NCBI GenBank assembly: GCA_951406725.2
Contig: OX597818.1
Span: forward strand, 28,210,001-28,274,000
Direction: 5' to 3'
Source of the DNA: Octopus vulgaris
Lineage: Eukaryota
Length of the DNA stretch: 64,000 nucleotides
Part shown: positions 1 to 64,000 of the stretch, piece by piece
Position numbering within the stretch: position 1 is the stretch's first letter
How the letters are laid out: each line of letters begins with the position of its first letter
The notes under the pieces: generated by a model
Seen by the model: the letters and a program-made list of their open reading frames with translations, nothing else
The model's database searches: none
What the model was told of the DNA's origin: nothing
Made by a program: the position numbers and the translations under genes

Positions 1-544
1 AAGAAGGCTTGATGGTGATGATGATACTTGCAAAAACAATGAAAAGAAGGAACAGGACTTAGCTGATATTTTTCATCCTGCGTATTGGCTAAGCCTGTGG
101 AAGCGAGTGAAGGCGAGATATATATACAGAGAGAGAGAGAGACAGTGATAACAGAGGGAGAAACCGACACCACATAGCGAGAGAGAGAGAGCGAGAGAGA
201 GAGAGAGAGAGACATAGTGATAACAGAGGGACAAAACGACACCGCGCAATGGGAGAAGATGAGATTTTTAGGCGGCAGAAAGAAAGACAGGATTTGAGAT
301 GGAATGCTTTGCGATCGTGTGCATAAGTTTCTATGAGTGGAAGTTGGGAAAAGATGGGTTAGAGAATTTAGCGACAGAAAGAAAGACCAAATTTGAGACG
401 AGATGTTTTTGCGAAGTTTTTGTAAATGAAAGTTTATATGCTTCAGCTAGCATTTGAGACGAAAGACAACGATAACGCCAATATATGGGGAAACAATAAT
501 AATAAGAAGGCTTGATGGTGATGATGATACTTGCAAAAACAATG
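1..544. repeat. 41-bp direct repeat (1-41, 504-544) flanking a GA-rich, CpG-containing unit of ~503 bp
   Basis: aagaaggcttgatggtgatgatgatacttgcaaaaacaatg occurs twice; internal repeat gaga..gtgataacagaggga. Confidence 0.7.
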
Positions 545-767
545 TATATATATATATATATGTATGTATGCATAGTTATGTATATATGTGTTTGTGTATG
601 TGTGAGTTTGTCTAGTTGGTCTGTATTCTCGTAGTTTCAGTACAATACAAAATATTTTAAATATTATTTATAGCCATGAATTATAATCATTATTTTTTAA
701 AAACATGGATGATGCTATATTAACATTTCAAAGAAACCTGATGTAGTGTATTTTTTTTTTTTTTTTC

Positions 768-1150
768 TCTTTTACTTGTTTCAGTCATTTGACTGCGGCC
801 ATGCTGGAGCACCGCCTTTTAGTCGAGCAACTCGACCCCGGGACTTATTCTTTTTATAAGCCCAGTACTTATTCTATCGGTCTCTTTTTGCCGAACCGCT
901 AAGTGACAGGGACGTAAACACACCAGCATCGGTTGTCAAACAATGCTAGGGGGACAAACACAGACACACAAACACGCATATATACATATATACGACAGGC
1001 TTCTTTCAGTTTCCGTCTACCAAATCCACTCACAAGGCATTGGTCGGCCCGGGGCTATAGCAGAAGACACTTGCCCAAGATGCCAAGCAGTGGGACTGAA
1101 CCCGGAACCATGTGGTTGGTTAGCAAGCTACTTACCACACAGCCACTCCT
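768..1150 (-). mobile_element. tRNA-derived SINE (Octopus-type)
   Basis: Minus-strand head aggagtggctgtgtggtaagtagc...ggttccgggttcagtccc (A/B-box-like); related copies at 15795, 25510 and 44376. Confidence 0.85.
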
Positions 1151-1409
1151 GTATATAAGCAATTCTTTAAAAAAAGCTTTGTACTGACTTTAATGGTTTC
1201 CTTTTCCAAACTGTTAATTTCCACGGATATGAACAAACCCAACAAGAATGTGTGTGTCTTTGTGTTCAGGTCCCACCACCACTTGTTGGTTTGTTCAAAT
1301 CTGTGGAACTTAACAGTTTGGAAAAGAAACCATTAAAGTCAGTACAAAGCTATATATATATATATATATATATACATATATATGTACATTCATACATACA
1401 TACATTTAT

Positions 1410-2007
1410 CCAGACAGATGATACAAAAAGGGACAAGAAAAAACAAGGATGACTCATTTGAAGTTTTCTTTCATCAGTCAAGATCTAGATTATCTTTGCA
1501 GTTTCAGCTGGTTATACTCGAAACTGCTCCAATTTGGCCTGCCCTAGGGGAAATCTAAGCTAAGAGCACTAAATTCCTTGGAAGCAAGCAGCAAATATAT
1601 ACAAAAACAAGGACAGAAAAAAATGGAGAAATGGTACACAATTACAAATGCAAACAACAGGACATTAACAACAGGTGTCTTTCAACTAAGAATGAATTAA
1701 ATTAAGCTGGTGTGTGTGGAAGTGAAGCCTTATGGCAGGGACATAAGAGATGACAGACCTGAGAAGGAATATAGATGTTGCACAGATGGTAGTTGAACCA
1801 AGAAAGAAAGGTCAGGCTTGGCTGAACACTGGTCACGTGGAGGCAGAGGGATAGAAGAATTAGGGAGGGATGAAAAGAAAAGAAAAGGGACAGAGTGAAA
1901 TGAAAGAGGAGGGAAGATGAGAAGGAAGGGAAGGCCGGGAAATGTGAGAGAGGGGGAGCAAAAGAAAGGAGAGTGGAAAGAATGAAGTGTGAAGAGAGTC
2001 ATACAAA

Positions 2008-2038
<31 letters not shown>

Positions 2039-2049
2039 CGTACACCTTG

Positions 2050-2095
<46 letters not shown>

Positions 2096-3034
2096 AAACC
2101 AAGGTGTACGTATGCTGCTATATGTATATAAAAAAGAATACAAGAAATGGGACAAGAATGCACAGGTGACAACAAGACATCCAGACAGTTAGATGATACA
2201 AAAAGGGACAAGAAAAAACAAGGATGAATCATTTGAATCATTCTTTTTTACATATATATAGTGGCGTATGTACACTTTGGTCCCTTATATATATATTTTG
2301 TACGACTCTCTTATTCTTTTATTCTTTCTTTCTTTCAGCCCTTCACACTTACTTCATTCTTTCTACTCTTCTTTCTTTCGCTCCCCCTTTCTCAAATTTC
2401 CTGGCCTTCTCTTTGTTCTCACCTTCCCTCCTATTTCACTTCACTCTGTCCCTTTTCTTTTTTTCTCGTCCCTCCTTAATTCTTCTATCCCTCTGCCTCT
2501 AACTCTCTCCTCTCCTTCCATGTGACCGATGCTCAGCCAAGCCTGACTTTTCTTTCTTGGATCGACGACCATCCATACAACATCTATATTCCTTCCCATG
2601 CCTGTCAACTCTTATGTCCTCTTATGTCACTTTCACACACACCAGCTTAATTTAATTCGTCCTTAGTTCAAAGACACCTGTTGTTAATGTCCTGTTGTTT
2701 GCATTTGTATTTGTGTACCATTTCTCCGTTTTTTTCTGTCTTTGTTTTTGTATACATTTGGTGCTTTCTTCCAAGGAATCTAGTGCTCTTAGCTTAGATT
2801 TTCCTTGGGGCTGGCCGAATTGGACCAGTCTCAAGTATAACCAGCCAAAACTGCAAAGATAATCTGGATCTTGACTGATGAAAGAAAATGTAGAATGACC
2901 CGTCCTTGTTTTTTCTTGTCCCTTTTTGTATCATCTAACTCTCTGGATGCCTTGTGGTCACCTGTTGAGTTATTATCCCATTCTTTGTATTCTTTTTTTA
3001 TATACATATAGTGGTGCACGTACACTTTGGTCTC

Positions 3035-3074
<40 letters not shown>

Positions 3075-3222
3075 GTGTGTATGTATGACAAGTTTCCTTC
3101 AGTTTCACTGTACCAAATCCACTCTCAAAGCCCAGAGCTATACTAGAATAGTGCTCTTAGCTTAGATTTCCCTTGGGGCTGGCCAGATTGGAGCAGTCTT
3201 CAGTATAACCAGCTGAAACTGT
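1410..3222. mobile_element. Two inverted partial-tandem copies of a ~750-775 bp non-coding element (Penelope pseudo-LTR-like)
   Basis: gatgatacaaaaagggacaagaaaaaacaagga at 1417 and 2192, reverse complement near 2905-2935; 1412-2010 mirrors 2295-2935; fragment at 3150-3222. Confidence 0.6.
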
Positions 3223-3904
3223 CTAGATGTCTTATTGCCATGCACAGTAGGACTGAACTCAGAACCAGGTGTTTGGAGAGTAAACTTCTTACTGCACCAG
3301 AAAACCTTTGAAAATGTTAAAATTTCATAACATGTACAAGAGACTTCTTGTAGACATTCCTAATTAACTTTGATATTTTACCTTTTTTTGAGCCTTACAC
3401 TTAATAATGCAGTTTATAAGTATATATGCTGTAAGTTTTATTTATACAGATAAACCAAATAATTATATAATTAATATTGAATACAAATGTATTTCTGTAA
3501 ACTTATTTGTGAATAGCTTCTCTTAATGGTAACATGCCCTCCTTTAAATATCAATAAGATATTGATGTGACAGAAATAGTACAATACTGTACTAATATTG
3601 ACAGAATGAAATTTAGTGTCAGTATATTCTGAGATTATATCACAATGAAGTAAATATTGTCCAATCAGTACTACTTTTACATAATTATTAGCATCTTGCT
3701 CATAGAAAAGAATTTTGAGTGCTATTTACTGAGGAACCCTCTTTCCAGACATTCATATTGAAATGGCATATTAACCCAAATTACTCTTTGTTTCCTCTTG
3801 TTTATTCCAAATAGATTTATTAGGCAATACATAATAAATTTATCAGGCAATACATTTCAGTAAAAATATAATTATGCCAATTTTTTAAATGTATTTTTTT
3901 GAAG

Positions 3905-3964
3905 CTGTGGAAGTACAATATGGTGAAGTAAGTGAGCACATTTATATAGAAATGAAAAAACGAG
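3905..3964 (+). CDS. Candidate 60-nt symmetric phase-1 micro-exon, (A)VEVQYGEVSEHIYIEMKKR
   Basis: Acceptor tttttttgaag|CT, donor CGAG|gtaagt, length divisible by 3, open frame with two Tyr motifs. Confidence 0.55.
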
Positions 3965-4086
3965 GTAAGTACAAATGATACTCTTAGCAGACATCATGAT
4001 CCTAGAAATTATCTTCAATGAACTATAAAGCTAACTATTATGAAATATACTATTCTCTAAATTTATCTGTTATTATGTGTGTATAC

Positions 4087-4126
<40 letters not shown>

Positions 4127-4128
<2 letters not shown>

Positions 4129-7100
4129 AATGAGGGAGTGGTGTTTCCACATAGGAAAACGATGTAGGAAAATGTGTTGTTGAAAATGCACTTAAATTTC
4201 AAAAGGTCGTAAATGTTTAAAATACATTTATTTACATATATACCAAACTAGTTTCAACAATATTTTTTGTTTCATCATCATCATCATCATCGTTTAACGT
4301 CCGTTTTCCGCGCTAGCACGGGTTGGACGGTTCGACCGGGGTCTGGGAAGCCAGGGGCCGCTCCAGGCTCCAGTCTGATTTGGCAGAGTTTCTACGGCTG
4401 GATGCCCTTCCTAACGCCAACCACTCCGTGAGTGGATTGGGTGCTTTTTACGTGCCACCTGCACAGGGGCCGGGGGGTCCGGCATTGGTCGCGATCGGTT
4501 CGAGCTTTTAACGTGCCAGCGGCACGGGGGCAACTGGGTCCGGGGTACTTTGGGGATCCGGGGTACTTTGGGGATCCGGGGTACTTTGGGAATCCGGGGT
4601 ACTTTGAATGGGTAGGGGGTATGTGGAATTGCTGCAGAAAGCAGTCCGGGTCTTTGCAGTCACAGCATATCTCCAGAGATCTCGGTCTTTCGCCATTGCC
4701 TCAGTGAGGCCCAATGCTCTGAGGTCATGCTTGACTACCTCATCCCATGTCTTCCTGGGTCTACCTCTCCCCCTGATACCTTCAACTGTTTGGGAGTGGC
4801 ACTTCTTCACACATCTCTCTTCATCCATCCGCAGCACATGACCACACCATCGCAAGCGTCGCTCTTGCACACCACATCTGATGCTTCTTATATCCAGCAT
4901 TTCTCTTAGGATGCTTACACTCTGTCTTGCGTGCACACTGACACTACACATCCAGCGGATCATGCTAGCTTCATTTCTTTCAAGTCTACGCATGTCCTCT
5001 GCAGTCACTGCCCATGTTTCATTACCGTGAAGCATGGCAGTTCGCACACATGCATCATACAATCTACCTTTCGCTCTGAGGGAGAGACCTTTTGTTGCCA
5101 GTAGGGGTAGGTGTAAAATTAGAAAAACATCGTTATAAGTTTAAATGTTGATAAATTATCATGTTCAAAACAGAAGGTGTAAGTTTGAAATTATAACTGT
5201 ATATTAATTTGTTAGAATGTACAAGGTTCATTAATTTTAGTGGTGGTCGACAAGTTATACTGTGAAAAACAAGTATGAGAATTAAAATAGTAAAACAAGG
5301 GAAATTTGGTTTATGGTTTATCAGATCTTCTTTAAACAGTCACTTTCGCTTGTAATGGTATGTTTAGGGAAAGATGTATTTATAATTTTTTTCTGTGAGC
5401 AGATCTGATTTTGATTTGTTAAAAAATTGATGACGTTTTTCGTCCCTGGTCAAGCTTGTCATTCTGCTTGGTTGGTTTCCATGTGGATACGGTTATAAGT
5501 CGTTCTGGTTGGATGGTTCTCATAAAGGGTCTTTTCGTTGTATTCACTGGAGTTCGGTTTTGATTGGTTTGGAATTATGTGACATCAGCAACTGGTGCTT
5601 GTGAAATTTCATTGGACTGGAGGTGGGTGATGTCAGCATCTTGTGTTTGTGTGGTGATTTGGAGCTGCAATTTCAAAACCCTGGTGGAAGATTGTTGCTA
5701 AAATTTTATTGTTTTTTGTGTTGAACTTGGGTGCTTTTTCTTCTTTCTAAAGGATATTTAGCTTTGATTTATATTTTTTAATCAGTATGTTTTCCTTATT
5801 TAAACAGAATTGGGTTGAAGTGTTTCCAGTGCATTGATAGAGAGGGAAGATTTGGTATTTAGGGTTTTTGTCTACGGGTCTGGTTAATGGGAGTTTTCCA
5901 AGTGGTGAGGTCCCAGATTTGTTGTCTGTACACCGTAAGTCTATCCCTCAAAGTTAAGCTTCTTTGACCATTTTAGTCTCCACCACAACCTCCACATTTA
6001 AGAACATAGATTAAATTCTTTAAAGCACAGGTGAAGTCATGTTTTATTGTAAAAGTTAGACTTGACTTAAATTTGTATGTTGAACCTTCTAAGGGAAAGG
6101 TGCAAATTCCGCAGTTAGGGCGGTTGCATTTTTTGACTTGTGGCGTTGTATTTTTGATGGGTAAATTGGTGCTGGTGAGTAATTTTTTTAGTGATAGTGG
6201 TTGTCTCTTACTTTTAATAATCCTATGTGTTTCTAGTGCCTTTTTCATTCGTGGGTCCTTCTTAAAGATGGGTATGTTTTGGTGGATGATGTTATATGCT
6301 TCCTGGTCCTTGGATTGTGTGCTGATATGTAAGATAGAGTTTTAAGTGTGTCATGGTGTTTTCTTGTTTTCCATAACTCTTAGATGTCTATCATTTTTGC
6401 ATGTTCTATTCCATTTTTGATTAGACTCATCAGGTATTTTCTATCTAGTAATGAGGTTTTAAGTTCTTGGAGTCGCTTTTTTCAGGTTTCGGGATTTGAT
6501 ACAGGGTGGCAAGAGGAGAATAGAAGATATTGTTTTGAGTTTGTTGGTTTGAAGAAGATGTCGGTTTCAATCTCAGTATCTCTCTTTATTATTAAGATAT
6601 CCAGGAAGAGTAGTTGTTGGTGGTTGTATTCCATAGTGAGTTGGATATTGTGGTTAATGCTGTTGATTAAGTCATCTAGGTAGTGTTTCCAGTTGGTAAG
6701 TAAGTATTTTTGGAAGTTTCCCCAAATTTTAATCTAGTGTGTTCATATATTTGGACTTCCAAGTTTGCTATGACAAGGTTGGCAAAATAAGCGCTACCCT
6801 CGTTCCCATCGCCATGCCCAATTTTTCTTCTATAAGTGTTATCATTGAAATTGAAAAAGTTGTTCTCTAGAATGAACCTTATTCCTTCAACGATGAATTC
6901 TTTTCTGATTCTGTCAGGAATGTCATTTGGGAAGTTTTCCAGCCAGTATTGTATGGCTATTATTCCGTATTTGTGAGGAATCGAGGTGTAGAGGTTTATT
7001 ACATCGAATGAAACCAGGAGGGAGTCTTTGCTGGTTTTGTTCAGGAGATGGTTTAAAAAGTCCAGATCATCCCGTATAAAGCTCAGTATATGTTGGAGAA

Positions 7101-7840
7101 TAGGTTTGAAGAGTACGTCACAAGAGGGACCAGCCACAATTGGTCTCATTTTGAGATCTCTCAGGTGTGGAATATTTATGACTTTAGAGGTTGACTTGTT
7201 ACAGGCTTCATTTATGGCCTTACTTTTGTGGATTTTGTGAAGTCCATAGAAGTTACTGGTTTTGCAGTCAAATCTAATCAAGTAGTCTGTCTCCTTTTGT
7301 GTTAAACCTTGTTGGAATTGTTGGATAAGGTAAACAGTTTGGTCATTATCTTGGATTGACTGTAGTTGTTGATTTTTTTCATAGTAGGTATTGTCTTGAA
7401 GGAGGGTTAGGGTAGTATTTATGTATTTTTGTGAGTCCATGATAACTACAGAGCTCCCTGTAAACAACATTAAATACATAAACAAATTAGTTAAATATGC
7501 AAACAACAAGAGAAAAATGGAAAAGAGTACAAGTAATACACAGAACGACCCTTCATCAGTTATTGACTGTCTATCCACTCCTCATTTCGGGCAAACAATG
7601 ATGATATGAGTCTTCAAAGACAGTTGCTCCCATAAATACCAAAATAAAGTTTGGATTTATGGAGAATCAAAGTTGGAAACAGAAACAGGATAGTGTAGAC
7701 ATACAAGGAAAGCAAACATGGAGGATTGTTAGACAAGAACAAGAGGAAAATAGTGAACACTGAGAGGAATATTTTCTTTGAAGAGAGAAAAGATATATAT
7801 ATGTATGTATCTATATACACACATATATATATACATATAT
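4127..7840 (-). mobile_element. Penelope-like retroelement (RT + GIY-YIG), degraded, with nested RTE
   Basis: ORF 6676-7578 has FYGLHKIHK, RPIVAG, SFDVINLYTSIPH; ORF 5973-6248 has CNRPNCGIC...TCALKNLIYVLKCGGC leading into GIY-YIG. Confidence 0.85.
4273..5110 (-). mobile_element. 5'-truncated RTE-clade LINE, 3' end with (CAT)n tail
   Basis: ORF 4508-5062 YDACVRTAMLHGNETW...RLRWCGHVLRMDE..GRPRKTW; 18-bp tandem repeat (about 4 copies) at 4539-4606 near its 3' end. Confidence 0.9.
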
Positions 7841-8881
7841 ATATATGTATATGATGGAAGTTAAAACTTGAAATTGTTAAAATTTCATTGCATATATACA
7901 ATATACTTCTTGCAGACATTCAAATGAAACACTGATATTTTACCCTCTTATTAATCCTTACCCTTATTAATGCATTTAATAAGCATATGTTTTGTAAGCT
8001 TTATTTATACAAATAAGCCAAATAATTGTATGACTAATATTCAATTCAGTAAATATTTGCCTGTGCATGAGACACAAAGTATTGAAGAGATTTGCAATTG
8101 TGAATGTTATCAGCTGTTGTTGTTGAGTATCCAAAATCACTTCTGCTTATGGATAACTCTAGCAAGAAAGTAATCTTGGGAAGACTCTTATTGCTGGAAA
8201 CATATTTGAGAATGATTTCTCATAATGGTAACATTACCATCTTTAAATATCTGTAAAATGTTGAAGTGACAGAAATAGTACAATGCTGTTCTAAATATTA
8301 GTAGAATCGAATTTAATCTTAATACAGTCTGTGATCAAATCCTATTGAAGTAAATTTTGTTCAGTTAGCTCTTCAATAAGCACTACATTTATATTATTAG
8401 CATTTTACTTGTAGAATTCAATTTTTGTGCCACTTTACTGAGGAAGCCTCTTCTCAAACATTAATTTTAAATGACATATTAACCAAAATTACTCTTTGTT
8501 TCCTCTTGTTCATACCAAAAAGTATTTATTAGACTATACTTTTCTTTTTCAAATATGTGAATGAGAGGATGATGAAAATATACTGAACATGGACTTTGAT
8601 TGGATTTAAATATTACTTGTTTCTAAATATATGTTTCTATATAATATATATATAGTATATATTTCAAGGATATACATCCACACTAGGGATTAATTAATTC
8701 AAGAATATCATATCCTCATTAGGGATTAATAAATCAAAAATTTCACTGGTTTAATCTCCATTGCTTTAGAAGATAGTTTCTATGCTGTGCTATGGATTAT
8801 TATAGATAAAGTTAATAATATAAGAAAATAGAGAGTTTTAGATGTATATTTAATTTATTTGCATAATAGTTTGTTTTTAAG

Positions 8882-8951
8882 GTATAAATACAAATAAATT
8901 CAATAGAAGACTCAAAACAAAACCTACATATGTTTCAATTCTAGCTCCTCG
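8882..8951 (+). other. Candidate (possibly decayed) 70-nt micro-exon, INTNKFNRRLKTKPTYVSILAP
   Basis: ttgtttttaag| acceptor and CG|gtaatg donor at the cassette position of the 3905 exon; length is not a multiple of 3. Confidence 0.3.
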
Positions 8952-9249
8952 GTAATGCCTTACTCAAACATTTGGGTTAAATCCAATGTTAAGAATTTAA
9001 GTTGTAAGAGGTAGAATCTCTTCAGCGTTTTGTTTTAATAATAACGAAGTTTACATCTCGCTTATAGGAATTCTAATTCATAACTATCATGAAATATGTC
9101 ACCCTCTAACTTTTATCTGTTAATATGTGTATATGAGTGAGTTTGAGTCTATATCATTAGTGTTTATTATGGTAGTATCAGCACAATACTAACATAATAT
9201 AAATGTTATTAATAGCCATGCTATTTGTTCTTTTTTTAATTTATTAAAG

Positions 9250-9291
9250 ACATGGATGTTGATTACGTTAATGTTCCAAAGAATCCTGGAG
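9250..9291 (+). CDS. Candidate 42-nt symmetric phase-1 micro-exon, (D)MDVDYVNVPKNPG
   Basis: T-rich tract..ttattaaag|AC acceptor, GAG|gtaagt donor; decayed paralogue at ~703-743. Confidence 0.55.
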
Positions 9292-10814
9292 GTAAGTATA
9301 TAAGCAATTTAACAGAAATTACATTCATTAGAGCAAGAGTTAGCAAATATTTTAGTTTTTTCTTTCTATGAGTAGAATATGCAGCTTAATATATATGTAT
9401 GACAGAAATTAAAATTTGAAAATGTTAAAATTCATTGCATATACAATAAACTTTTTATGAACATTTATATGTAACTCTGATATTTTACCCTTTTATTAAT
9501 CCTTACCCTTAAGAATGCCCTTCATAAGCATATATTTTATAAGCTTTATTTATTAAAATAAACCAAATAATTATATGATGAATATAGGATTCAGTAGATT
9601 TTTGTGTAGACATGAGACACAAAGTATCATAGAGATTTGCAATGGTGTACATGATCAGCTGTTGCTGTTGAGTATCTGAAATCACTCCTGATTAGCAAGA
9701 AAGTAATCTAACAAAGAATCTTATGTCTGTACACAAAATTAGTAGGCACCCATTGGACTCTAGAGTCCATAAATCAATTGAAAATTACATTAAAATGATA
9801 AATCTGAAGTGAAGAACAAGTACATAGTGCAGGTAGTTAATTGACTAACAAAAAAAACCGAACATTCCCAAATATGATAAAATCTGTTTTGCCACACAAT
9901 TTCACATCAGTAATCCTGTGAAATAAATATATAAACGTATTTCTGTAAACATATTTTCTGAATGACTTCTCTTAATGGTAACATCACTAACTTTAAATAT
10001 CAATAGAATATTAAAGTGACAGAAATAATATAATACTGTATTAAATATTGACAGAACTAAATTTAGTGTTAGTACATTCTGAGATTATATCCCAGTGAAG
10101 TAAATTTTGTTCACTCAGCCTCTCAATAAGTACAACTTTTACACATAATTATTTGAATTTTACTCATAGAATAGAATTTTGGGTGTCACTTTACTGAGGA
10201 GTCCTCTTTCCAAACCCTAACTTTGAAATGACATATTAACTAAAATTACTCTTTGTTTCCTCTTGTTCATACCAATTAAATTTATTAGACAATACTCTTC
10301 TTTTTCACAATACATGAATAAGAGAATGACAAACATAACCGTACATTGACTTTGATTGGATTTAAATATTTTTTGTTTCTTAATACATGTTTCTATATAG
10401 CGCGTATATGTATATAACATAATATAATATAATAGTAACAACAATAATCTCTGGATTCATTTTATAAACATCTAATGCGTTGCTGCATGCATTTTGACAA
10501 ATCATGTCTCTTAAGATCACAGTCCATATTCCTGGGATGAATACAGTGTACTTCATGGGCATCGTGCTGATCATCTTCATGGATTCATTTCATCAGGCGA
10601 TATAAGATTAATGGATATACAACAGAGTCATGCTTATCCCTTTTGACGAGTATGAAGGTTGATTGAGTTATGTGGGTATTTCTGTGTGTATTTGGTGGGT
10701 AGAAGGGGAAGGTGATGAAAAGAGAGGAAAGAATGATAGCTATATGGGGATGGAGGTGTATGTGGTGAAGCTGAACTTATTTTGCTCTTCATTCAGCAGC
10801 TGTCAAGATTGAGT

Positions 10815-11258
10815 AGTACATTTTTTAAAAATCTCATTTAAGGCATGACTCTCTTCAGTGAATTCTGAAGTCAGCAGTTCATCCAGTACTGCCACTGCAG
10901 CCATCAGCTGATGGGATTTATTGACTGAATTGATAAATGATACATTCTGAGGGTGATCTTTTCATTGTTTCTGGTGGTATAGTGTATAGCATCTTAAATA
11001 TTGGTTTGTTTGTTTCTTTGATTGCATTCCTTCCTTGGTCTATAATGTGCTAAGGGCAGTTGATGTTATTTCATTTCAAAATGCTTTTTCAAACTCCAAA
11101 AACGATATTTTGCTTTTATGTTTACATGATATGATGATCTCAGAATGCCTATTTATCACATTTTTCCCTGGCTGCAGTGGCAGTACTGGATGAACTCTTC
11201 ACAATTCATTGAAGAGTGGCATGCCTTAAATGAGATTAAAAAAATAAAAGAATGTACT
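10815..11258. repeat. ~90-bp imperfect inverted repeat with ~265-bp spacer
   Basis: 10815-10903 (..agttcatccagtactgccactgcagcca) mirrors 11169-11258 (tggctgcagtggcagtactggatgaact..). Confidence 0.85.
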
Positions 11259-13156
11259 TTCTTCTCTGCATAAATTGCATACTCATGATGTTCTGTTATA
11301 TGGAACAGCATCATATCTATAAAAGGGAGGATGTGTGTGTGTGTGTGTGTGTGTACGTGATTGTAATTTATGCATGTCCATAAATTAGCACGCATGTCGC
11401 TCCAATTTTAGGAGGACATTTGTCAACACTCTATCTGGGTTTTGTCAACTTATTTTTTCCCTGAGGCACCTGTGGATAGCGTAAATATCTATTTTCATAC
11501 ATAGCTTTTAGCCACAAAAAATATCGGCCATTGCTTTTTGACAGCGTCGAACAATAAAAAAATAAGATAAAGAAAAGTGGAAGAAGGAGGCAAAGAGTTT
11601 CATGGGAAAGACAAAGTGAGAGAGGGAAAGAGAAAGAGAGTAAGTGATGACGTTCATAAAAAATAAAATGTAAAATGTTTTGTTTTTTGTTTTTGAAAGA
11701 CACTATATTTTATAATCATAGTATATATACTTTCTCACACAACAATTACAATATACTGCATTCCCTTTTGTTTGTTTGTGCGCATGTGTGTGGGTCAGTG
11801 TGTGTGTGTGTGTGTGTGTGCCTATACATGTACGTATGTATGTGTGTGTGTTTGTATGTTAGATATGTAAATAAACAGATCAATATACAGACGGATAGGT
11901 ATATAGACTATATGAACAGATACATATGGAGACACGGATTCACACATATAAATATGGACATCCATACATACAAACATGGTACATAGTTACATAACACACA
12001 CACAGATATGCACACACAAGGAGACAGAGGTGCATATATATACAAACATGCTCACACACACATACACAGAAAATACACAAACACAGACAGGCAAGCACAT
12101 AAATATGCAGGATACGATGAAAAGAGAGGAAAGAATGATAGCTATATGGGGATGGAGGTGTATGTGGTGAAGTTGAACTTATTTTGCACACACATACATA
12201 CATATATACATATGCATACACACACATATATACATACAAACACATGCAAACTCACACATACATACGTACATGTGTGCATGTATAGGCACACACACTGACC
12301 CACACACATGCACACAAACAAACAAAAGGGAACGTAGTGTAAATAATGGACAGAGTCAAAACTATTGAAAAGGTTGCAAGACGCAACGAAAATTTTAGAA
12401 AAATAAAAATAAGAAATAAGTGGAAATTTTACCGGTGAGTGTGTTAAATAATAAGGCGCAAAAAGAAAATGACTCTCCCCAGACATAACAGAATATGCTT
12501 CAACACACGAACTCATATAAAGAATCTTGCAAACCAAATCCCAAAACGAATTACAATATATTTATTTATTTTAAATCGTTCATCTTTCTCCCCCTTCTCT
12601 CTCTCTCTCACACACATTACTTTGGGTGTGAAAGAGTTTTGTTTTTATTTTACGCTGAGTAAAAAAGTGTTTTGTTGACAATCCATTTATTTAACAACAT
12701 AAAAACAAAAAGGTGAGTAATAATTTGTCAGTGAATTACACAATATAAATGGGTACAATTTGCGGGGCTTGCACCACACCCCACTCCATTTCACGGACCA
12801 CAAAAAGGGTTTTGAGGCCAGAGTAGTTGATTCCACGCAAAAAAAAACGATTTTTTTTCTTAGTGAAAATCGTGCAAGTATTAATCTGCAAATTTAACAA
12901 CATTTTTTCCATTCATTTCTGTTTATGAACATGTATGCATGCACAAAACATGCAATAGGTGTACGTACATACGTGTGTGTATGTGTGTTCGTGTCTGTTG
13001 CTCATATATATTTATATTATATTATATATATATAACTAATTTCAACGGATTTCGCCCAAATTTGACGTCTATATTATTTAGTTTGGTTTGAAATAAAGAC
13101 CTTGATTAGCTTAATAATCGTAACTTAATCCCGGGCAAGGCTTGGTTATACTGCTA

Positions 13157-13580
13157 GTTTTTTTTATAATAGACCAGTGGATTGTAAGCTCCACTCCATT
13201 CTGTTTGGGCCTCCAGACAAAGTTCGACAGTGATGCAGAGTGCTTTTTATTGATAGTGGAAAATGATGTGACATGATTATGTAGACAATTTTTCATGTTG
13301 TCTCCAGTGCCACCAATATACGTGTATTTCTGCATATCAGCCTTCACATTTGTAAATTACATTCTTTGTCATTATATCTGCATGACTCTTTACGTCTACA
13401 GTTACATAAAATGTTTATTTCCATTCTCCCTACAGAAAGACATCCTCTTTCCTCTTTCTCTTGTAATTGTGTACTCATTTCCCTTGTGTATGAATTAGAT
13501 CTTTAATTGTGTGGTGTTGTTTGGGTCCAGTTTTGCTATTGATGAGTTTTTATTACCCCTATTTGCAACCATTCCAGGCA
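13157..13580 (-). mobile_element. Penelope-like GIY-YIG fragment
   Basis: ORF 13111-13347 YIGGTGDNMKNCLHNHVTSF...SLSNFVW...WSII. Confidence 0.7.
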
Positions 13581-13998
13581 AATACACAAATGTATTTCAG
13601 TAAACATATCTGTGAATGGCTTCTCTTAATGGTAACATCACCACCTTTAAATATCAATAGAATATTGAAGTGACAGAAATAGTACAATACTGTACAAAAT
13701 ATTGACAGAACTAAATTTAATGTTTGGACATTCTAATATTACATCCCAATCAAGTAAATATTGTCCAATCAGCCTATCAATAAGTACTACTTTTACATAA
13801 TTATTAGCATTATGCTTATAGAATATAATTCTGGGTGCCACTTTACTGAGGAAGTCTCTTTCCAAACATTAACTTTGAAAATCAACCAAAATTATTCTTT
13901 GTTTCATCTTGTTCATAGCAAATAGATTCATTAGACAATACTTGTCTTTTTCCCAATACATGAATGCGAGGATGGAGAATATATACTCTACATGCACA

Positions 13999-15514
13999 GT
14001 GGCTGATGTACCTGGCTTTTGTCAACATGGAGAAAGCCTTTGATAGGGTACCCGACTCCCTTATCTGGTGGTCAATGTGATAGCTAGGGATAGATGAAAG
14101 GTTAATGAGAATGGTAAAGCCATGTGTAGGAATGCTGCAAATAAGGTGAAGGTGAGCAATGAGTGTAGCAATAAGTTTATTGTACATGTTGGAGTCTACA
14201 AAGGCTCAGTTATCTGTCTCCTCCTGTTTATTTTAGTCCTTCAAGCTTTAATAGTGGAATTAAAGACCTACTGTCCCTGGGAGCTCCTCTACGCTGATGA
14301 CCTTGTTCTTATAGCTAAATCACTACCTGACCTAAAGAAGAAATTTCAGATGTGGAAACAAGGTCTGGAATCTAATGGCCTTAGAGTTAATCTATCAAAA
14401 AAAAAAATTCTAATAAGTAGGAAAACAAGCAAATCACAAGTCCTTTCTGGGAGATGGTCCTACTCAATATGTAAGAATGGTGTCAGTAGAAACTCCATAC
14501 ACTGCAATTGTTTGACACATAAGAGGTATAGTGGAATCACAAGAAATTAAATGGAGAATATAGTCTTTGTGTGTGACAAATGTACAAGTACAATAAGCAC
14601 TAAATATGCACAGACAATAAGCTCCCTCAAATACATAGAGGGAACATCAAAAGTAGTAGACAGCTTCTGTTATCTAACAGACCAAGTTAGCGGCGGTGGA
14701 AGAAGTTCTGAAAGTGTAGTTACTAGGATAAGCATGGGCTGGGCAAAGTTCAGAGAGCTTCTACCATCATTGGTAACAAAGAGCTCCTCCCTCAGAGTGA
14801 AAGGCAGACTGTATGATGCCTGTGTACATTGAACTATATTACATAGTAGTCAAACATGGACTTTGCCTACAAAGCACTTGCAAAGTATTGAAAGAAATGA
14901 AGCTAGCATGATCTGTTGGATGGGTAATGTTAGGTACATGCACAACAAAATGTAAATGATTTAAGAGGATAAGAGGGATCAGATGTTGGGGATAAGAGGC
15001 ATCAGATGTTGTGTGCAAGAGAGAAGACTGCACCAGTTTGGTCGTGTGATGAGTAGGAATGAGGATAGCCATGTAAAGAAGTGCTGAGATCTAAATGTGG
15101 AGGGACTTATGGAAGGAGTTGACACCAGAAGACATGGGACACAGTGGTGAGAAAAGATTTCCAGACCATGGGCCTTACTGAGGAAATGACAAGGTGGTGA
15201 TTTGCTGTACTTGATAAGAGACATCAAGCTAAGAAAAATCACTGTCTTCCATACATGCAGGTTTGTCTTTTCAGGTGCTGATGCCATTTAAAATGCACCT
15301 GTGCGCTAGCTGCATTAATGCACCTGTGCCAGTGCAGCATAAATGTACCTGTGCTGTTAGTACATAAAAAGTACCCAATACACTCTGTTAAAGCCATAGA
15401 AACCATACCACAACATAGAGTTGGTATCTGGAAAACTCCCTGCTAACCATCTCCATGTCAAACCATCCAAACTATGACAGCATAGAAAGCAGGCATTAAA
15501 TGATGATGATGATG
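13999..15514 (+). mobile_element. Degraded RTE LINE (RT C-terminal half and 3' UTR)
   Basis: YLAFVNMEKAFDRVP, LLYADDLVL, RVKGRLYDACV; (GAT)n tail at ~15500. Confidence 0.9.
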
Positions 15515-15762
15515 TTTATATGTAAAATATATGATATATTTTATTATTATTATTTTTAAAGACTTTCTGCACAACATCAAAATAATTAAAATATCCTCTC
15601 CAAACAATAAATATGCCCATTTTTTATTTTATTTCCTGAAGTTATATAAGTTCAGTATGCTGAAGTTAGTGAGCCCAAATATGCATGTAAGTAGAATCAG
15701 TGTTGCTAGTTGACAGTTTGATCTCAGAAATATTAAATAAAAAAAGAAAGCTAACAATCATA

Positions 15763-15794
<32 letters not shown>

Positions 15795-15796
<2 letters not shown>

Positions 15797-16226
15797 TTTT
15801 ATTTGTTTCAGTCATTTGACTGCAGACATGCTGGAACACCACCTTTAGTTGAGCAAATCAACCCTAGGACTTATTCTTTGTAAGCCTAGTACTTATTCTA
15901 TCGGTCTCTTTTGCCGAACCACTAAGTTACGGGGACATAAAATAACCAGCATTGGTTGTCAATCAATGTTGGGAGACAAACATAGACACACAAATATATA
16001 TACACACATGCATATATATATATATGTGTGTGTGTGTATATATGTGTGTGTGTGTGTATATATGTGTGTGTGTGTGTGTGATGGGCTTCTTTCAGTTTCC
16101 GTCTACCAAATCCAGTCACAAGGCTTTGATTGGCTTGAGGCTATAATAGAAAACACTTGCCTAAGGTGCCACATAGTGGGACTGAACCCGGAACCACGTG
16201 GTTGGTAAGCAAGCTACCTACCACAC
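15795..16226 (-). mobile_element. tRNA-derived SINE
   Basis: Homologous to 768-1150. Confidence 0.85.
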
Positions 16227-16504
16227 ACACGCAAAAGACAGAGATGAAAAAAGCACAGAAGTAAATCTAAGATATTTCAATTTAGAAAGTATTTAATAAG
16301 ATGATTTAAAAATATAGAATATTACTAATTTTGATGAAGAATCTCATCTTATCAAATATTAGTAAAAATTCATAAAAGTTTGGGGTAAAAACAGTTTATC
16401 TTCTCTTTGGAAGTCAAAAACATGTCTGGTGTCTTTTCATTGTCTATTTTAAATATTGTTTGGTAAAGAGTTCAAGGTGTTCAAGAGGGGGTGTAGTTAT
16501 CTAT

Positions 16505-16632
16505 TCATCATCATCGTTTAACGTCCGTTTTCCATGCTGGCATGGGTTGGACAGTTTAACTGGGGACTGGCGAGCCAGTTGGCTGCACCAGGCTCCAATC
16601 TGATCTGGCAGAGTTTCTACAGCTGGATGCCC
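16505..16632 (-). mobile_element. RTE 3' tail fragment
   Basis: catcatcgtttaacgtccgttttccatgct.. as at 4273 and 22852. Confidence 0.8.
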
Positions 16633-16639
16633 CTGTGGG

Positions 16640-19051
16640 TTCCTGCCAAAAGAGTGGTTTAAAAGTATTTATTGAATGGGTTTGAGTGTGTTCGTGTGTG
16701 TATTGTGTTGAATGTCTTTCCAACATGTTTGCTATGTGACCAGCTGTGTGCTGATGGGTTGTGATGAATGTCTTGTTTAAAGACAAAATTAAGATTTTCC
16801 TTCTTTGGGTTTGACATTTTCATTTGAGTGTCTCCACCTGTGTGTAGGTGTGTGTGTTTGTTTTTTGCAATGTTTTCTTGTGTGTGTGTGTGTGCAGGCA
16901 TATATATATATATATACATATGCCTGCACACACACATATATATATAGAGAAGTCCATTCCTGCACGGGTTGCAGTGTGATTGCTTAAAGAGATTTTCTTT
17001 GTATTTTTGTCTCAGATTTGTTGGCAATGGGTCATCATTCTGTTGCATAGCGATCCACCTGCCTGACCTATGTAATTATGCTGGCAACCATTGCATGTGA
17101 TTACATTGATCAGGTTTTCTGTGTTGCAAGTGAGATTAAATTCTGGTCCCTCAAGAGCCACATTTTGTAACAGTTGGATTAGGGATTTTTTTGTGTATTT
17201 TTGCCTCTAGTGAGAATGAGTTTTAGTGTTTTGTGTGCCTTTTGATTTTGATGATTTATTGTTTTTCTACGATTTTCCTCATTTTTTCATTTGTAAATAA
17301 GATGGTGAGGTTTTTGTGATAAAATATTTTGGTGTTTCTGGGATTGAAGGTTGACATGAATGGTATGACATTTTTCCTTCTTTTGTTTTTGTTTTCCTAA
17401 GTTCATTGTTTCGCCTCGTTTATTCCATTGATATTTATGTTAAGAGGGAAGGCTCTTTGAATAAGTGTGTCCTTCAGTTCCTCTAGTTTTTGTTCACATG
17501 TGGATGGTTCTGATACTGTGGTGCAAATTCATTTTGCTAGGTTGAAGTGAATGTTGGGTTTTGGTGTGTTTCAGATGACATGATGTAAAAAGAAGGTATT
17601 GTTTGGAGTCAGTAGGTTTGTAGAATATGTCCGTTTTTATTCATCCATCTTGGTTTGTGATAAGGATAGCCAGAAAGGCGAATTCTTTGGGGTTAAACTT
17701 TATTGTGAATTGGATGTTATTGCAGAGGTCGTTTAACATATTTTAAAATTCAGTTAGCTTGTCAATGTTTTCCTCCCATAAGATAAAGCAACCATCCAAA
17801 TATTTTTTCTGATTGTTTCTGAGTTGCATATGGAACGTGTCACTGAATATTAGAAGAGATTGGTTGTAGATCTTTTTCAATGCATGTTGGAATTTTAGAC
17901 TGATGAGTGTCTAACCAGTACTGGATTGCAGTTATTGCATAATCATAGCGACTGTTGATGTACAGGCTGACAACATCAAATGAAGTAAAAATTGTATGTT
18001 TATCTACCATTTTTGGTAGATGATTTTGCATGTCAATGTCATCTCGTATGTAGCTCTGTAAATGGTTTAGGAATGGTTTTAGAAGGATGTCCAAGAAGTT
18101 ATGGGTCTGTGTATTTCTCATGCCAGGCCAGCTATGATTGGTCTCAATTTTAGATCATCTGGAGGTATTAACTGTATATATTTGTTCATAATGTATTCAT
18201 AGTAGGAATCTAGTACTTTATTTAAAACTCATTCTCATTGAAACAAAAACGCACAAGGAAACCCCCAACCCAAGTGTCACAAAATGCGGAAGAACAAACT
18301 ATGGCATTTTCCATTAACTGATGGTCAAACCTTCAAAGTTTAATCCAATCTCACCTGCAACATGGGAAACCTGATCTATGTCATCTCATGCAATGATTGC
18401 CAACAAAAGAAAACATCACAAAACACATATACACAAAAGAAAACATTGCAAAAAAACACACACACAAACACACATGTACGCTCACACACACATACACACA
18501 AAAGAAAACATTGTAAAAAACACACACACAAACACACACATGTACACTCACACACACATACACAAAAAAAAGAAAACAGAGAAAACACATGCACAAACAC
18601 AAACACATACACACGAAAATGTAAACAAAGAAGACACAAGCACATACACAAACACATACACACATATACACACCAAAGCAAACATCACATCACTAAAACA
18701 CACATACACTCACACACACACCTCTGCACACATACAGAAACACACACAAACACTTACACACACACACACATTCACTCATACAGACACATAGGTACAAAAG
18801 AAAACATCACAAAAACACACAGACATACACACCTCTGCACTCACACACATACACACAAAACAAAAAATTGCAAAAACACACTCACATGTCTGCAAACACA
18901 CACATGCACTCACACATACATACAAAAGAAAACATCACAAAACACACACACACCTCTGCAGACACACACACACACACCTCTGCAGACACACACACACACC
19001 ACACACACCGCTGCAAACACACACACACAAACACCTACACATACACCTCTG

Positions 19052-19089
<38 letters not shown>

Positions 19090-19160
19090 AAAGAAAACAT
19101 CACAAAAAGAACACACACACCTCTGCACACACAGAACATATTTAAAACATAGTTTTTAAT
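16640..19160. mobile_element. Degraded Penelope-like element (minus, ~16640-18180) with an inverted copy of its 3' region (plus, ~18190-19160)
   Basis: ORF 17840-18121 SYIRDDID..SFDVVSLY; NLTCNTENLINVITCNGC..YIG on minus near 17060-17140 and NLTCNMGNLIYVISCNDC on plus near 18345-18400. Confidence 0.75.
18400..19135 (+). repeat. AC-rich compound satellite
   Basis: Recurrent caaaagaaaacat(c/t)..aaaa(ca)n cctctgca(ca)n units. Confidence 0.9.
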
Positions 19161-20383
19161 ACATGACTTCTTCATTAAGGAAATATTATAAAAGAAGAAA
19201 AATCAATAAAACAGTTTGATTTCAAATACAGTATTAAGAATAACAATAATTACAATATGAAAGGACAACTTTCTACTTTCACTGTAATATCATATACTCT
19301 ATATTTTATACTAGCTGCTATGTTCTACACCTCTACGCACTAAAGATAGCCCTACTGAAAACAACAAAGAAATTGGATAAATCCAAAAATCTATTTTGCT
19401 TTAATTTTTTTGATATTGGTTATATCAAGACATTATATTAAAACATTTATTTTGAAATGAGTTTCATACTGTCCTTTTAAGTTTTGTTTTCTTGAAAGTA
19501 GAGAGGGCCACAAGCAAACAAAACAAAGACGTAATTTAAGACAATGGACATGACCCTAGTAAATTGAATGAAATAAATAAGAAGCAAAGCTGGTGGACAT
19601 AAAAGTTAAATCACTATGTGGGAATGAACTGAGCATGGATTTAAAAAGAATATTTCAAAATTTAGTAATGAAGTGGCTTGTTTCACTATTGAATTTGTGT
19701 TATTAGCTGTATTATAATAGTTAACACACTATGAAATCATGAGGAAGAGGTTCAATTCTTATAATTTTTTCACTTTCATATTTTTTTTTTTGTTTGCATC
19801 TATAATTAATTTATGGCATGCTCTTAAAATCTATATTAAAATCTACAGAGTGTGTGCGTGTGTGAATAATCACCATAAATTGGATTGAATGTTAGATATT
19901 CATAACAGCTCTCATTTGCTATACATCCATTGTTCATTTACTGATCATTAATTAGGAGCAAGTGTTTGATTTTAGGCTGTGATTTTATACAAAACATATA
20001 GAAATTGTAAATAAAATGGCACCGGAAATTTTGTAACAGTCTCTCTTTTTATGTTAAAAGCTTTGTGTTTGTGAGACCTAATAGTAAAACTTTTAGAACT
20101 TATTGCCCTAACCAATCAATGTTTACATTATTGTAAATTATGGTAATATTTACATCTTTTAATATAATTTCTGAGATCATCATACTAATTGCTCTTCCTT
20201 ATGAAGAGCTTTGTTTGTGCACCTAGTTTCAAAGTTCCAATCATTCTAGTATTTAAGCAAGCATGTTCTGGTATTTAACTATTTTTATGCCAAGCATTTT
20301 CACAAACACTAAGCATTAAATATTTAAGAGATCAGGATCTCATGTTAACATCTCATGTACATTTTTATTCTTTTATTTTTCAG

Positions 20384-20484
20384 ATTACCAGTGAAGGGCC
20401 ACATTTTTCAGATGAACTAACACCTAGAACCTTGTAGTATAGTATATAGCACCTTCTAGAAGTGAATGAAGTCTTGTGAGCAAT
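20384..20484 (+). other. Candidate 101-nt non-coding (UTR/lncRNA) exon
   Basis: Strong acceptor tttttattcttttatttttcag| and donor AAT|gtaagt; stops in all three frames. Confidence 0.4.
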
Positions 20485-20959
20485 GTAAGTCAGTCTCGTT
20501 ATTATTTTATGGACACTGTTTGCAAGCACTACAGACTTGGACAAAATATTTCATATTACCAAAACATTATTGATTTCTGTTTATTCTGTAACTGCATAGC
20601 TTTTGTACTCACAGTTTTAATAAATTCTTGATTTATTTTTAAACTTCATAAATGTCTATCTATAACTAAACATTTGAACCAGACACAACAAAATTTGTTT
20701 CAACGCACAAATTCACACAAGAGTCTTGCAAACAAGATACAAAAATGAAATATCATGATGTTTTTCTTATTGCTTATTTATTTCTAGTTTATTTTCTAAT
20801 TCTCTATATATCAAATATGTTACCACAAGTTTCTATTTGTTTTCTTAACTAGAAACTATCTAAAAGTATATCTATGAATTTCATATCTTTAATGAGACAA
20901 AGATTTGGGTTTTTTTTTATAATATTACAAAAGAATGTAAATAGGGGCTTTTCATTATC

Positions 20960-21845
20960 TTCACCATCATCATTTAATGTCTGTTGTCCATAGGATGGAT
21001 GGTTTGATCAGGGCTAGCTAGCTGGAAGGCTGCATCAGACTCCAGTCTGATCTGATATGGTTTTCTGTGGCTAGATGCCCTTCCTAATGCTAACCACTCC
21101 AAGAGTGTAATGGGTGTTTTTATGTGCCACCGGCACGGGTACCATTTGTGTGACACCAGTACCTGCTATGACTACAGTTTTACTTGGTTTTATGTGTTTT
21201 CTTCTCAGGCATGACATAATGCCAAAAGTCTTGATCATTGCCTCTGTGAGGCCAAACACCTGAAAGGAGCTCACCAACTTTGCCTCCATAAGGCTTAATG
21301 TTTGAAAGGTGCTTTTTACATGCCAGTGGCATGGGTGCCAATAATGTGACACCAGCATCAGCTATGACTATGATTTCACTTGGCTTGATGGGTCCTCTCA
21401 AGCACAGCACATTGCTAAAAGTCTTGGACACAAGTCATTACTACCTCTATGAGGACCAAAGTTCAAAGATCATACTTCACCACCTTGTCCCATGTCTTCC
21501 TGGGTCTACCTCTACTATAGGTTCCCTACACAGCTGTCCTTGTCCATATACATCACATTTGATGCCTCTTATTCCCAACTTGTCTCTCAAGGAGCTTACA
21601 CTCTGCTGAACATGCACACTGACATTGCATATCCAGCAAAGCATACTTGCTTCATTTCTTTCAAGCCTATGCATGTCCTTGACTGTTATAGCCCATGTTT
21701 CACTGCCATGCAGCACTGCTGTTTGCACACAGGCATCATACAATCTGCCTTTCACTCTGAGAGAGAGAGACCTTTTGTTGCCAGTAGAAGTAAGAGCTCT
21801 CTGAACTTTGCCCAGCCTAATCTTATTCTCACAGCTATGCTTTTT
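20960..21845 (-). mobile_element. Degraded RTE LINE 3' fragment
   Basis: ORF 21477-21755 KGRLYDACVQTAVLHGSETW. Confidence 0.88.
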
Positions 21846-22851
21846 GTTATAATTTGGTCACTTGATCAATTCATCTTCTGTTTGTGTGTGTGTGTGTGTG
21901 TAGAGTGTGTGTGTGTGAGTGTGTAATGTGTGTTTGTACGTGCATGAGAGAGAGAAGAGTGAGTGAGTGTGTGAATGAGTGTGAGAGTTAGTGAAATGAC
22001 CTTGTAAAAGGGTACAAATTGAAAATTTTAAATTTGTTATTTTCATAAGATACATAATTTTTCTGTATGAATTTTCAGTTCATATTATATTCTATGTTCT
22101 ATTGATTTCACTGCTAGAAAACGATAATTTTTTCTTCAATTTTACATTCATTTTTTCATGCATGTAACACAATATCTGCAATAAGATTTGAATTTATGAC
22201 TAAGTGATCACTACTTCAGTACATTTACCTTATGTTTCTTTTCACTTTACCAATATTTCTCTGCCTTCATGTTGTTTAACACTTATATTATTGTATGATT
22301 TTTAACTCAGTAAATAAAGGCGAATTATACTTTCTTTAAATATTATTTTATCTTTTCTGTTAACCATTTCAATAGAATTTGAATTAACTTTTTAGTTAGT
22401 TCATATGCATGAGTATATACATATGCATATGTATATTTTCTGAGATTTTTTTCTAGTTTTCCTTCTAGCTAATCTAAGTGCCTTTTGGACACATTTTTCT
22501 ATTATGCAATCAACAAAGACTTCCTCCATGGTTATGCTTTCCATGTGTATTGCTAAAATGTAAGTCCCCCACCCAAACAAATTACATCTCATATTTGAGG
22601 CTCCAATGAACCTATATTAAGGCACTCAACTCAGAGTCCTCTGTAACTTATAGTACAAACAGCTGTAATCTAATGAAGTTCATAACATAACCATCATTTT
22701 TCCTGTGTCATCTCTTTTTCTTGTTCCTACTCTATACTAACATTTTCTTGTGAAACATAAGTTCAACACCAAGTCATTAGTCTCACAATGTCTAAGTGAA
22801 ATGTATGTATGTATGTATGTATGTATGTATGTATGTATGTGTGTGTATATA

Positions 22852-25474
22852 TCATCATCATCATCATCATCATCGTTTAACGTCCGTTCTCCATGCTAGC
22901 ATGGGTTGGACGGTTCGGCCAGGGATCTGGGAAGCCAGAAGGCTGCACCAGGCTCCAGGCGAGGCTGGCAACGGCCACGGTCGGATTGGTGTATTTTACG
23001 TGCCACCGGCACAGAAGCCAGTCGAGGTGGCGCTGGCATCGGCCACGAGTCGGATAGTGCTTTTTATGTACCACCAGACCAGGGATCCTGGCTGGTTCAA
23101 TTCGATTTCGATTTCGATTTCGCTTGCCCCAACATGTCTTCGCAAGCAAAGGGGGTTGGCATGGGTGCCTGTCGTCGGATGAGGTTCTATATTGACTTCG
23201 CTTGCCTCAACAGGTCTTTGTGTCCAAGGGAGGAAAGGCATGCATAAGTGGGCTGGGCTCACTTGTCCTGCCTGGTCTTCTCGGGTACAGCGTATTTCCA
23301 AAGGTCTCGGTCGCTGGTCATTTCCTCAGTGAGGCCTAAAGTTCAAAGGTCGTGCTTCACCACCTTGTCCCAGGTTTTCCTGGGTCTACCTCTTCCACGA
23401 GTTCCCTCAACTGCTAGGGATTGGCACTTTCTCACACACCTATCTTCATCCATTCTTGCCACATGACCATACCAGCGCAATTGTCTCTCTTGCACACCAC
23501 AACTGATGCTTCTTAGGTACAACATTTCTCTCAAGGTACTAACGCTCTGTGGAGTATGTACACTGACATTACACATCCATCGGAGCATACTGGCTTCATT
23601 TCTCACGAGCTTACACATGTCCTCAGTAGTCACGGCCCATGTTTCACTGCCATGTAGCATAGCTGTTCGTACACATGCATCATACAGTCTGCCTTTTACT
23701 CTGAGCGAGAGGCCTTTAGTCACCAGCAGAGGTAAGAGCTCCCTAAACGTTGCCCAGGCTATTCTTATTCTAGCAGTTACACTTTCAGCGCACCCACCCC
23801 CACTACTGATTTGGTCACCTAGATAACGGAAGCTATCAACTACTTCTAGTTTCTCCCCTGGAAAGTGACGGAAGTTGTTTTCTGCAGATTTTCAGAGGTT
23901 AATGCTCCCGAGCATCTGCCACATACAAAAACTATCTTCCCAGTTAGCCTACCTTTGACATTGCTGCACCTCTTATGTGTCCATAGCTTACACTGGGTAC
24001 ATCTTATAGAGTTTCTACCTACACCTTTTCTACAGATCGAGCAGGGCCATCTTCCTGAAGACATTTGTGGATTGTCTACCTTCCTACTTATTAGTACTTT
24101 GGTTTTAGCTAGGTTGACTCTAAGGCCCCTCGATTCTAAACCCTCCTTCCACACCTGGAACTTCTCCTCCAGTTCTGATAGTGACTCAGCAATTAGAGCA
24201 AGGTCGTCAGCATAGAGGAGCTCCCAGGGGCAACCTGTCTTGAATTCCTCCGTAATTGCCTGGAGGACTATGATAAATAGGAGGGGGCTAAGTACTGAAC
24301 CCTGGTGCCCCCAACCTCTACTTTAAATTCTTCTGTGTACATGTTGCCAACCCTAACCTTACTTACGGCATCTCTGTACATGGCTTGCACAGCCCTCACC
24401 AGCCATTCATCTATCCCTAGTTTCCTCATTGACCACCAGATAAGGGATCAGGGGACCCTATCAAAGGCTTTCTCCATGTCAGCGAAAGCCAGGTACAGGG
24501 GCTTATCTTTGGCTAGGTATTTCTCCTGCAGCTGCCTTACCAGAAATATAGCATCAGTGGTACATTTCCCTGGCACGAAACCAAACTGCATCTCATCTAA
24601 ACTAACTCTCTCTCTAATTAGTTGGGCTATGACCCTCTCCGTAACCTTCATTACCTGATCCAACAGCTTGATACCTCTGTAATTATTTGTATCTAGGGCA
24701 TCACCTTTACCTTTGTAGCAGTTGACTAGTATGCTGCTACACCAGTCATTGGGTATGACTCCTTCATGTATCACCTGGTTGACTATACGGGTGACTAGGT
24801 TATAGCCGACACTGCCAGATATTTTGAGCATCTCTGCAGTAATTTCTGATGGGCCTGTGGCTTTCCCTGTCTTCATGCTTCTAATTGCTTTAACTACCAA
24901 AGAATTTTCAACTCGGATGGCTGGTCCTTCTGTTGGGTTGACATTCGGCAGACTCTCTTTATTCCATTCATTTTCTTTATTCAGCAACCTTTCATAGTGG
25001 CATCTCCAAACCTCTCTCTTTGCATCCTCATTTAGCGCAAGTGAACCATCATCCCAGCGAACACACTTCTCTCCTGCCACATCACGATTCTCTCTCACAC
25101 ACTGTCTTGCAACACGAAATACCTCAAGTCTTTCATCCTCACGGCTCAGAACATTGGCAAATTTTTTCTTATCCGCTTCCCCTCTGGCTAAATAAACCTG
25201 TCTCCTAGCTTCCCTTCTGGCTGTCTGATACAATTCTCTGCTACCACCGTTCTTCCAGTCCTTCCAAGCCTGTCTCTTTTGTCTAATAGCCCTGTCAACC
25301 ACAGTGTTCCACCACCATGTTACTCTGGGTCGAGCTGGTACTTTGCTCCATCCACAGATCTGGTCAGTGGTTGTCAGGAGATTGTCCCTTAGAAATCTCC
25401 AGTTGTCTTCCACATTAAGTGAAGCTATATCCCTTTCTATTTCGTCAAAGGCTTCGAGTAGTATGTCTCTAAAC
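22852..25474 (-). mobile_element. Younger 5'-truncated RTE LINE (RT, PHD-like Cys region, C-terminus), disrupted
   Basis: ORFs 24448-25554 (NYRGIKLL, QFGFVPG, DMEKAFDRVP), 23846-24154 (CSIC..CTQC..HKRC) and 23343-23723; (CAT)n tail at 22852. Confidence 0.95.
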
Positions 25475-25509
25475 ATCAAAGGCTTCGAGTATATATATAT
25501 ATGCACATT

Positions 25510-25850
25510 TTTATTTGTTACAGTCATTGGATTGTGGCCATAATAGGGCACCATTTTGAAGGGTTTAGTTGAACAAATTACCCCAATAATTTTTTTTAAC
25601 GTCTGTTACTTATTCTAGCAACCTTGTTTCCTGAACTGGAAACATAAACAAAACAACTCTGGTGACTGAGCAATGGGCGAGGGATGGACAAACATAAACA
25701 CTAAGATACTCACAGAGATATACACACACACACCTATATATATGTACATAGACAATAGGGTTCCACACAGTTTTCATCAATCAAATTCACTCGCAAAGCA
25801 TTGGCTGATCCAGGGCTACAAATGGAAGACACTTGTACAAGGTGCTTCAT
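25510..25850 (-). mobile_element. Degraded SINE
   Basis: Homologous to 768-1150. Confidence 0.7.
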
Positions 25851-26778
25851 GGTGCATAATTGTGTATACATCTAAATATGGAGTTGATGTATAAACAGCA
25901 TAAAATATGTAGCTGGCTGGATGTGATGTGCCATATCAATTTGATATGATGTAGCCCACTACTAAATCTAGCATGTAGATCTAATGCTTCAAGGTTCTCA
26001 TGTCAGAGTAACCAGTGAACATCAAAGAATTAACACCAAGAAGGAAGAAATGTTATTCACATATGTTTATTTGTTGCCCAACAGGTACTTAAAGAGACAG
26101 TAGCAATTCTAGTGATAGTAACAAGGCTGATTTGCTGGTTAGTAGTTGGTAGTGTAGAAAAAGGTTGTCTGTCAGTAGAGAGTGCAAGGGTAAGGAATGC
26201 GTGATGCTGACTAGAAAGGAAGAAAGGGTAAAGGTGGCATCACCTATGTTGCAGCCAAAAGCCTCTCATCACATGTTAAGTGAAGGGTGAAGGGAAGTGC
26301 TGCTCTTGGTTAAAGCTGATGCAAAAGTGGGTGTTGCTCCTTGGTCTGGCTGATACAAAAGAGCCGGTGTTGTTCCTTGGTCATAATTGACACATCAGAG
26401 GAAAAAATAGAAAATTCTCTCTGTTATATAGACTATGGTCAGTAATGTAGGTTAAATCTTAAACAAAGGACTGACCTTTCCTTGACCAGGTCCTAGCGGG
26501 TGGAGTATTTCTTCATCAATCATCTGGTGTGGAGAGGATTTCCCGCTCGTTTTGACTAGCAGCAAGCAGGTAGATTTGGTTTCAAATCTCAGGGAGGGTC
26601 AAGCTAGAATCTTACAAATATATCTTTGGTATTTACAAGCTTTATTACAAAAACGTCATTAAACTCCAATAGTTTATTGCAATGCAATATGTATGGAATA
26701 AACTTGTTTGTTTATACATATCTGGCCAAAATGATAGTTGAAAGTGACATTTTTTCAGTATACACATGTATGTATGCA

Positions 26779-28058
26779 TTGGGTTGTCCGGAAAGTTCAT
26801 GCTGAATTATAGTAGCTTACCTTTCGACTTATTTTAGATCATGGTTGAGTCCATGAAATAAGATTTGACTACACCTCCATTTAGAGCACAGTTTAAGCTA
26901 TCTTTTCGTGGAAGAAGGTTTATGTTCCTATAACCTGTGTTAATTCTGTAACCCTTTAAAATGGAAGATAAGAAAGTTCACTTTCGGCATTCGATGCTTT
27001 TCTTTTTCTGTAAAGGGAAAAATGCCTCACAAGCAACCAAAGAAATATGCCCAGTTTACAGTGATGTTTCTTTATCCGAAAGAACAGTATGGGAGTAGTT
27101 CGCAAGGTTCCAGGTGGAGATTGTAGCCTTATTGATAAAGAGCAATCAGGCAGACCATCCACTACAGATGATGACCAAATCAAGTCATTAACTGAGAATA
27201 ACCCACATTGCACAACCCGAGAATTGGCAGAAAGCCTCAACCTATCAAAATCTGTCGTTCATGAGCACCTGGAAAAGCTTGGGTACACAAATTGCCACGA
27301 TGTTTGGCTACCACATGAGTTGAGTGAGAAGAACCTTTTGGATCGCATTTCCATCTGTGATTCACTTTATAAATGGAATGAAAACGTGCCTTTTTAAAGC
27401 AAATTGTGACAGGTGATGAGAAATGGATTATCTACCGAAATGTTCAGAGAAAGCAATCCTGGAGTAAGCGACATGAGCCACCCTTAGATATCCCAAAAGC
27501 GGGTCTTCACCCTAAAAAAAGTTTTGCTTTGTTGTCTGGTGGGATTGGAAAGGAATTCTGTACTATGAGCGTCTCCCAAGTAACCAGACAATTCTGAGAA
27601 ATACTGCACACAACTGGATGAATTAAAAACGGCAATTCAAGAGAAACATCCAGAATTGGCCAACAGGAAGAGTGTTGTTTTCCAACATGATAATGCAAGA
27701 CTGCACGTTTCTTTGGGAACCAGACAAAAATTGCTGCAGCTCGGCTGGGATGTGTTACCCCACCTTCCATATTCACCAGATATTGCTCCTTCGGATTTCC
27801 ACTTATTCAGGTCTTTGCAGAATAGGCTTAATGGTAAAAATTTCAATTCCTTGGATAACATAAAAAGATACCTTGATGAATTCTTGGCCATGAAACCACC
27901 TCAATTCTGGGAAGAAGGTATTTTCAAGTTAAAGGAAAGATGGAGACGCATTGTGCAACAAAATGGTTCATATTTGGTTGATTAAAAATGTAATGGCAAG
28001 TATTTATTGACCTTTTTCTTTCCTTTAAAAATCGGCACAAACTTTCCGGACAACCCAA
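26779..28058 (+). mobile_element. Full-length mariner (DD34D), transposase pseudogenised
   Basis: TIRs ttgggttgtccggaaagtt / aactttccggacaacccaa; WLPHEL, TGDEKW, HDNA, YSPDIAPSDF split over several ORFs. Confidence 0.95.
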
Positions 28059-28554
28059 TATATATGTATGTATGCATGTATGTATGTATGTATGTTTGTA
28101 TGTATGTATGTATGTATGTATCAGTGATGAAGAGTAGCAAGGGAATTAGGGCATGCAGTCCGCCCCCATTACACTGAGGTTGGCAGGGGGGTAGACTTCT
28201 GAGTGCTCCATTGTCTCCCATTTTCTGTGAAAAGTGCTTTGAGATATGGGGAATCTGAAAATGAAAATAGTTTTCCTGCCTACGAGACACCTTTTCAAAG
28301 TAGTTAGCAAGACATGAGAAATGTACATACAAACATTTCCAAATTATATACAGGAATCATGTGACTAGTGCGCAAAAAAACTTTTGAGACTGTCCCTTAA
28401 TATAAGTGAAGTTAAATTTGATTAACTCGTTTCAAAATGTGTTTGTATTATTTTTTTGCTCAAACCCTTTGAAACATTAGCAGTACCTCATCCTCAGTTC
28501 TGTATCACTCCTTCATGCAAGATGTTGTGTGCCACACCTACTAATGCTTAACTA

Positions 28555-29833
28555 TTAGGTCATCAAGCATGAAATTTGTAGAGAAGAAAAAAGTTTGCTA
28601 ATGTTTTATAAATACAAGGAATAGTTATATTCAACAAAGTATTCACCCATATTGTCAATACAGTTTTGCCATTTCAGTGGTAGCTTGTCCAGCCCAGAAC
28701 TGTAAAAGCCTGCCAATCTAGAGTCAATAAAATCTTGGAAGGCCTGTTTTACAGCATCGTCGGAATTAAATTTTTGTTCTATCAAAAAGTTATCCAAATT
28801 CTGGAAGAAGTGGTAGTCAGTTGGGACAAGACCAGGTGGGTATGGTGGATGATGGCGATCTTCCAACTCCAACTCCTGTAGTTTCACCAATGTCATTTTT
28901 GCGATGTGTGGTCTGGCATTGTCTTGCAATAAAATATGAGTAGATCTGCTGACTAATCTAGGCTGTTTTTTTTTTGTAAGTCTCTGCATCATTTGGTCCA
29001 GTTGGCTGCAGTATACTTTGGCCATGATTGATGAACCAGGTTTAATAAAATCATAATGGATCACACACAGACCATAAAATACATACCATCTTCTTCTTTT
29101 AATGAATTTTGCTTTTTCAACTGTGTTTTGGTGGTTCATCTTTGTCCAACCATTGTCTTGAATGTTTACGGTTGTTGTACTGGATCTATTTCTCATCACA
29201 TGTTACAATTTGATTAAAAAATGATTCATTTTTGTGATGAGAAAGTAGCATAATGCAAGCTTCCAAACGTTGCTGTTTCTGATTTTCATCGAGTTCATGT
29301 GGAACCCACTTATCCAACTTTTTCACTTTACCGATTTGAACTAGGTGAGTCAATATTGTTTGCTTTCTGACACCAAACAACGACGATAATTCAGGGGCAC
29401 TTGGAGATAGATCTGACTTGACGGTGGCTTTCAGCTCGTCATTATCCACCTTTGTTTCTGGTCAACCATGTTGCTCATGTTTGAGGTCAAAGTTACCAGA
29501 ACGAAATTTTGCAATTTGATATTGTCTGCTGTGTAATAACATTAGAATGAAATACTCCATTAATGTTCCGAGCTGTCTGTTATGTTGCATTTCCAAGAAA
29601 GAAGTCATATTTCAAAACTGTACAAATTTCTGACTCATCCATCTCTACACAAAAAATAGCAAAAAACAATTTATAAATACTTTATAAAGCACAAAATGAG
29701 TTAGAATAAAGAAATAGATGTGTCAACTTTCTAACAAAAAATAAAGATTGTCAAAATGTAATAATGGCGCAAAATGAGCAGCTATTAAAGTTTACCATAT
29801 ACCTTACTACAAATTTCATACTTGATGACCTAA
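28555..29833 (-). mobile_element. Full-length mariner (second family), pseudogenised
   Basis: TIRs ttaggtcatcaag(c/t)atgaaatttgtag with TA flanks; WVPHEL, TCDEK, QDNARPH, PTDYHFF. Confidence 0.95.
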
Positions 29834-30053
29834 TAGTATATTCAAAATAAATTGACAAAACTCCTTGAAATTCTATCAGAAGTCATGTAGCTGTCCGAAT
29901 ATTTTCTTTTTTTATAAGTTTATAGAAATGATCTGGACCCCACATTTTATATAAAAAAATTATTATCAAATAAAAAAGTTTTCCGCCTCTTAATTACCAC
30001 TCAAAATCTTTGAAACAGAAATGCTCCCACTTCTAATATCATAGCCATATTGA

Positions 30054-30260
30054 GACGGCAGACAGGCAGAGTTGTTAGCAAGTTGAACAAGAGGTTTTGC
30101 AGTATTTCGCCCACATTTGTGCTCTGAGTTCAAATTGTACCAACTTTGCCTTTCATCTATTTGGGGTCGATAAATTAAGTACCAGTCAAGCACTGGGGTT
30201 GATGTAATTGACTAAACCTGTTCCTCCAAAATTTCAGCCTTTGTGGCTGCATTAAAAAGG
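30054..30260 (+). mobile_element. SINE with 19-bp target-site duplication
   Basis: aatatcatagccatattga at 30035-30053 and 30261-30279; core ctttgcctttcatc..ggggtcgataaattaagtacc. Confidence 0.9.
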
Positions 30261-30651
30261 AATATCATAGCCATATTGAACCATACTTATTTTAAAGAAC
30301 ATTTTATAGGGAAACAAAATCAGAAAATAATTTTTTAAAAATGATATGTGTTTTTTTCAGTGGAATCAAACATTGCAAAGCTGATTTAAAAGAAAAAGCA
30401 TCAGTCAGATCATTCTAAGTTTTTAAAATTTCTTAATTATAATTATTTTCTCTAAGACAAAACAGCAGTCCACAAACTTTGGGGATTTTTCATTGTTCCT
30501 TGTCATGTTTTATAGTATCTTATGTATCATTGTAATAAAAATAAAATATACAAGTGAAAGTAAATTTTGATTGGTGTTTTAGTTAAAAAAAAACAATAGG
30601 TGCTTTTTTTAAAGAATTTTATTTATTTGTGTCATATTTTATTTTTTAAGT

Positions 30652-32318
30652 ACAGTTGGCCATAAGTGGAAAACATTTATCAGTGCACAGATATAATTGA
30701 AGAAAATAGGTAGGATTATCGTCAAATCCTCAATGTTGACGAATTTGGGAAAAAAATGTCAACAAGAACTTTTCTGAAAAGAAAAGAGGCAATGACACTG
30801 TGTTATAAAGCACCCAAGAATAGACAAACACTTGTACTCAGAGGTAATGCCAAAGTTGAATGCAAATTAAAACCAATGCTAATTCATCATACAATACACC
30901 CAGGAACATTAAAAGGCAGTAACAAGCAATCTCTTTCAATAATTTGGGAACCGAATAAAATGGCTTGGGTGACAAAGCAGTTGTTTGAAGAATGTTTCAA
31001 TATGCCTTTTTGTTCCATGTTTGAAAAATATTGCAAAAAAAAAAAGTTTAGATTTCAAAGTTCTAATTTTAGATAATTCCCTTAGGCATCCCACCTCAAT
31101 GATTTAGATAGCAATGTGAAGGTTATATTTCTATCACCAAATACGACTCATTTACTACAGCCAAGGAGTGATTACCAAGAAGTGATTTCTACAATACATT
31201 CAAACCATATTATTTGCAAAGAACTTTCATGCAGGTAATTCAAGTTATAATCCAATCACACTTGAAGAATTTTGGGTGAAAATTGAGAAACAAGCAGTTG
31301 AAAACTTTCACAAGTCTTGGAAGAAGTAACAGGCAGCTGTATGAGAGCTGTCTGGCAGAATCTTTTACTTGAATGCACTAACGATTTTTTCAGTTTCAAT
31401 AACCCCAGCAACAAAGTTATTAATGAAATTGCTACAACTGGAAGATACTTCTGCTTTGAGGAATTAAGGAAATAGATTTGGAAAATGTTAGAGAATTAAT
31501 GGAGTTGTTTCAGATTAAAAAAACAAACTAAGTAATGACAATCTTTTTGGAATGAAGCATCAAAAGGCATATGAAAGAGAAATGAAAAGTAAACAGAAGA
31601 AATGGAAACCACACCCAAAGATATTTCAGTCAAAAAACTTCAAGAATTGTTACAAACAATTGAAAAAGCAAAAGAACTCATTCAAAAGATTGATTCAAAT
31701 GAAAAGAGATGCATGAACGTTCGTTGAGGGCTAGATAAGCAAATGGTTGCTATTGCAAAATCATGGAGGGAAGTAAAACAGCTACCACTGTTTAATGGAA
31801 GGTAGATACTATATTTTTTTTAATATACTCCTCAATTATTTAAAGTAAATACAATGCATTATAGATGTGTTTTATGGAGGAACATGGCCTAGTGGTTAGA
31901 GCAAGGAACTTGCAGTCAAAGGATCACGGGTTTGAATCTCAGACCAGGTGATGTGTGTGCTTATGAATGAAATACCTAAGCTCCACGCAGCTCCAGCAGA
32001 AGGTAATGGCAAACCTGCTGACTCCTTTGCCACAACTTTCTCTCACACTTTCCTCCTACATCTAGCAGCTCACCAGCATCCTGCCCAGGTGGGGGAATCT
32101 ATACACAATGAAACTGGCCCTTATGAGACAGGTATGGCTTGAGAAGGAACAAACAACAACATAGATGTGCTTTGATTGAGAAAAAAATGTTTATGATTTT
32201 GGTATTTCCAAGAGTTTGCTATAATAATTGCATTGGTTCTTAGGTTTGATTAATGTGGTTTTGGTATATGTGGAGTTTCAGGAGAATTAATCAACCACAC
32301 TAATCAAGGAATTCATGT
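30652..32318 (+). mobile_element. Tigger/pogo-like DDE transposon relic
   Basis: NVDE, STRTFL..KAPKNRQTLVL.GNA..KLKPMLI..NKMAWVT, followed by decayed LDN..H and SPNTTHLLQP. Confidence 0.8.
31876..32160 (+). mobile_element. tRNA-derived SINE nested in the Tigger relic (mirror 59510-59794)
   Basis: Head tggcctagtggttagagca..gggtttgaatctc; (AAC)n tail; imperfect TSD atagatgtg(t/c)ttt. Confidence 0.85.
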
Positions 32319-32639
32319 AATAGATATTCGACAAGCTTCTTTCCAGTTTCTGTTGTGTTGTTGCCACAGTTAGATATGAACTCTGTTACTATGGGTTTGC
32401 CTTCGGCTTCACATAATTTATTCTTGCGTCTTTTCTCTACAATGAACTAAGTAATTTGCACATGACTGCAATTGGTACGTATGTTTGTTTATAAATACCA
32501 TATATTTTCCATCTAATAACTGAAAAAGATAAAAAGTAAAATATATACTCTTCATTATCGAATAATCATATGAAATCATCAGTAAAACAAACTTGCAAAT
32601 TGACTAAACACAGGTTGACAGCTAGCTAAAGGGCAAGCA

Positions 32640-35600
32640 GTGAAAAATCTGAAGTCTAACTTAAGAAATTGAGGACTCTTTTCTACCATAGGCTGAATAG
32701 ACCCAATCAAGTGGTAGATCTGTCCCTGGACTTTCAAAGTCAGCATGGCCCGTATTCTGATTCAAGCTTTGCTCTGAAGGATGTCATATGAAAGGCAGAA
32801 TTCTGGTAGCAGATATTACGCAGAAACTTCACTGATTCCTCTTCTGTGTCTGTCAAAAGGAGTTGTAATGTCTCTGGAGGGTTGTAAATAGGAGGTAGTC
32901 TAATTTCATCGTTTGAGCAGCAGATTCCATCTCTTTCCTCTGGCCACTTTTTCGCACAACATATCTGGCAAGTAGAGGTCATTTCCCCAAGTTGGATATT
33001 TCCATGGCTGGCGTAGTCATAGGAGGAGTCGTAGTTAAAGGCTTTCAACAACCATCGTGAATTGCAAGTCCTAGAAATGCCATGAAACAATGATGGCCGC
33101 TTTTCAATTTGAAGTGGTTGGTCACATCATTGCTGTATGGTTTCACTATTTCATGCAGAGCAGTGGCAGTGGCATTCCTGCTTCATCAAACACCATGTCG
33201 TCCTTCATCATTTTGAGAGCGAACAGCACCTGTTGCAGTGGAATCCCTGCTTCGTTGAATGGCACATAGTCCTTCATCCTCTCAAGTGCTAGCAATGGCT
33301 GTTGCAATAGTGTACCTGCTTCATCAAATGGCATGTCGTCCTTCATCCTCTTGAGCATGAACAGTGGCAGTTGCAGTACCATCCATGCTGTGTTGAATGG
33401 CATGTTGTCCTTCATTCTCTCGAGCACGAGCAGCAGATATGGCAGCAGCATCCCTGCTTCGTCGAACGGCACACCATTCTTCATCCTCTTGAGCGGGAGC
33501 TGTGGATGTTGCAGTGGCATCCCTGCTTCATTGAATGGCAAGTCGTCCGTCATCTCCTCGAGCGCGAACAGCAGCAGTCACTGCAGCATCTTTGTTCTGC
33601 CAAGGTTCATGCCAACTGTCATCTTCCTCTGCTCTTCCAGCTGCCATCTGCACAGTATTCAGTGAGAGCATGATCGCACTTGCATTTACATCTTCGGTGA
33701 CATGCCTTCGGTTAGATCTACTTGCATCAGTGACCAATCAAAGTTCTTTTCTTAAGAGGCATTGTTTTTAGAGAATTAACCAGGGAGAACAATGAAATGT
33801 GAACAAATGACGTTTAAGTAAGCAAATCTAAACACGAATATAAATTGCGAAAAAATGTAATATATCTATATGCTCTGAGAAAGTGAGTATGTTTTGCAAG
33901 ATTTTGTGTACCAGTCAAATCTCGGGTTTTAAGTTAGGGGCAACCCAGCGTATGGACTACCTGTGATAAAGGAAATTAAATAGTGTGGCTACAGTGGTAG
34001 GTATATAAGTGTCAGTATGTTTGTTCAGTTTGAACATCGAGTTATGCACCACACAAACGTATGGCCGTCGGTGATACCACTACAGGTTCTAGCGTGAAAC
34101 AGCCTGCTCGCACACGTGGAAACCCACTCAGCAAGTCATTTACCGCAACAGAAACAGAAAAAGCAGTATCGAGAAGCCAGAAAAGCCGTCAACAACAAAT
34201 CTAAACCGTTGCATTTCGTCAAACTTAATTTTCTTGATAAAATCACAACATGAACGTCTCTACGACACAACTACCAACTCATGGTCTTTTGTTGATCTCA
34301 GCTCGCAACACCTACATGATGACCATTCTTTGACCTTTTTTGTCAACTCAGCAACTGAACTTTTTGTCCACTCAACAACCGATCTCTCCTTCCTACTGAC
34401 CTAACTCCATGGCTGTCCTTCTCGTCTACTGTCTGCTCTCTCTTTTTAAAGGCTTTTTTCTCTTTATCCATCTGACAACATGGACTGTTCAATTTTTCTT
34501 TTTATTTCTTTTAATAGACTTCGTTTTTTCTTCTTTTTCCTTTCTTTTTTCTTTTAAAAGACAGGGAATGATGTTCGCGTCACACAAACACAAAATCAAT
34601 ATATTTTTTTGCCGTTCGTAACAATAGCAATAAGTAAATATTAACTATTGAAAGGATAGAGGCAAAAATGTCCAAAAAATCACAGCATGATAAACTGGAA
34701 ACTTATGACCATAAACACATTAAATAAACCTCATTTAAAGTGTAAATTGTTGAAAAAGCATACATTTCAGAAACATGGGGTAGCTTATGAAAGTATACAA
34801 GTAAAAAAACCTACCACTTGTCAAAAGCCAAAAATGAAGTATGATCCTAGGTTGGACTCGACCGAGATAAATAGAAGTGATTTCGCTTAATGAAAAACAC
34901 TGAAGGTGTCTGATTGGTTAGATAATACAAATAAGTGTGATGAAATCTGCTGAACACAACTCACTGATGTGTGGTTGGCCAGAGGTCACCATTTCCCACT
35001 TAATTAGGGTACAATTAAATGGGGGAGGCAACTGTGTGCAAAAACTAATCAATCATTTGCACAGTTTAGGCATAATTGTGAAATAGCACAATTTACATAC
35101 AGTAGACATTAAAATTTACACCTGGGTTAAATCACACTTTCTTGGTTAGGAGTATGAAATGATGCTAAAGTTCAAGGAAAAAAATTTAACTCTCCATTCC
35201 ACACTTAATTGTGGGGCAATTACACATGGGAGACAACCGAGTGCAAAATTAAATTCAACCATCCTAGAGTTAACTGAGTAAATTAAAGTTTAGTCAGTGG
35301 GACTTATGAATTCACTACTCCATTTGTAAGACATGAGTAAAAGATGCGTCGACTTTTGTTTAAATTGACTGTTATTTCCAGAAGTTAAAATGATTTGCTG
35401 CAATCATATATGAACTCTAAAAGTAGTCCAAAGGGGCTCACTGCCTTCCCTAGGGGGGCAGAATTGAAGTGATAACGAATTTGCAATACTTTATCTTATG
35501 ATTGGCAAGAACCATGAAAAACTCCTGAGGTTCTGATGCTGTTTTATTGTGGCACTTTGAACTTTTATGGGTTAATGATTTAGGTTCATTGTTCCCAAGG

Positions 35601-36455
35601 GGATCATCTTGCTGAATTGAAATGGAAGTAAATGTGCCTCACTGTATCTTCATCTGTAGTGAATGAATAAAACTGAGTCAAAATTCATTTTATGGGACTA
35701 CCAATTATCGAAGCTATGACCCTTTGTTGTATTACAAGAGCCAAATTCAGTAAATGACTTGCCAGGACTTATGCCCCCTGGGGTCCCCTTGCTTGTTCCA
35801 GGTATAGACAGCATCTTCAACACCATCTTTAGGCAATGGGTAATCAATGTGTCCCCTAATGCTAAAATTGAGCATAAACTTCAAAAGTTATTAGGTACTA
35901 ATACAGTGTTAATGTGAACTTCAGTTGGTAAGTCAAAGGGGCTTACTACCCCTCCAGGGTCCCCTTGATAAGTTCAAATAAAGGTTCGTATGTTCACCTT
36001 CCTCTGTGAGCCATTGGTAATCAATATGTCTTGTTTTGTGAAAACCAAATGCCAACTCAACCAGTTTTGTTGCATTGATAATATCAACTTCAACATTCAT
36101 CAAAATCGGTTTACTACTCACCAAGGGGTCCTCTACCTGGATTTCTGTGCAAGTGCATGCTTGCAACTTTATTTGTAGGCCATAATCAAACAAAAGATTA
36201 ATTTTGGTGAAGATGGGAGGCAAACTGCAGGAATTATGGGGCCTTTATGCTGTAGTACTGCTGACTCCAAGAGAGGCTTAAGGAGGTTATCTGCATCTGG
36301 GGCTGGGGTACAATCGAGGTACAGAAAAATAAAATAGCCTATGATGCATAATAGAACTTCAGAAACCTATGTATGAAATTTGGTGCAAATTAGCTGTAAG
36401 ATGTAGAAATGCATGCAGTTACACAGACAGACAAAGAGAGAGAGAGCAAGATAGA
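32640..36455 (-). mobile_element. 3'-truncated Helitron (RepHel N-terminal region)
   Basis: CQICCAKKWPEERDGICCSND.IRLPP..PPETL..FLRNI..NSAFHMTSF..KVQGQIYHLIGS; 69-bp coding repeats at 33146-33600; (CTGT)n/ataggcta-type 5' end near 36330-36455. Confidence 0.8.
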
Positions 36456-36754
36456 TATGTGTGTGTATGTATGGATGTGTCTATATGTGCATATATATAT
36501 GTATCAGAAGATCATGTTTTTGATTCCTGAACCAGGCGGTGTGTTGTATCTTGTGCAAAACACTTCATTTCATGTTGCACCTGTCCACTTAGCTGTAAAT
36601 ATATAACCCTGTGATTGGTTGCCAATCCATTCAAGGGGTATCTTGTGATCTTGGTCACTTATTCACCATGGAAACTGAGTAACTACTACTTGAGACCTAC
36701 TACTTGGCAGAAATATTCAGGGGCTTGGTTTCTACTATACACACCCAAGTAAAC

Positions 36755-36792
<38 letters not shown>

Positions 36793-36797
<5 letters not shown>

Positions 36798-37106
36798 TCA
36801 TCATCATCAACATCATATAACATTCATTTTCCATACTGGCATAGGCAGGATGGTTTCACAGGAATTCACAATTCAGAAAACTGCATCAAGATCTGATGTC
36901 TGTTTAGGCATGCTTTCTGCAGGTTGATGCCCTTCCTAATGACAACCACTTTACAGAGTAATCTGAGTGCTTTTGATGTAGTACCAGCAGCAATGAGGCC
37001 ACCAAATAACTTGCAGGACAAGCCCCTCAATTGGAGTAATATTGAAGGACAGAGAAAGAAGGTGTCTTGCATTAGAAGAGAAACATTGCCACTTCAAATG
37101 GAGAGA
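36793..37106 (-). mobile_element. RTE 3' UTR/tail fragment
   Basis: (CAT)n tail and gatgcccttcctaatg..agtgctttt motif shared with other RTE ends. Confidence 0.7.
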
Positions 37107-37826
37107 AGTTTGGATTTGGTCATTCGACCATTCATTGACACCTGCATATTATCAGAAAATTCAGCAAATTGGGGTAGTAGGTCCTTCACAAACTTTTGGA
37201 GTTTAATCGCATGCAGAGAGTGAATGTCTGCTCTTCTTTGCTGTCACTTCTCACAAATGGACCTTTTTTGGACTGAATAGTGACTGGTGTTGAGAAATGG
37301 ATTCTCTATAAAAATGTTGAGTGCCAAAGAAAGTGGGTAGGGAAAGGAGAAACACTGGCACCCTAGGTTATAGGTCTTCACACTTGTAAGGTGTTGTTAT
37401 CTGTTTGGTGGGATATGAAAGGTTTTGTCCATTTTGAACTTTTAAACCCAAATCAAACAATAACAAATGAGATCTACTGCAAGCAGCTTGAGCAGCTTAA
37501 GTCAGCACTAGAAGAAAAACAATGCCCCACCCACCATATTCGCCGAACTTTACCCCGTTTGATTATCATTTATTCCACAGTCTTCAAAATCATTTGGATG
37601 GAAAAAATATGAACTCTGTAGATGAGGTCAGAACAGTACTGGAGGAGTATTTCTTATCATGGACAAGTGACTTTTGGAAGAGGGGTCTTGCAAGTCATCA
37701 AGATAGATGGAAGAGCATTGAAGAAAATGAAGGAGAGTATATTTTAGATTAAAAAAGAAATTGTTTATCTTAATTTTGAAAAATAAACGACGTATAAAAA
37801 ACTGCATTATTTATGGGATGACCCAA
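37104..37826 (+). mobile_element. Mariner 3' half (5' part deleted in this arm)
   Basis: LLSVWWDMKG, PHPPYSPNFTPFDYHLF; TIR aactgcattatttatgggatgacccaa-TA. Confidence 0.9.
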
Positions 37827-38039
37827 TACATGTGTCCATATATATTATTTATACTTTGCACATTATGATATAAACCCCCTGTTTTTGCTGTTATCTATAT
37901 CTAACGATATTGAAACATGTGACTTAATTTTGAAAGCAGATAAATTTTTGAAGTGCAGATGGCTGGAGCTTAAGTCACTAAAACTATTGAATTGCTTAAT
38001 ATTTTGAGAGGTACAGTTTAAAATTAGGTTGGTTTTTCA

Positions 38040-38912
38040 AAATCAAAGTAAAACCAGCTCTGACAAGCATAATTCTGGATAGAATAGTGAAACATAATTC
38101 TGGATAGAATAGTGAAACATATTGTGCTTAAAAACCATCAAAGAACAGCAACAAAAGTCACAGTAGAGCTGAACTACTACTTTGCCAACCTTATGTAAAC
38201 CATAACCATTTGTCCTGACCTCGATAAAGCTGGATGTCATGAAATGGTTGCAATTGTTAAACCACTCCTGTCCCCAACAACACTGATTAGCAGAAAAAAT
38301 GGTGTTTAGATTATCAGATCAATGATATAATCTTCTCTGATGAATTACCTGGAGACAGTCTATAGAAGAGTTAACCCCTGACTGTATGGCTCCTACTGGG
38401 AAGCATGAAGTCTGTGATGATTAGAGCAGTCATATCACAGAATTATTTTGGCTCTTAAGTTGTTTTACATGGCAGAGCTAATACAATTGATTATCTGAGT
38501 ATTTTGGCTGATTATGTCCATCCTATGGTACAAAAGTTGTTCCTTGATGGTTATACCATCTTCTAGGATGATAATGCACCAATTCTCATGGTGAATGTTA
38601 TTCAAAACTGATACGAAGAGCACAGGAGTGAAGTAGACCATTGGGATTGGCCCACAGAATCACTTGATCTCAATTTAATTTAACATTTGTGGAGCATTTT
38701 GGAAGTGCATGTGAGAAGTTGCTTCTCTTTGTCACCATTACTGAAAGAGCTAAATAGGTTTTACTTGAAGAATGGCTCAAAATCTGTTCAGAAACTGTAT
38801 TAATCAATACCCCAGCATATTAAAGTTGTGATTGAAGCCAAAGGTGATAAGCTCTGTATCAAATCATTAACTTCTATTTAACAAGGTGTTGCCATTATTT
38901 TGTCCAACCCTG
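38040..38912 (+). mobile_element. Tc1-like transposase relic (mirror ~50930-51760)
   Basis: Translates to F*DDNAPI...WPTESLDLNLI*HLW; terminus ccattattttgtccaaccctg. Confidence 0.75.
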
Positions 38913-39089
38913 TGTGTGTGTGTGTGTGTGTGTGTGTGCATGCGTGCGTGCATCATAGGTAAATCATAAATCTGTAAAAGAAGCACACTTTAAGTTATAG
39001 AACAGTATAGTATAAAGATAGATGAGGCTGGTCCATGGGATTACCCTGGGTTTCACATCAATAAAGCACTTACGTTTACAGCGAATCTA

Positions 39090-39319
39090 TCTCTTTACTA
39101 CCCACAAGGGGCTAAACACAGAGGGGACAAACAAGGACAGACAAACGGGTTAAGTCGATGAGATCGATTCCAGTGCGTAACTGGTACTTAATTTATCGAC
39201 CCTGAAAGGATGAAAGGCAAAGTCGACCTCGGCGGAATTTGAAATCAGAACGTAACGGCAGACGAAATATGGCTACGCATTTCGCCCGGTGTGCTAAAGT
39301 TTCTGCCAGCTCGCCGCCT
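39090..39319 (-). mobile_element. SINE (mirror 50513-50742)
   Basis: Head aggcggcgagctggcagaaac; core gtcgactttgcctttcatcctttc. Confidence 0.88.
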
Positions 39320-39559
39320 TTACAGCATATCATCAGACCTCAAAACCCATTGGTACATGGCCTCTCTAGAAAATGGAGAAGGAAAAGACTTTGTTACTCT
39401 GTCAACAACAGGGGAATGTCTCCCTTTGGCTTTTATTCATAATTGACTCTGTTATCATATGGGTCCCAGGATGCCAGCAAGAATTTCCTGAAGTGCAAAC
39501 AGGGTCCAAACCCTTCCATTCAGGAGTTAAGGATGTTCCCTGGGTCAATGGAGTCCTTT

Positions 39560-41520
39560 AATATACCCACCCATTTGGCTATGCAGTTTACAACACTTGG
39601 TTGCATTTATTTAGGGGCCTGGCTTCTCTAGGATTCTCAATGATATTACATGCAGAATTACTTCATCTTTCAGCCACCATGGCTGGCTGATGACATAGTG
39701 TGTCTCCTTTCCAGTATCCTGAAAGAGGATCCGTGGTTGGAGAGGCAATGCTTGAACAAGTTACTGGAGCATCTGATGCATCTCTGTGTATAGCTGTTGA
39801 CGATGTTGTATCTGCTGGTGTTGACGCTGTTGCTACTGCTGTTGTTATTGGTGCTGTTGGTGTTATTGGCACCATTAAATGTATTGATGGTGTTGGTGCT
39901 GTTACTGCTGGTGTAGGGGACCTCAGTGATGATGGTGCTGTTGATGGCGTTATAGTTGTCATCGATGGTATTGTTGGAGTTGATGTCGATGCTATCATGG
40001 TGAGTGGTGCTGTCACCGTTATTATAGTTATCATTTGTGATGGATCTGCTGCTTTTTCTGTAAGGGATACTGTTATTGCTATTGTTGATGTTGTTATCAC
40101 TGGCGGCAGTAGTGCTGCTGCTAATCCTGTTTGTGTTTCTACTGCTGCTGTTATTGATACTGACATTCCTGCTACTGTAGTAGTCGTCATAGAAGCTGCT
40201 GCTACTAGGGTTGCCTAGTACATCATCTTCATAGATAGGTCCCTTGGTTTCACAATGGCTTCCCACTTGGCATCTGTTGTAGTCCCTGCATGAGCATCTC
40301 ACATCCATCATGGTCTAGATGTGCTAATTAAAATGCTCTTAATATTTATAGGGCAGCTAAAAGAGACCCTAAGGTTGTGCCTGTTGAAAATGCATCTGCA
40401 TCTATGTGAATGTGTGAAGTGTTTATCTACTAGCCTATGGAAAATCCTACCTTCAGATGTAGGGAGAAGGAGTGGGGGAAAAAAACCAATGATATTTCCA
40501 TGGTACTTCCTTCTGCGGGTATTAGAGCCCAGCATGTAGGAGATGTGGTCCTGAAATCCACCAGCAGCTTGTGACTTGTTATAGTAGGAGCCTGCTGCAT
40601 CAAAAATTTCTTGGCTAGAGGGAAGGTTCATGATTCTCTCACTAATACCCTTTACTAGGTTTTTGAACACAATTGATTGGTGATGGGAGACTGTTGATGT
40701 ATGTCAGCCAGTCACGTGGTTTGCAGTTGAACCTGTATCTACTGGAGCCCAAGTCGAGCATGATGTCCAAGAAGTCTACTATGGTGAGATTGGTCTTGAT
40801 AGTAATTTTCAGTCCCATGGAGCCAGGGGTGCTAATTAGATCTTTCCTAAGCCTGTTTAGGGTGTGGCCATGGGCTCCTCTAATGATGGTCTGCACGTCA
40901 TCTTAATAGAGACCAAAAAAGACAGAGGGAAACTTCTTCAGAGTGTCGCATACATCAGCACTGTCATTAGCTCCCATTGCAATGTCAAAGGAGCCTACAG
41001 GGTCAGATTGCTTGACCCGGGTCAAGCTTTTATTGAGCAGTACTGTTTTCCTAGCATAATGACATCTGTGTCCCTGTCACTAATATCAGTGAAGCCCCTA
41101 GCAAAGGAAAGTGCTTTGACCTGTAACACTTTTGATATAAACAGGTAAAATTCAACTATGTCAAATTAGATGAACCTTGCTTTGCCTCCCCCTTGTTTGT
41201 ATTAAACCATGCAATCACCTCATTGGTGTTATGCCATAGGGAGAGGTTGGTGGCTCTCCTTATACTGTTGTTAATGTTTTCAGTATGTAATTGCTTGCTA
41301 GACTGATCTCGGATTTTGCTGGGTTAATCAGGTGGCATTTAGGGATTCAGGCTAAGCTTGGTTTATGGTTTGATGGTAGTAAAGGCATTCTTTCTTGCTA
41401 AAATCTCTACTCCATCTGCTATATCTAAGTCGCTGGCTAATTATTTGGCTTCACTGTTGATGTTGTTGTATGTGTGTGGGGAAGCATGTATATTGTATGT
41501 GTGTGGGTAATCTATGGGGT
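39560..41520 (-). mobile_element. Penelope-like element (RT C-terminus + GIY-YIG with Asn/Ser-rich insert)
   Basis: VDFLDIMLDL..KP..YIN, ISERI..SS.EIFD.A..YY, NIIGFFPP, CSC..C..G.C....IY. Confidence 0.85.
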
Positions 41521-42259
41521 TACCATGGATTTCACAGCCATAAAGTGCTTAGATTTACAATGTTATTTGTAATCTTGTTGACTAATGAAGTCTTTTCCTC
41601 CTCCATTTTCTAGAAGGGCCACTTGCTACAGAGGACATGTGTCATACAATCTCTGATTTTGTAACTAGGAAGTTTCTAGTTACAAAATCAGTGATTGTAT
41701 TACACTGTATTTTCTTTTTATCACATAGAAGTTAAACTACTGCCATACTTAGCACATGAGTGCCCACCACCAAAGGGATCCAATAAGATCCAAATCATGT
41801 GGTCTGGTGGTCTTGAAGCTAGGATGGCAAAAGTTATTTCCCACTTGCAATAAATAGCGAGTGCAGAAAGTGTATCAATAAACGTCTTCCTGGGGTTAAA
41901 GCAGTAATATTATCATCTCTTAGAGAACACACATGTTAAAGTGGCTATAAACATTATACAGGGGAACTTCGCTGTATGAGTGTCCCATTGTATGAGTAAT
42001 TCTGTAAAAGCCAAGGTTCATGTGAATTTTTGTCTTGAAGTACAAGCAAAAATCCACAGTACAAGCATGTTTCATACAATAACACTGCTCAGGCACATTT
42101 TCATATATTTTGAAAAGCAGGAAAAAGCAGACTTTTCTGGATATTTTTCTAATGAAATGAACTGCAAGTGTAAAAAAAATGAAGAAAGTGTGTCCAAAAA
42201 GCCTAAATTATGCAAAGTGAGACAGAAAACGCCAGTAATTCTTCTTTCTGAAGTCTTAA

Positions 42260-42822
42260 TGGAAGGAGAATCTCCTTCTAGACAGTAAACCTCCTTCCTC
42301 TCACTCTACTATCTTCCTCACGCACAAATTGTTCTATCCTTAAGGCAATTCTGTTAATAAAACCAGTTTACATATTTCTTTTGCATTCTCTATTTTTATA
42401 ATAGTAATTTTACTTCTAATTACACCATATCTGTTTTAAAACCCATAAAAAAATTATTTTTGGGTGGTTTTAGGTGGCTGGAACAAAATTAATTATATTT
42501 TAGTTAATTTCAATGAAGAAAATTGATTTGTAATATGAGTAAATCGTAAAACAAGCTCAGTCATGGAAAAATTAACCCTTTCAATACCAACTTGGCTGAA
42601 ACTGCCTCTGGCTCTGTAGTATGAATGTCTTTTCAAAATTTCTAGATTAAAATCTTTCATCAAACCTTAGTCACAATTTATGTTCCTAACACTAGCTTAA
42701 TGATAACTAAGTTATTTTACTAAATTCCTTGTTAAGTTTAAAATTAATTAAAAGAAACACAGATCATCTCAAAATAAATACAGTAACAAAAGGGTTAAAC
42801 TCATACTGCGAGTTATCACTGT
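42260..42822 (+). mobile_element. Tigger-like 3' fragment (mirror ~47010-47570)
   Basis: ggctggaac..attaatt..ttcaatg motif; terminus aactcatactgcgagttatcactg-TA. Confidence 0.55.
42576..42794. mobile_element. piggyBac-type MITE (mirror 47038-47256)
   Basis: TTAA|cccttt...aaaggg|TTAA. Confidence 0.8.
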
Positions 42823-44375
42823 ATGCATATGTGTGTGTGTGTGTGGAAAGAGAGAGAGAGAGAGATTGACAGACAGACAGACAGAGAACAATGCCAATTG
42901 AAAATGTACCATTTTACCACAAATCTAAACATTTTCATATATTATAGAGAGTAAAAACAAACATTTGTATTCAATTTTGATAATGAGTTTTTCTGTTATT
43001 CGATTTATATTGAATTATATTATAAGTGGTTGAATATTCTACAGATATATGTATTCTTAGCATAATCTTTAAGCAGAATCAGCACACTGCAGAGTGACAA
43101 AGCTGACTTTTTGAATTACTAGTCCAGCCTTTCTGATGACCTTCCACACAGCTTCTGTCTATCCAGTTTCACTCTCAAAAATTTGGTGAACTTGAAACTA
43201 TAGTAAAAGATGCTAGCCCAAGACTTCACACAGTAGCATTGAATCATGGAAGATAGATATATGAGACAGAATTCCATATATGATGTACAGGATGTAGATT
43301 ATCTGGAAGCCTATCCTTTATTTTTAGTCATTATGACAACCGTTAACATTTTTCTACAACGTTTAAATAAGTATCAAATAATAGAAAATTGTTTGAGATT
43401 ATAAGTAGAGTGATGTGTGTTGTTGGAATTTCCTCACAATGACCTTGACTTAAGTAGATCAATTGAAACCATTATAAATTAACCCATGCTAGCATGGAAA
43501 GCGGACGTTAAACAATGATGATGATGATGATGATGGTTATGAGTCACAACTTCAACAATAATGAATTTGAACTTATATACAAAAAATAACTTGCTAGTTC
43601 TTGGATAAACCTCATATTTTACTACTAAGAATATCCACAATGTCCTAAATCAGACATGCACATGAGCTGTTTAAATTGTTTATTTATTTATATTTATTTA
43701 TTTAGTGTACAAATCAATTTACTTTTTCAATTACTGACCTTTCAATGTTGGAGTGATTGATATATTTGTTTGTTGTCTTGGTTTGGTAACCTTATTCAAC
43801 CCTAACCTCTCAGCTGCTATGTCCCTATAGTATACTGTCAACATTAATATTAGGAAGGATATCTAACTTTGAAAATGGCTACTCCAACAATTCTTCCAAA
43901 TTGGCTCATCTAAAACCAAATAAACTTGAAGGCACATCAGACAGAAAATTTAAAGAAAAGTAAAAAAGAAAAACAAAAACAAAAACAAAAGAAAATCAAC
44001 TTTTAAAGTATAAATCTTCATTAAATGTTAAGCTTTGTTTATAATATAACTAGTCAGTACATACGGATCTGGATGTGTCTGACGCCTTGTAATATCAGGA
44101 TGTTTCAATATAAGTATGTGAAATAGGATAAGTAAATTAAGTCACAATCTAATGTATTGTATTCTCATTGCCAGCTGCTTTCCAGTGCACATATCCTGAA
44201 ATAAAGCACCACTTTACCAAAGAGATAAGGTTTTAATTTTCAATGGAAAGAAGTATTCAAACAAAACTATTATTTAATGTACATATATACACTTCGAAAT
44301 TTTGTATTCGTTATTTGTTATATGAACAAATGTTTACCAGGAGAAAAATATTTTTAAAAATAAGAATGATCTATT

Positions 44376-44702
44376 AGGTGCAGGCATGGCTGTGTGGTAA
44401 GAAATTTTCTTCCCAACCACATGGTTCTGGGTTCAGTCACGCTGCATCGCACTTGGTCAGGTGCTTTCTACTACAGCCTTGGTCCGACAAAAGCCTTGTG
44501 AGTGGATTTCATAGATGGAAACAAATGCATTTGTATGTGCCTTTGCTTTGTGTGTGTATGTGTGTTCGTCTTCACCACTGATTGACAACTGGTGTTGCTT
44601 TGTTTACATTACCATAACTTAGCAATTCAGCAAAAGTAACTGATAGAATAAGTACCAGGCTTTAAAAGAAAAATTTAAGTACTGGGGTCAATTTCTTCAA
44701 AT
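44376..44702 (+). mobile_element. SINE truncated at the palindrome centre (mirror 45096-45458 is ~36 bp longer)
   Basis: Head gcaggcatggctgtgtggtaagaa..ggttctgggttcagtc. Confidence 0.85.
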
Positions 44703-45095
44703 TTTATTGACTCTAGATTGGCAGGCTTTTACAGTTCCGGGCTGGACAAGCTACCACTGAAATGGCAAAACTGTATTGACAATATGGGTGAATATTTTGT
44801 TGAATATAACTATTCCTTGTATTTATAAAACATTAGCAAACTTTTTTCTTCTCTACAAATTTCATGCTTGATGACCTAATAGTTAAGCATTAGTAGGTGT
44901 GGCACACAACATCTTGCATGAAGGAGTGATACAGAACTGAGGATGAGGTACTGCTAATGTTTCAAAGGGTTTGAGCAAAAAAATAATACAAACACATTTT
45001 GAAACGAGTTAATCAAATTTAACTTCACTTATATTAAGGGACAGTCTCAAAAGTTTTTTTGCGCACTAGTCACATGATTCCTGTATATAATTTGG
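44701..45095 (-). repeat. Inverted 395-bp copy of 28339-28733 (mariner end plus flank)
   Basis: Direct comparison: same length, about 2 substitutions seen. Confidence 0.97.
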
Positions 45096-48000
45096 GCTGG
45101 GGTCTTACTGAGGTACTACTTTGAAGGATTTATTTGAAGAAATTGACCCCAGTACTTAAATTTTTCTTTTAAAGCCTGGTACTTATTCTATCAGTTACTT
45201 TTGCTGAATTGCTAAGTTATGGTAATGTAAACAAAGCAACACCAGTTGTCAATCAGTGGTGAAGACGAACACACATACACACACAAAGCAAAGGCACATA
45301 CAAATGCATTTGTTTCCATCTATGAAATCCACTCACAAGGCTTTTGTCGGACCAAGGCTGTAGTAGAAAGCACCTGACCAAGTGCGATGCAGCGTGACTG
45401 AACCCAGAACCATGTGGTTGGGAAGAAAATTTCTTACCACACAGCCATGCCTGCACCTAATAGATCATTCTTATTTTTAAAAATATTTTTCTCCTGGTAA
45501 ACATTTGTTCATATAACAAATAACGAATACAAAATTTCGAAGTGTATATATGTACATTAAATAATAGTTTTGTTTGAATACTTCTTTCCATTGAAAATTA
45601 AAACCTTATCTCTTTGGTAAAGTGGTGCTTTATTTCAGGATATGTGCACTGGAAAGCAGCTGGCAATGAGAATACAATACATTAGATTGTGACTTAATTT
45701 ACTTATCCTATTTCACATACTTATATTGAAACATCCTGATATTACAAGGCGTCAGACACATCCAGATCCGTATGTACTGACTAGTTATATTATAAACAAA
45801 GCTTAACATTTAATGAAGATTTATACTTTAAAAGTTGATTTTCTTTTGTTTTTGTTTTTGTTTTTCTTTTTTACTTTTCTTTAAATTTTCTGTCTGATGT
45901 GCCTTCAAGTTTATTTGGTTTTAGATGAGCCAATTTGGAAGAATTGTTGGAGTAGCCATTTTCAAAGTTAGATATCCTTCCTAATATTAATGTTGACAGT
46001 ATACTATAGGGACATAGCAGCTGAGAGGTTAGGGTTGAATAAGGTTACCAAACCAAGACAACAAACAAATATATCAATCACTCCAACATTGAAAGGTCAG
46101 TAATTGAAAAAGTAAATTGATTTGTACACTAAATAAATAAATATAAATAAATAAACAATTTAAACAGCTCATGTGCATGTCTGATTTAGGACATTGTGGA
46201 TATTCTTAGTAGTAAAATATGAGGTTTATCCAAGAACTAGCAAGTTATTTTTTGTATATAAGTTCAAATTCATTATTGTTGAAGTTGTGACTCATAACCA
46301 TCATCATCATCATCATCATTGTTTAACGTCCGCTTTCCATGCTAGCATGGGTTAATTTATAATGGTTTCAATTGATCTACTTAAGTCAAGGTCATTGTGA
46401 GGAAATTCCAACAACACACATCACTCTACTTATAATCTCAAACAATTTTCTATTATTTGATACTTATTTAAACGTTGTAGAAAAATGTTAACGGTTGTCA
46501 TAATGACTAAAAATAAAGGATAGGCTTCCAGATAATCTACATCCTGTACATCATATATGGAATTCTGTCTCATATATCTATCTTCCATGATTCAATGCTA
46601 CTGTGTGAAGTCTTGGGCTAGCATCTTTTACTATAGTTTCAAGTTCACCAAATTTTTGAGAGTGAAACTGGATAGACAGAAGCTGTGTGGAAGGTCATCA
46701 GAAAGGCTGGACTAGTAATTCAAAAAGTCAGCTTTGTCACTCTGCAGTGTGCTGATTCTGCTTAAAGATTATGCTAAGAATACATATATCTGTAGAATAT
46801 TCAACCACTTATAATATAATTCAATATAAATCGAATAACAGAAAAACTCATTATCAAAATTGAATACAAATGTTTGTTTTTACTCTCTATAATATATGAA
46901 AATGTTTAGATTTGTGGTAAAATGGTACATTTTCAATTGGCATTGTTCTCTGTCTGTCTGTCTGTCAATCTCTCTCTCTCTCTCTTTCCACACACACACA
47001 CATATGCATACAGTGATAACTCGCAGTATGAGTTTAACCCTTTTGTTACTGTATTTATTTTGAGATGATCTGTGTTTCTTTTAATTAATTTTAAACTTAA
47101 CAAGGAATTTAGTAAAATAACTTAGTTATCATTAAGCTAGTGTTAGGAACATAAATTGTGACTAAGGTTTGATGAAAGATTTTAATCTAGAAATTTTGAA
47201 AAGACATTCATACTACAGAGCCAGAGGCAGTTTCAGCCAAGTTGGTATTGAAAGGGTTAATTTTTCCATGACTGAGCTTGTTTTACGATTTACTCATATT
47301 ACAAATCAATTTTCTTCATTGAAATTAACTAAAATATAATTAATTTTGTTCCAGCCACCTAAAACCACCCAAAAATAATTTTTTTATGGGTTTTAAAACA
47401 GATATGGTGTAATTAGAAGTAAAATTACTATTATAAAAATAGAGAATGCAAAAGAAATATGTAAACTGGTTTTATTAACAGAATTGCCTTAAGGATAGAA
47501 CAATTTGTGCGTGAGGAAGATAGTAGAGTGAGAGGAAGGAGGTTTACTGTCTAGAAGGAGATTCTCCTTCCATTAAGACTTCAGAAAGAAGAATTACTGG
47601 CGTTTTCTGTCTCACTTTGCATAATTTAGGCTTTTTGGACACACTTTCTTCATTTTTTTACACTTGCAGTTCATTTCATTAGAAAAATATCCAGAAAAAT
47701 CTGCTTTTTCCTGCTTTTCAAAATATATGAAAATGTGCCTGAGCAGTGTTATTGTATGAAACATGCTTGTACTGTGGATTTTTGCTTGTACTTCAAGACA
47801 AAAATTCACATGAACCTTGGCTTTTACAGAATTACTCATACAATGGGACACTCATACAGCGAAGTTCCCCTGTATAATGTTTATAGCCACTTTAACATGT
47901 GTGTTCTCTAAGAGATGATAATATTACTGCTTTAACCCCAGGAAGACGTTTATTGATACACTTTCTGCACTCGCTATTTATTGCAAGTGGGAAATAACTT

Positions 48001-48309
48001 TTGCCATCCTAGCTTCAAGACCACCAGACCACATGATTTGGATCTTATTGGATCCCTTTGGTGGTGGGCACTCATGTGCTAAGTATGGCAGTAGTTTAAC
48101 TTCTATGTGATAAAAAGAAAATACAGTGTAATACAATCACTGATTTTGTAACTAGAAACTTCCTAGTTACAAAATCAGAGATTGTATGACACATGTCCTC
48201 TGTAGCAAGTGGCCCTTCTAGAAAATGGAGGAGGAAAAGACTTCATTAGTCAACAAGATTACAAATAACATTGTAAATCTAAGCACTTTATGGCTGTGAA
48301 ATCCATGGT

Positions 48310-50270
48310 AACCCCATAGATTACCCACACACATACAACATACATGCTTCCCCACACACATACAACAACATCAACAGTGAAGCCAAATAATTAGCCAGCG
48401 ACTTAGATATAGCAGATGGAGTAGAGATTTTAGCAAGAAAGAATGCCTTTACTACCATCAAACCATAAACCAAGCTTAGCCTGAATCCCTAAATGCCACC
48501 TGATTAACCCAGCAAAATCCGAGATCAGTCTAGCAAGCAATTACATACTGAAGAACATTAACAACAGTATAAGGAGAGCCACCAACCTCTCCCTATGGCA
48601 TAACACCAATGAGGTGATTGCATGGTTTAATACCAACAAGGGGGAGGCAAAGCAAGGTTCATCTAATTTGACATAGTTGAATTTTACCTGTTTATATCAA
48701 AAGTGTTACAGGTCAAAGCACTTTCCTTTGCTAGGGGCTTCACTGATATTAGTGACAGGGACACAGATGTCATTATGCTAGGAAAACAGTACTGCTCAAT
48801 AAAAGCTTGACCCGGGTCAAGCAATCTGACCCTGTAGGCTCCTTTGACATTGCAATGGGAGCTTATGACAGTGCTGATGTATGCGACACTCTGAAGAAGT
48901 TTCCCTCTGTCTTTTTTGGTCTCTATTAAGATGACGTGCAGGGCATCATTAGAGGAGCCCATGGCCACACCCTAAACAGGCTTAGGAAAGATCTAATTAG
49001 CACCCCTGGCTCCATGGGACTGAAAATTACTATCAAGACCAATCTCACAATAGTAGACTTCTTGGACATCATGCTCGACTTGGGCTCCAGTAGATACAGG
49101 TTCAACTGCAAACCACGTGACTGGCTGACATACATCAACAGTCTCCCATCACCAATCAATTGTGTTCAAAAACCTAGTAAAGGGTATTAGTGAGAGAATC
49201 ATGAACCTTCCCTCTAGCCAAGAAATTTTTGATGCAGCAGGCTCCTACTATAACAAGTCACAAGCTGCTGGTGGATTTCAGGACCACATCTCCTACATGC
49301 TGGGCTCTAATACCCGCAGAAGGAAGTACCATGGAAATATCATTGGTTTTTTTCCCCCACTCCTTCTCCCTACATCTGAAGGTAGGATTTTCCATAGGCT
49401 AGTAGATAAACACTTCACACATTCACATAGATGCAGATGCATTTTCAACAGGCACAACCTTAGGGTCTCTTTTAGCTGCCCTACCAATATTAAGAGCATT
49501 TTAATTAGCACATCTAGACCATGATGGATGTGAGATGCTCATGCAGGGACTACAACAGATGCCAAGTGGGAAGCCATTGTGAAACCAAGGGACCTATCTA
49601 TGAAGATGATGTACTAGGCAACCCTAGTAGCAGCAGCTTCTATGATGACTACTACAGTAGCAGGAATGTCAGTATCAATAACAGCAGCAGTAGAAACACA
49701 AACAGGATTAGCAGCAGCACTACTGCCACCAGTGATAACAACATCAACAATAGCAATAACAGTATCCCTTACAGAAATAGCAGCAGATCCATCACAAATG
49801 ATAACTATAATAATGGTGACAGCACCACTCACCATGATAGCATCGACATCAACTCCAACAATACCATCGATGACAACTATAACGCCATCAACAGCACCAT
49901 CATCACTGAGGTCCCCTACACCAGCAGTAACAGCACCAACACCATCAATACATTTAATGGTGCCAATAACGCCAACAGCACCAATAACAACAGCAGTAGC
50001 AACAGCGTCAACACCAGCAGATACAACATCGTCAACAGCTATACACAGAGATGCATCAGATGCTCCAGTAACTTGTTCAAGCATTGCCTCTCCAACCACG
50101 GATCCTCTTTCAGGATACTGGAAAGGAGACACACTATGTCATCAGCCAGCCATGGTGGCTGAAAGATGAAGTAATTCTGCATGTAATATCATAGAGAATC
50201 CTAGAGAAGCCAGGCCCCTAAATAAATGCAACCAAGTGTTGTAAACTGCATAGCCAAATGGGTGGGTATA
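48310..50270 (+). mobile_element. Penelope-like element, mirror copy
   Basis: ORFs 48936, 49162 and 49521 near-identical to 40642, 40308 and 39670. Confidence 0.85.
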
Positions 50271-51982
50271 TTAAAGGACTCCATTGACCCAGGGAACATC
50301 CTTAACTCCTGAATGGAAGGGTTTGGACCCTGTTTGCACTTCAGGAAATTCTTGCTGGCATCCTGGGACCCATATGATAACAGAGTCAATTATGAATAAA
50401 AGCCAAAGGGAGACATTCCCCTGTTGTTGACAGAGTAACAAAGTCTTTTCCTTCTCCATTTTCTAGAGAGGCCATGTACCAATGGGTTTTGAGGTCTGAT
50501 GATATGCTGTAAAGGCGGCGAGCTGGCAGAAACTTTAGCACACCGGGCGAAATGCGTAGCCATATTTCGTCTGCCGTTACGTTCTGATTTCAAATTCCGC
50601 CAAGGTCGACTTTGCCTTTCATCCTTTCGGGGTCGATAAATTAAGTACCAGTTACGCACTGGGATCGATCTCATCGACTTAACCCGTTTGTCTGTCCTTG
50701 TTTGTCCCCTCTGTGTTTAGCCCCTTGTGGGTAGTAAAGAGATAGATACGCTGTAAACGTAAGTGCTTTATTGATGTGAAACCCAGAGTAATCCCATGGA
50801 CCAGCCTCATCTATCTTTATACTATACCGTTCTATAACTTAAAGTGTGCTTCTTTTACAGATTTATGATTTACCTATGATGCACGCACGCATGCACACAC
50901 ACACACACACACACACATCACACACACACACAGGGTTGGACAAAATAATGGCAACACCTTGTTAAATAGAAGTTAATGATTTGATACAGAGCTTATCACC
51001 TTTGGCTTCAATCACAACTTTAATATGCTGGGGTATTGATTAATACAGTTTCTGAACAGATTTTGAGCCATTCTTCAGGTAAAACCTATTTAGCTCTTTC
51101 AGTAATGGTGACAAAGAGAAGCAACTTCTCACATGCACTTCCAAAATGCTCCACAAATGTTAAATTAAATTGAGATCAAGTGATTCTGTGGGCCAATCCC
51201 AATGGTCTACTTCACTCCTGTGCTCTTCGTATCAGTTTTGAATAACATTCACCATGAGAATTGGTGCATTATCATCCTAGAAGATGGTACAACCATCAAG
51301 GAACAACTTTTGTACCATAGGATGGACATAATCAGCCAAAATACTCAGATAATCAATTGTATTAGCTCTGCCATGTAAAACAACTTAAGAGCCAAAATAA
51401 TTCTGTGATATGACTGCTCTAATCATCACAGACTTCATGCTTCCCAGTAGGAGCCATACAATCAGGGGTTAACTCTTCTATAGATTGTCTCCAGGTAATT
51501 CATCAGAGAATTGATCTGATAATCTAAACACCATTTTTTCTGCTAATCAGTGTTGTTGGGGACAGGAGTGGTTTAACAATTGCAACCATTTCATGACATC
51601 CAGCTTTATCGAGGTCAGGACAAATGGTTATGGTTTACACAAGGTTGGCAAAGTAGTAGTTCAGCTCTACTGTGACTTTTTTTGCTGTTCTTTGATGGTT
51701 TTTAAGCACAATATGTTTCACTATTCTATCCAGAATTATGCTTGTCAGAGCTAGTTTTACTTTGATTTTGAAAAACCAACCTAATTTTAAACTGTACCTC
51801 TCAAAATATTTAGCAATTCAATAGTTTTAGTGACTTAAGCTCCAGCCATCTGCACTTCAAAAATGTATCTGCTTTCAAAATTAAGTCACATGTTTCAATA
51901 TCGTTAGATATAGATAACAGCAAAAACAGGGTGTTATATCATAATGTGCAAAGTATAAATAATATATATATGGACACATGTA

Positions 51983-53119
51983 TTGGGTCATCCCATAAAT
52001 AATGCAGTTTTTTATACGTCGTTTATTTTTCAAAATTAAGATAAACAATTTCTTTTTTAATCTAAAATATACTCTCCTTCATTTTCTTCAATGCTCTTCC
52101 ATCTATCTTGATGACTTGCAAGACACCTCTTCCAAAAGTCACTTGTCCATGATAAGAAATACTCCTCCAGTACTGTTCTGACCTCATCTACAGAGTTCAT
52201 ATTTTTTCCATCCAAATGATTTTGAAGACTGTGGAATAAATGATAATCAAACAGGGTAAAGTTCGGCGAATATGGTGGGTGGGGCATTGTTTTTCTTCTA
52301 GTGCTGACTTAAGCTGCTCAAGCTGCTTGCAGTAGATCTCATTTGTTATTGTTTGATTTGGGTTTAAAAGTTCAAAATGGATAAAACCTTTCATATCCCA
52401 CCAAACAGATAACAACACCTTACAAGTGTGAAGACCTATAACCTAGGGTGCCAGTGTTTCTCCTTTCCCTACCCACTTTCTTTGGCACTCAACATTTTTA
52501 TAGAGAATCCATTTCTCAACACCAGTCACTATTCAGTCCAAAAAAGGTCCATTTGTGAGAAGTGACAGCAAAGAAGAGCAGACATTCACTCTCTGCATGC
52601 GATTAAACTCCAAAAGTTTGTGAAGGACCTACTACCCCAATTTGCTGAATTTTCTGATAGTATGCAGGTGTCAATGAATGGTCGAATGACCAAATCCAAA
52701 CTTCTGTACTAGTCCCTCAACAGTTATGATGGGATTTTGTTCCACCAGGATTCGCAGGGCATCCTTGTCTACAGATCTTCTAGGACGAGGCTCATCTTCT
52801 AGGCTGTAATTTCTGGCTTGGAATTTCTGGAACCACCATTGAGACTGACTTAGGATTATTGTCCATTTATATTCCTCGCACTTTCCATTGAACTCATAAA
52901 CCAAAATATGTCAAATATGTTCTTTGTTACTTCCATTGTAGCTTTGAAAAAATAACTATTAAAATCTAACTGCACTCTTCAAAACTTGCACTAAGAATAA
53001 ATACAAAGTAAATTTACTATCTGCTTTTATAGCAAGTTGATACTGGTAGTTTATTCTGTCTCCCTCCAACTTTTAGTACATGTAATTGAAAAAACTGCAT
53101 TATATATGGGATGACCCAA
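51983..53119 (-). mobile_element. Mariner with both TIRs (intact counterpart of 37104-37826)
   Basis: TA-ttgggtcatcccata...tatgggatgacccaa-TA; WFQKFQARNYSLEDEPR. Confidence 0.92.
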
Positions 53120-53759
53120 TACATATATACAGACTGGGATAGCTGTGAATTTGTATAATTGTCAGTAAGAGAGATAGCTAAATAAAATGCAATGCTACCA
53201 GTATTTTGTGCAACCCTCTATATACACAAACATACTTGCTTGTGCATGTACACACACATGAACATATATACACACAGATACTCAGGTCGTCTAAAAGAAT
53301 GTATACACATTTTAACAGGTGATAATAATTTAATTTTCATTTATTTTTCAGATTTAACCCATCAGAAATAATGAACAGAGCCAGAATAAACTTTGAACAA
53401 AGGAAATCTTTCCTAAAGTGCCATTGTAAGTTCGAATATGAAGGAGGGAGATTCAAACAGATCTACCTGCACAATTCACAATCATTCAAATTAGGGATGA
53501 GTTTGAAGCTGTGGAATTATTCAGAATGTTTACATGACTGTGATCATTGATGAGCCCAAATAACTATCACCAAAGGAAGGATATTGCTAGAGTTTAAAAA
53601 AAAAATCAGTGTGGCATGGGAGTTGTAAGACAGGAATTTCAAAATCAAGCATTCATCACATTTGCAACACTGTAACTGGAAAAGTTACATTCCAAGAAGA
53701 GTTCATATTCTCAGTGAAGATGATCCAGACCAATGAATGGAATTTTGTGGTATGACAAA

Positions 53760-54836
53760 GTGTAAAATTGGGTACAAGCAGCATCAGTTGTAGTGCATAA
53801 GACAGAAGATTGCACCAGTATGGTTATGTGATGTGTATGGATGAGGACAGCTGTATAAAGAAGTGCCAGTCTCTAAAAGTGGAGGGAACCTGTGGAAGAG
53901 AAAGACTCAGGAAGATGTGAGATGAAGTGATGAAAAATGATTATCAGATGTTGAGCTTCACAGAGATCACACAGGACAGATTTAATTGACAATTGACTGT
54001 GCTTGAGAAAACCCAGCTAAGAAATATCCATGTCGGCACCCCTTCCCTCCCCCACAACCCACTTATGCTTACCAGGTTTTTCCCTCCCTTCCATTCTCCC
54101 TCATGTATCTACCTATACTCTATATGGTCATGTTAAATCCCTGTACCACAACATTTTCTCCTAATATCCCTCAATCTACCCATATCAAGACAATTACCCT
54201 CCTAGGACAACTATCCCTCATAGAACAATTCCTCCCAACGAAAACTACCCCATAGGACAATTACAACTCCTGGTTAATTACCCCTCTCCAATATATTAAG
54301 AAGTTTAAATCATCATCTGTTGTCCTCAGAGGGTAAATGTTCTAAACTCCCATTTACCAGTGCCCACTCATTACATCCCGCACCTCTAGCTCTCACTCTC
54401 TTTATGAAATCTTGTGAACACATCCACTCTTTCACCCTCTCCAATCCCCAGTCCACTTCCCTATATACCCTAACCTATACCTTGGGTGTGTGGCCTCTAC
54501 CCCTCCTTGTCACATCTTCACCATCTGTCTTTCCTCTCTCTCTCTCCATCTGAAGTAGCAATGTTTCTCTTCTATGCAAGACACCTTCTTTCTCTGTCCT
54601 TCAATATTACTCCAATTGAGGGGCTTGTCCTGCAAGTTACTTGGTGGCCTCACTGCTGCTGGTACTACATCAAAAGCACTCAGATTACTCTGTAAAGTGG
54701 TTGTCATTAGGAAGGGCATCAATCTGCAGAAAGCATGCCTAAACAGACGTCAGATCTTGATGCAGTTTTCTGAATTGTGAATTCCTGTGAAACCATCCTG
54801 CCTATGCCAGTATGGAAAATGAATGTTAAATGATGT

Positions 54837-54866
<30 letters not shown>
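53760..54866 (+). mobile_element. Degraded RTE 3' region
   Basis: LHQYGYVMCMDEDSCIKKC..VEGTCGR; (GAT)n tail at ~54835-54866. Confidence 0.75.
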
Positions 54867-54867
<1 letters not shown>

Positions 54868-55189
54868 ATATATATATATTTAATATGTTTACTTGGGTGT
54901 GTATAGTAGAAAACAAGCCCCTGAATATTTCTGCCAAGTAATAGGTCTCAAGTAGTAGTTACTCAGTTTCCATGGTAAATAAGTGACCAAGATCACAAGA
55001 TACCCCTTGAATGGATTGGCAACCAATCACAGGGTTATATATTTACAACTAAGTGGACAGGTGCAACATGAAATGAAGTGTTTTGCACAAGATACAACAC
55101 ACCACCTGGTTCAGGAATCAAAAACATGATCTTCTGATACATATATATATATATGCACATATAGACACATCCATACATATGCACACATA

Positions 55190-58100
55190 TCTATCTTGCT
55201 CTCTCTCTCTTTGTCTGTCTGTGTAACTGCATGCATTTGTACATCTTACAGTTAATTTTCACCAAATTTCATACATAGGTTTCTGAAGTTCTATTATGCA
55301 TCATAGGCTATTTTATTTTTCTGTACCTCGATTGTACCCCACCCCCAGGTGCAGATAACCCCCTTAAGCCTCTCTTGGAGTCAGCAGTACTACAGCATAA
55401 AGGCCCCATAATTCCTGCAGTTTGCCTCCCATCTTCACCAAAATTAATCTTTTGTTTGCTTATGGCCTACAAATAAAGTTGCAAGCATGCACTTGCACAG
55501 AAATCCAGGTAGAGGACCCCCTGGTGAGTAGTAAACCGATTTTGATGAATGTTGAAGTTGATATTATCAATGCAACAAAACTGGTTGAGTTGGCGTTTGG
55601 TTTTCACAAAACAAGACATATTGATTACCAATGGCTCACAGAGGAAGGTGAACATACGAACCTTTATTTGAACTTATCAAGGGGACCCTGGAGGAGTAGT
55701 AAGCCCCTTTGACTTACCGACTGAAGTTCACATTAACATTGTATTAGTACCTAATAACTTTTGAAGTTTATGCTCAATTTTAGCATTAGGGGACACATTG
55801 GTTACCCATTGCCTAAAGATGGTGTTGAAGATGCTGTCTATACCTGGAACAAGCAAGGGGACTCCCAGGGGGCATAAGTCCTGGCAAGTCATTTACTGAA
55901 TTTGGCTCTTGTAATACAACAAAGGGTCATAGCTTCGATAATTGGTAGTCCCATAAAATGAATTTCGACTCAGTTGTTATTCATTTACTACAGATGAAGA
56001 TACAGAGAGGCACATTTACTTCCATTTCAATTCAGCAAGACGATCCCCTTGGGAGCAATGAACCTAAATCGTTAACCCATAAAAGTTCAAAGTGCCACAA
56101 TAAAACAGCATCAGAACCTCGGGAGTTAATCATGGTTCTTGCCAATCATAAGATAAAGTATTGCAAATTCGTTATCACTTGAATTCTGCCCCCCTAGGGA
56201 GGGCAGTGAGCCCCTTTGGACCACTTTTAGAGTTCATATATGATTGCAGCAAAGCATTTTAACTTCTGGAAATAACAGTCAATTTAAACATAAGTCGATG
56301 CATCTATTACTCATGTCTTACAAATGGAGTAGTGAATTTATAAGTCCCATTGACTAAACTTTAGTTTACTTAGTTAACTTTAGGATGGTTGAATTTAATT
56401 TTGCACTCGGTTGTCTCCCATGTGTAATTGCCCCACAATTAAGTGTGGAATGGAGAGTTAATTTTTTTTCCTTGAACTTTAGCATCATTTCATACTCCTA
56501 ACCAAGAAAGTGTGATTTAACCCAGGTGTAAATTTTAATGTCTACTGTATGTAAATTGTGCTATTTCACAATTATGCCTAAACTGTGCAAATGATTGATT
56601 AGTTTTTGCACACCATTTTTTGCCTCCCCCATTTAATTGTACCCTAATTAAGTGGGAAATGGTGACCTCTGGCCAACCACACATCAGTGAGTTGTGTTCA
56701 GCAGATTTCATCACACTTATTTGTATTATCTAACCAATCAGACACCTTCAGTGTTTTTCATTAAGCGAAATCACTTCTATTTATCTCGGTCGAGTCCAAC
56801 CTAGGATCATACTTCATTTTTGGCTTTTGACAAGTGGTAGGTTTTTTTACTTGTATACTTTCATAAGCTACCCCATGTTTCTGAAATGTATGCTTTTTCA
56901 ACAATTTACACTTTAAATGAGGTTTATTTAATGTGTTTATGGTCATAAGTTTCCAGTTTATCATGCTGTGATTTTTTGGACATTTTTGCCTCTATCCTTT
57001 CAATAGTTAATATTTACTTATTGCTATTGTTACGAACGGCAAAAAAATATATTGATTTTGTGTTTGTGTGACGCGAACATCATTCCCTGTCTTTTAAAAG
57101 GAAAAAGAAAGGAAAAAGAAGAAAAAACGAAGTCTATTAAAAGAAATAAAAAGAAAAATTGAACAGTCCATGTTGTCAGATGGATAAAGAGAGAAAAGCC
57201 TTTAAAAAGAGAGAGCAGACAGTAGACCTGAAGGACAGCCATGGAGTTAGGTCAGTAGGAAGGAGAGATCGGTTGTTGAGTGGACAAAAAGTTCAGTTGC
57301 TGAGTTGACAAAAAAGGTCAAAGAATGGTCATCATGTAGGTGTTGCGTGCTGAGATCAACAAAAGACCATGAGTTGGTAGTTGTGTCGTAGAGACGTTCA
57401 TGTTGTGATTTTATCAAGAAAATTAAGTTTGACGAAATGCAACGGTTTAGATTTGTTGTTGACGGCTTTTCTGGCTTCTCGATACTGCTTTTTCTGTTTC
57501 TGTTGCGGTAAATGACTTGCTCAGTGGGTTGCCACGTGTGCGAGCAGGCTGTTTCACGCTAGAACCTGTAGTGGTATCACCGACGGCCATACGTTTGTGT
57601 GGTGCATAACTCGATGTTCAAACTGAACAAACATACTGACACTTATATACCTACCACTGTAGCCACACTATTTAATTTCCTTTATCACAGGTAGTCCATA
57701 CGCTGGGTTGCCCCTAACTTAAAACCCGAGATTTGACTGGTACACAAAATCTTGCAAAACATACTCACTTTCTCAAAGCACATAGATATATTACATTTTT
57801 TCGCAATTTATATTCGTGTTTAGATTTGCTTGCCTTACTTAAACGTCATTTGTTCACATTTCATTGTTCTCCCTGGTAAATTCTCTAAAAACAATGCCTC
57901 TTAAGAAAAGAACTTTGATTGGTCACTGATGCAAGTAGATCTAACCGAAGGCATGTCACCGAAGATGTAAATGCAAGTGCGATCATGCTCTCACTGAATA
58001 CTGTGCAGATGGCAGCTGGAAGAGCAGAGGAAGATGACAGTCGGCATGAACCTTGGCAGAACAAAGATGCTGCAGTGACTGCTGCAGTGACTGCTGCTGT

Positions 58101-59030
58101 TCGCGCTGGAGGAGATGACGGACGACTTGCCATTCAATGAAGCAGGGATGCCACTGCAACATCCACAGCTCCCGCTCAAGAGGATGAAGGATGGTGTGCC
58201 GTTCGACGAAGCAGGGATGCTGCTGCCATATCTGCTGCTCGTGCTCGAGAGAATGAAGGACAACATGCCATTCAACACAGCATTGATGCTACTGCAACTG
58301 CCACTGCTTATGCTCAAGAGGATGAAGGACGACATGCCATTTGATGAAGCAGGTACACTATTGCAACAGCCACTGCTAGCACTTGAGAGGATGAAGGACT
58401 ATGTGCCATTCGACGAAGCAGGGATTCCACTGCAACAGGTGCTGTTCGCTCTCAAAATGATGAAGGACGACATGGTGTTTGATGAAGCAGGAATGCCACT
58501 GCCACTGCTCTGCATGAAATAGTGAAACCATACAGCAATGATGTGGCCAACCACTTCAAATTGAAAAGCGGCCATCATTGTTTCATGGCATTTCTAGGAC
58601 TTGCAATTCACGATGGTTGTTGAAAGCCTTAAACTACGACTCCTCCTATGACTACGCCAGCCATGGAAATATCCAACTTGGGGAAATGACCTCTACTTGC
58701 CAGATATGTTGTGCGAAAAAGTGGCCAGAGGAAAGAGATGGAATGTGCTGCTCAAACGATGAAATTAGACTACTTCCTATTTACAACCCTTCAGAGACAT
58801 TACAACTCCTTTTGACAGACACAGAAGAGGAATCAGTGAAGTTTCTGCGTAATATCTGCTACCAGAATTCTGCCTTTCATATGACATCCTTCAGAGCAAA
58901 GCTTGAATCAGAATACGGGCCATGCTGACTTTGAAAGTCCAGGGACAGTTCTACCACTTGATTGGGTCTATTCAGTCTATGGTAGAAAAGAGTCCTCAAT
59001 TTCTTAAGTTAGACTTCAGATTTTTCACTG
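55190..59030 (+). mobile_element. Helitron, mirror copy
   Basis: ORF 58578-58928 mirrors 32740-33090. Confidence 0.8.
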
Positions 59031-59351
59031 CTTGCCCTTTAGCTAGCTGTCAACCTGTGTTTAGTCAATTTGCAAGTTTGTTTTACTGATGATTTCATAT
59101 GATTATTCGATAATGAAGAGTATATATTTTACTTTTTATCTTTTTCAGTTATTAGATGGAAAATATATGGTATTTATAAACATAAACATACGTACCAATT
59201 ACAGTCATGTGCAAATTACTTAGTTCATTGTAGAGAAAAGACGCAAGAATAAATTATGTGAAGCCGAAGGCAAACCCATAGTAACAGAGTTCATATCTAA
59301 CTGTGGCAACAACACAACAGAAACTGGAAAGAAGCTTGTCGAATATCTATT

Positions 59352-60623
59352 ACAGGAATTCCTTGATTAGTGTGGTTGATTAATTCTCCTGAAACTCCAC
59401 ATATACCAAAACCACATTAATCAAACCTAAGAACCAATGCAATTATTATAGCAAACTCTCGGAAATACCAAAATCATAAACATCTTTTTCTCAATCAAAG
59501 CACATCTATGTTGTTGTTTGTTCCTTCTCAAGCCATACCTGTCTCATAAGGGCCAGTTTCATTGTGTATAGATTCCCCCACCTGGGCAGGATGCTGATGA
59601 GCTGCTAGATGTAGGAGGAAAGTGTGAGAGAAAGTTGTGGCAAAGGAGTCAGCAGGTTTGCCATTACCTTCTGCTGGAGCTGCGTGGAGCTTAGGTATTT
59701 CATTCATAAGCACACACATCACCTGGTCTGAGATTCAAACCCGTGATCCTTTGACTGCAAGTTCCTTGCTCTAACCACTAGGCCATGTTCCTCCATAAAA
59801 CACATCTATAATGCATTGTATTTACTTTAAATAATTGAGGAGTATATTAAAAAAAATATAGTATCTACCTTCCATTAAACAGTGGTAGCTGTTTTACTTC
59901 CCTCCATGATTTTGCAATAGCAACCATTTGCTTATCTAGCCCTCAACGAACGTTCATGCATCTCTTTTCATTTGAATCAATCTTTTGAATGAGTTCTTTT
60001 GCTTTTTCAATTGTTTGTAACAATTCTTGAAGTTTTTTGACTGAAATATCTTTGGGTGTGGTTTCCATTTCTTCTGTTTGCTTTTCATTTCTCTTTCATA
60101 TGCCTTTTGATGCTTCATTCCAAAAAGATTGTCATTACTTAGTTTTTTTTTTTAATCTGAAACAACTCCATTAATTCTCTAACATTTTCCAAATCTATTT
60201 CCTTAATTCCTCAAAGCAGAAGTATCTTCCAGTTGTAGCAATTTCATTAATAACTTTGTTGCTGGGGTTATTGAAACTGAAAAAATCGTTAGTGCATTCA
60301 AGTAAAAGATTCTGCCAGATAGCTCTCATACAGCTGCCTGTTACTTCTTCCAAGACTTGTGAAAGTTTTCAACTGCTTGTTTCTCAATTTTCACCCAAAA
60401 TTCTTCAAGTGTGATTGGATTATAACTTGAATTACCTGCATGAAAGTTCTTTGCAAATAATATGGTTTGAATGTATTGTAGAAATCACTTCTTGGTAATC
60501 ACTCCTTGGCTGTAGTAAAGGAGTCGTATTTGGTGATAGAAATATAACCTTCACATTGCTATCTAAATCACTGAGGTGGGATGCCTAAGGGAATTATCTA
60601 AAATTAGAACTTTTAAATCTAAA
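59352..60623 (-). mobile_element. Tigger/pogo relic, mirror copy cut by the duplication breakpoint
   Basis: Reverse complement of 31047-32318. Confidence 0.8.
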
Positions 60624-60786
60624 ATGTGTTTGTATTATTTTTTTGCTCAAACCCTTTGAAACATTAGCAGTACCTCATCCTCAGTTCTGTATCACTCCTT
60701 CATGCAAGATGTTGTGTGCCACACCTACTAATGCTTAACTATTAGGTCATCAAGCATGAAATTTGTAGAGAAGAAAAAAGTTTGCT
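60621..60786 (+). repeat. Direct 166-bp copy of 28434-28599
   Basis: aaaatgtgtttgtatt...gaaaaaagtttgct appears identical; includes the mariner TIR at 60742. Confidence 0.97.
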
Positions 60787-62763
60787 CTGGGTATGGATGG
60801 CATACATGCGAAGTTGCTGCAGCATGGTGGTGAGAAACTTCTGCAACAGCTTCACTCATTGTTGGTAGGATATGGGCTAGTGAATCTGTACTCGAGGACT
60901 GGAGAGATACAGTAATAGTGGTCTTATATTAGGGAAAGGGCAACAGGAATGATTGTGGTAACTATAGGGGAATATCATTACTTTCTGTCATAGGAAAGGT
61001 TTTATGCAGGGTACTTCTAGATCATCTGCTGAAACATGTTGCAGATTCTGTTTTTCTGGAAAGTCAATCATGCTTTCATGTGGCACACGGCACTGCTGCT
61101 GTGATTTTCTCAGCTAGGTAGCTTCAGGAGAAGTGTGTGGAACAGGGTCTGGATTTATATCAGGTTTTTGTCGATCTGACAAAAGCCATTGATACCATTA
61201 ATAGAAATGCACTGTGGAAAGTCCTCCAAAAACTTGGTTGTCCTGAAAAGTTCCTTGCTTTGGTTAGGTCTTTTCATGAAGGCATGAAGGGTAGGGTTAA
61301 TGTTCGAGATAAAATATCAGAACCCATCTCAATACAAAATGGAGTGAAACAGGGGGGATATTCTGGCACTGACCCTATTTGCCATATATTTTGCGATGGT
61401 TTTCTGTATTGCATTCAGAAATTGCAGATATGGTGTTTACATCCATTATCATAACTTTGGCAGCATATTTAGTATCAGGGGCTTTGCTACAAAAACAAAG
61501 GTATTTACCTTTATCATTAGAGACCTTTTGTATGCAAATGATTGTGATTTAGTAGCACACACAGAGATTGGTATGCAACACATTTTGAATGCATTCTCTG
61601 ATGTTTGCACTGCCTTAGGATTGACAATCAGTCTCAAGAAAACTGTTGAAATGTACTAACCCGCCCCTGGTAAGCAGTATAGTGAACCAAATATCTATGT
61701 GTATGGTAAACGACTTGTAGTTGATCAGTTTGTCTACCTGGCAAGTACTGTTAATAGATATAGTAATTTGGATAATGAAATTCCATACAGAATTAGGAAA
61801 GTAAGTGACGCTTTCAAAAGGCTAAAAAGGCACCTCTGGAATCAGTGAGACATATGCAGGAAGACAAAGATAAAGGTGTACAAGACGTATGTGCTCTCTT
61901 CTATTTTTTATGCCTGTAAGACCTGCGTCACATATCGATACCACCTTAATCAACTGGAATGTTTCCATCAGATATATCTCAGATGGATCTATGGCATTAA
62001 GTAGGAGGACTGCATCAGTGATCTTGAGATATTGGAAAGCTTGCAGTGTGTAAGTATAGCAGCTCTTGTGTTGAAGCAAAGTCTCAGATGGAATGGTCAT
62101 CTGGTCAGGATGAAAGATTCAAGGATGCCAAAACGACTCTTTTATGGAGAGTTAGCTAAAGGAGAACAACCTCCACATAAATGAAAATAAAAGGGTATAA
62201 AGACTTGCTGAAGGCTTCCTTGAGAGATGCTTGCATCTCTCCTGACACATGGGAGGGCATAGCTATTAACCATAGTAGGAGAAGGGTTGTGCATGAGGGG
62301 ACAGCTACTTTTGAGAAATCTTGAGTTGGGCATTAGAAAGCGAGGAGGGATGTCAGGAAGAGCATTGCAGTGGCACTGCCAGACAGTAAAGGTCTTCTTA
62401 TGATGTTGAAATGCACTGTCCGTGAAAGACTCTGCCTCAGTAACGCTGAAGTCAAGAGTCATCTTCGTAGTCATAAAGCAAGACCAATAATTGACTACCA
62501 GGCCACTGGTGGTGGTGCTACACACCATACTAATCATATGTGGAAGGGAGTGTGATTCGGCGGAAGGACTTAAAAGACACACAAAGGTACATGAAGCCCA
62601 ATTATAACTACAGCCAGCAATTGCCAATAAAGGTTTTAGCTACCAATTCTGTACAAGACATTGTAGATCTTCAGTTGGGCTGAAAAGTCACATTTGATCA
62701 CAGCACCATTAACAACTAAGCCTCGTGCAATGGCCATACTCGATTATGAGGAGGCAGCCATCA
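60787..62763 (+). mobile_element. Degraded RTE (BovB-like) LINE
   Basis: GMDGIHAKLL, NYRGISLLS, FVDLTKAIDT, GVKQG, DLLYANDC, LRWNGHLVRM; decayed C2H2-like C-terminus. Confidence 0.9.
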
Positions 62764-62859
62764 TGTGTGTATGTATGTATGTCTTTATGTATGTATGCAT
62801 ACCTATATGTATAATATCTTTACCTGTATGTATATAAGCATGTACGTATATGTATGTGC

Positions 62860-64000
62860 ACGTATTACTTGGTAAACTTCTTGATTGTTTTACATATTTT
62901 GAGAGGGCTTTTGATTACTTGTAATCTCTTGATTAGGTGTGTTCTTTCTGACTTTATGTGCTTCCAAAACCCTTGATAGAAGTATAGAACCATATTCTGG
63001 ATTGATTAAAAGCAGATTTCTCATCCATTCAATTCAGATGTGTTCTTTTTTACTCATCTTTAATATTATGTTAACAACAATAGCAAATGTGACTGGAGTC
63101 TGGTGCAGTCCTTCAGATTACTAACCCTGGTCAAAACATCCAACTCATGCCAGCACAGACAACAGATGTTTAAATGATGATGATAATGATGATGAACTAC
63201 TGAGTGACTGATTACAAGTGTGTAGATCATTAAATCTGGTCTGTTAAGTTTACATTTTGCTAGTCTATAAGAACATTCCATCAGTACTCTTCCATATTTT
63301 GTTGGATTATATTCTCCATATCTCAGTAGCTTCTTGTATTAGTATCCTCAGGATTATTATTTCTATGGAAGTTTTTTCTAATGATTTGGGTGGTCTATAT
63401 CCCTTTTGTGAATTTTATTCCTCAAGCAGTTGTTATTTCTGGTTCTAGTATTGCAAAAGCATATCCTTTAAAGTAAGAGTTAATATCTTGTTGTTAATAA
63501 CTCTGGTTATCAGTGCTGGTGTTACTTTGAAGATTTCTTTGAACATAGCTGCGTATGGCTTTTTTTGTGGTGTGTATACAGCTTCTCTTCACATGATTTG
63601 TTGAAGTAGAGTTTTTCAACTTCTCTGGGTGTGTATCCCTGATCATATGTCAGGGAATACTTTCTAAAAAGCTCCTTTCAAAATCTTATGATGTTATCTG
63701 CCTCGTATATGTAGCCACGGTTCATAACTAAATTTCAACATCTGGTGGTTAGTAGAAGCTGTTGAAGGTATATGATGTGACATTCAAATGCTGTTTAAAT
63801 TGATTCTAAGCATCTGCAGCTTTAATTTTATTTTAAGTAAAAGCAGTCTATGTCAGTTTTTCTATAAATTAGCAATTTGGTGACTTTAACATCAATAATT
63901 GATATCTTATCTAGCATCTAGTTAAGAAGTCCAAATGTTGATATGAGTATCAGTATGGTTAACATATTAAGGGTAATGGCTACCCTGTTGTACAACAGGA
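62860..64000 (-). mobile_element. Degraded Penelope-like element with RTE tail inserted at ~63090-63195
   Basis: Minus-strand remnants HLDFL and QGYTPREVEK; (GAT)n tail fragment. Confidence 0.5.

Follow-up and report, generated by a model that had tools for sequence, protein, structure and literature searches.

Gene structure

The window, a stretch of 64,000 nucleotides of Octopus vulgaris DNA, contains the end of a receptor gene (Table 1). Two micro-exons in its first part close a tandem series of 15 intact duplicated cassettes, all phase 1-1, that lie in the cytoplasmic tail of an eight-Ig type I receptor with a single transmembrane (TM) helix. Each is preceded by AG and followed by GTAAGT, and their phase, donors and translated tyrosine motifs are those given in a preliminary description of this DNA. 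That description had also called the exons hidden. This was overstated: the exons are real, but the public proteins P0001, P0018 and P0003 already carry both of them, joined. In P0001, all 11 junction residues are as the splice prediction has them (11/11).

Table 1. Features of the host gene in the window (positions are those of the window).
Feature	Position	Strand	Remarks
Decayed copy of 42-nt cassette, pseudo-exon	703..743	+	Acceptor AG lost, 1-nt deletion, no donor
60-nt phase 1-1 coding cassette	3905..3964	+	VQYGEV and YIEM tyrosines; 14th of 15 intact tail cassettes
Dispersed repeat of about 450 bp, intronic	about 8640-9086	.	Contains the 70-nt exon-like piece 8882-8951
42-nt phase 1-1 coding cassette	9250..9291	+	YVNV; last intact tail cassette
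Degenerate 60-nt-type copy	15642..15686	+	45 nt, in-frame stop
Last coding exon	20384..20484	+	Phase 1 entry adds DYQ; stop at 20392-20394

The other 13 intact cassettes of the gene lie upstream (G000:C5:28179308-28203483), while the ectodomain and TM helix are encoded on the forward strand 70-150 kb upstream of the window. Inspection of this region, as proposed in the preliminary description, revealed a signal-peptide-like exon, eight Ig-sized exons mapped in one copy each and a TM exon, followed by the cassettes. Thus the claim that symmetric tyrosine-motif cassettes form the cytoplasmic tail of a receptor holds. The TM exon (C5:28140077-28140181) is flanked by AG and GT, and its segment, called from hydrophobic sequence, is 94% identical to that of the orthologue. 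The first tail exon of the Octopus bimaculoides orthologue was not found between the TM exon and the first cassette.

At the other end, the reading frame closes three residues past the last cassette, and six other paralogue tails close with exons homologous to this last coding exon. The latter had escaped the preliminary description, as had the degenerate 60-nt-type copy, in which use of an inner AG would yield an open 36-nt piece; this copy is absent from the public models read. The decayed 42-nt copy had been recognized correctly. Within the intact 60-nt exon, splicing at an internal GTAAGT (3928) would leave an exon of 23 nt that shifts the frame.

The public models of the cluster contain errors: P0001 substitutes another exon for the TM exon, and P0003 merges cassettes from two genes of this assembly. 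RNA contigs from four of the 24 listed runs, placed on positions 400-10400 of the window, were swamped by repeats and uninformative on expression; the joint 3964->9250 is not among the joints listed, and the bin of the 60-nt exon is uncovered.

Retention and probable skipping of the cassettes

Within the octopus genome, the two exon regions gave 41 and 18 DNA matches, and nearly all matches that were read preserve the length and both splice sites. A profile-free scan of 1.064 Mb detected 33 open pieces with tyrosine motifs on the strand of the gene and none on the opposite strand; the scan itself missed the 60-nt exon owing to its pyrimidine-tract threshold. A census of the cluster (864 kb) comprised 102 cassette-like matches, 82 of them with AG and GT, and 75 of those with a length of 42, 60 or 63 nt. 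Stops are found in none of these 75 canonical-length cassettes, where a star-tree simulation expects about 4.6 among 38 and 9.2 among 18 distinct copies. By the same kind of simulation, the key tyrosine should have been lost from 14.4 of 38 and 8.5 of 18 copies, while 4 of 38 and 4 of 18 were observed. Paralogous loci thus keep both the frame and the tyrosines, the loss of which would have spoken against the preliminary description, and the cassettes are retained beyond chance.

If retained, the cassettes could still be largely neutral in number. The intron-exon unit would then duplicate and decay within a disordered tail, selection would purge only stops and frameshifts, and isoforms would be noise or mis-mapping. 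Several observations fit: apart from the key residues, the cassettes evolve close to neutrality (dN/dS 0.80 and 0.93); several adjacent copies are identical, flanks included; and the 15 cassettes of the gene encode only 10 distinct peptides. Furthermore, 20 of the 102 copies are without a splice site, and thus turnover of the cassettes is high. However, the retention of the key tyrosine (lost from 4 of 38 copies against 14.4 simulated) and the tyrosine-repeat tails in cuttlefish members of the same family argue against this reading, as does the pattern of the isoforms. In three O. bimaculoides paralogues, 13 of 20 RefSeq isoform proteins have shorter tails, and the shortening amounts to 14, 20, 34, 54 or 68 residues, which are sums of 14 and 20 in all 13. 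While cassettes of near-identical sequence can give a false impression of skipping in gene models built from short reads, distinctive single cassettes are skipped in the models as well, and the junction residue changes as splicing predicts. Taking both sides into account, we regard a largely neutral cassette number as unlikely. The cassettes had been described as skippable, and whole-cassette skipping does occur in annotated isoforms, namely in gene models of paralogues from another octopus. Exon skipping is likely to set the number of docking sites in the tail.

Among intact cassettes, YxN (35/45) and YxxM (19/30) are common motifs, whereas the ITIM consensus is rare (6/75). The gene itself carries nine YxN and seven YxxM sites.

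Identity of the receptor

The host is a type I membrane receptor of the Ig superfamily with tandem Ig domains and a single TM helix before the tail. In P0018, the Pfam families Ig_3, I-set and Ig_2 scored over the cut-off. The outermost domain, D1, was missed by Pfam and is modelled as an Ig fold (pLDDT 77; best Z 8.6, rmsd 2.6, 83 aligned residues). In the structural comparison, its highest-ranking matches are Ig domains from many families with tied scores (Z 7.4-8.6), and no PDB relative was found by sequence with a D1 profile. D1 is also the variable part of the ectodomain, being 43% identical among paralogues compared to 70-78% for D2-D8. Its dN/dS of 1.21 (0.90-1.66) is not above 1, with 0.94 (0.53-1.78) for D7, so that positive selection on D1 was not shown by this measure. 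The last Ig domain runs straight into the TM segment in P0003, P0053 and P0050.

The preliminary description had named receptor tyrosine phosphatases and MEGF/Draper-like receptors as examples of the host. Short symmetric juxtamembrane exons have the general look of such genes, but nothing more points to them. None of the 99 PF00102 matches from a lower-bound search lies within C5:27.4-29.5 Mb, the nearest on the contig being at 16.9 Mb, and translation stops three residues beyond the last cassette. MEGF10 and Draper possess EGF-like repeats in their ectodomains; the ectodomain found here comprises Ig families, and the EGF family is absent from 8 of 8 proteins scanned. Accordingly, the chance that the cassettes belong to either type of receptor is negligible.

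A more serious alternative is a neural or developmental family for adhesion and recognition, similar to nephrin, Kirrel or Sidestep, in which the same tail mechanism would act on the cytoskeleton and not in immune activation. A weak C2-set_2 match, as in nephrin-type proteins, and Kirrel-like clusters among the Atlas look-alikes are consistent with this, and a variable outer domain would suit neural recognition families as well. On the other hand, nephrin and Sidestep have a membrane-proximal FN3 domain, while the FN3 family had no Pfam match in the 8 proteins scanned, and the top Atlas cluster is automatically named CD22-like, which serves as a lead only. CD22 and other Siglecs, for their part, possess an outer V-set domain with an invariant arginine that binds sialic acid. 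No such arginine exists among seven D1 sequences, in which the columns without variation are C, W, A, V, I, N, T, C and F. The 50 structural rows for D1, tied at the top, include no Siglec. The best PDB sequence matches are ICAM-1, Robo2 and Dscam, with E about 1e-6 or weaker. A literature search that covered only a minority of subscription journals delivered no paper on this octopus receptor family, the proteins of which are already in databases as uncharacterised. The receptor is an uncharacterised member of an octopus gene cluster.

Two types of tail

Tails of the family occur in two types, and both are present in cuttlefish too. One octopus paralogue retains an ITIM-like/ITSM end that it has in common with Argonauta and cuttlefish. 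The ITSM consensus closes all three tails of this type (P0016, Argonauta P0055 and cuttlefish P0232) and none of 11 other cephalopod proteins scanned; by pattern match, one of the three has a strict ITIM. An ITAM pattern was found in none of 14 cephalopod proteins. Comparison of the tails suggests an ITIM-like plus ITSM pair at the end of the ancestral tail. The exon for this end was single in the genome search. In a neighbour of the paralogue that keeps it, the ITSM exon has decayed in place (0 of 500 shuffles reach its score); the first-domain regions of these two genes are 99.8% identical over 3.2 kb, which could stem from duplication in the very recent past or from the assembly.

Ectodomains cluster by species, and a clade of ITSM-tail proteins was rejected (p-AU 3e-55). 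In this tree, P0235 and P0012 were labelled as cassette-tail proteins despite annotated tails that represent an artefact and a truncation; the tested clade is unaffected. In trees of D2-D3, D7-D8 and D8, the relationships of most octopus paralogues were not resolved. The 60-nt profile scores cuttlefish tails above shuffles (32.1 and 21.6 bits, 0/300), where shuffling destroys the repeat structure too, while with the 42-nt profile cuttlefish tails do not exceed shuffles.

Two tail types together with species-wise grouping of ectodomains form a pattern familiar from immune paired receptors. This pattern speaks against the adhesion family described above, which we hold to be rather doubtful. The receptors of the cluster are likely to work as activating and inhibitory pairs, judging from their sequences. 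In such a paired family, the cassette-rich paralogues without the ITSM pair, including the gene studied here, would be the activating-type members.

This paralogue might instead be inhibitory, its last two cassettes being an ITIM pair that evolved a second time, with a spacing of 20 residues, and recruits an SHP phosphatase. Indeed, both cassettes match [SIVL]xYxx[IVL], and the O. bimaculoides orthologue P0053 retains both matches. The ITIM reading of the preliminary description consequently applies to these two copies, but it fits just 6 of 75 intact ones. In addition, the consensus is loose and takes one change at position -2, the nine YxN and seven YxxM sites of the gene point elsewhere, and a search for the ancestral ITSM exon gave no copy for this gene. 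An inhibitory role of this paralogue therefore appears distinctly unlikely. Nevertheless, since ITIM matches exist in its last two cassettes, in P0053 and in the cuttlefish cassette tails, the activating label is blurred.

Proposed mechanism and comparison with known systems

We consider it reasonably probable that the cassette tail is a multivalent phosphotyrosine scaffold of the eight-Ig receptor, its number of sites likely set by exon skipping, and that the family is likely paired. A putative ligand would bind the variable outer Ig domain, whereupon the acid-flanked tyrosines would become substrates of a Src- or Syk-type kinase. Going by their motifs, the YxN sites may dock Grb2-type adaptors and the YxxM sites the p85 subunit of PI3K; these assignments follow known SH2 preferences. 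More cassettes would result in more clustering and a stronger signal, as in LAT, while the ancestral ITIM-like plus ITSM tail would recruit an SHP phosphatase. The most likely role of such a paired family would be cell or microbe recognition. More broadly, coleoids may own a paired self/non-self system, in octopus and cuttlefish alike, in which an ITSM-ended inhibitory receptor is accompanied by a cluster of activating-type copies with varied outer domains, and in which the signal is dialled by the number of 14- and 20-residue phosphotyrosine exons that are duplicated and spliced. This wider proposal is possible but tentative.

The design resembles that of vertebrate paired Ig and ITIM/ITSM receptors such as SIRP, CD22/Siglec, CEACAM and PD-1: these, too, are multi-Ig type I proteins in a tandem cluster, with a variable outer domain, one ITIM-like plus ITSM member and ectodomains that group by species. 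There is no close sequence link, however, and the octopus members without ITSM have long tails with their own tyrosine motifs. Activating members of paired families have a short tail and a charged TM residue for an ITAM adaptor, whereas the octopus receptor is long-tailed and its TM segment contains no charged residue. One O. bimaculoides paralogue has an arginine near the inner end of the TM segment.

Among invertebrates, shrimp Dscam is likewise an Ig receptor with skippable tail exons that add or remove signalling motifs; seven of its tail exons are optional, and no fewer than 384 isoforms of the tail are reported (PMC6851185). Dscam comprises 10 Ig plus 6 FN3 domains, its ectodomain exons are mutually exclusive, and its tail exons are described individually and not as duplicates of a single unit; the octopus gene has eight Ig exons, no FN3 and a tail in which two types of cassette are repeated in an array. 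Fester co-receptors of Botryllus, tied to allorecognition by genetics, also form an invertebrate multigene family; they use hemITAMs, and their ITIM, ITSM and other tyrosine motifs switch by allele or splicing (PMC11507803). This is a likeness of design. Hydractinia Alr proteins are clustered Ig-superfamily receptors with tyrosine-motif tails and alternative splicing as well. They are reported to have a mostly FN3-like fold, very diverse tails and ITAMs in 14 of these (10.1101/2022.03.04.482883), in contrast to 0 of 14 cephalopod proteins with an ITAM and no FN3 by Pfam. The model for the proposed mechanism is LAT, a membrane-anchored scaffold with nine tyrosines and a flexible tail with several Grb2-binding tyrosines, the number of which governs clustering (PMC9629719). 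Unlike those of LAT, the octopus sites are on a receptor and on separate exons, and the comparison is an analogy only.

The family, which was detected in octopods and a cuttlefish and of which both tail types are identified, is a concrete candidate for the recognition of cells or microbes in cephalopods. If the mechanism is true, it would represent a natural instance in which copy number and skipping of exons set the valency of signalling.

A repeat-derived exon-like piece

The preliminary description had added the 70-nt piece 8882-8951 to the cassettes. We rejected it as repeat-derived: it sits inside the dispersed repeat listed in Table 1, and its inclusion creates a stop in the next exon. 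This repeat has 48 matches over many contigs, no other being listed in this cluster, and the same AG and GT are present in 13 of 19 repeat copies.

Results

The exons at 3905-3964 (60 nt) and 9250-9291 (42 nt) possess an AG acceptor, a GTAAGT donor and an open phase 1-1 frame, exactly as claimed in the preliminary description, which suggested that they belong to a receptor tail composed of skippable tyrosine-motif exons (here called cassettes), the receptor being for example RPTP- or MEGF/Draper-like. TM and ectodomain exons were found upstream of the window on the plus strand. Neither proposed identity could be retained: among the 99 PTP-domain (PF00102) matches listed, none falls in the cluster, and the ectodomain Pfam families are Ig rather than EGF. 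A Pfam scan of the family proteins detected Ig families, with EGF and FN3 absent. The octopus receptor is an IgSF receptor, and its outermost domain (D1) is predicted to adopt an Ig fold with no single nearest family. PTP domains occur elsewhere in the genome, intronless in long open frames (C25:14010456, C9:71851125, C2:120299834).

Exons of the host gene (C5 is the contig that contains the window, which spans C5:28210001-28274000)
Feature	Position	Strand	Remark
Signal-peptide-like exon	C5:28059751	+	
Eight Ig exons	C5:28073921-28134528	+	
TM exon	C5:28140077-28140181	+	
Last coding exon	window 20384-20484	+	contributes DYQ, then stop

Downstream of the TM exon, the host gene comprises 18 cassette-like copies, 15 intact and three decayed. 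The intact cassettes (nine of 42 nt and six of 60 nt, with 10 distinct peptides) contain 19 tyrosines, nine YxN and seven YxxM motifs. Decay was confirmed for the copy at 703-743, in line with the preliminary description. The 70-nt piece (8882-8951) was discarded as a cassette, since it sits within a dispersed repeat and its inclusion would cause a stop in the following cassette; its AG and GT are present in 13 of 19 repeat copies elsewhere. The last coding exon is followed by an intron about 90 nt past this gene's stop. Paralogues that retain the preceding phase-changing exon (P0052) read this last exon in another frame, thus the C-terminus is set by the entry phase.

DNA searches of the octopus's own genome gave 41 and 18 matches to the two exon regions, most of them at C5:27.5-28.8 Mb or on C28 and C31. 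Length and splice sites are preserved in nearly all copies (30 and 18 loci read), and length differences of the 60-nt type equal one whole codon. A profile-free scan of 1.064 Mb revealed 33 open Tyr-motif pieces, all in gene orientation, with the opposite strand yielding none. The profile census, covering 864 kb from the tail regions of eight units, a part of the cluster, yielded 102 cassette-like copies, 82 of them with AG and GT, of which 75 have canonical length. Stops occur in none of these 75, whereas a simple simulation that treats copies as independent predicts them in about 4.6 of 38 and 9.2 of 18 distinct copies; the census profiles favour well-preserved copies. YxN is found in 35 of 45 42-nt copies and YxxM in 19 of 30 60/63-nt copies. 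Given an overall dN/dS of 0.80 and 0.93, most cassette positions drift, and the key tyrosines are retained. That cassette number reflects neutral exon churn seems unlikely to us. The ITIM consensus is matched by six of the 75 intact copies. That the two ITIM-like cassettes at the end of the array make this gene inhibitory is improbable.

For the eighth Ig exon, 13 matches were located (seven on C5, two on C28, two on C31 and two fragments on C15), and for the first Ig exon eight on C5. Near-identical copies of one paralogue lie outside the main cluster (C28:7.99-8.04 Mb, C28:10.69 Mb; C31:2.8, 6.7-6.8 and 9.1 Mb), and C15:67.9 Mb holds a broken copy. C5:28363258 (+) carries an additional first-Ig exon, and the sequence at C5:28572900-28588100 (-) nearly duplicates the tail of another paralogue. 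Both are possible gene fragments; no eighth-Ig exon was found between them.

The window exons are already annotated in public models. A protein labelled Octopus vulgaris by its source, which matches the eighth Ig exon with 100% identity, includes 12 of 15 cassettes, among them both window cassettes; its junction residues agree with the splice prediction in 11 of 11 cases, and its TM exon is wrongly swapped for another exon. The exon standing in for the true TM exon in the public models P0001 and P0018 (C5:28163722-28163949) looks repeat-derived, since similar sequence is found elsewhere in the region. An O. sinensis model (P0003) ends identically to the Octopus vulgaris protein. It joins cassettes from two separate genes of this assembly and is either chimeric or a true species difference. 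The O. bimaculoides orthologue retains both window cassettes with YxN, the YxxM being gone from the 60-nt one.

Discussion

Whole-cassette skipping is indirectly indicated by gene models of three O. bimaculoides paralogues. Tails are shorter in 13 of 20 current RefSeq isoform proteins, and all losses are sums of 14 and 20 residues, as read from gene models for which near-identical exons can mislead read mapping. Older independent models for two of the three genes give identical step sizes, and distinctive cassettes are skipped too.

Besides cassette tails, a second tail type exists. The octopus paralogue P0016 (C5:29.1-29.4 Mb), Argonauta P0055 and cuttlefish P0232 end with an aligned motif pair, YA(D/E)L(D/E)F and TxYAx(I/L). 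The latter matches the ITSM consensus as set out in PMC11507803; the former position is a strict ITIM, among these three, in cuttlefish only. In the genome search the ITSM-end exon is single copy. An inverted-orientation neighbour of P0016, 99.8% identical in its first-domain region, has this exon in place, yet decayed (acceptor lost, stop). P0016's own tail also comprises short phase 1-1 exons, which share an acceptor signature with the cassettes, and cuttlefish P0060 and P0231 carry YxN-rich tail repeats of about 20 residues without ITSM end. In a D4-D5 tree of 13 proteins, ectodomains cluster by species; the grouping of ITSM-tail genes into one clade is rejected. Thus, either cassette tails originated twice, or homogenisation within each lineage has acted on an old pair. 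Among the domains, D1 diverges most (43% identity versus 70-78%), and a dN/dS above 1, as a sign of positive selection, was not found for it. In a scan of 1.84 billion representatives, the nameable close single-stretch relatives, among 10 looked up of 150 matches, were all cephalopod, followed by a bivalve protein with 28% identity.

Based on SH2 preferences, the tyrosines of cassette tails would become phosphorylated and dock Grb2 and p85, and the ITSM tail would dock SHP. Clustering would depend on valency, by analogy with LAT (PMC9629719). The receptor family would serve recognition; a role in neural adhesion strikes us as not very likely.

In its working, the octopus family would resemble paired Ig receptors as well as shrimp Dscam (PMC6851185) and Botryllus FcoR (PMC11507803) with their spliced tails, and the cluster is reminiscent of the Hydractinia Alr cluster (10.1101/2022.03.04.482883). 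However, the receptor lacks features that define RPTP, MEGF, Siglec, nephrin, Dscam and Alr. A term search of the available text of a 2025 review on invertebrate IgSF never hit octopus or cephalopod (PMC11999971), and no paper on the receptor family was found in the literature searched, most subscription journals lying outside it. Within this literature, neither a tail whose two motif-exon types are repeated in an array and can be skipped, nor the pairing of such a tail with an ITSM member, seems to have been described.

Some further aspects concern the surrounding sequence. The intron blocks 3301-3830, 7839-8661, 9389-10416 and 13580-13997 are repeated with 76-84% identity and are probably relics of duplicated cassette units. 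Introns and downstream sequence also hold what we take to be non-LTR retroelement or mariner transposase-like fragments (4508-5140, 6676-7581, 23343-25605, 27584-29461), and translations of a GC-rich stretch (C5:28053200-28056100) resemble what is presumably ribosomal DNA read in reverse. Downstream of the gene, 31039-44702 and 45132-60631 form a large inverted duplication, in which stretches of about 6.1 and 7.6 kb reach 97.8-98.8% identity; it may be a recent rearrangement or an assembly effect. Each arm contains an open-frame 69-nt tandem repeat (33146-33577 and 58091-58522).

What the first reader, a model, noticed from the sequence alone, without database searches (positions are those of the whole stretch)
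31047..60623. ~29.6-kb genomic palindrome with 13.7/15.5-kb arms and a 429-bp spacer
Seen: 31047-44702 is the reverse complement of 45132-60623. Mirror coordinates sum to ~89832-89834 inside and 91670 outside a single 1.84-kb indel. The outer end cuts through a Tigger relic and the inner end through a SINE, so it is not bounded like a transposon (no TSD, no TE termini). Known: long, closely spaced inverted repeats are unstable and usually collapse in assemblies. Inference: a real inverted segmental duplication that has persisted long enough to diverge.
Basis: partly seen in the sequence, partly recalled or inferred. Interest (0 to 1): 0.85.

Follow-up and report, generated by a model that had tools for sequence, protein, structure and literature searches.

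The report
Young palindrome with borrowed arm differences
A 14-15 kb stretch of repeat-rich animal DNA sits next to its own reversed copy, stitched in by short pieces that match nearby DNA, likely the scar of one recent replication-repair accident whose two arms probably differ because they carry different alleles rather than because the structure is old.

Summary
Confirmed: 31047-44702 mirrors 45132-60623 (about 123 substitutions, 18 gaps, no N). Older paralogues on the same chromosome keep the unrearranged order. So the right arm is the added copy, 401 bp were lost at the join, and the 1,838-bp indel is a loss from the left arm.

The spacer is a reversed copy of 28339-28733 plus 36 ancestral bases, and a second 166-bp copy of the same site caps the outer end. 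The four junctions have 2-4 bp microhomology. This fits a multi-switch replication or repair event (FoSTeS/MMBIR type), not a fold-back, a transposon or a simple haplotig join.

'Persisted long enough to diverge' is weakly supported. The inner 2.57 kb has no substitution (23 expected), differences come in runs, and both arm types show up as majority paths in other animals' contigs. One such contig ends exactly at the outer junction; a contig of another species reads through it. No read-level proof in cis was possible.

The arms hold repeat relics and a non-coding block found upstream of a local Ig-like gene family. The scan noted smaller (about 300-bp) inverted duplications on other DNA. Verdict: real, known kind, modest interest.

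The parts
28339..28733 (+). Source site of both templated inserts: about 210 bp of locus-specific flank plus the end of a mariner-type relic
   Evidence: 393/395 identical to the spacer. Among 40 scored candidates in the genome, the spacer is the only other 99% copy; other mariner copies match only from about 28550 on, at 90-93%. Transposase_1 hit at 28609-29202.
30714..31076 (+). DDE_1 (pogo/Tigger-type) relic; runs across the left arm's outer edge and is cut in the right arm
   Evidence: Pfam PF03184 E=1e-7; junction alignment
31047..44702 (+). Left arm: the copy in the original place, continuous with the left flank
   Evidence: same order and orientation as 60785+ in paralogue P1
37103..37104 (.). 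Point where 1,838 bp are missing from the left arm only, with about 3-4 bp shared across the join
   Evidence: The segment is present in the right arm and in paralogue P1
42133..44702 (+). Inner 2,570 bp with no substitution between arms (two small indels); 1,871-bp perfect stem next to the spacer
42827..44372 (.). Non-coding block shared with a local family (10 places on contig C5, 27.4-28.7 Mb, the two arms included); lies upstream of a promoter-like block of an Ig-like gene family
   Evidence: (stops and non-triplet indels in all aligned copies)
44378..44702 (+). Multi-copy short repeat (SINE by recall), cut about 60 bp before its end
44701..45095 (-). Templated insert 1: reversed copy of 28339-28733; 2-bp and 4-bp microhomology at its ends
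45096..45131 (-). 36 bp (40 with the microhomology) of ancestral sequence that followed 44702; kept only on the inverted copy
   Evidence: Aligns to P1 and P2 in continuity with the right arm
45132..60623 (-). Right arm: the added inverted copy
52706..54543 (-). 1,838-bp ancestral segment kept in the right arm
   Evidence: 37 substitutions and no gap against P1
53600..56100 (-). Tract where the right arm is nearly identical to paralogue P1 (1-5 differences per 500 bp against mostly 9-35 elsewhere): likely ectopic gene conversion
60621..60786 (+). Templated insert 2: direct copy of 28434-28599; 3-bp and 2-bp microhomology at its ends
   Evidence: 166/166 identical; junctions
60785..64000 (+). 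Ancestral downstream flank resumes; 401 bp that lay before it in the paralogues are absent from the window
   Evidence: P1 matches 60785-64874 at 94.8%; the lost piece is in P1, P2 and five older regions

Best explanation
The right arm is an inverted copy of the left arm inserted where about 400 bases were lost, and it likely arose recently in one replication or break-repair event with four template switches. Shown: the order is left arm, reversed 395-bp piece from 16 kb upstream, 36 ancestral bases plus the reversed arm, a 166-bp piece from the same upstream site, then the old downstream flank; the junctions carry 2, 4, 3 and 2 bp of microhomology. Inferred: a stalled or broken nascent strand jumped between two places (about 44.7-45.1 kb and 28.3-31.0 kb) by microhomology priming, as in FoSTeS/MMBIR. 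Inferred, less firmly (about 55% within this reading): the arms started identical. The left arm still has an allelic partner on ordinary chromosomes, so its outer part has been replaced by another allele, through a meiotic crossover or a phase switch in the assembly, while the inverted arm kept the founder haplotype. The 0.9% divergence is then borrowed allelic variation, and the true clock is the identical inner 2.57 kb. The structure is most likely neutral.
For: Unrearranged order in P1 (93-96%) and P2 (80-90%), and the lost 401 bp in P1, P2 and five older regions. Inserts match one local site at 393/395 and 166/166. Any path that uses all four junctions in cis must contain the arm twice in opposite orientation (reasoning from the junction list). 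No N in the window; the nearest gap in the DNA I fetched is about 103 kb downstream. Searches with two arm pieces find only the two arms and P1 at 94% or more, so no separate ancestral haplotig turned up (40 candidates scored each). Public contigs (table 8): X2 record 8 ends exactly at 60623 and X5 record 24 ends at 60613, one base before the last arm difference. Both are where a graph holding both continuations would branch. X6 record 32 (organism B) lays only 577 of 659 letters and runs on past 60623. In arm parts without a paralogue, three X2 contigs differ from the right arm at 1, 2 and 1 letters where the left arm differs at 5, 12 and 6; X5 and X3 contigs at the outer end differ at 5 and 3 letters where the left arm differs at 5 and 3. 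0 substitutions in 2,570 bp against 23 expected; 83 polarised sites fall into 27 runs, p=0.0005. Short microhomology plus templated insertions are the junction types listed for human template-switch rearrangements (PMC11293582 passages).
Against: No read or contig spanning any junction was shown: the joint, loose-end and piece tables were cut to the best-supported rows and swamped by repeats. The contig evidence is indirect, gives counts and not letters, bears on one junction only, and would also fit a heterozygous inversion. X2 or X5 may be the assembled animal. X3's contig stops at 60515 and says nothing. The inserts' identity to their source does not by itself prove youth (2 differences seen, 5 expected at the arm rate, P=0.12). 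The outer arm divergence is uneven (about 0.8% in the middle, 2-3% at 35047-37047), and conversion near the spacer could also give the gradient. Polymerase-theta or end-joining repair gives similar inserts and cannot be excluded from sequence.
Confidence: 0.62

Rival explanations
1. Real and old: the same duplication, but the arms diverged in place, and arm-to-arm gene conversion or hairpin repair keeps the part next to the spacer identical.
For: Left-derived (46) and right-derived (37) changes are about equal overall. Conversion is active at this locus (tract shared with P1). Arm-to-arm conversion is documented in human Y palindromes (PMC8600007 passages). Insert-versus-source identity does not reject it (P=0.12).
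Against: It predicts that right-arm alleles are never the majority in an animal, yet X2's contigs are right-arm-like at 19 or more of 23 sites (sites are not independent). The organism B contig reads through the outer junction place.
Confidence: 0.17
2. Real and young, with the inverted copy taken largely from the homologous chromosome at the time of the event (inter-homologue template switch), so allelic differences were built in from the start.
For: Allelic-scale divergence; the inverted copy starts 36-40 bp beyond where the left arm stops, which in this isomer needs a template other than the nascent strand (order 3-1-2-4 of PMC5453318, passages). Interchromosomal events are listed among human cases.
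Against: It needs an extra switch to explain the identical inner 2.57 kb. A crossover between arms flips the spacer and removes the 36-bp argument. X2 looks right-arm-like at both positions.
Confidence: 0.11
3. Assembly artefact: two haplotypes (for example an ancestral one and one with a simple inversion) were joined into a false inverted duplication, or a fold-back read was used.
For: Arm divergence is of allelic size, and both arm types occur in other animals. Three of the four junctions alone describe a simple inversion. No spanning read was seen.
Against: The fourth junction (45095/45096) joins, by 4 bp, two places within 40 and 395 bp of the other breakpoints. An overlap assembler would not make such a join, and a random chimera would not land there. 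No gap in the window. A fold-back read gives identical arms and a local or adapter spacer, not a spacer copied from 16 kb away. Contig depths in arm parts without a paralogue against parts with one are closer to 1:1.5 in X5 (83-100 vs 134-166) than in X6 (40-49 vs 101-109), as expected if X5 has two arms, although the tool warns these are not copy numbers.
Confidence: 0.09
4. A giant foldback or TIR transposon.
For: Long inverted repeats; a mariner fragment lies in the spacer.
Against: The arms are host sequence with local paralogues only; the ends cut through old repeats; no TSD; no intact transposase between the arms.
Confidence: 0.01

Closest known systems
FoSTeS/MMBIR complex rearrangements with templated insertions (junction types in PMC11293582; discussed in PMC3907307)
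   Same: Several junctions, 2-4 bp microhomology, inserts copied from the same chromosome, small loss at the rejoin.
   Different: Found in an invertebrate assembly, not as a de novo patient allele. Both inserts come from one 395-bp site 2.3-2.7 kb outside the duplicated block.
Four-point template switch, type 3-1-2-4 or 3-2-1-4 (PMC5453318)
   Same: Leave, copy the opposite strand backwards, return further on; gives an inverted repeat, with the 36-bp piece as the inverted spacer.
   Different: The copied piece is 15.5 kb and two further switches intervene; that paper states it does not model long-range or multiple switches.
Fold-back inverted duplication with terminal deletion (PMC3907307)
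   Same: Inverted duplication with a short spacer; some of those junctions also carry insertions.
   Different: There the spacer is non-duplicated sequence (766-70,466 bp) and the chromosome end is lost. Here the spacer is a copy, and only 401 bp are lost.
DUP-TRP/INV-DUP (PMC11293582)
   Same: Iterative switches; the same junctions allow several haplotype conformers.
   Different: No inverted low-copy repeat at a junction; only 166 bp is in three copies.
Sex-chromosome palindromes (PMC8600007; PMC8327919 listing only)
   Same: Multi-kb arms around a spacer; conversion possible.
   Different: Arms about 99.1% identical by substitutions, not over 99.9%; duplicated spacer; no intact gene found in the arms.

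Membership tests
Template-switch complex rearrangement (FoSTeS/MMBIR type) | Short microhomology at the junctions | tested here: met
   2, 4, 3 and 2 bp at 4 of 4 junctions; the 4-bp and one 2-bp value rest on paralogue P1 as the ancestral read-through
Template-switch complex rearrangement (FoSTeS/MMBIR type) | Templated insertions from nearby DNA | tested here: met
   395 bp (393/395) and 166 bp (166/166) from 28339-28733
Template-switch complex rearrangement (FoSTeS/MMBIR type) | No long homology at the breakpoints | tested here: met
   Donor read-throughs diverge within a few bases of each junction
Template-switch complex rearrangement (FoSTeS/MMBIR type) | All junctions in cis on one molecule | tested here: inconclusive
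   In cis in the gap-free assembly; no spanning public contig was displayed
Template-switch complex rearrangement (FoSTeS/MMBIR type) | Single event made by a replicative enzyme, as opposed to end-joining | not testable with these tools
   Inference from junction anatomy only
Fold-back inverted duplication-deletion | Spacer is non-duplicated original sequence | tested here: not met
   393 of the 429 spacer bases are a reversed copy of upstream DNA
Fold-back inverted duplication-deletion | Distal chromosome lost, capped by telomere or translocation | tested here: not met
   The ancestral flank resumes at 60785; 401 bp lost
DUP-TRP/INV-DUP | [quoted passage not shown] | tested here: not met
   Microhomology junctions only; arm in two copies
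Conversion-maintained palindrome (Y/X type) | Arm identity above 99.9% along the arms, unique spacer | tested here: not met
   About 99.1% by substitutions plus 18 gaps; spacer duplicated
Conversion-maintained palindrome (Y/X type) | Genes in the arms; shared across species | tested here: inconclusive
   No Pfam hit for 5 of 5 arm-internal ORFs; the shared block has no common reading frame; one organism B contig reads through the outer junction place. Short exons could be missed.
TIR/foldback transposon | TSD, defined termini, dispersed copies | tested here: not met
Haplotig false duplication or fold-back chimera | Half depth per arm; junctions absent from independent molecules; gap or homology at the join | tested here: inconclusive
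   No gap and no homology at the joins; contig ends at the predicted branch in 2 of 3 organism A runs; raw-read depth not available

The most novel reading that the evidence does not exclude
A 30-kb, tightly spaced palindrome is segregating in wild populations of a mollusc. One arm recombines with ordinary chromosomes while the inverted arm keeps the founder haplotype, so arm divergence rises outwards from the spacer and records recombination, not age. The event also doubled a conserved upstream block of an Ig-like gene and moved it from about 16 kb to about 30 kb from the promoter-like block, inside a cluster built from nested inverted duplications, and may change that gene's expression.
Probability: 0.2. 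Interest if true: 0.55.

Novelty: new member of a known kind. Interest (0 to 1): 0.3.

Why it matters
Mostly as a clean worked example: a base-resolved, four-junction inverted duplication in an invertebrate, with in-genome outgroups that give the state before the event. It is also a caution that arm-to-arm divergence in an autosomal palindrome may not date it, because only one arm has an allelic partner. If the allele is polymorphic, the distance from the spacer at which the arms start to differ measures recombination since its origin, which is testable with a few long-read genomes. No function is shown.

Tried and rejected
Direct junction proof from public runs: one lay of 4 of the 24 listed runs (X2, X3, X5, X6). 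All were contigs, repeats swamped the tables (528 joints, 2,552 loose ends and 330,935 pieces not shown), and none of the displayed rows bridges a junction.

Table 3 'other letters' as population alleles: rejected, because 38 of the 39 places I checked carry the P1 paralogue's base.

Expression: no RNA holder listed; this is no evidence either way.

A coding gene in the arms: the frame at 43734-43862 has 8 matches on C5, the two arms included, and looked like an exon, but the alignment of 8 copies shows stops and non-triplet indels in all, so I rejected it as coding. Pfam found nothing in 5 arm-internal ORFs. Of 117 long ORFs downstream, most read as transposon proteins by eye; 12 were scanned, with 3 mobile-element hits.

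The 1,838-bp piece as an insertion into the right arm: rejected, as it is in P1 and half of it is at background divergence from P1.

Selection as the cause of the identical inner part: rejected, as divergence from P1 there is at background level (9-33 per 500 bp).

An alternative threading of the same junctions (divergent arms, 2.6-kb spacer) has the same copy numbers but needs different short-range adjacencies, which long reads would resolve; not tested.

Paper searches found no paper on such a structure in octopus; one search (false duplication plus palindrome) found none. The scan has no notes on this place or on look-alikes.

Full report
OBSERVATION. The inverted repeat is there as described: arms of 13,656 and 15,492 bp around 429 bp, with 133 mismatching columns (about 123 without one misaligned microsatellite) and 18 gaps, one of 1,838 bp. 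The window has no N. It lies at C5:28,210,001-28,274,000 of a 2.8-Gb assembly. The host is probably an octopus; this is recalled from its SINE and RTE repeats, and the only tool hint is that the nearest Atlas clusters for a neighbouring exon are mostly molluscan.

STATE BEFORE THE EVENT. The genome holds its own outgroups. Paralogue P1 (C5 about 28.474-28.504 Mb, minus strand, 92-96%) and P2 (about 28.67-28.70 Mb, mostly 80-90%) carry the inner arm sequence followed by the sequence that in the window starts at 60785 (P1) or a little further on (P2). In P1, 441 bp lie between the equivalents of 44702 and 60785. Forty of them survive on the right arm (45092-45131) and 401 are gone from the window but present in P1, P2 and five older regions. 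So the left arm is in the original place and the right arm is an added inverted copy. The 1,838-bp segment is in P1 and the right arm, so it was lost from the left arm.

JUNCTIONS. The spacer is not original unique DNA. 44701-45095 is a reversed copy of 28339-28733 (393/395), and 60621-60786 is a direct copy of 28434-28599 (166/166). About 210 bp of that source is locus-specific, so this is a copy of that site and not a new mariner insertion. The four junctions share 2, 4, 3 and 2 bp with their donors. All switches run between two small areas: the break zone at 44.7-45.1 kb and the zone at 28.3-31.0 kb. Any path through all four junctions must hold the arm twice in opposite orientation. The spacer can be read in two isomers related by a crossover between arms, so whether the first switch was within or between strands cannot be decided.

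MECHANISM (inferred). A stalled or broken fork primed repeatedly by microhomology, as in FoSTeS/MMBIR. The simple fold-back model needs a non-duplicated spacer and a lost chromosome end (PMC3907307, passages), and neither holds. DUP-TRP/INV-DUP needs an inverted low-copy repeat at one junction (PMC11293582, passages); none is there. In shape it is a 15-kb, multi-switch version of the four-point event of PMC5453318 (passages), a lead taken from earlier scan notes.

IS IT REAL? Of 24 runs listed I laid four. All were short-read contigs and the tables were cut, so no junction-spanning piece was displayed. Indirect signs: X2 record 8 ends exactly at 60623 and X5 record 24 exactly one base before the last arm difference at 60614, both places where a graph holding both continuations would branch. 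X6 record 32 (organism B) runs 82 unlike letters past 60623, as an unrearranged locus would. X3's piece stops at 60515 and is uninformative. Either X2 or X5 could be the assembled animal, but they come from different studies. These signs concern one junction and would also fit an inversion allele. Against an artefact: no gap, no homology at the joins, and a fourth junction that neither haplotype of an inversion heterozygote would supply. I put reality at about 0.9.

IS IT OLD? Probably not. The inner 2,570 bp has no substitution where 23 are expected at the mean rate, and the stem next to the spacer is perfect for 1,871 bp. Against P1, 46 differences are left-derived, 37 right-derived and 1 is triallelic; the 83 two-state sites fall into 27 runs (p=0.0005). 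Much of the peak at 35-37 kb coincides with a tract (53600-56100) where the right arm is almost the same as P1, likely an ectopic conversion. In arm parts that P1 does not cover, X2's contigs differ from the right arm at 4 letters over spans where the left arm differs at 23. X5's contigs differ at 2, 8 and 5 letters (3, 14 and 5 arm sites), X3's at 2 and 3 (3 and 3 sites), and X6's at 3, 12, 2 and 2 (3, 14, 2 and 6 sites); X5 and X6 also show 17 gap bases where the left arm lacks 12+5. These are counts, not letters. They suggest that both arm types are ordinary alleles. The simplest account is that the left arm's outer part was exchanged with an ordinary chromosome, by crossover or by an assembly phase switch. 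Zero of 2,570 bounds divergence below about 0.12%, a few hundred thousand years at generic animal rates of 2-4e-9 per site per year (rate recalled, not measured; void if conversion acts). Against this reading: the inserts' match to their source does not reject the arm rate (P=0.12), and conversion near the spacer, known from Y palindromes (PMC8600007, passages), could give the same gradient.

STABILITY. In yeast dsDNA, instability falls steeply with spacer length (about 40-fold from 12 to 20 bp), though long single-stranded DNA removes this protection (PMC10164571, abstract and introduction). A 429-bp spacer makes persistence unsurprising.

CONTENT AND SETTING. No intact gene was found in the arms. 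The block at 42.8-44.4 kb is non-coding and recurs at 10 places on C5 27.4-28.7 Mb. In the older units it lies about 7-15 kb upstream of a promoter-like block that ends in a splice-donor motif. In four older units an Ig-like exon follows 21-28 kb further on; here it follows after 77 kb, and 7 open copies were found on C5 (Atlas scores 0.90-0.93, a lead only). The link between block, promoter and exon is inferred from spacing, with no transcript data. The whole locus is one side of an older inverted duplication (roughly 28.24-28.33 Mb against 28.39-28.50 Mb, 88-97%), so the region is rearrangement-prone.

VERDICT. A real, probably young inverted duplication of a known mechanistic kind; interest 0.3. 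Searches found no paper on this locus or on such a structure in octopus; subscription papers are not covered. No supplements were read.

Noticed in passing
G000:C5 about 28,244,000-28,324,000 vs 28,388,000-28,504,000: The window locus is mirrored by an older, larger inverted duplication at 88-97% identity; a 100-N assembly gap lies near its axis at 28,376,608.
   Followed up: partly
G000:C5 about 28,437,000-28,474,000 (L067, L068, L047, L046, L011): About 37 kb of interstitial telomere-type hexamer array that truncates paralogue P1 within its promoter-like block.
   Followed up: no
G000:C5:28,205,705-28,210,544 (reaches window 1-544): Tandem array with a period of about 503 bp and 99.6% identity between copies.
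   Followed up: no
G000:C5:28,281,036-28,283,894 vs 28,292,611-28,295,572 (L024-L026): A second inverted pair, about 2.9-kb arms at 93-97%, in Ty3/gypsy-like sequence by eye, just downstream of the window.
   Followed up: no
L059:9237-9626 + and six further places on C5 27.59-29.10 Mb: Tandem family of Ig-like exons with open frames, 40-89% identical to this one; no Pfam hit; nearest Atlas clusters are unnamed, mostly molluscan proteins.
   Followed up: partly
window 33164-33575 and 58093-58513: Degenerate 69-bp tandem repeat (about 5.5 copies) with an open frame of 143 aa in both arms, beside an ORF that looks Helitron-like by recall; no Pfam hit.
   Followed up: no
window 1416-1988 vs 2351-2936: Older small inverted repeat, about 580-bp arms at 85% with a 360-bp spacer, flanked by further mirrored pieces.
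   Followed up: no
window 60614: An arm difference 10 bp from the outer junction; it could be a mutation made during the event or a standing allele.
   Followed up: no

Follow-up and report, generated by a model that had tools for sequence, protein, structure and literature searches.

We wanted to understand how a stretch of the Octopus vulgaris genome came to hold a long palindrome both of whose breakpoints are patched with copies of one and the same site. The original prediction had read this as a single replication-repair event that visited a distant site twice. For this, we analysed a stretch of 64,000 nucleotides (the window), in which no base is an N.

Layout of the palindrome and its junctions

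The window was compared with itself by BLAST, and each junction was inspected base by base. All four junctions and both patches were found exactly where the original prediction had placed them, every junction coordinate being confirmed. The features of the locus are as follows.

28,339-28,733, forward strand: source of patch 1, made of 212 bp of flank and the left end of a decayed mariner; subdivided into b (28,339-28,433), c (28,434-28,599) and d (28,600-28,733)
28,551-29,837, reverse strand: decayed mariner (PF01359) with TIRs at 28,551-28,581 and 29,807-29,837
28,734-31,046, forward strand: segment e, single copy, the 2.3 kb from the patch source to the end of the inverted tract
31,047-44,702, forward strand: left arm (segment f), in which only transposon remnants were found
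41,199-44,702, forward strand: inner zone of the left arm, which hardly differs from the right arm
44,375-44,702, forward strand: SINE truncated by junction 1, its next 36 bp kept only on the right-arm side
44,701-45,095, reverse strand: patch 1, inverted copy of 28,339-28,733
45,096-45,131, reverse strand: unique spacer of 36 bp that continues the SINE; junction 2 lies at 45,095/45,096
45,132-60,623, reverse strand: right arm, inverted copy of f, apparently of a different haplotype or history
52,703-54,540, no strand assigned: 1,838 bp present in the right arm only, carrying the second TIR of a mariner at ~51,980-53,120
60,621-60,786, forward strand: patch 2, direct copy of 28,434-28,599
60,787-62,765, forward strand: remnant of an old RTE-type LINE, its 3' end approximate and read from the sequence

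Two of the junctions are inverted and two are non-inverted; segments b, d and f are present twice and c three times, the three copies of c being mutually identical. Patch 1 matched the reverse complement of its source at 393 of 395 positions, and both mismatches (28,639 and 28,696) fall in d. Patch 2 was identical to its source over all 166 bp, and also to the reverse complement of 44,835-45,000, that is, it is nested wholly within patch 1. Matches of this length cannot be due to chance. Patch 2 carries no base diagnostic of its donor, which from the sequence may have been patch 1, the source site, or an earlier distal copy or insertion.

The 36-bp spacer was expected to lack a left-arm counterpart and to continue the SINE, and indeed it aligned with the 3' part of the three other SINE copies of the window (empirical p 0.0004, 0.04 and 0.24). 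The RTE expected from 60,787 was likewise recovered as a decayed RTE-type reverse transcriptase matched by 119 of 120 RT proteins (tblastn), entered by junction 4 at a K-A-x-G-x-D motif and holding at least 17 stops per frame; named matches in protein searches, none of them close, came from Argonauta hians (55%) and Elysia chlorotica (51%). The tail of the SINE and the 5' part of the RTE are absent at the junctions. No target-site duplication of at least 8 nt was found at the RTE remnant, with one 7-mer match from d following its tail. Natural loss of the 5' part of the RTE by truncation, as the cause of junction 4, was rejected, since the element is heavily decayed yet c is identical to its source, and since there is no such duplication. 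Junction 3 interrupts a DDE_1 (pogo/Tigger-type) remnant (PF03184). In total, 7 of the 20 ORFs tested matched Pfam, all with transposase- or RT-type domains, and Rfam gave no match. Among the literature matches listed, none reported this locus.

The overlap is AT (2 bp) at junction 1 and AAA (3 bp) at junction 3. At junction 2 a microhomology of 5-6 bp is suggested by SINE paralogues, used in place of the ancestral allele: where patch 1 starts CCAAAT, two of the three other SINE copies read CAAAT and one reads CCAAT, and such a 5-mer within one base of register has a chance probability of 0.7%. At junction 4, RT paralogues, again standing in for the ancestral allele, suggest 2-3 bp: the Ala codon of the RT motif comes from the patch, and the motif starts K-A in 98 of the 101 listed motif counts. 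This estimate is based on the motif count because the tblastn alignments stop short of the junction, none of the 119 leftmost starts falling within 60,740-60,830 and most lying at 60,885-60,897.

Extended homeology was considered as proof of direction and dropped, as a first test seemed significant and the test with 40-nt flanks was not. In register, 40-nt flanks gave p 0.5 at junction 1, 0.76-0.94 at junction 2 and 0.04-0.09 at junction 3. Over five comparisons and four window sizes, an 11-mer at junction 2 (p 0.001-0.004) and a 10-mer at junction 1 (p 0.004-0.012) appeared only with at least 50 nt (windows of 50-80 nt) and were absent at 40; the match at junction 3 (p 0.02-0.04) is of low complexity. 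The FoSTeS/MMBIR-type origin that had been proposed fits the copy gains, the equal split into inverted and non-inverted junctions (two each), and the microhomology, which is visible at two junctions and suggested at the others.

Divergence between the arms

The arms themselves differ, a feature absent from the original prediction. Among the 13,565 columns of their alignment 123 substitutions were counted; in addition there were 17 small indels and a single gap of 1,838 bp, and the differences were very unevenly spread. In the inner zone only 2 substitutions were counted in 3,501 columns (0.06%; 95% bound, at most 0.18%), the first 1,871 bp from the apex being exact, while the outer arms held 121 in 10,064 (1.2%). 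The change-point, at 41,198/48,634, was reached in 0 of 2,000 permutations; a second one within the outer arms fell short of significance (133 of 2,000). Close to the boundary, at 41,639-41,705, there is a 33-bp hairpin. The indel-to-substitution ratio was 3:2 inside and 14:121 outside (Fisher p 0.013), and the inner excess of indels may be consensus error. Outer divergence was patchy (chi-square p 8e-6; non-CpG events alone, p 6e-5), as allelic mosaics are; it peaked at 35-37 kb and then dropped again. The outer mean of 1.20% is close to published octopus heterozygosity (>1.1%, PMC6472339; 1.22%, 10.1101/2023.05.16.540928) and the inner value is far below it. To judge from the sequence, the arms look like two haplotypes with a common young core.

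The patches held 2 differences in 561 positions; the mean outer rate would give 6.7 (P 0.035), the rate of the nearest 1.6 kb only 3.9. Their identity by itself does not prove youth, and the ages of the patches do not set the junctions apart from one another.

The left arm lacks the 1,838 bp, with the gap at ~37,105. Since the right-arm piece holds the second TIR of a mariner, the gap is a derived deletion in the left arm; an insertion into the right arm was rejected, the piece lacking a target-site duplication and being needed to make a mariner whole. Because of this deletion and of the 1.2% outer divergence, the present left arm cannot be the template of the right arm. Exchange with the homologue, later history or a diploid assembly must therefore be added to any account of the locus.

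Explanations of the palindrome

The explanation that we favour, with moderate confidence, is a real, young and local replicative event of four jumps, in which the left arm was later or concurrently swapped for that of the homologue. Serial template switches at microhomologies would make a fold-back duplication, with the DNA beyond lost or bypassed. A fork would stall at ~44.7 kb, and its nascent end would make an excursion of 395 nt to 28.3-28.7 kb and return on the opposite strand, no more than 36 nt from where the fork had stalled, copying back toward the 28.3-28.7-kb site. At 2.3 kb short of this site it would turn onto segment c, either at the source or in its own patch 1, and after 166 nt escape into the distal RTE. 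The left arm, in its normal place and orientation, would then have been replaced beyond ~3.5 kb from the apex by another haplotype, through a later ordinary allelic crossover or an inter-homologue switch during the event, while the right arm and the patches would retain the founder haplotype. Linkage to a new junction predicts identity of the kind seen at the apex, and copy-neutral inter-homologue switches are published for such events (PMC6480824). The structure would belong to a known class: 13.7 kb duplicated in inverted orientation by fold-back, equivalent to an inverted triplication broken off after 166 bp.

Two visits to a distant site by one event are not required, given that the jump at junction 3 spans only 2,613 bp and that patch 2 lies within patch 1. 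For the 28.3-28.7-kb site the best reading is that it formed the other end of the same open structure (the sister fork of a bubble or the first D-loop), and not a distant hotspot. A more specific form, which we consider unlikely, is that a single 16-kb replication bubble had its two sister forks serve in turn as templates, an event preserved as a germline fossil. The nascent strand would hop from the right fork to the left fork and back, re-copy nearly the whole bubble in reverse and turn at the left fork, leaving patches of Okazaki scale (166 bp and 395 bp; PMC10766183 quotes 165 bp for yeast). Were this so, the right arm, being frozen, and the left arm, recombining freely, would together act as a built-in clock.

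While the junctions of the original prediction stand, its path is one of several that share them. An isomer with the spacer flipped gives identical k-mers up to k=1,871. A heterozygous inversion with two single-copy alleles, built from slices of the window (H1 = a b c d e f g' b c h; H2 = a b c d inverted-f c h), also reproduces exactly the k-mers observed up to k=167, and up to k=262 no observed k-mer is missing from both alleles.

A real history in two steps, by successive events through a 261-bp direct repeat, is unlikely though the best of the rivals. A first event would have linked SINE and RTE, at junctions 2 and 4 respectively, by a 261-bp templated copy of b+c. In the second, a break in the distal copy could invade the proximal copy by homology, run 134 bp into d, switch to the inverted strand at junction 1 and re-enter the distal copy at junction 3; alternatively, unequal crossing over at the repeat could take place between an inversion allele, with junctions 1 and 3, and the uninverted allele. 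In a variant, a full inverted triplication was later trimmed by a deletion (junction 4), and secondary erosion of inverted triplications has been proposed (PMC10766186). Such a history requires the breakpoint order 28,339 < 28,434 < 28,599 < 28,733, which is the order seen, and so explains the nesting, for which chance would give 1.4% over 16.4 kb or 12-28% within a zone of 1-2 kb. Both patch differences fall in d and none in the 261 bp of b+c, a contrast that is not significant (Fisher p 0.11). The two-step history also costs an extra event and, in most versions, a flip of the spacer.

Less probable again is an assembly artefact, in which both alleles of the heterozygous inversion were walked in series, so that the junctions would be real and the palindrome would exist on no chromosome. 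The k-mer equivalence above and the allele-like arm differences, including the 1.8-kb indel, are as this predicts. However, it needs a phase switch inside the 261-bp repeat, which long reads would span, together with mis-resolution of the inner zone, and the lack of any N suggests, without proving, a long-read assembly. Near-identity at the apex is also unpredicted unless the alleles have a recent common junction-2 ancestor.

We consider it improbable that the palindrome is old, with arms that diverged by ~1.2% in place and an inner 3.5 kb held identical by arm-to-arm gene conversion near the spacer. That identity is highest at the apex, that the hairpin is close to the boundary and that derived changes occur in both arms (tandem duplications of 25 bp in the left and 12 bp in the right; CpG decay, 13 versus 7) would agree with it. 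Contrarily, three identical copies of c would be uncommon had they aged like the outer arms (P 0.05), patch 2 lies outside the arms, and outer divergence shows no steady rise, since it drops again beyond its maximum at 35-37 kb.

Finally, a transposon-driven or library-made origin (mariner alternative transposition, independent insertions of a dispersed repeat, or chimeric reads from fold-back or amplification) is very improbable: both patches straddle the left TIR end of the mariner, whose TIRs are complementary at 30 of 31 positions, and fold-back read artefacts are reported (PMC12870357, PMC6218980), but the junctions lie -212, +182, -117 and +48 bp from the TIR end, which rejects transposase cleavage and alternative transposition as none is at the terminus, the patches have different ends, include flank and carry the left-TIR variant of this very mariner copy, no other copy of the flank was found in the window, and two independent chimeras would need the same 400 bp.

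Comparison with known rearrangements and significance

We compared the locus with published systems. Like the tumour rearrangements of PMC7025897 (2020), it has clustered breakpoints, low-level copy gains, inverted junctions alongside non-inverted ones, more than one possible derivative order and an inserted fragment whose origin is proximal to the main break. Those are tumours studied with a reference and read depth, whereas ours is the assembly of a non-model animal without a reference allele, and its arms differ at the allele level.

With the fold-back inverted duplications with deletion of Hermetz et al. (2014, PMC3907307) it shares a head-to-head duplication, a non-duplicated spacer, microhomology in their range of 2-8 bp and templated insertions at some junctions. 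In that account spacers measure 766-70,466 bp, against 36 bp unique plus the 395-bp copy here, and insertions come mostly from within 1 kb, where one of ours comes from 16 kb away. Their duplications are intrachromosomal and end in telomeres or translocations; by the same-chromosome measure our inner 3.5 kb fits, and the non-identical outer 10 kb differs by 1.2% and the 1.8-kb deletion.

DUP-TRP/INV-DUP structures (Grochowski et al. 2024, PMC11293582; Carvalho et al. 2019, PMC6480824) show the same reverse copying followed again by forward synthesis, several conformers from the same junctions and copy-neutral homologue switches. Our locus differs in having only 166 bp after the U-turn in place of a third full copy. 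Its first junction, moreover, has no inverted low-copy repeat that predates the event; self-BLAST found no homology there between the parental sides.

As in ODIRA (Martin et al. 2024, PMC10766183; Brewer et al. 2024, PMC10766186), both ends of the inverted tract are tied to two fork-like positions, the 36-bp spacer is near the range of 40-80 bp, and a mixture of homologue variants and secondary deletions are possible. However, instead of a short interrupted repeat our apex carries a 395-bp insertion and the other turn skips 2,613 bp, and no origin or triplication is evident here. The O7 inversion of Drosophila subobscura (PMC7584159) is likewise an invertebrate germline rearrangement with breakpoint duplications, a BIR/MMBIR model that uses the homologue, and inversion of the spacer between inverted repeats; unlike our locus, it is a balanced inversion of 10 Mb that affects genes, with both arrangements sequenced.

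Since no host gene was found in the duplicated DNA, a phenotype is unlikely. If the palindrome is an artefact, its junctions would still be genuine and the assembly would have turned a heterozygous inversion into a palindrome, a clean case and a warning for repeat-rich heterozygous genomes. If it is real, it would be a base-resolved local four-jump in an invertebrate genome, illustrating how a small site is reused and how allelic recombination erodes one palindrome arm from the outside in.

Segment layout and sequence context

We ran a self-BLAST of the window, as the original prediction had called for, together with base-level views of the junctions. The junctions were confirmed, and the predicted path, from a left arm through a first patch and an inverted right arm to a second patch, was borne out. 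The segments were as follows:

b, 28,339-28,433
c, 28,434-28,599
d, 28,600-28,733
e, 28,734-31,046
f, 31,047-44,702, the left arm
g, 45,096-45,131, the 36-bp spacer (g', its reverse complement)
h, beginning at 60,787

Their order across the window is a b c d e f / inverted(b c d) / g inverted(f) / c / h, the inverted f being the right arm. Of the 395 bases of patch 1, the inverted b c d, 393 are as in the source; for patch 2, the direct copy of c, it is all 166 of 166.

Decayed transposons were the sole content found around these segments. The elements cut were:

mariner, TIRs at 28,551-28,581 and 29,807-29,837, cut by both patches
DDE_1 remnant, cut at 31,047
SINE, cut at 44,702
RTE-type LINE, cut at 60,787

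Seven of the 20 ORFs tested had Pfam matches, every one transposase- or RT-type, and the RT matches bearing names were molluscan (51-55%). The Rfam search gave 0 matches, and no host gene was found in the rearranged DNA. By these RT matches and by the family of the SINE, the DNA is tentatively octopod-like. A second mariner remnant (27,065-27,985), whose end lies some 350 bp short of the patch source, is followed by a (TATG)n tract (28,059-28,121). On the minus strand at 32,400-33,700, and in a copy near 58,000-59,200, a 69/138-bp tandem array precedes a cysteine-rich frame without Pfam match; the two resemble the N-terminus of a decayed Helitron, with repeats of 23 residues. At 39,660-41,200 (minus strand) and in the right-arm copy lie low-complexity frames rich in Asn, Ser and Thr that are open on both strands; adjoining fragments, resembling Penelope-type reverse transcriptase, were also without Pfam match. 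An older inverted repeat at 1,416-2,936 (arms of about 570 bp, 85% identity, 362-bp TA-rich spacer), with more nested inverted repeats at 1,150-1,376, is possibly a foldback or MITE-type element. Two short direct repeats, 10,714-10,785 with 12,116-12,187 (71/72 identical) and 1-41 with 504-544 (41/41), stand amid far older repeats.

Divergence between the two arms

With 46 microsatellite columns masked, the right arm differs from the left by 123 substitutions in 13,565 columns and by 17 small indels. Counting from the apex, the arms are exactly alike for 1,871 bp, and 2,567 columns pass before a substitution appears. At 41,198/48,634 a change-point divides an inner zone with 2 substitutions in 3,501 columns from an outer zone with 121 in 10,064 (0 of 2,000 permutations). 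A 33-bp hairpin with a 1-nt loop (91% complementary; 41,639-41,705 and 48,126-48,192) lies about 450 bp from the onset of divergence. Inner divergence is at most 0.18%, part of it possibly consensus error since indels are in excess there (p 0.013). Outer divergence is overdispersed, also without CpG sites (p 6e-5), and reaches its maximum, 22-26 events per kb, at 35-37 kb. At 1.20%, its rate lies near the heterozygosity published for octopus (>1.1%, PMC6472339; 1.22%, 10.1101/2023.05.16.540928). Moreover, 1,838 bp of the right arm are missing from the left; this piece includes the second TIR of a mariner (about 51,980-53,120) that has both TIRs in the right arm and is truncated in the left, and it was therefore lost by deletion from the left arm, with a TCT overlap at the deletion ends. 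The right arm is thus not a simple copy of the left arm.

The most likely explanation, with moderate confidence, is a real and young inverted duplication, replicative in origin, whose left arm has been haplotype-swapped. In the simplest reading, the right arm would preserve the founder haplotype, and the left arm, which occupies the normal position, would have had its part lying more than about 3.5 kb from the new junction exchanged for that of another haplotype. This could have come about by ordinary crossing-over at a later time or through a copy-neutral inter-homologue switch such as PMC6480824 reports. On this haplotype-exchange reading the event is young, because inner divergence is at most 0.18%. 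The reverse tract would have run back almost to the 28.3-28.7-kb site, turned there and departed after 166 bp.

Alternative arrangements

The path is not the only one that fits the junctions. With the spacer flipped, the order a b c d e f g' / b c d / inverted(f) / c / h leaves the SINE unbroken and both patches forward, and holds every observed k-mer up to k=1,871. An 11-mer is common to the spacer (45,115-45,125) and to the flank 35 bp upstream of the patch 1 start (28,294-28,304); should the match be meaningful, it would point to synthesis in the flipped-spacer direction.

The same four junctions also arise from two single-copy alleles, H1 (a b c d e f g' b c h) and H2 (a b c d inverted(f) c h), whose joint k-mer set equals the observed one exactly up to k=167; among observed k-mers, the 263-mer at 44,834-45,096 is the first that they lack. 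A two-step real history or a two-allele assembly is therefore conceivable. The former, acting via a 261-bp direct repeat, seems unlikely. That the palindrome is an artefact, the assembly having run through the two alleles of a heterozygous inversion, seems quite unlikely, because this requires a phase switch inside a repeat short enough for any long read to cross, and apex identity is not something it predicts. An old palindrome, its apex kept alike by conversion, is improbable, fitting poorly both the identical copies of c and the humped divergence. A dispersed repeat, the alternative raised with the original prediction, was rejected as very unlikely on the evidence of the window: the ends of the two patches differ, both take in flank and carry this element's left-TIR variant, and no other copy was seen within the window. 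Transposase action was rejected, none of the junctions being at a TIR end.

Junction microhomology and known rearrangements

Overlaps of AT at junction 1 (left arm to patch 1) and AAA at junction 3 (right arm to patch 2) were observed. At junction 2 (patch 1 to spacer), g continues the SINE; the position after its equivalent reads CAAAT in two of three other SINE copies and CCAAT in the third, and patch 1 starts CCAAAT, a match with a 0.7% chance within one base of register. At junction 4 (patch 2 to RTE), the final codon of c is the Ala of an RT motif that starts K-A in 98 of the 101 motif counts listed for 120 RT proteins; these counts carry the inference, as tblastn alignments stopped short of the junction. 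Microhomology of 2-6 bp was thus probably present at all four joins; it was seen at two of them and inferred at the others. The case for longer homeology does not convince, since its signal varies with window size and in-register alignments were not significant at junctions 1 and 2 and borderline at junction 3.

Patch 2 lies entirely within patch 1, a nesting with a chance of 1.4% over 16.4 kb and of 12-28% in a 1-2 kb zone, and the three copies of c are all identical; it could thus have been copied from the source, from patch 1 or from an older distal copy. The claim that the same distant locus was visited twice was overstated: a span of about 16 kb applies to junctions 1 and 2, but one of just 2,613 bp to junction 3. 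The interpretation proposed with it, of FoSTeS/MMBIR type, found partial support.

No report of this locus was found in the literature searched, which is weak evidence of absence. Features are shared with fold-back inverted duplications (PMC3907307), DUP-TRP/INV-DUP (PMC11293582) and ODIRA with secondary erosion (PMC10766186, PMC10766183), but the spacer size, the lack of a third copy and the lack of short repeats at both turns, respectively, set this rearrangement apart. The turn at junction 3 resembles the second junction of an inverted triplication. The class of rearrangement is already known, and this one would work like a FoSTeS/MMBIR local n-jump (PMC7025897).
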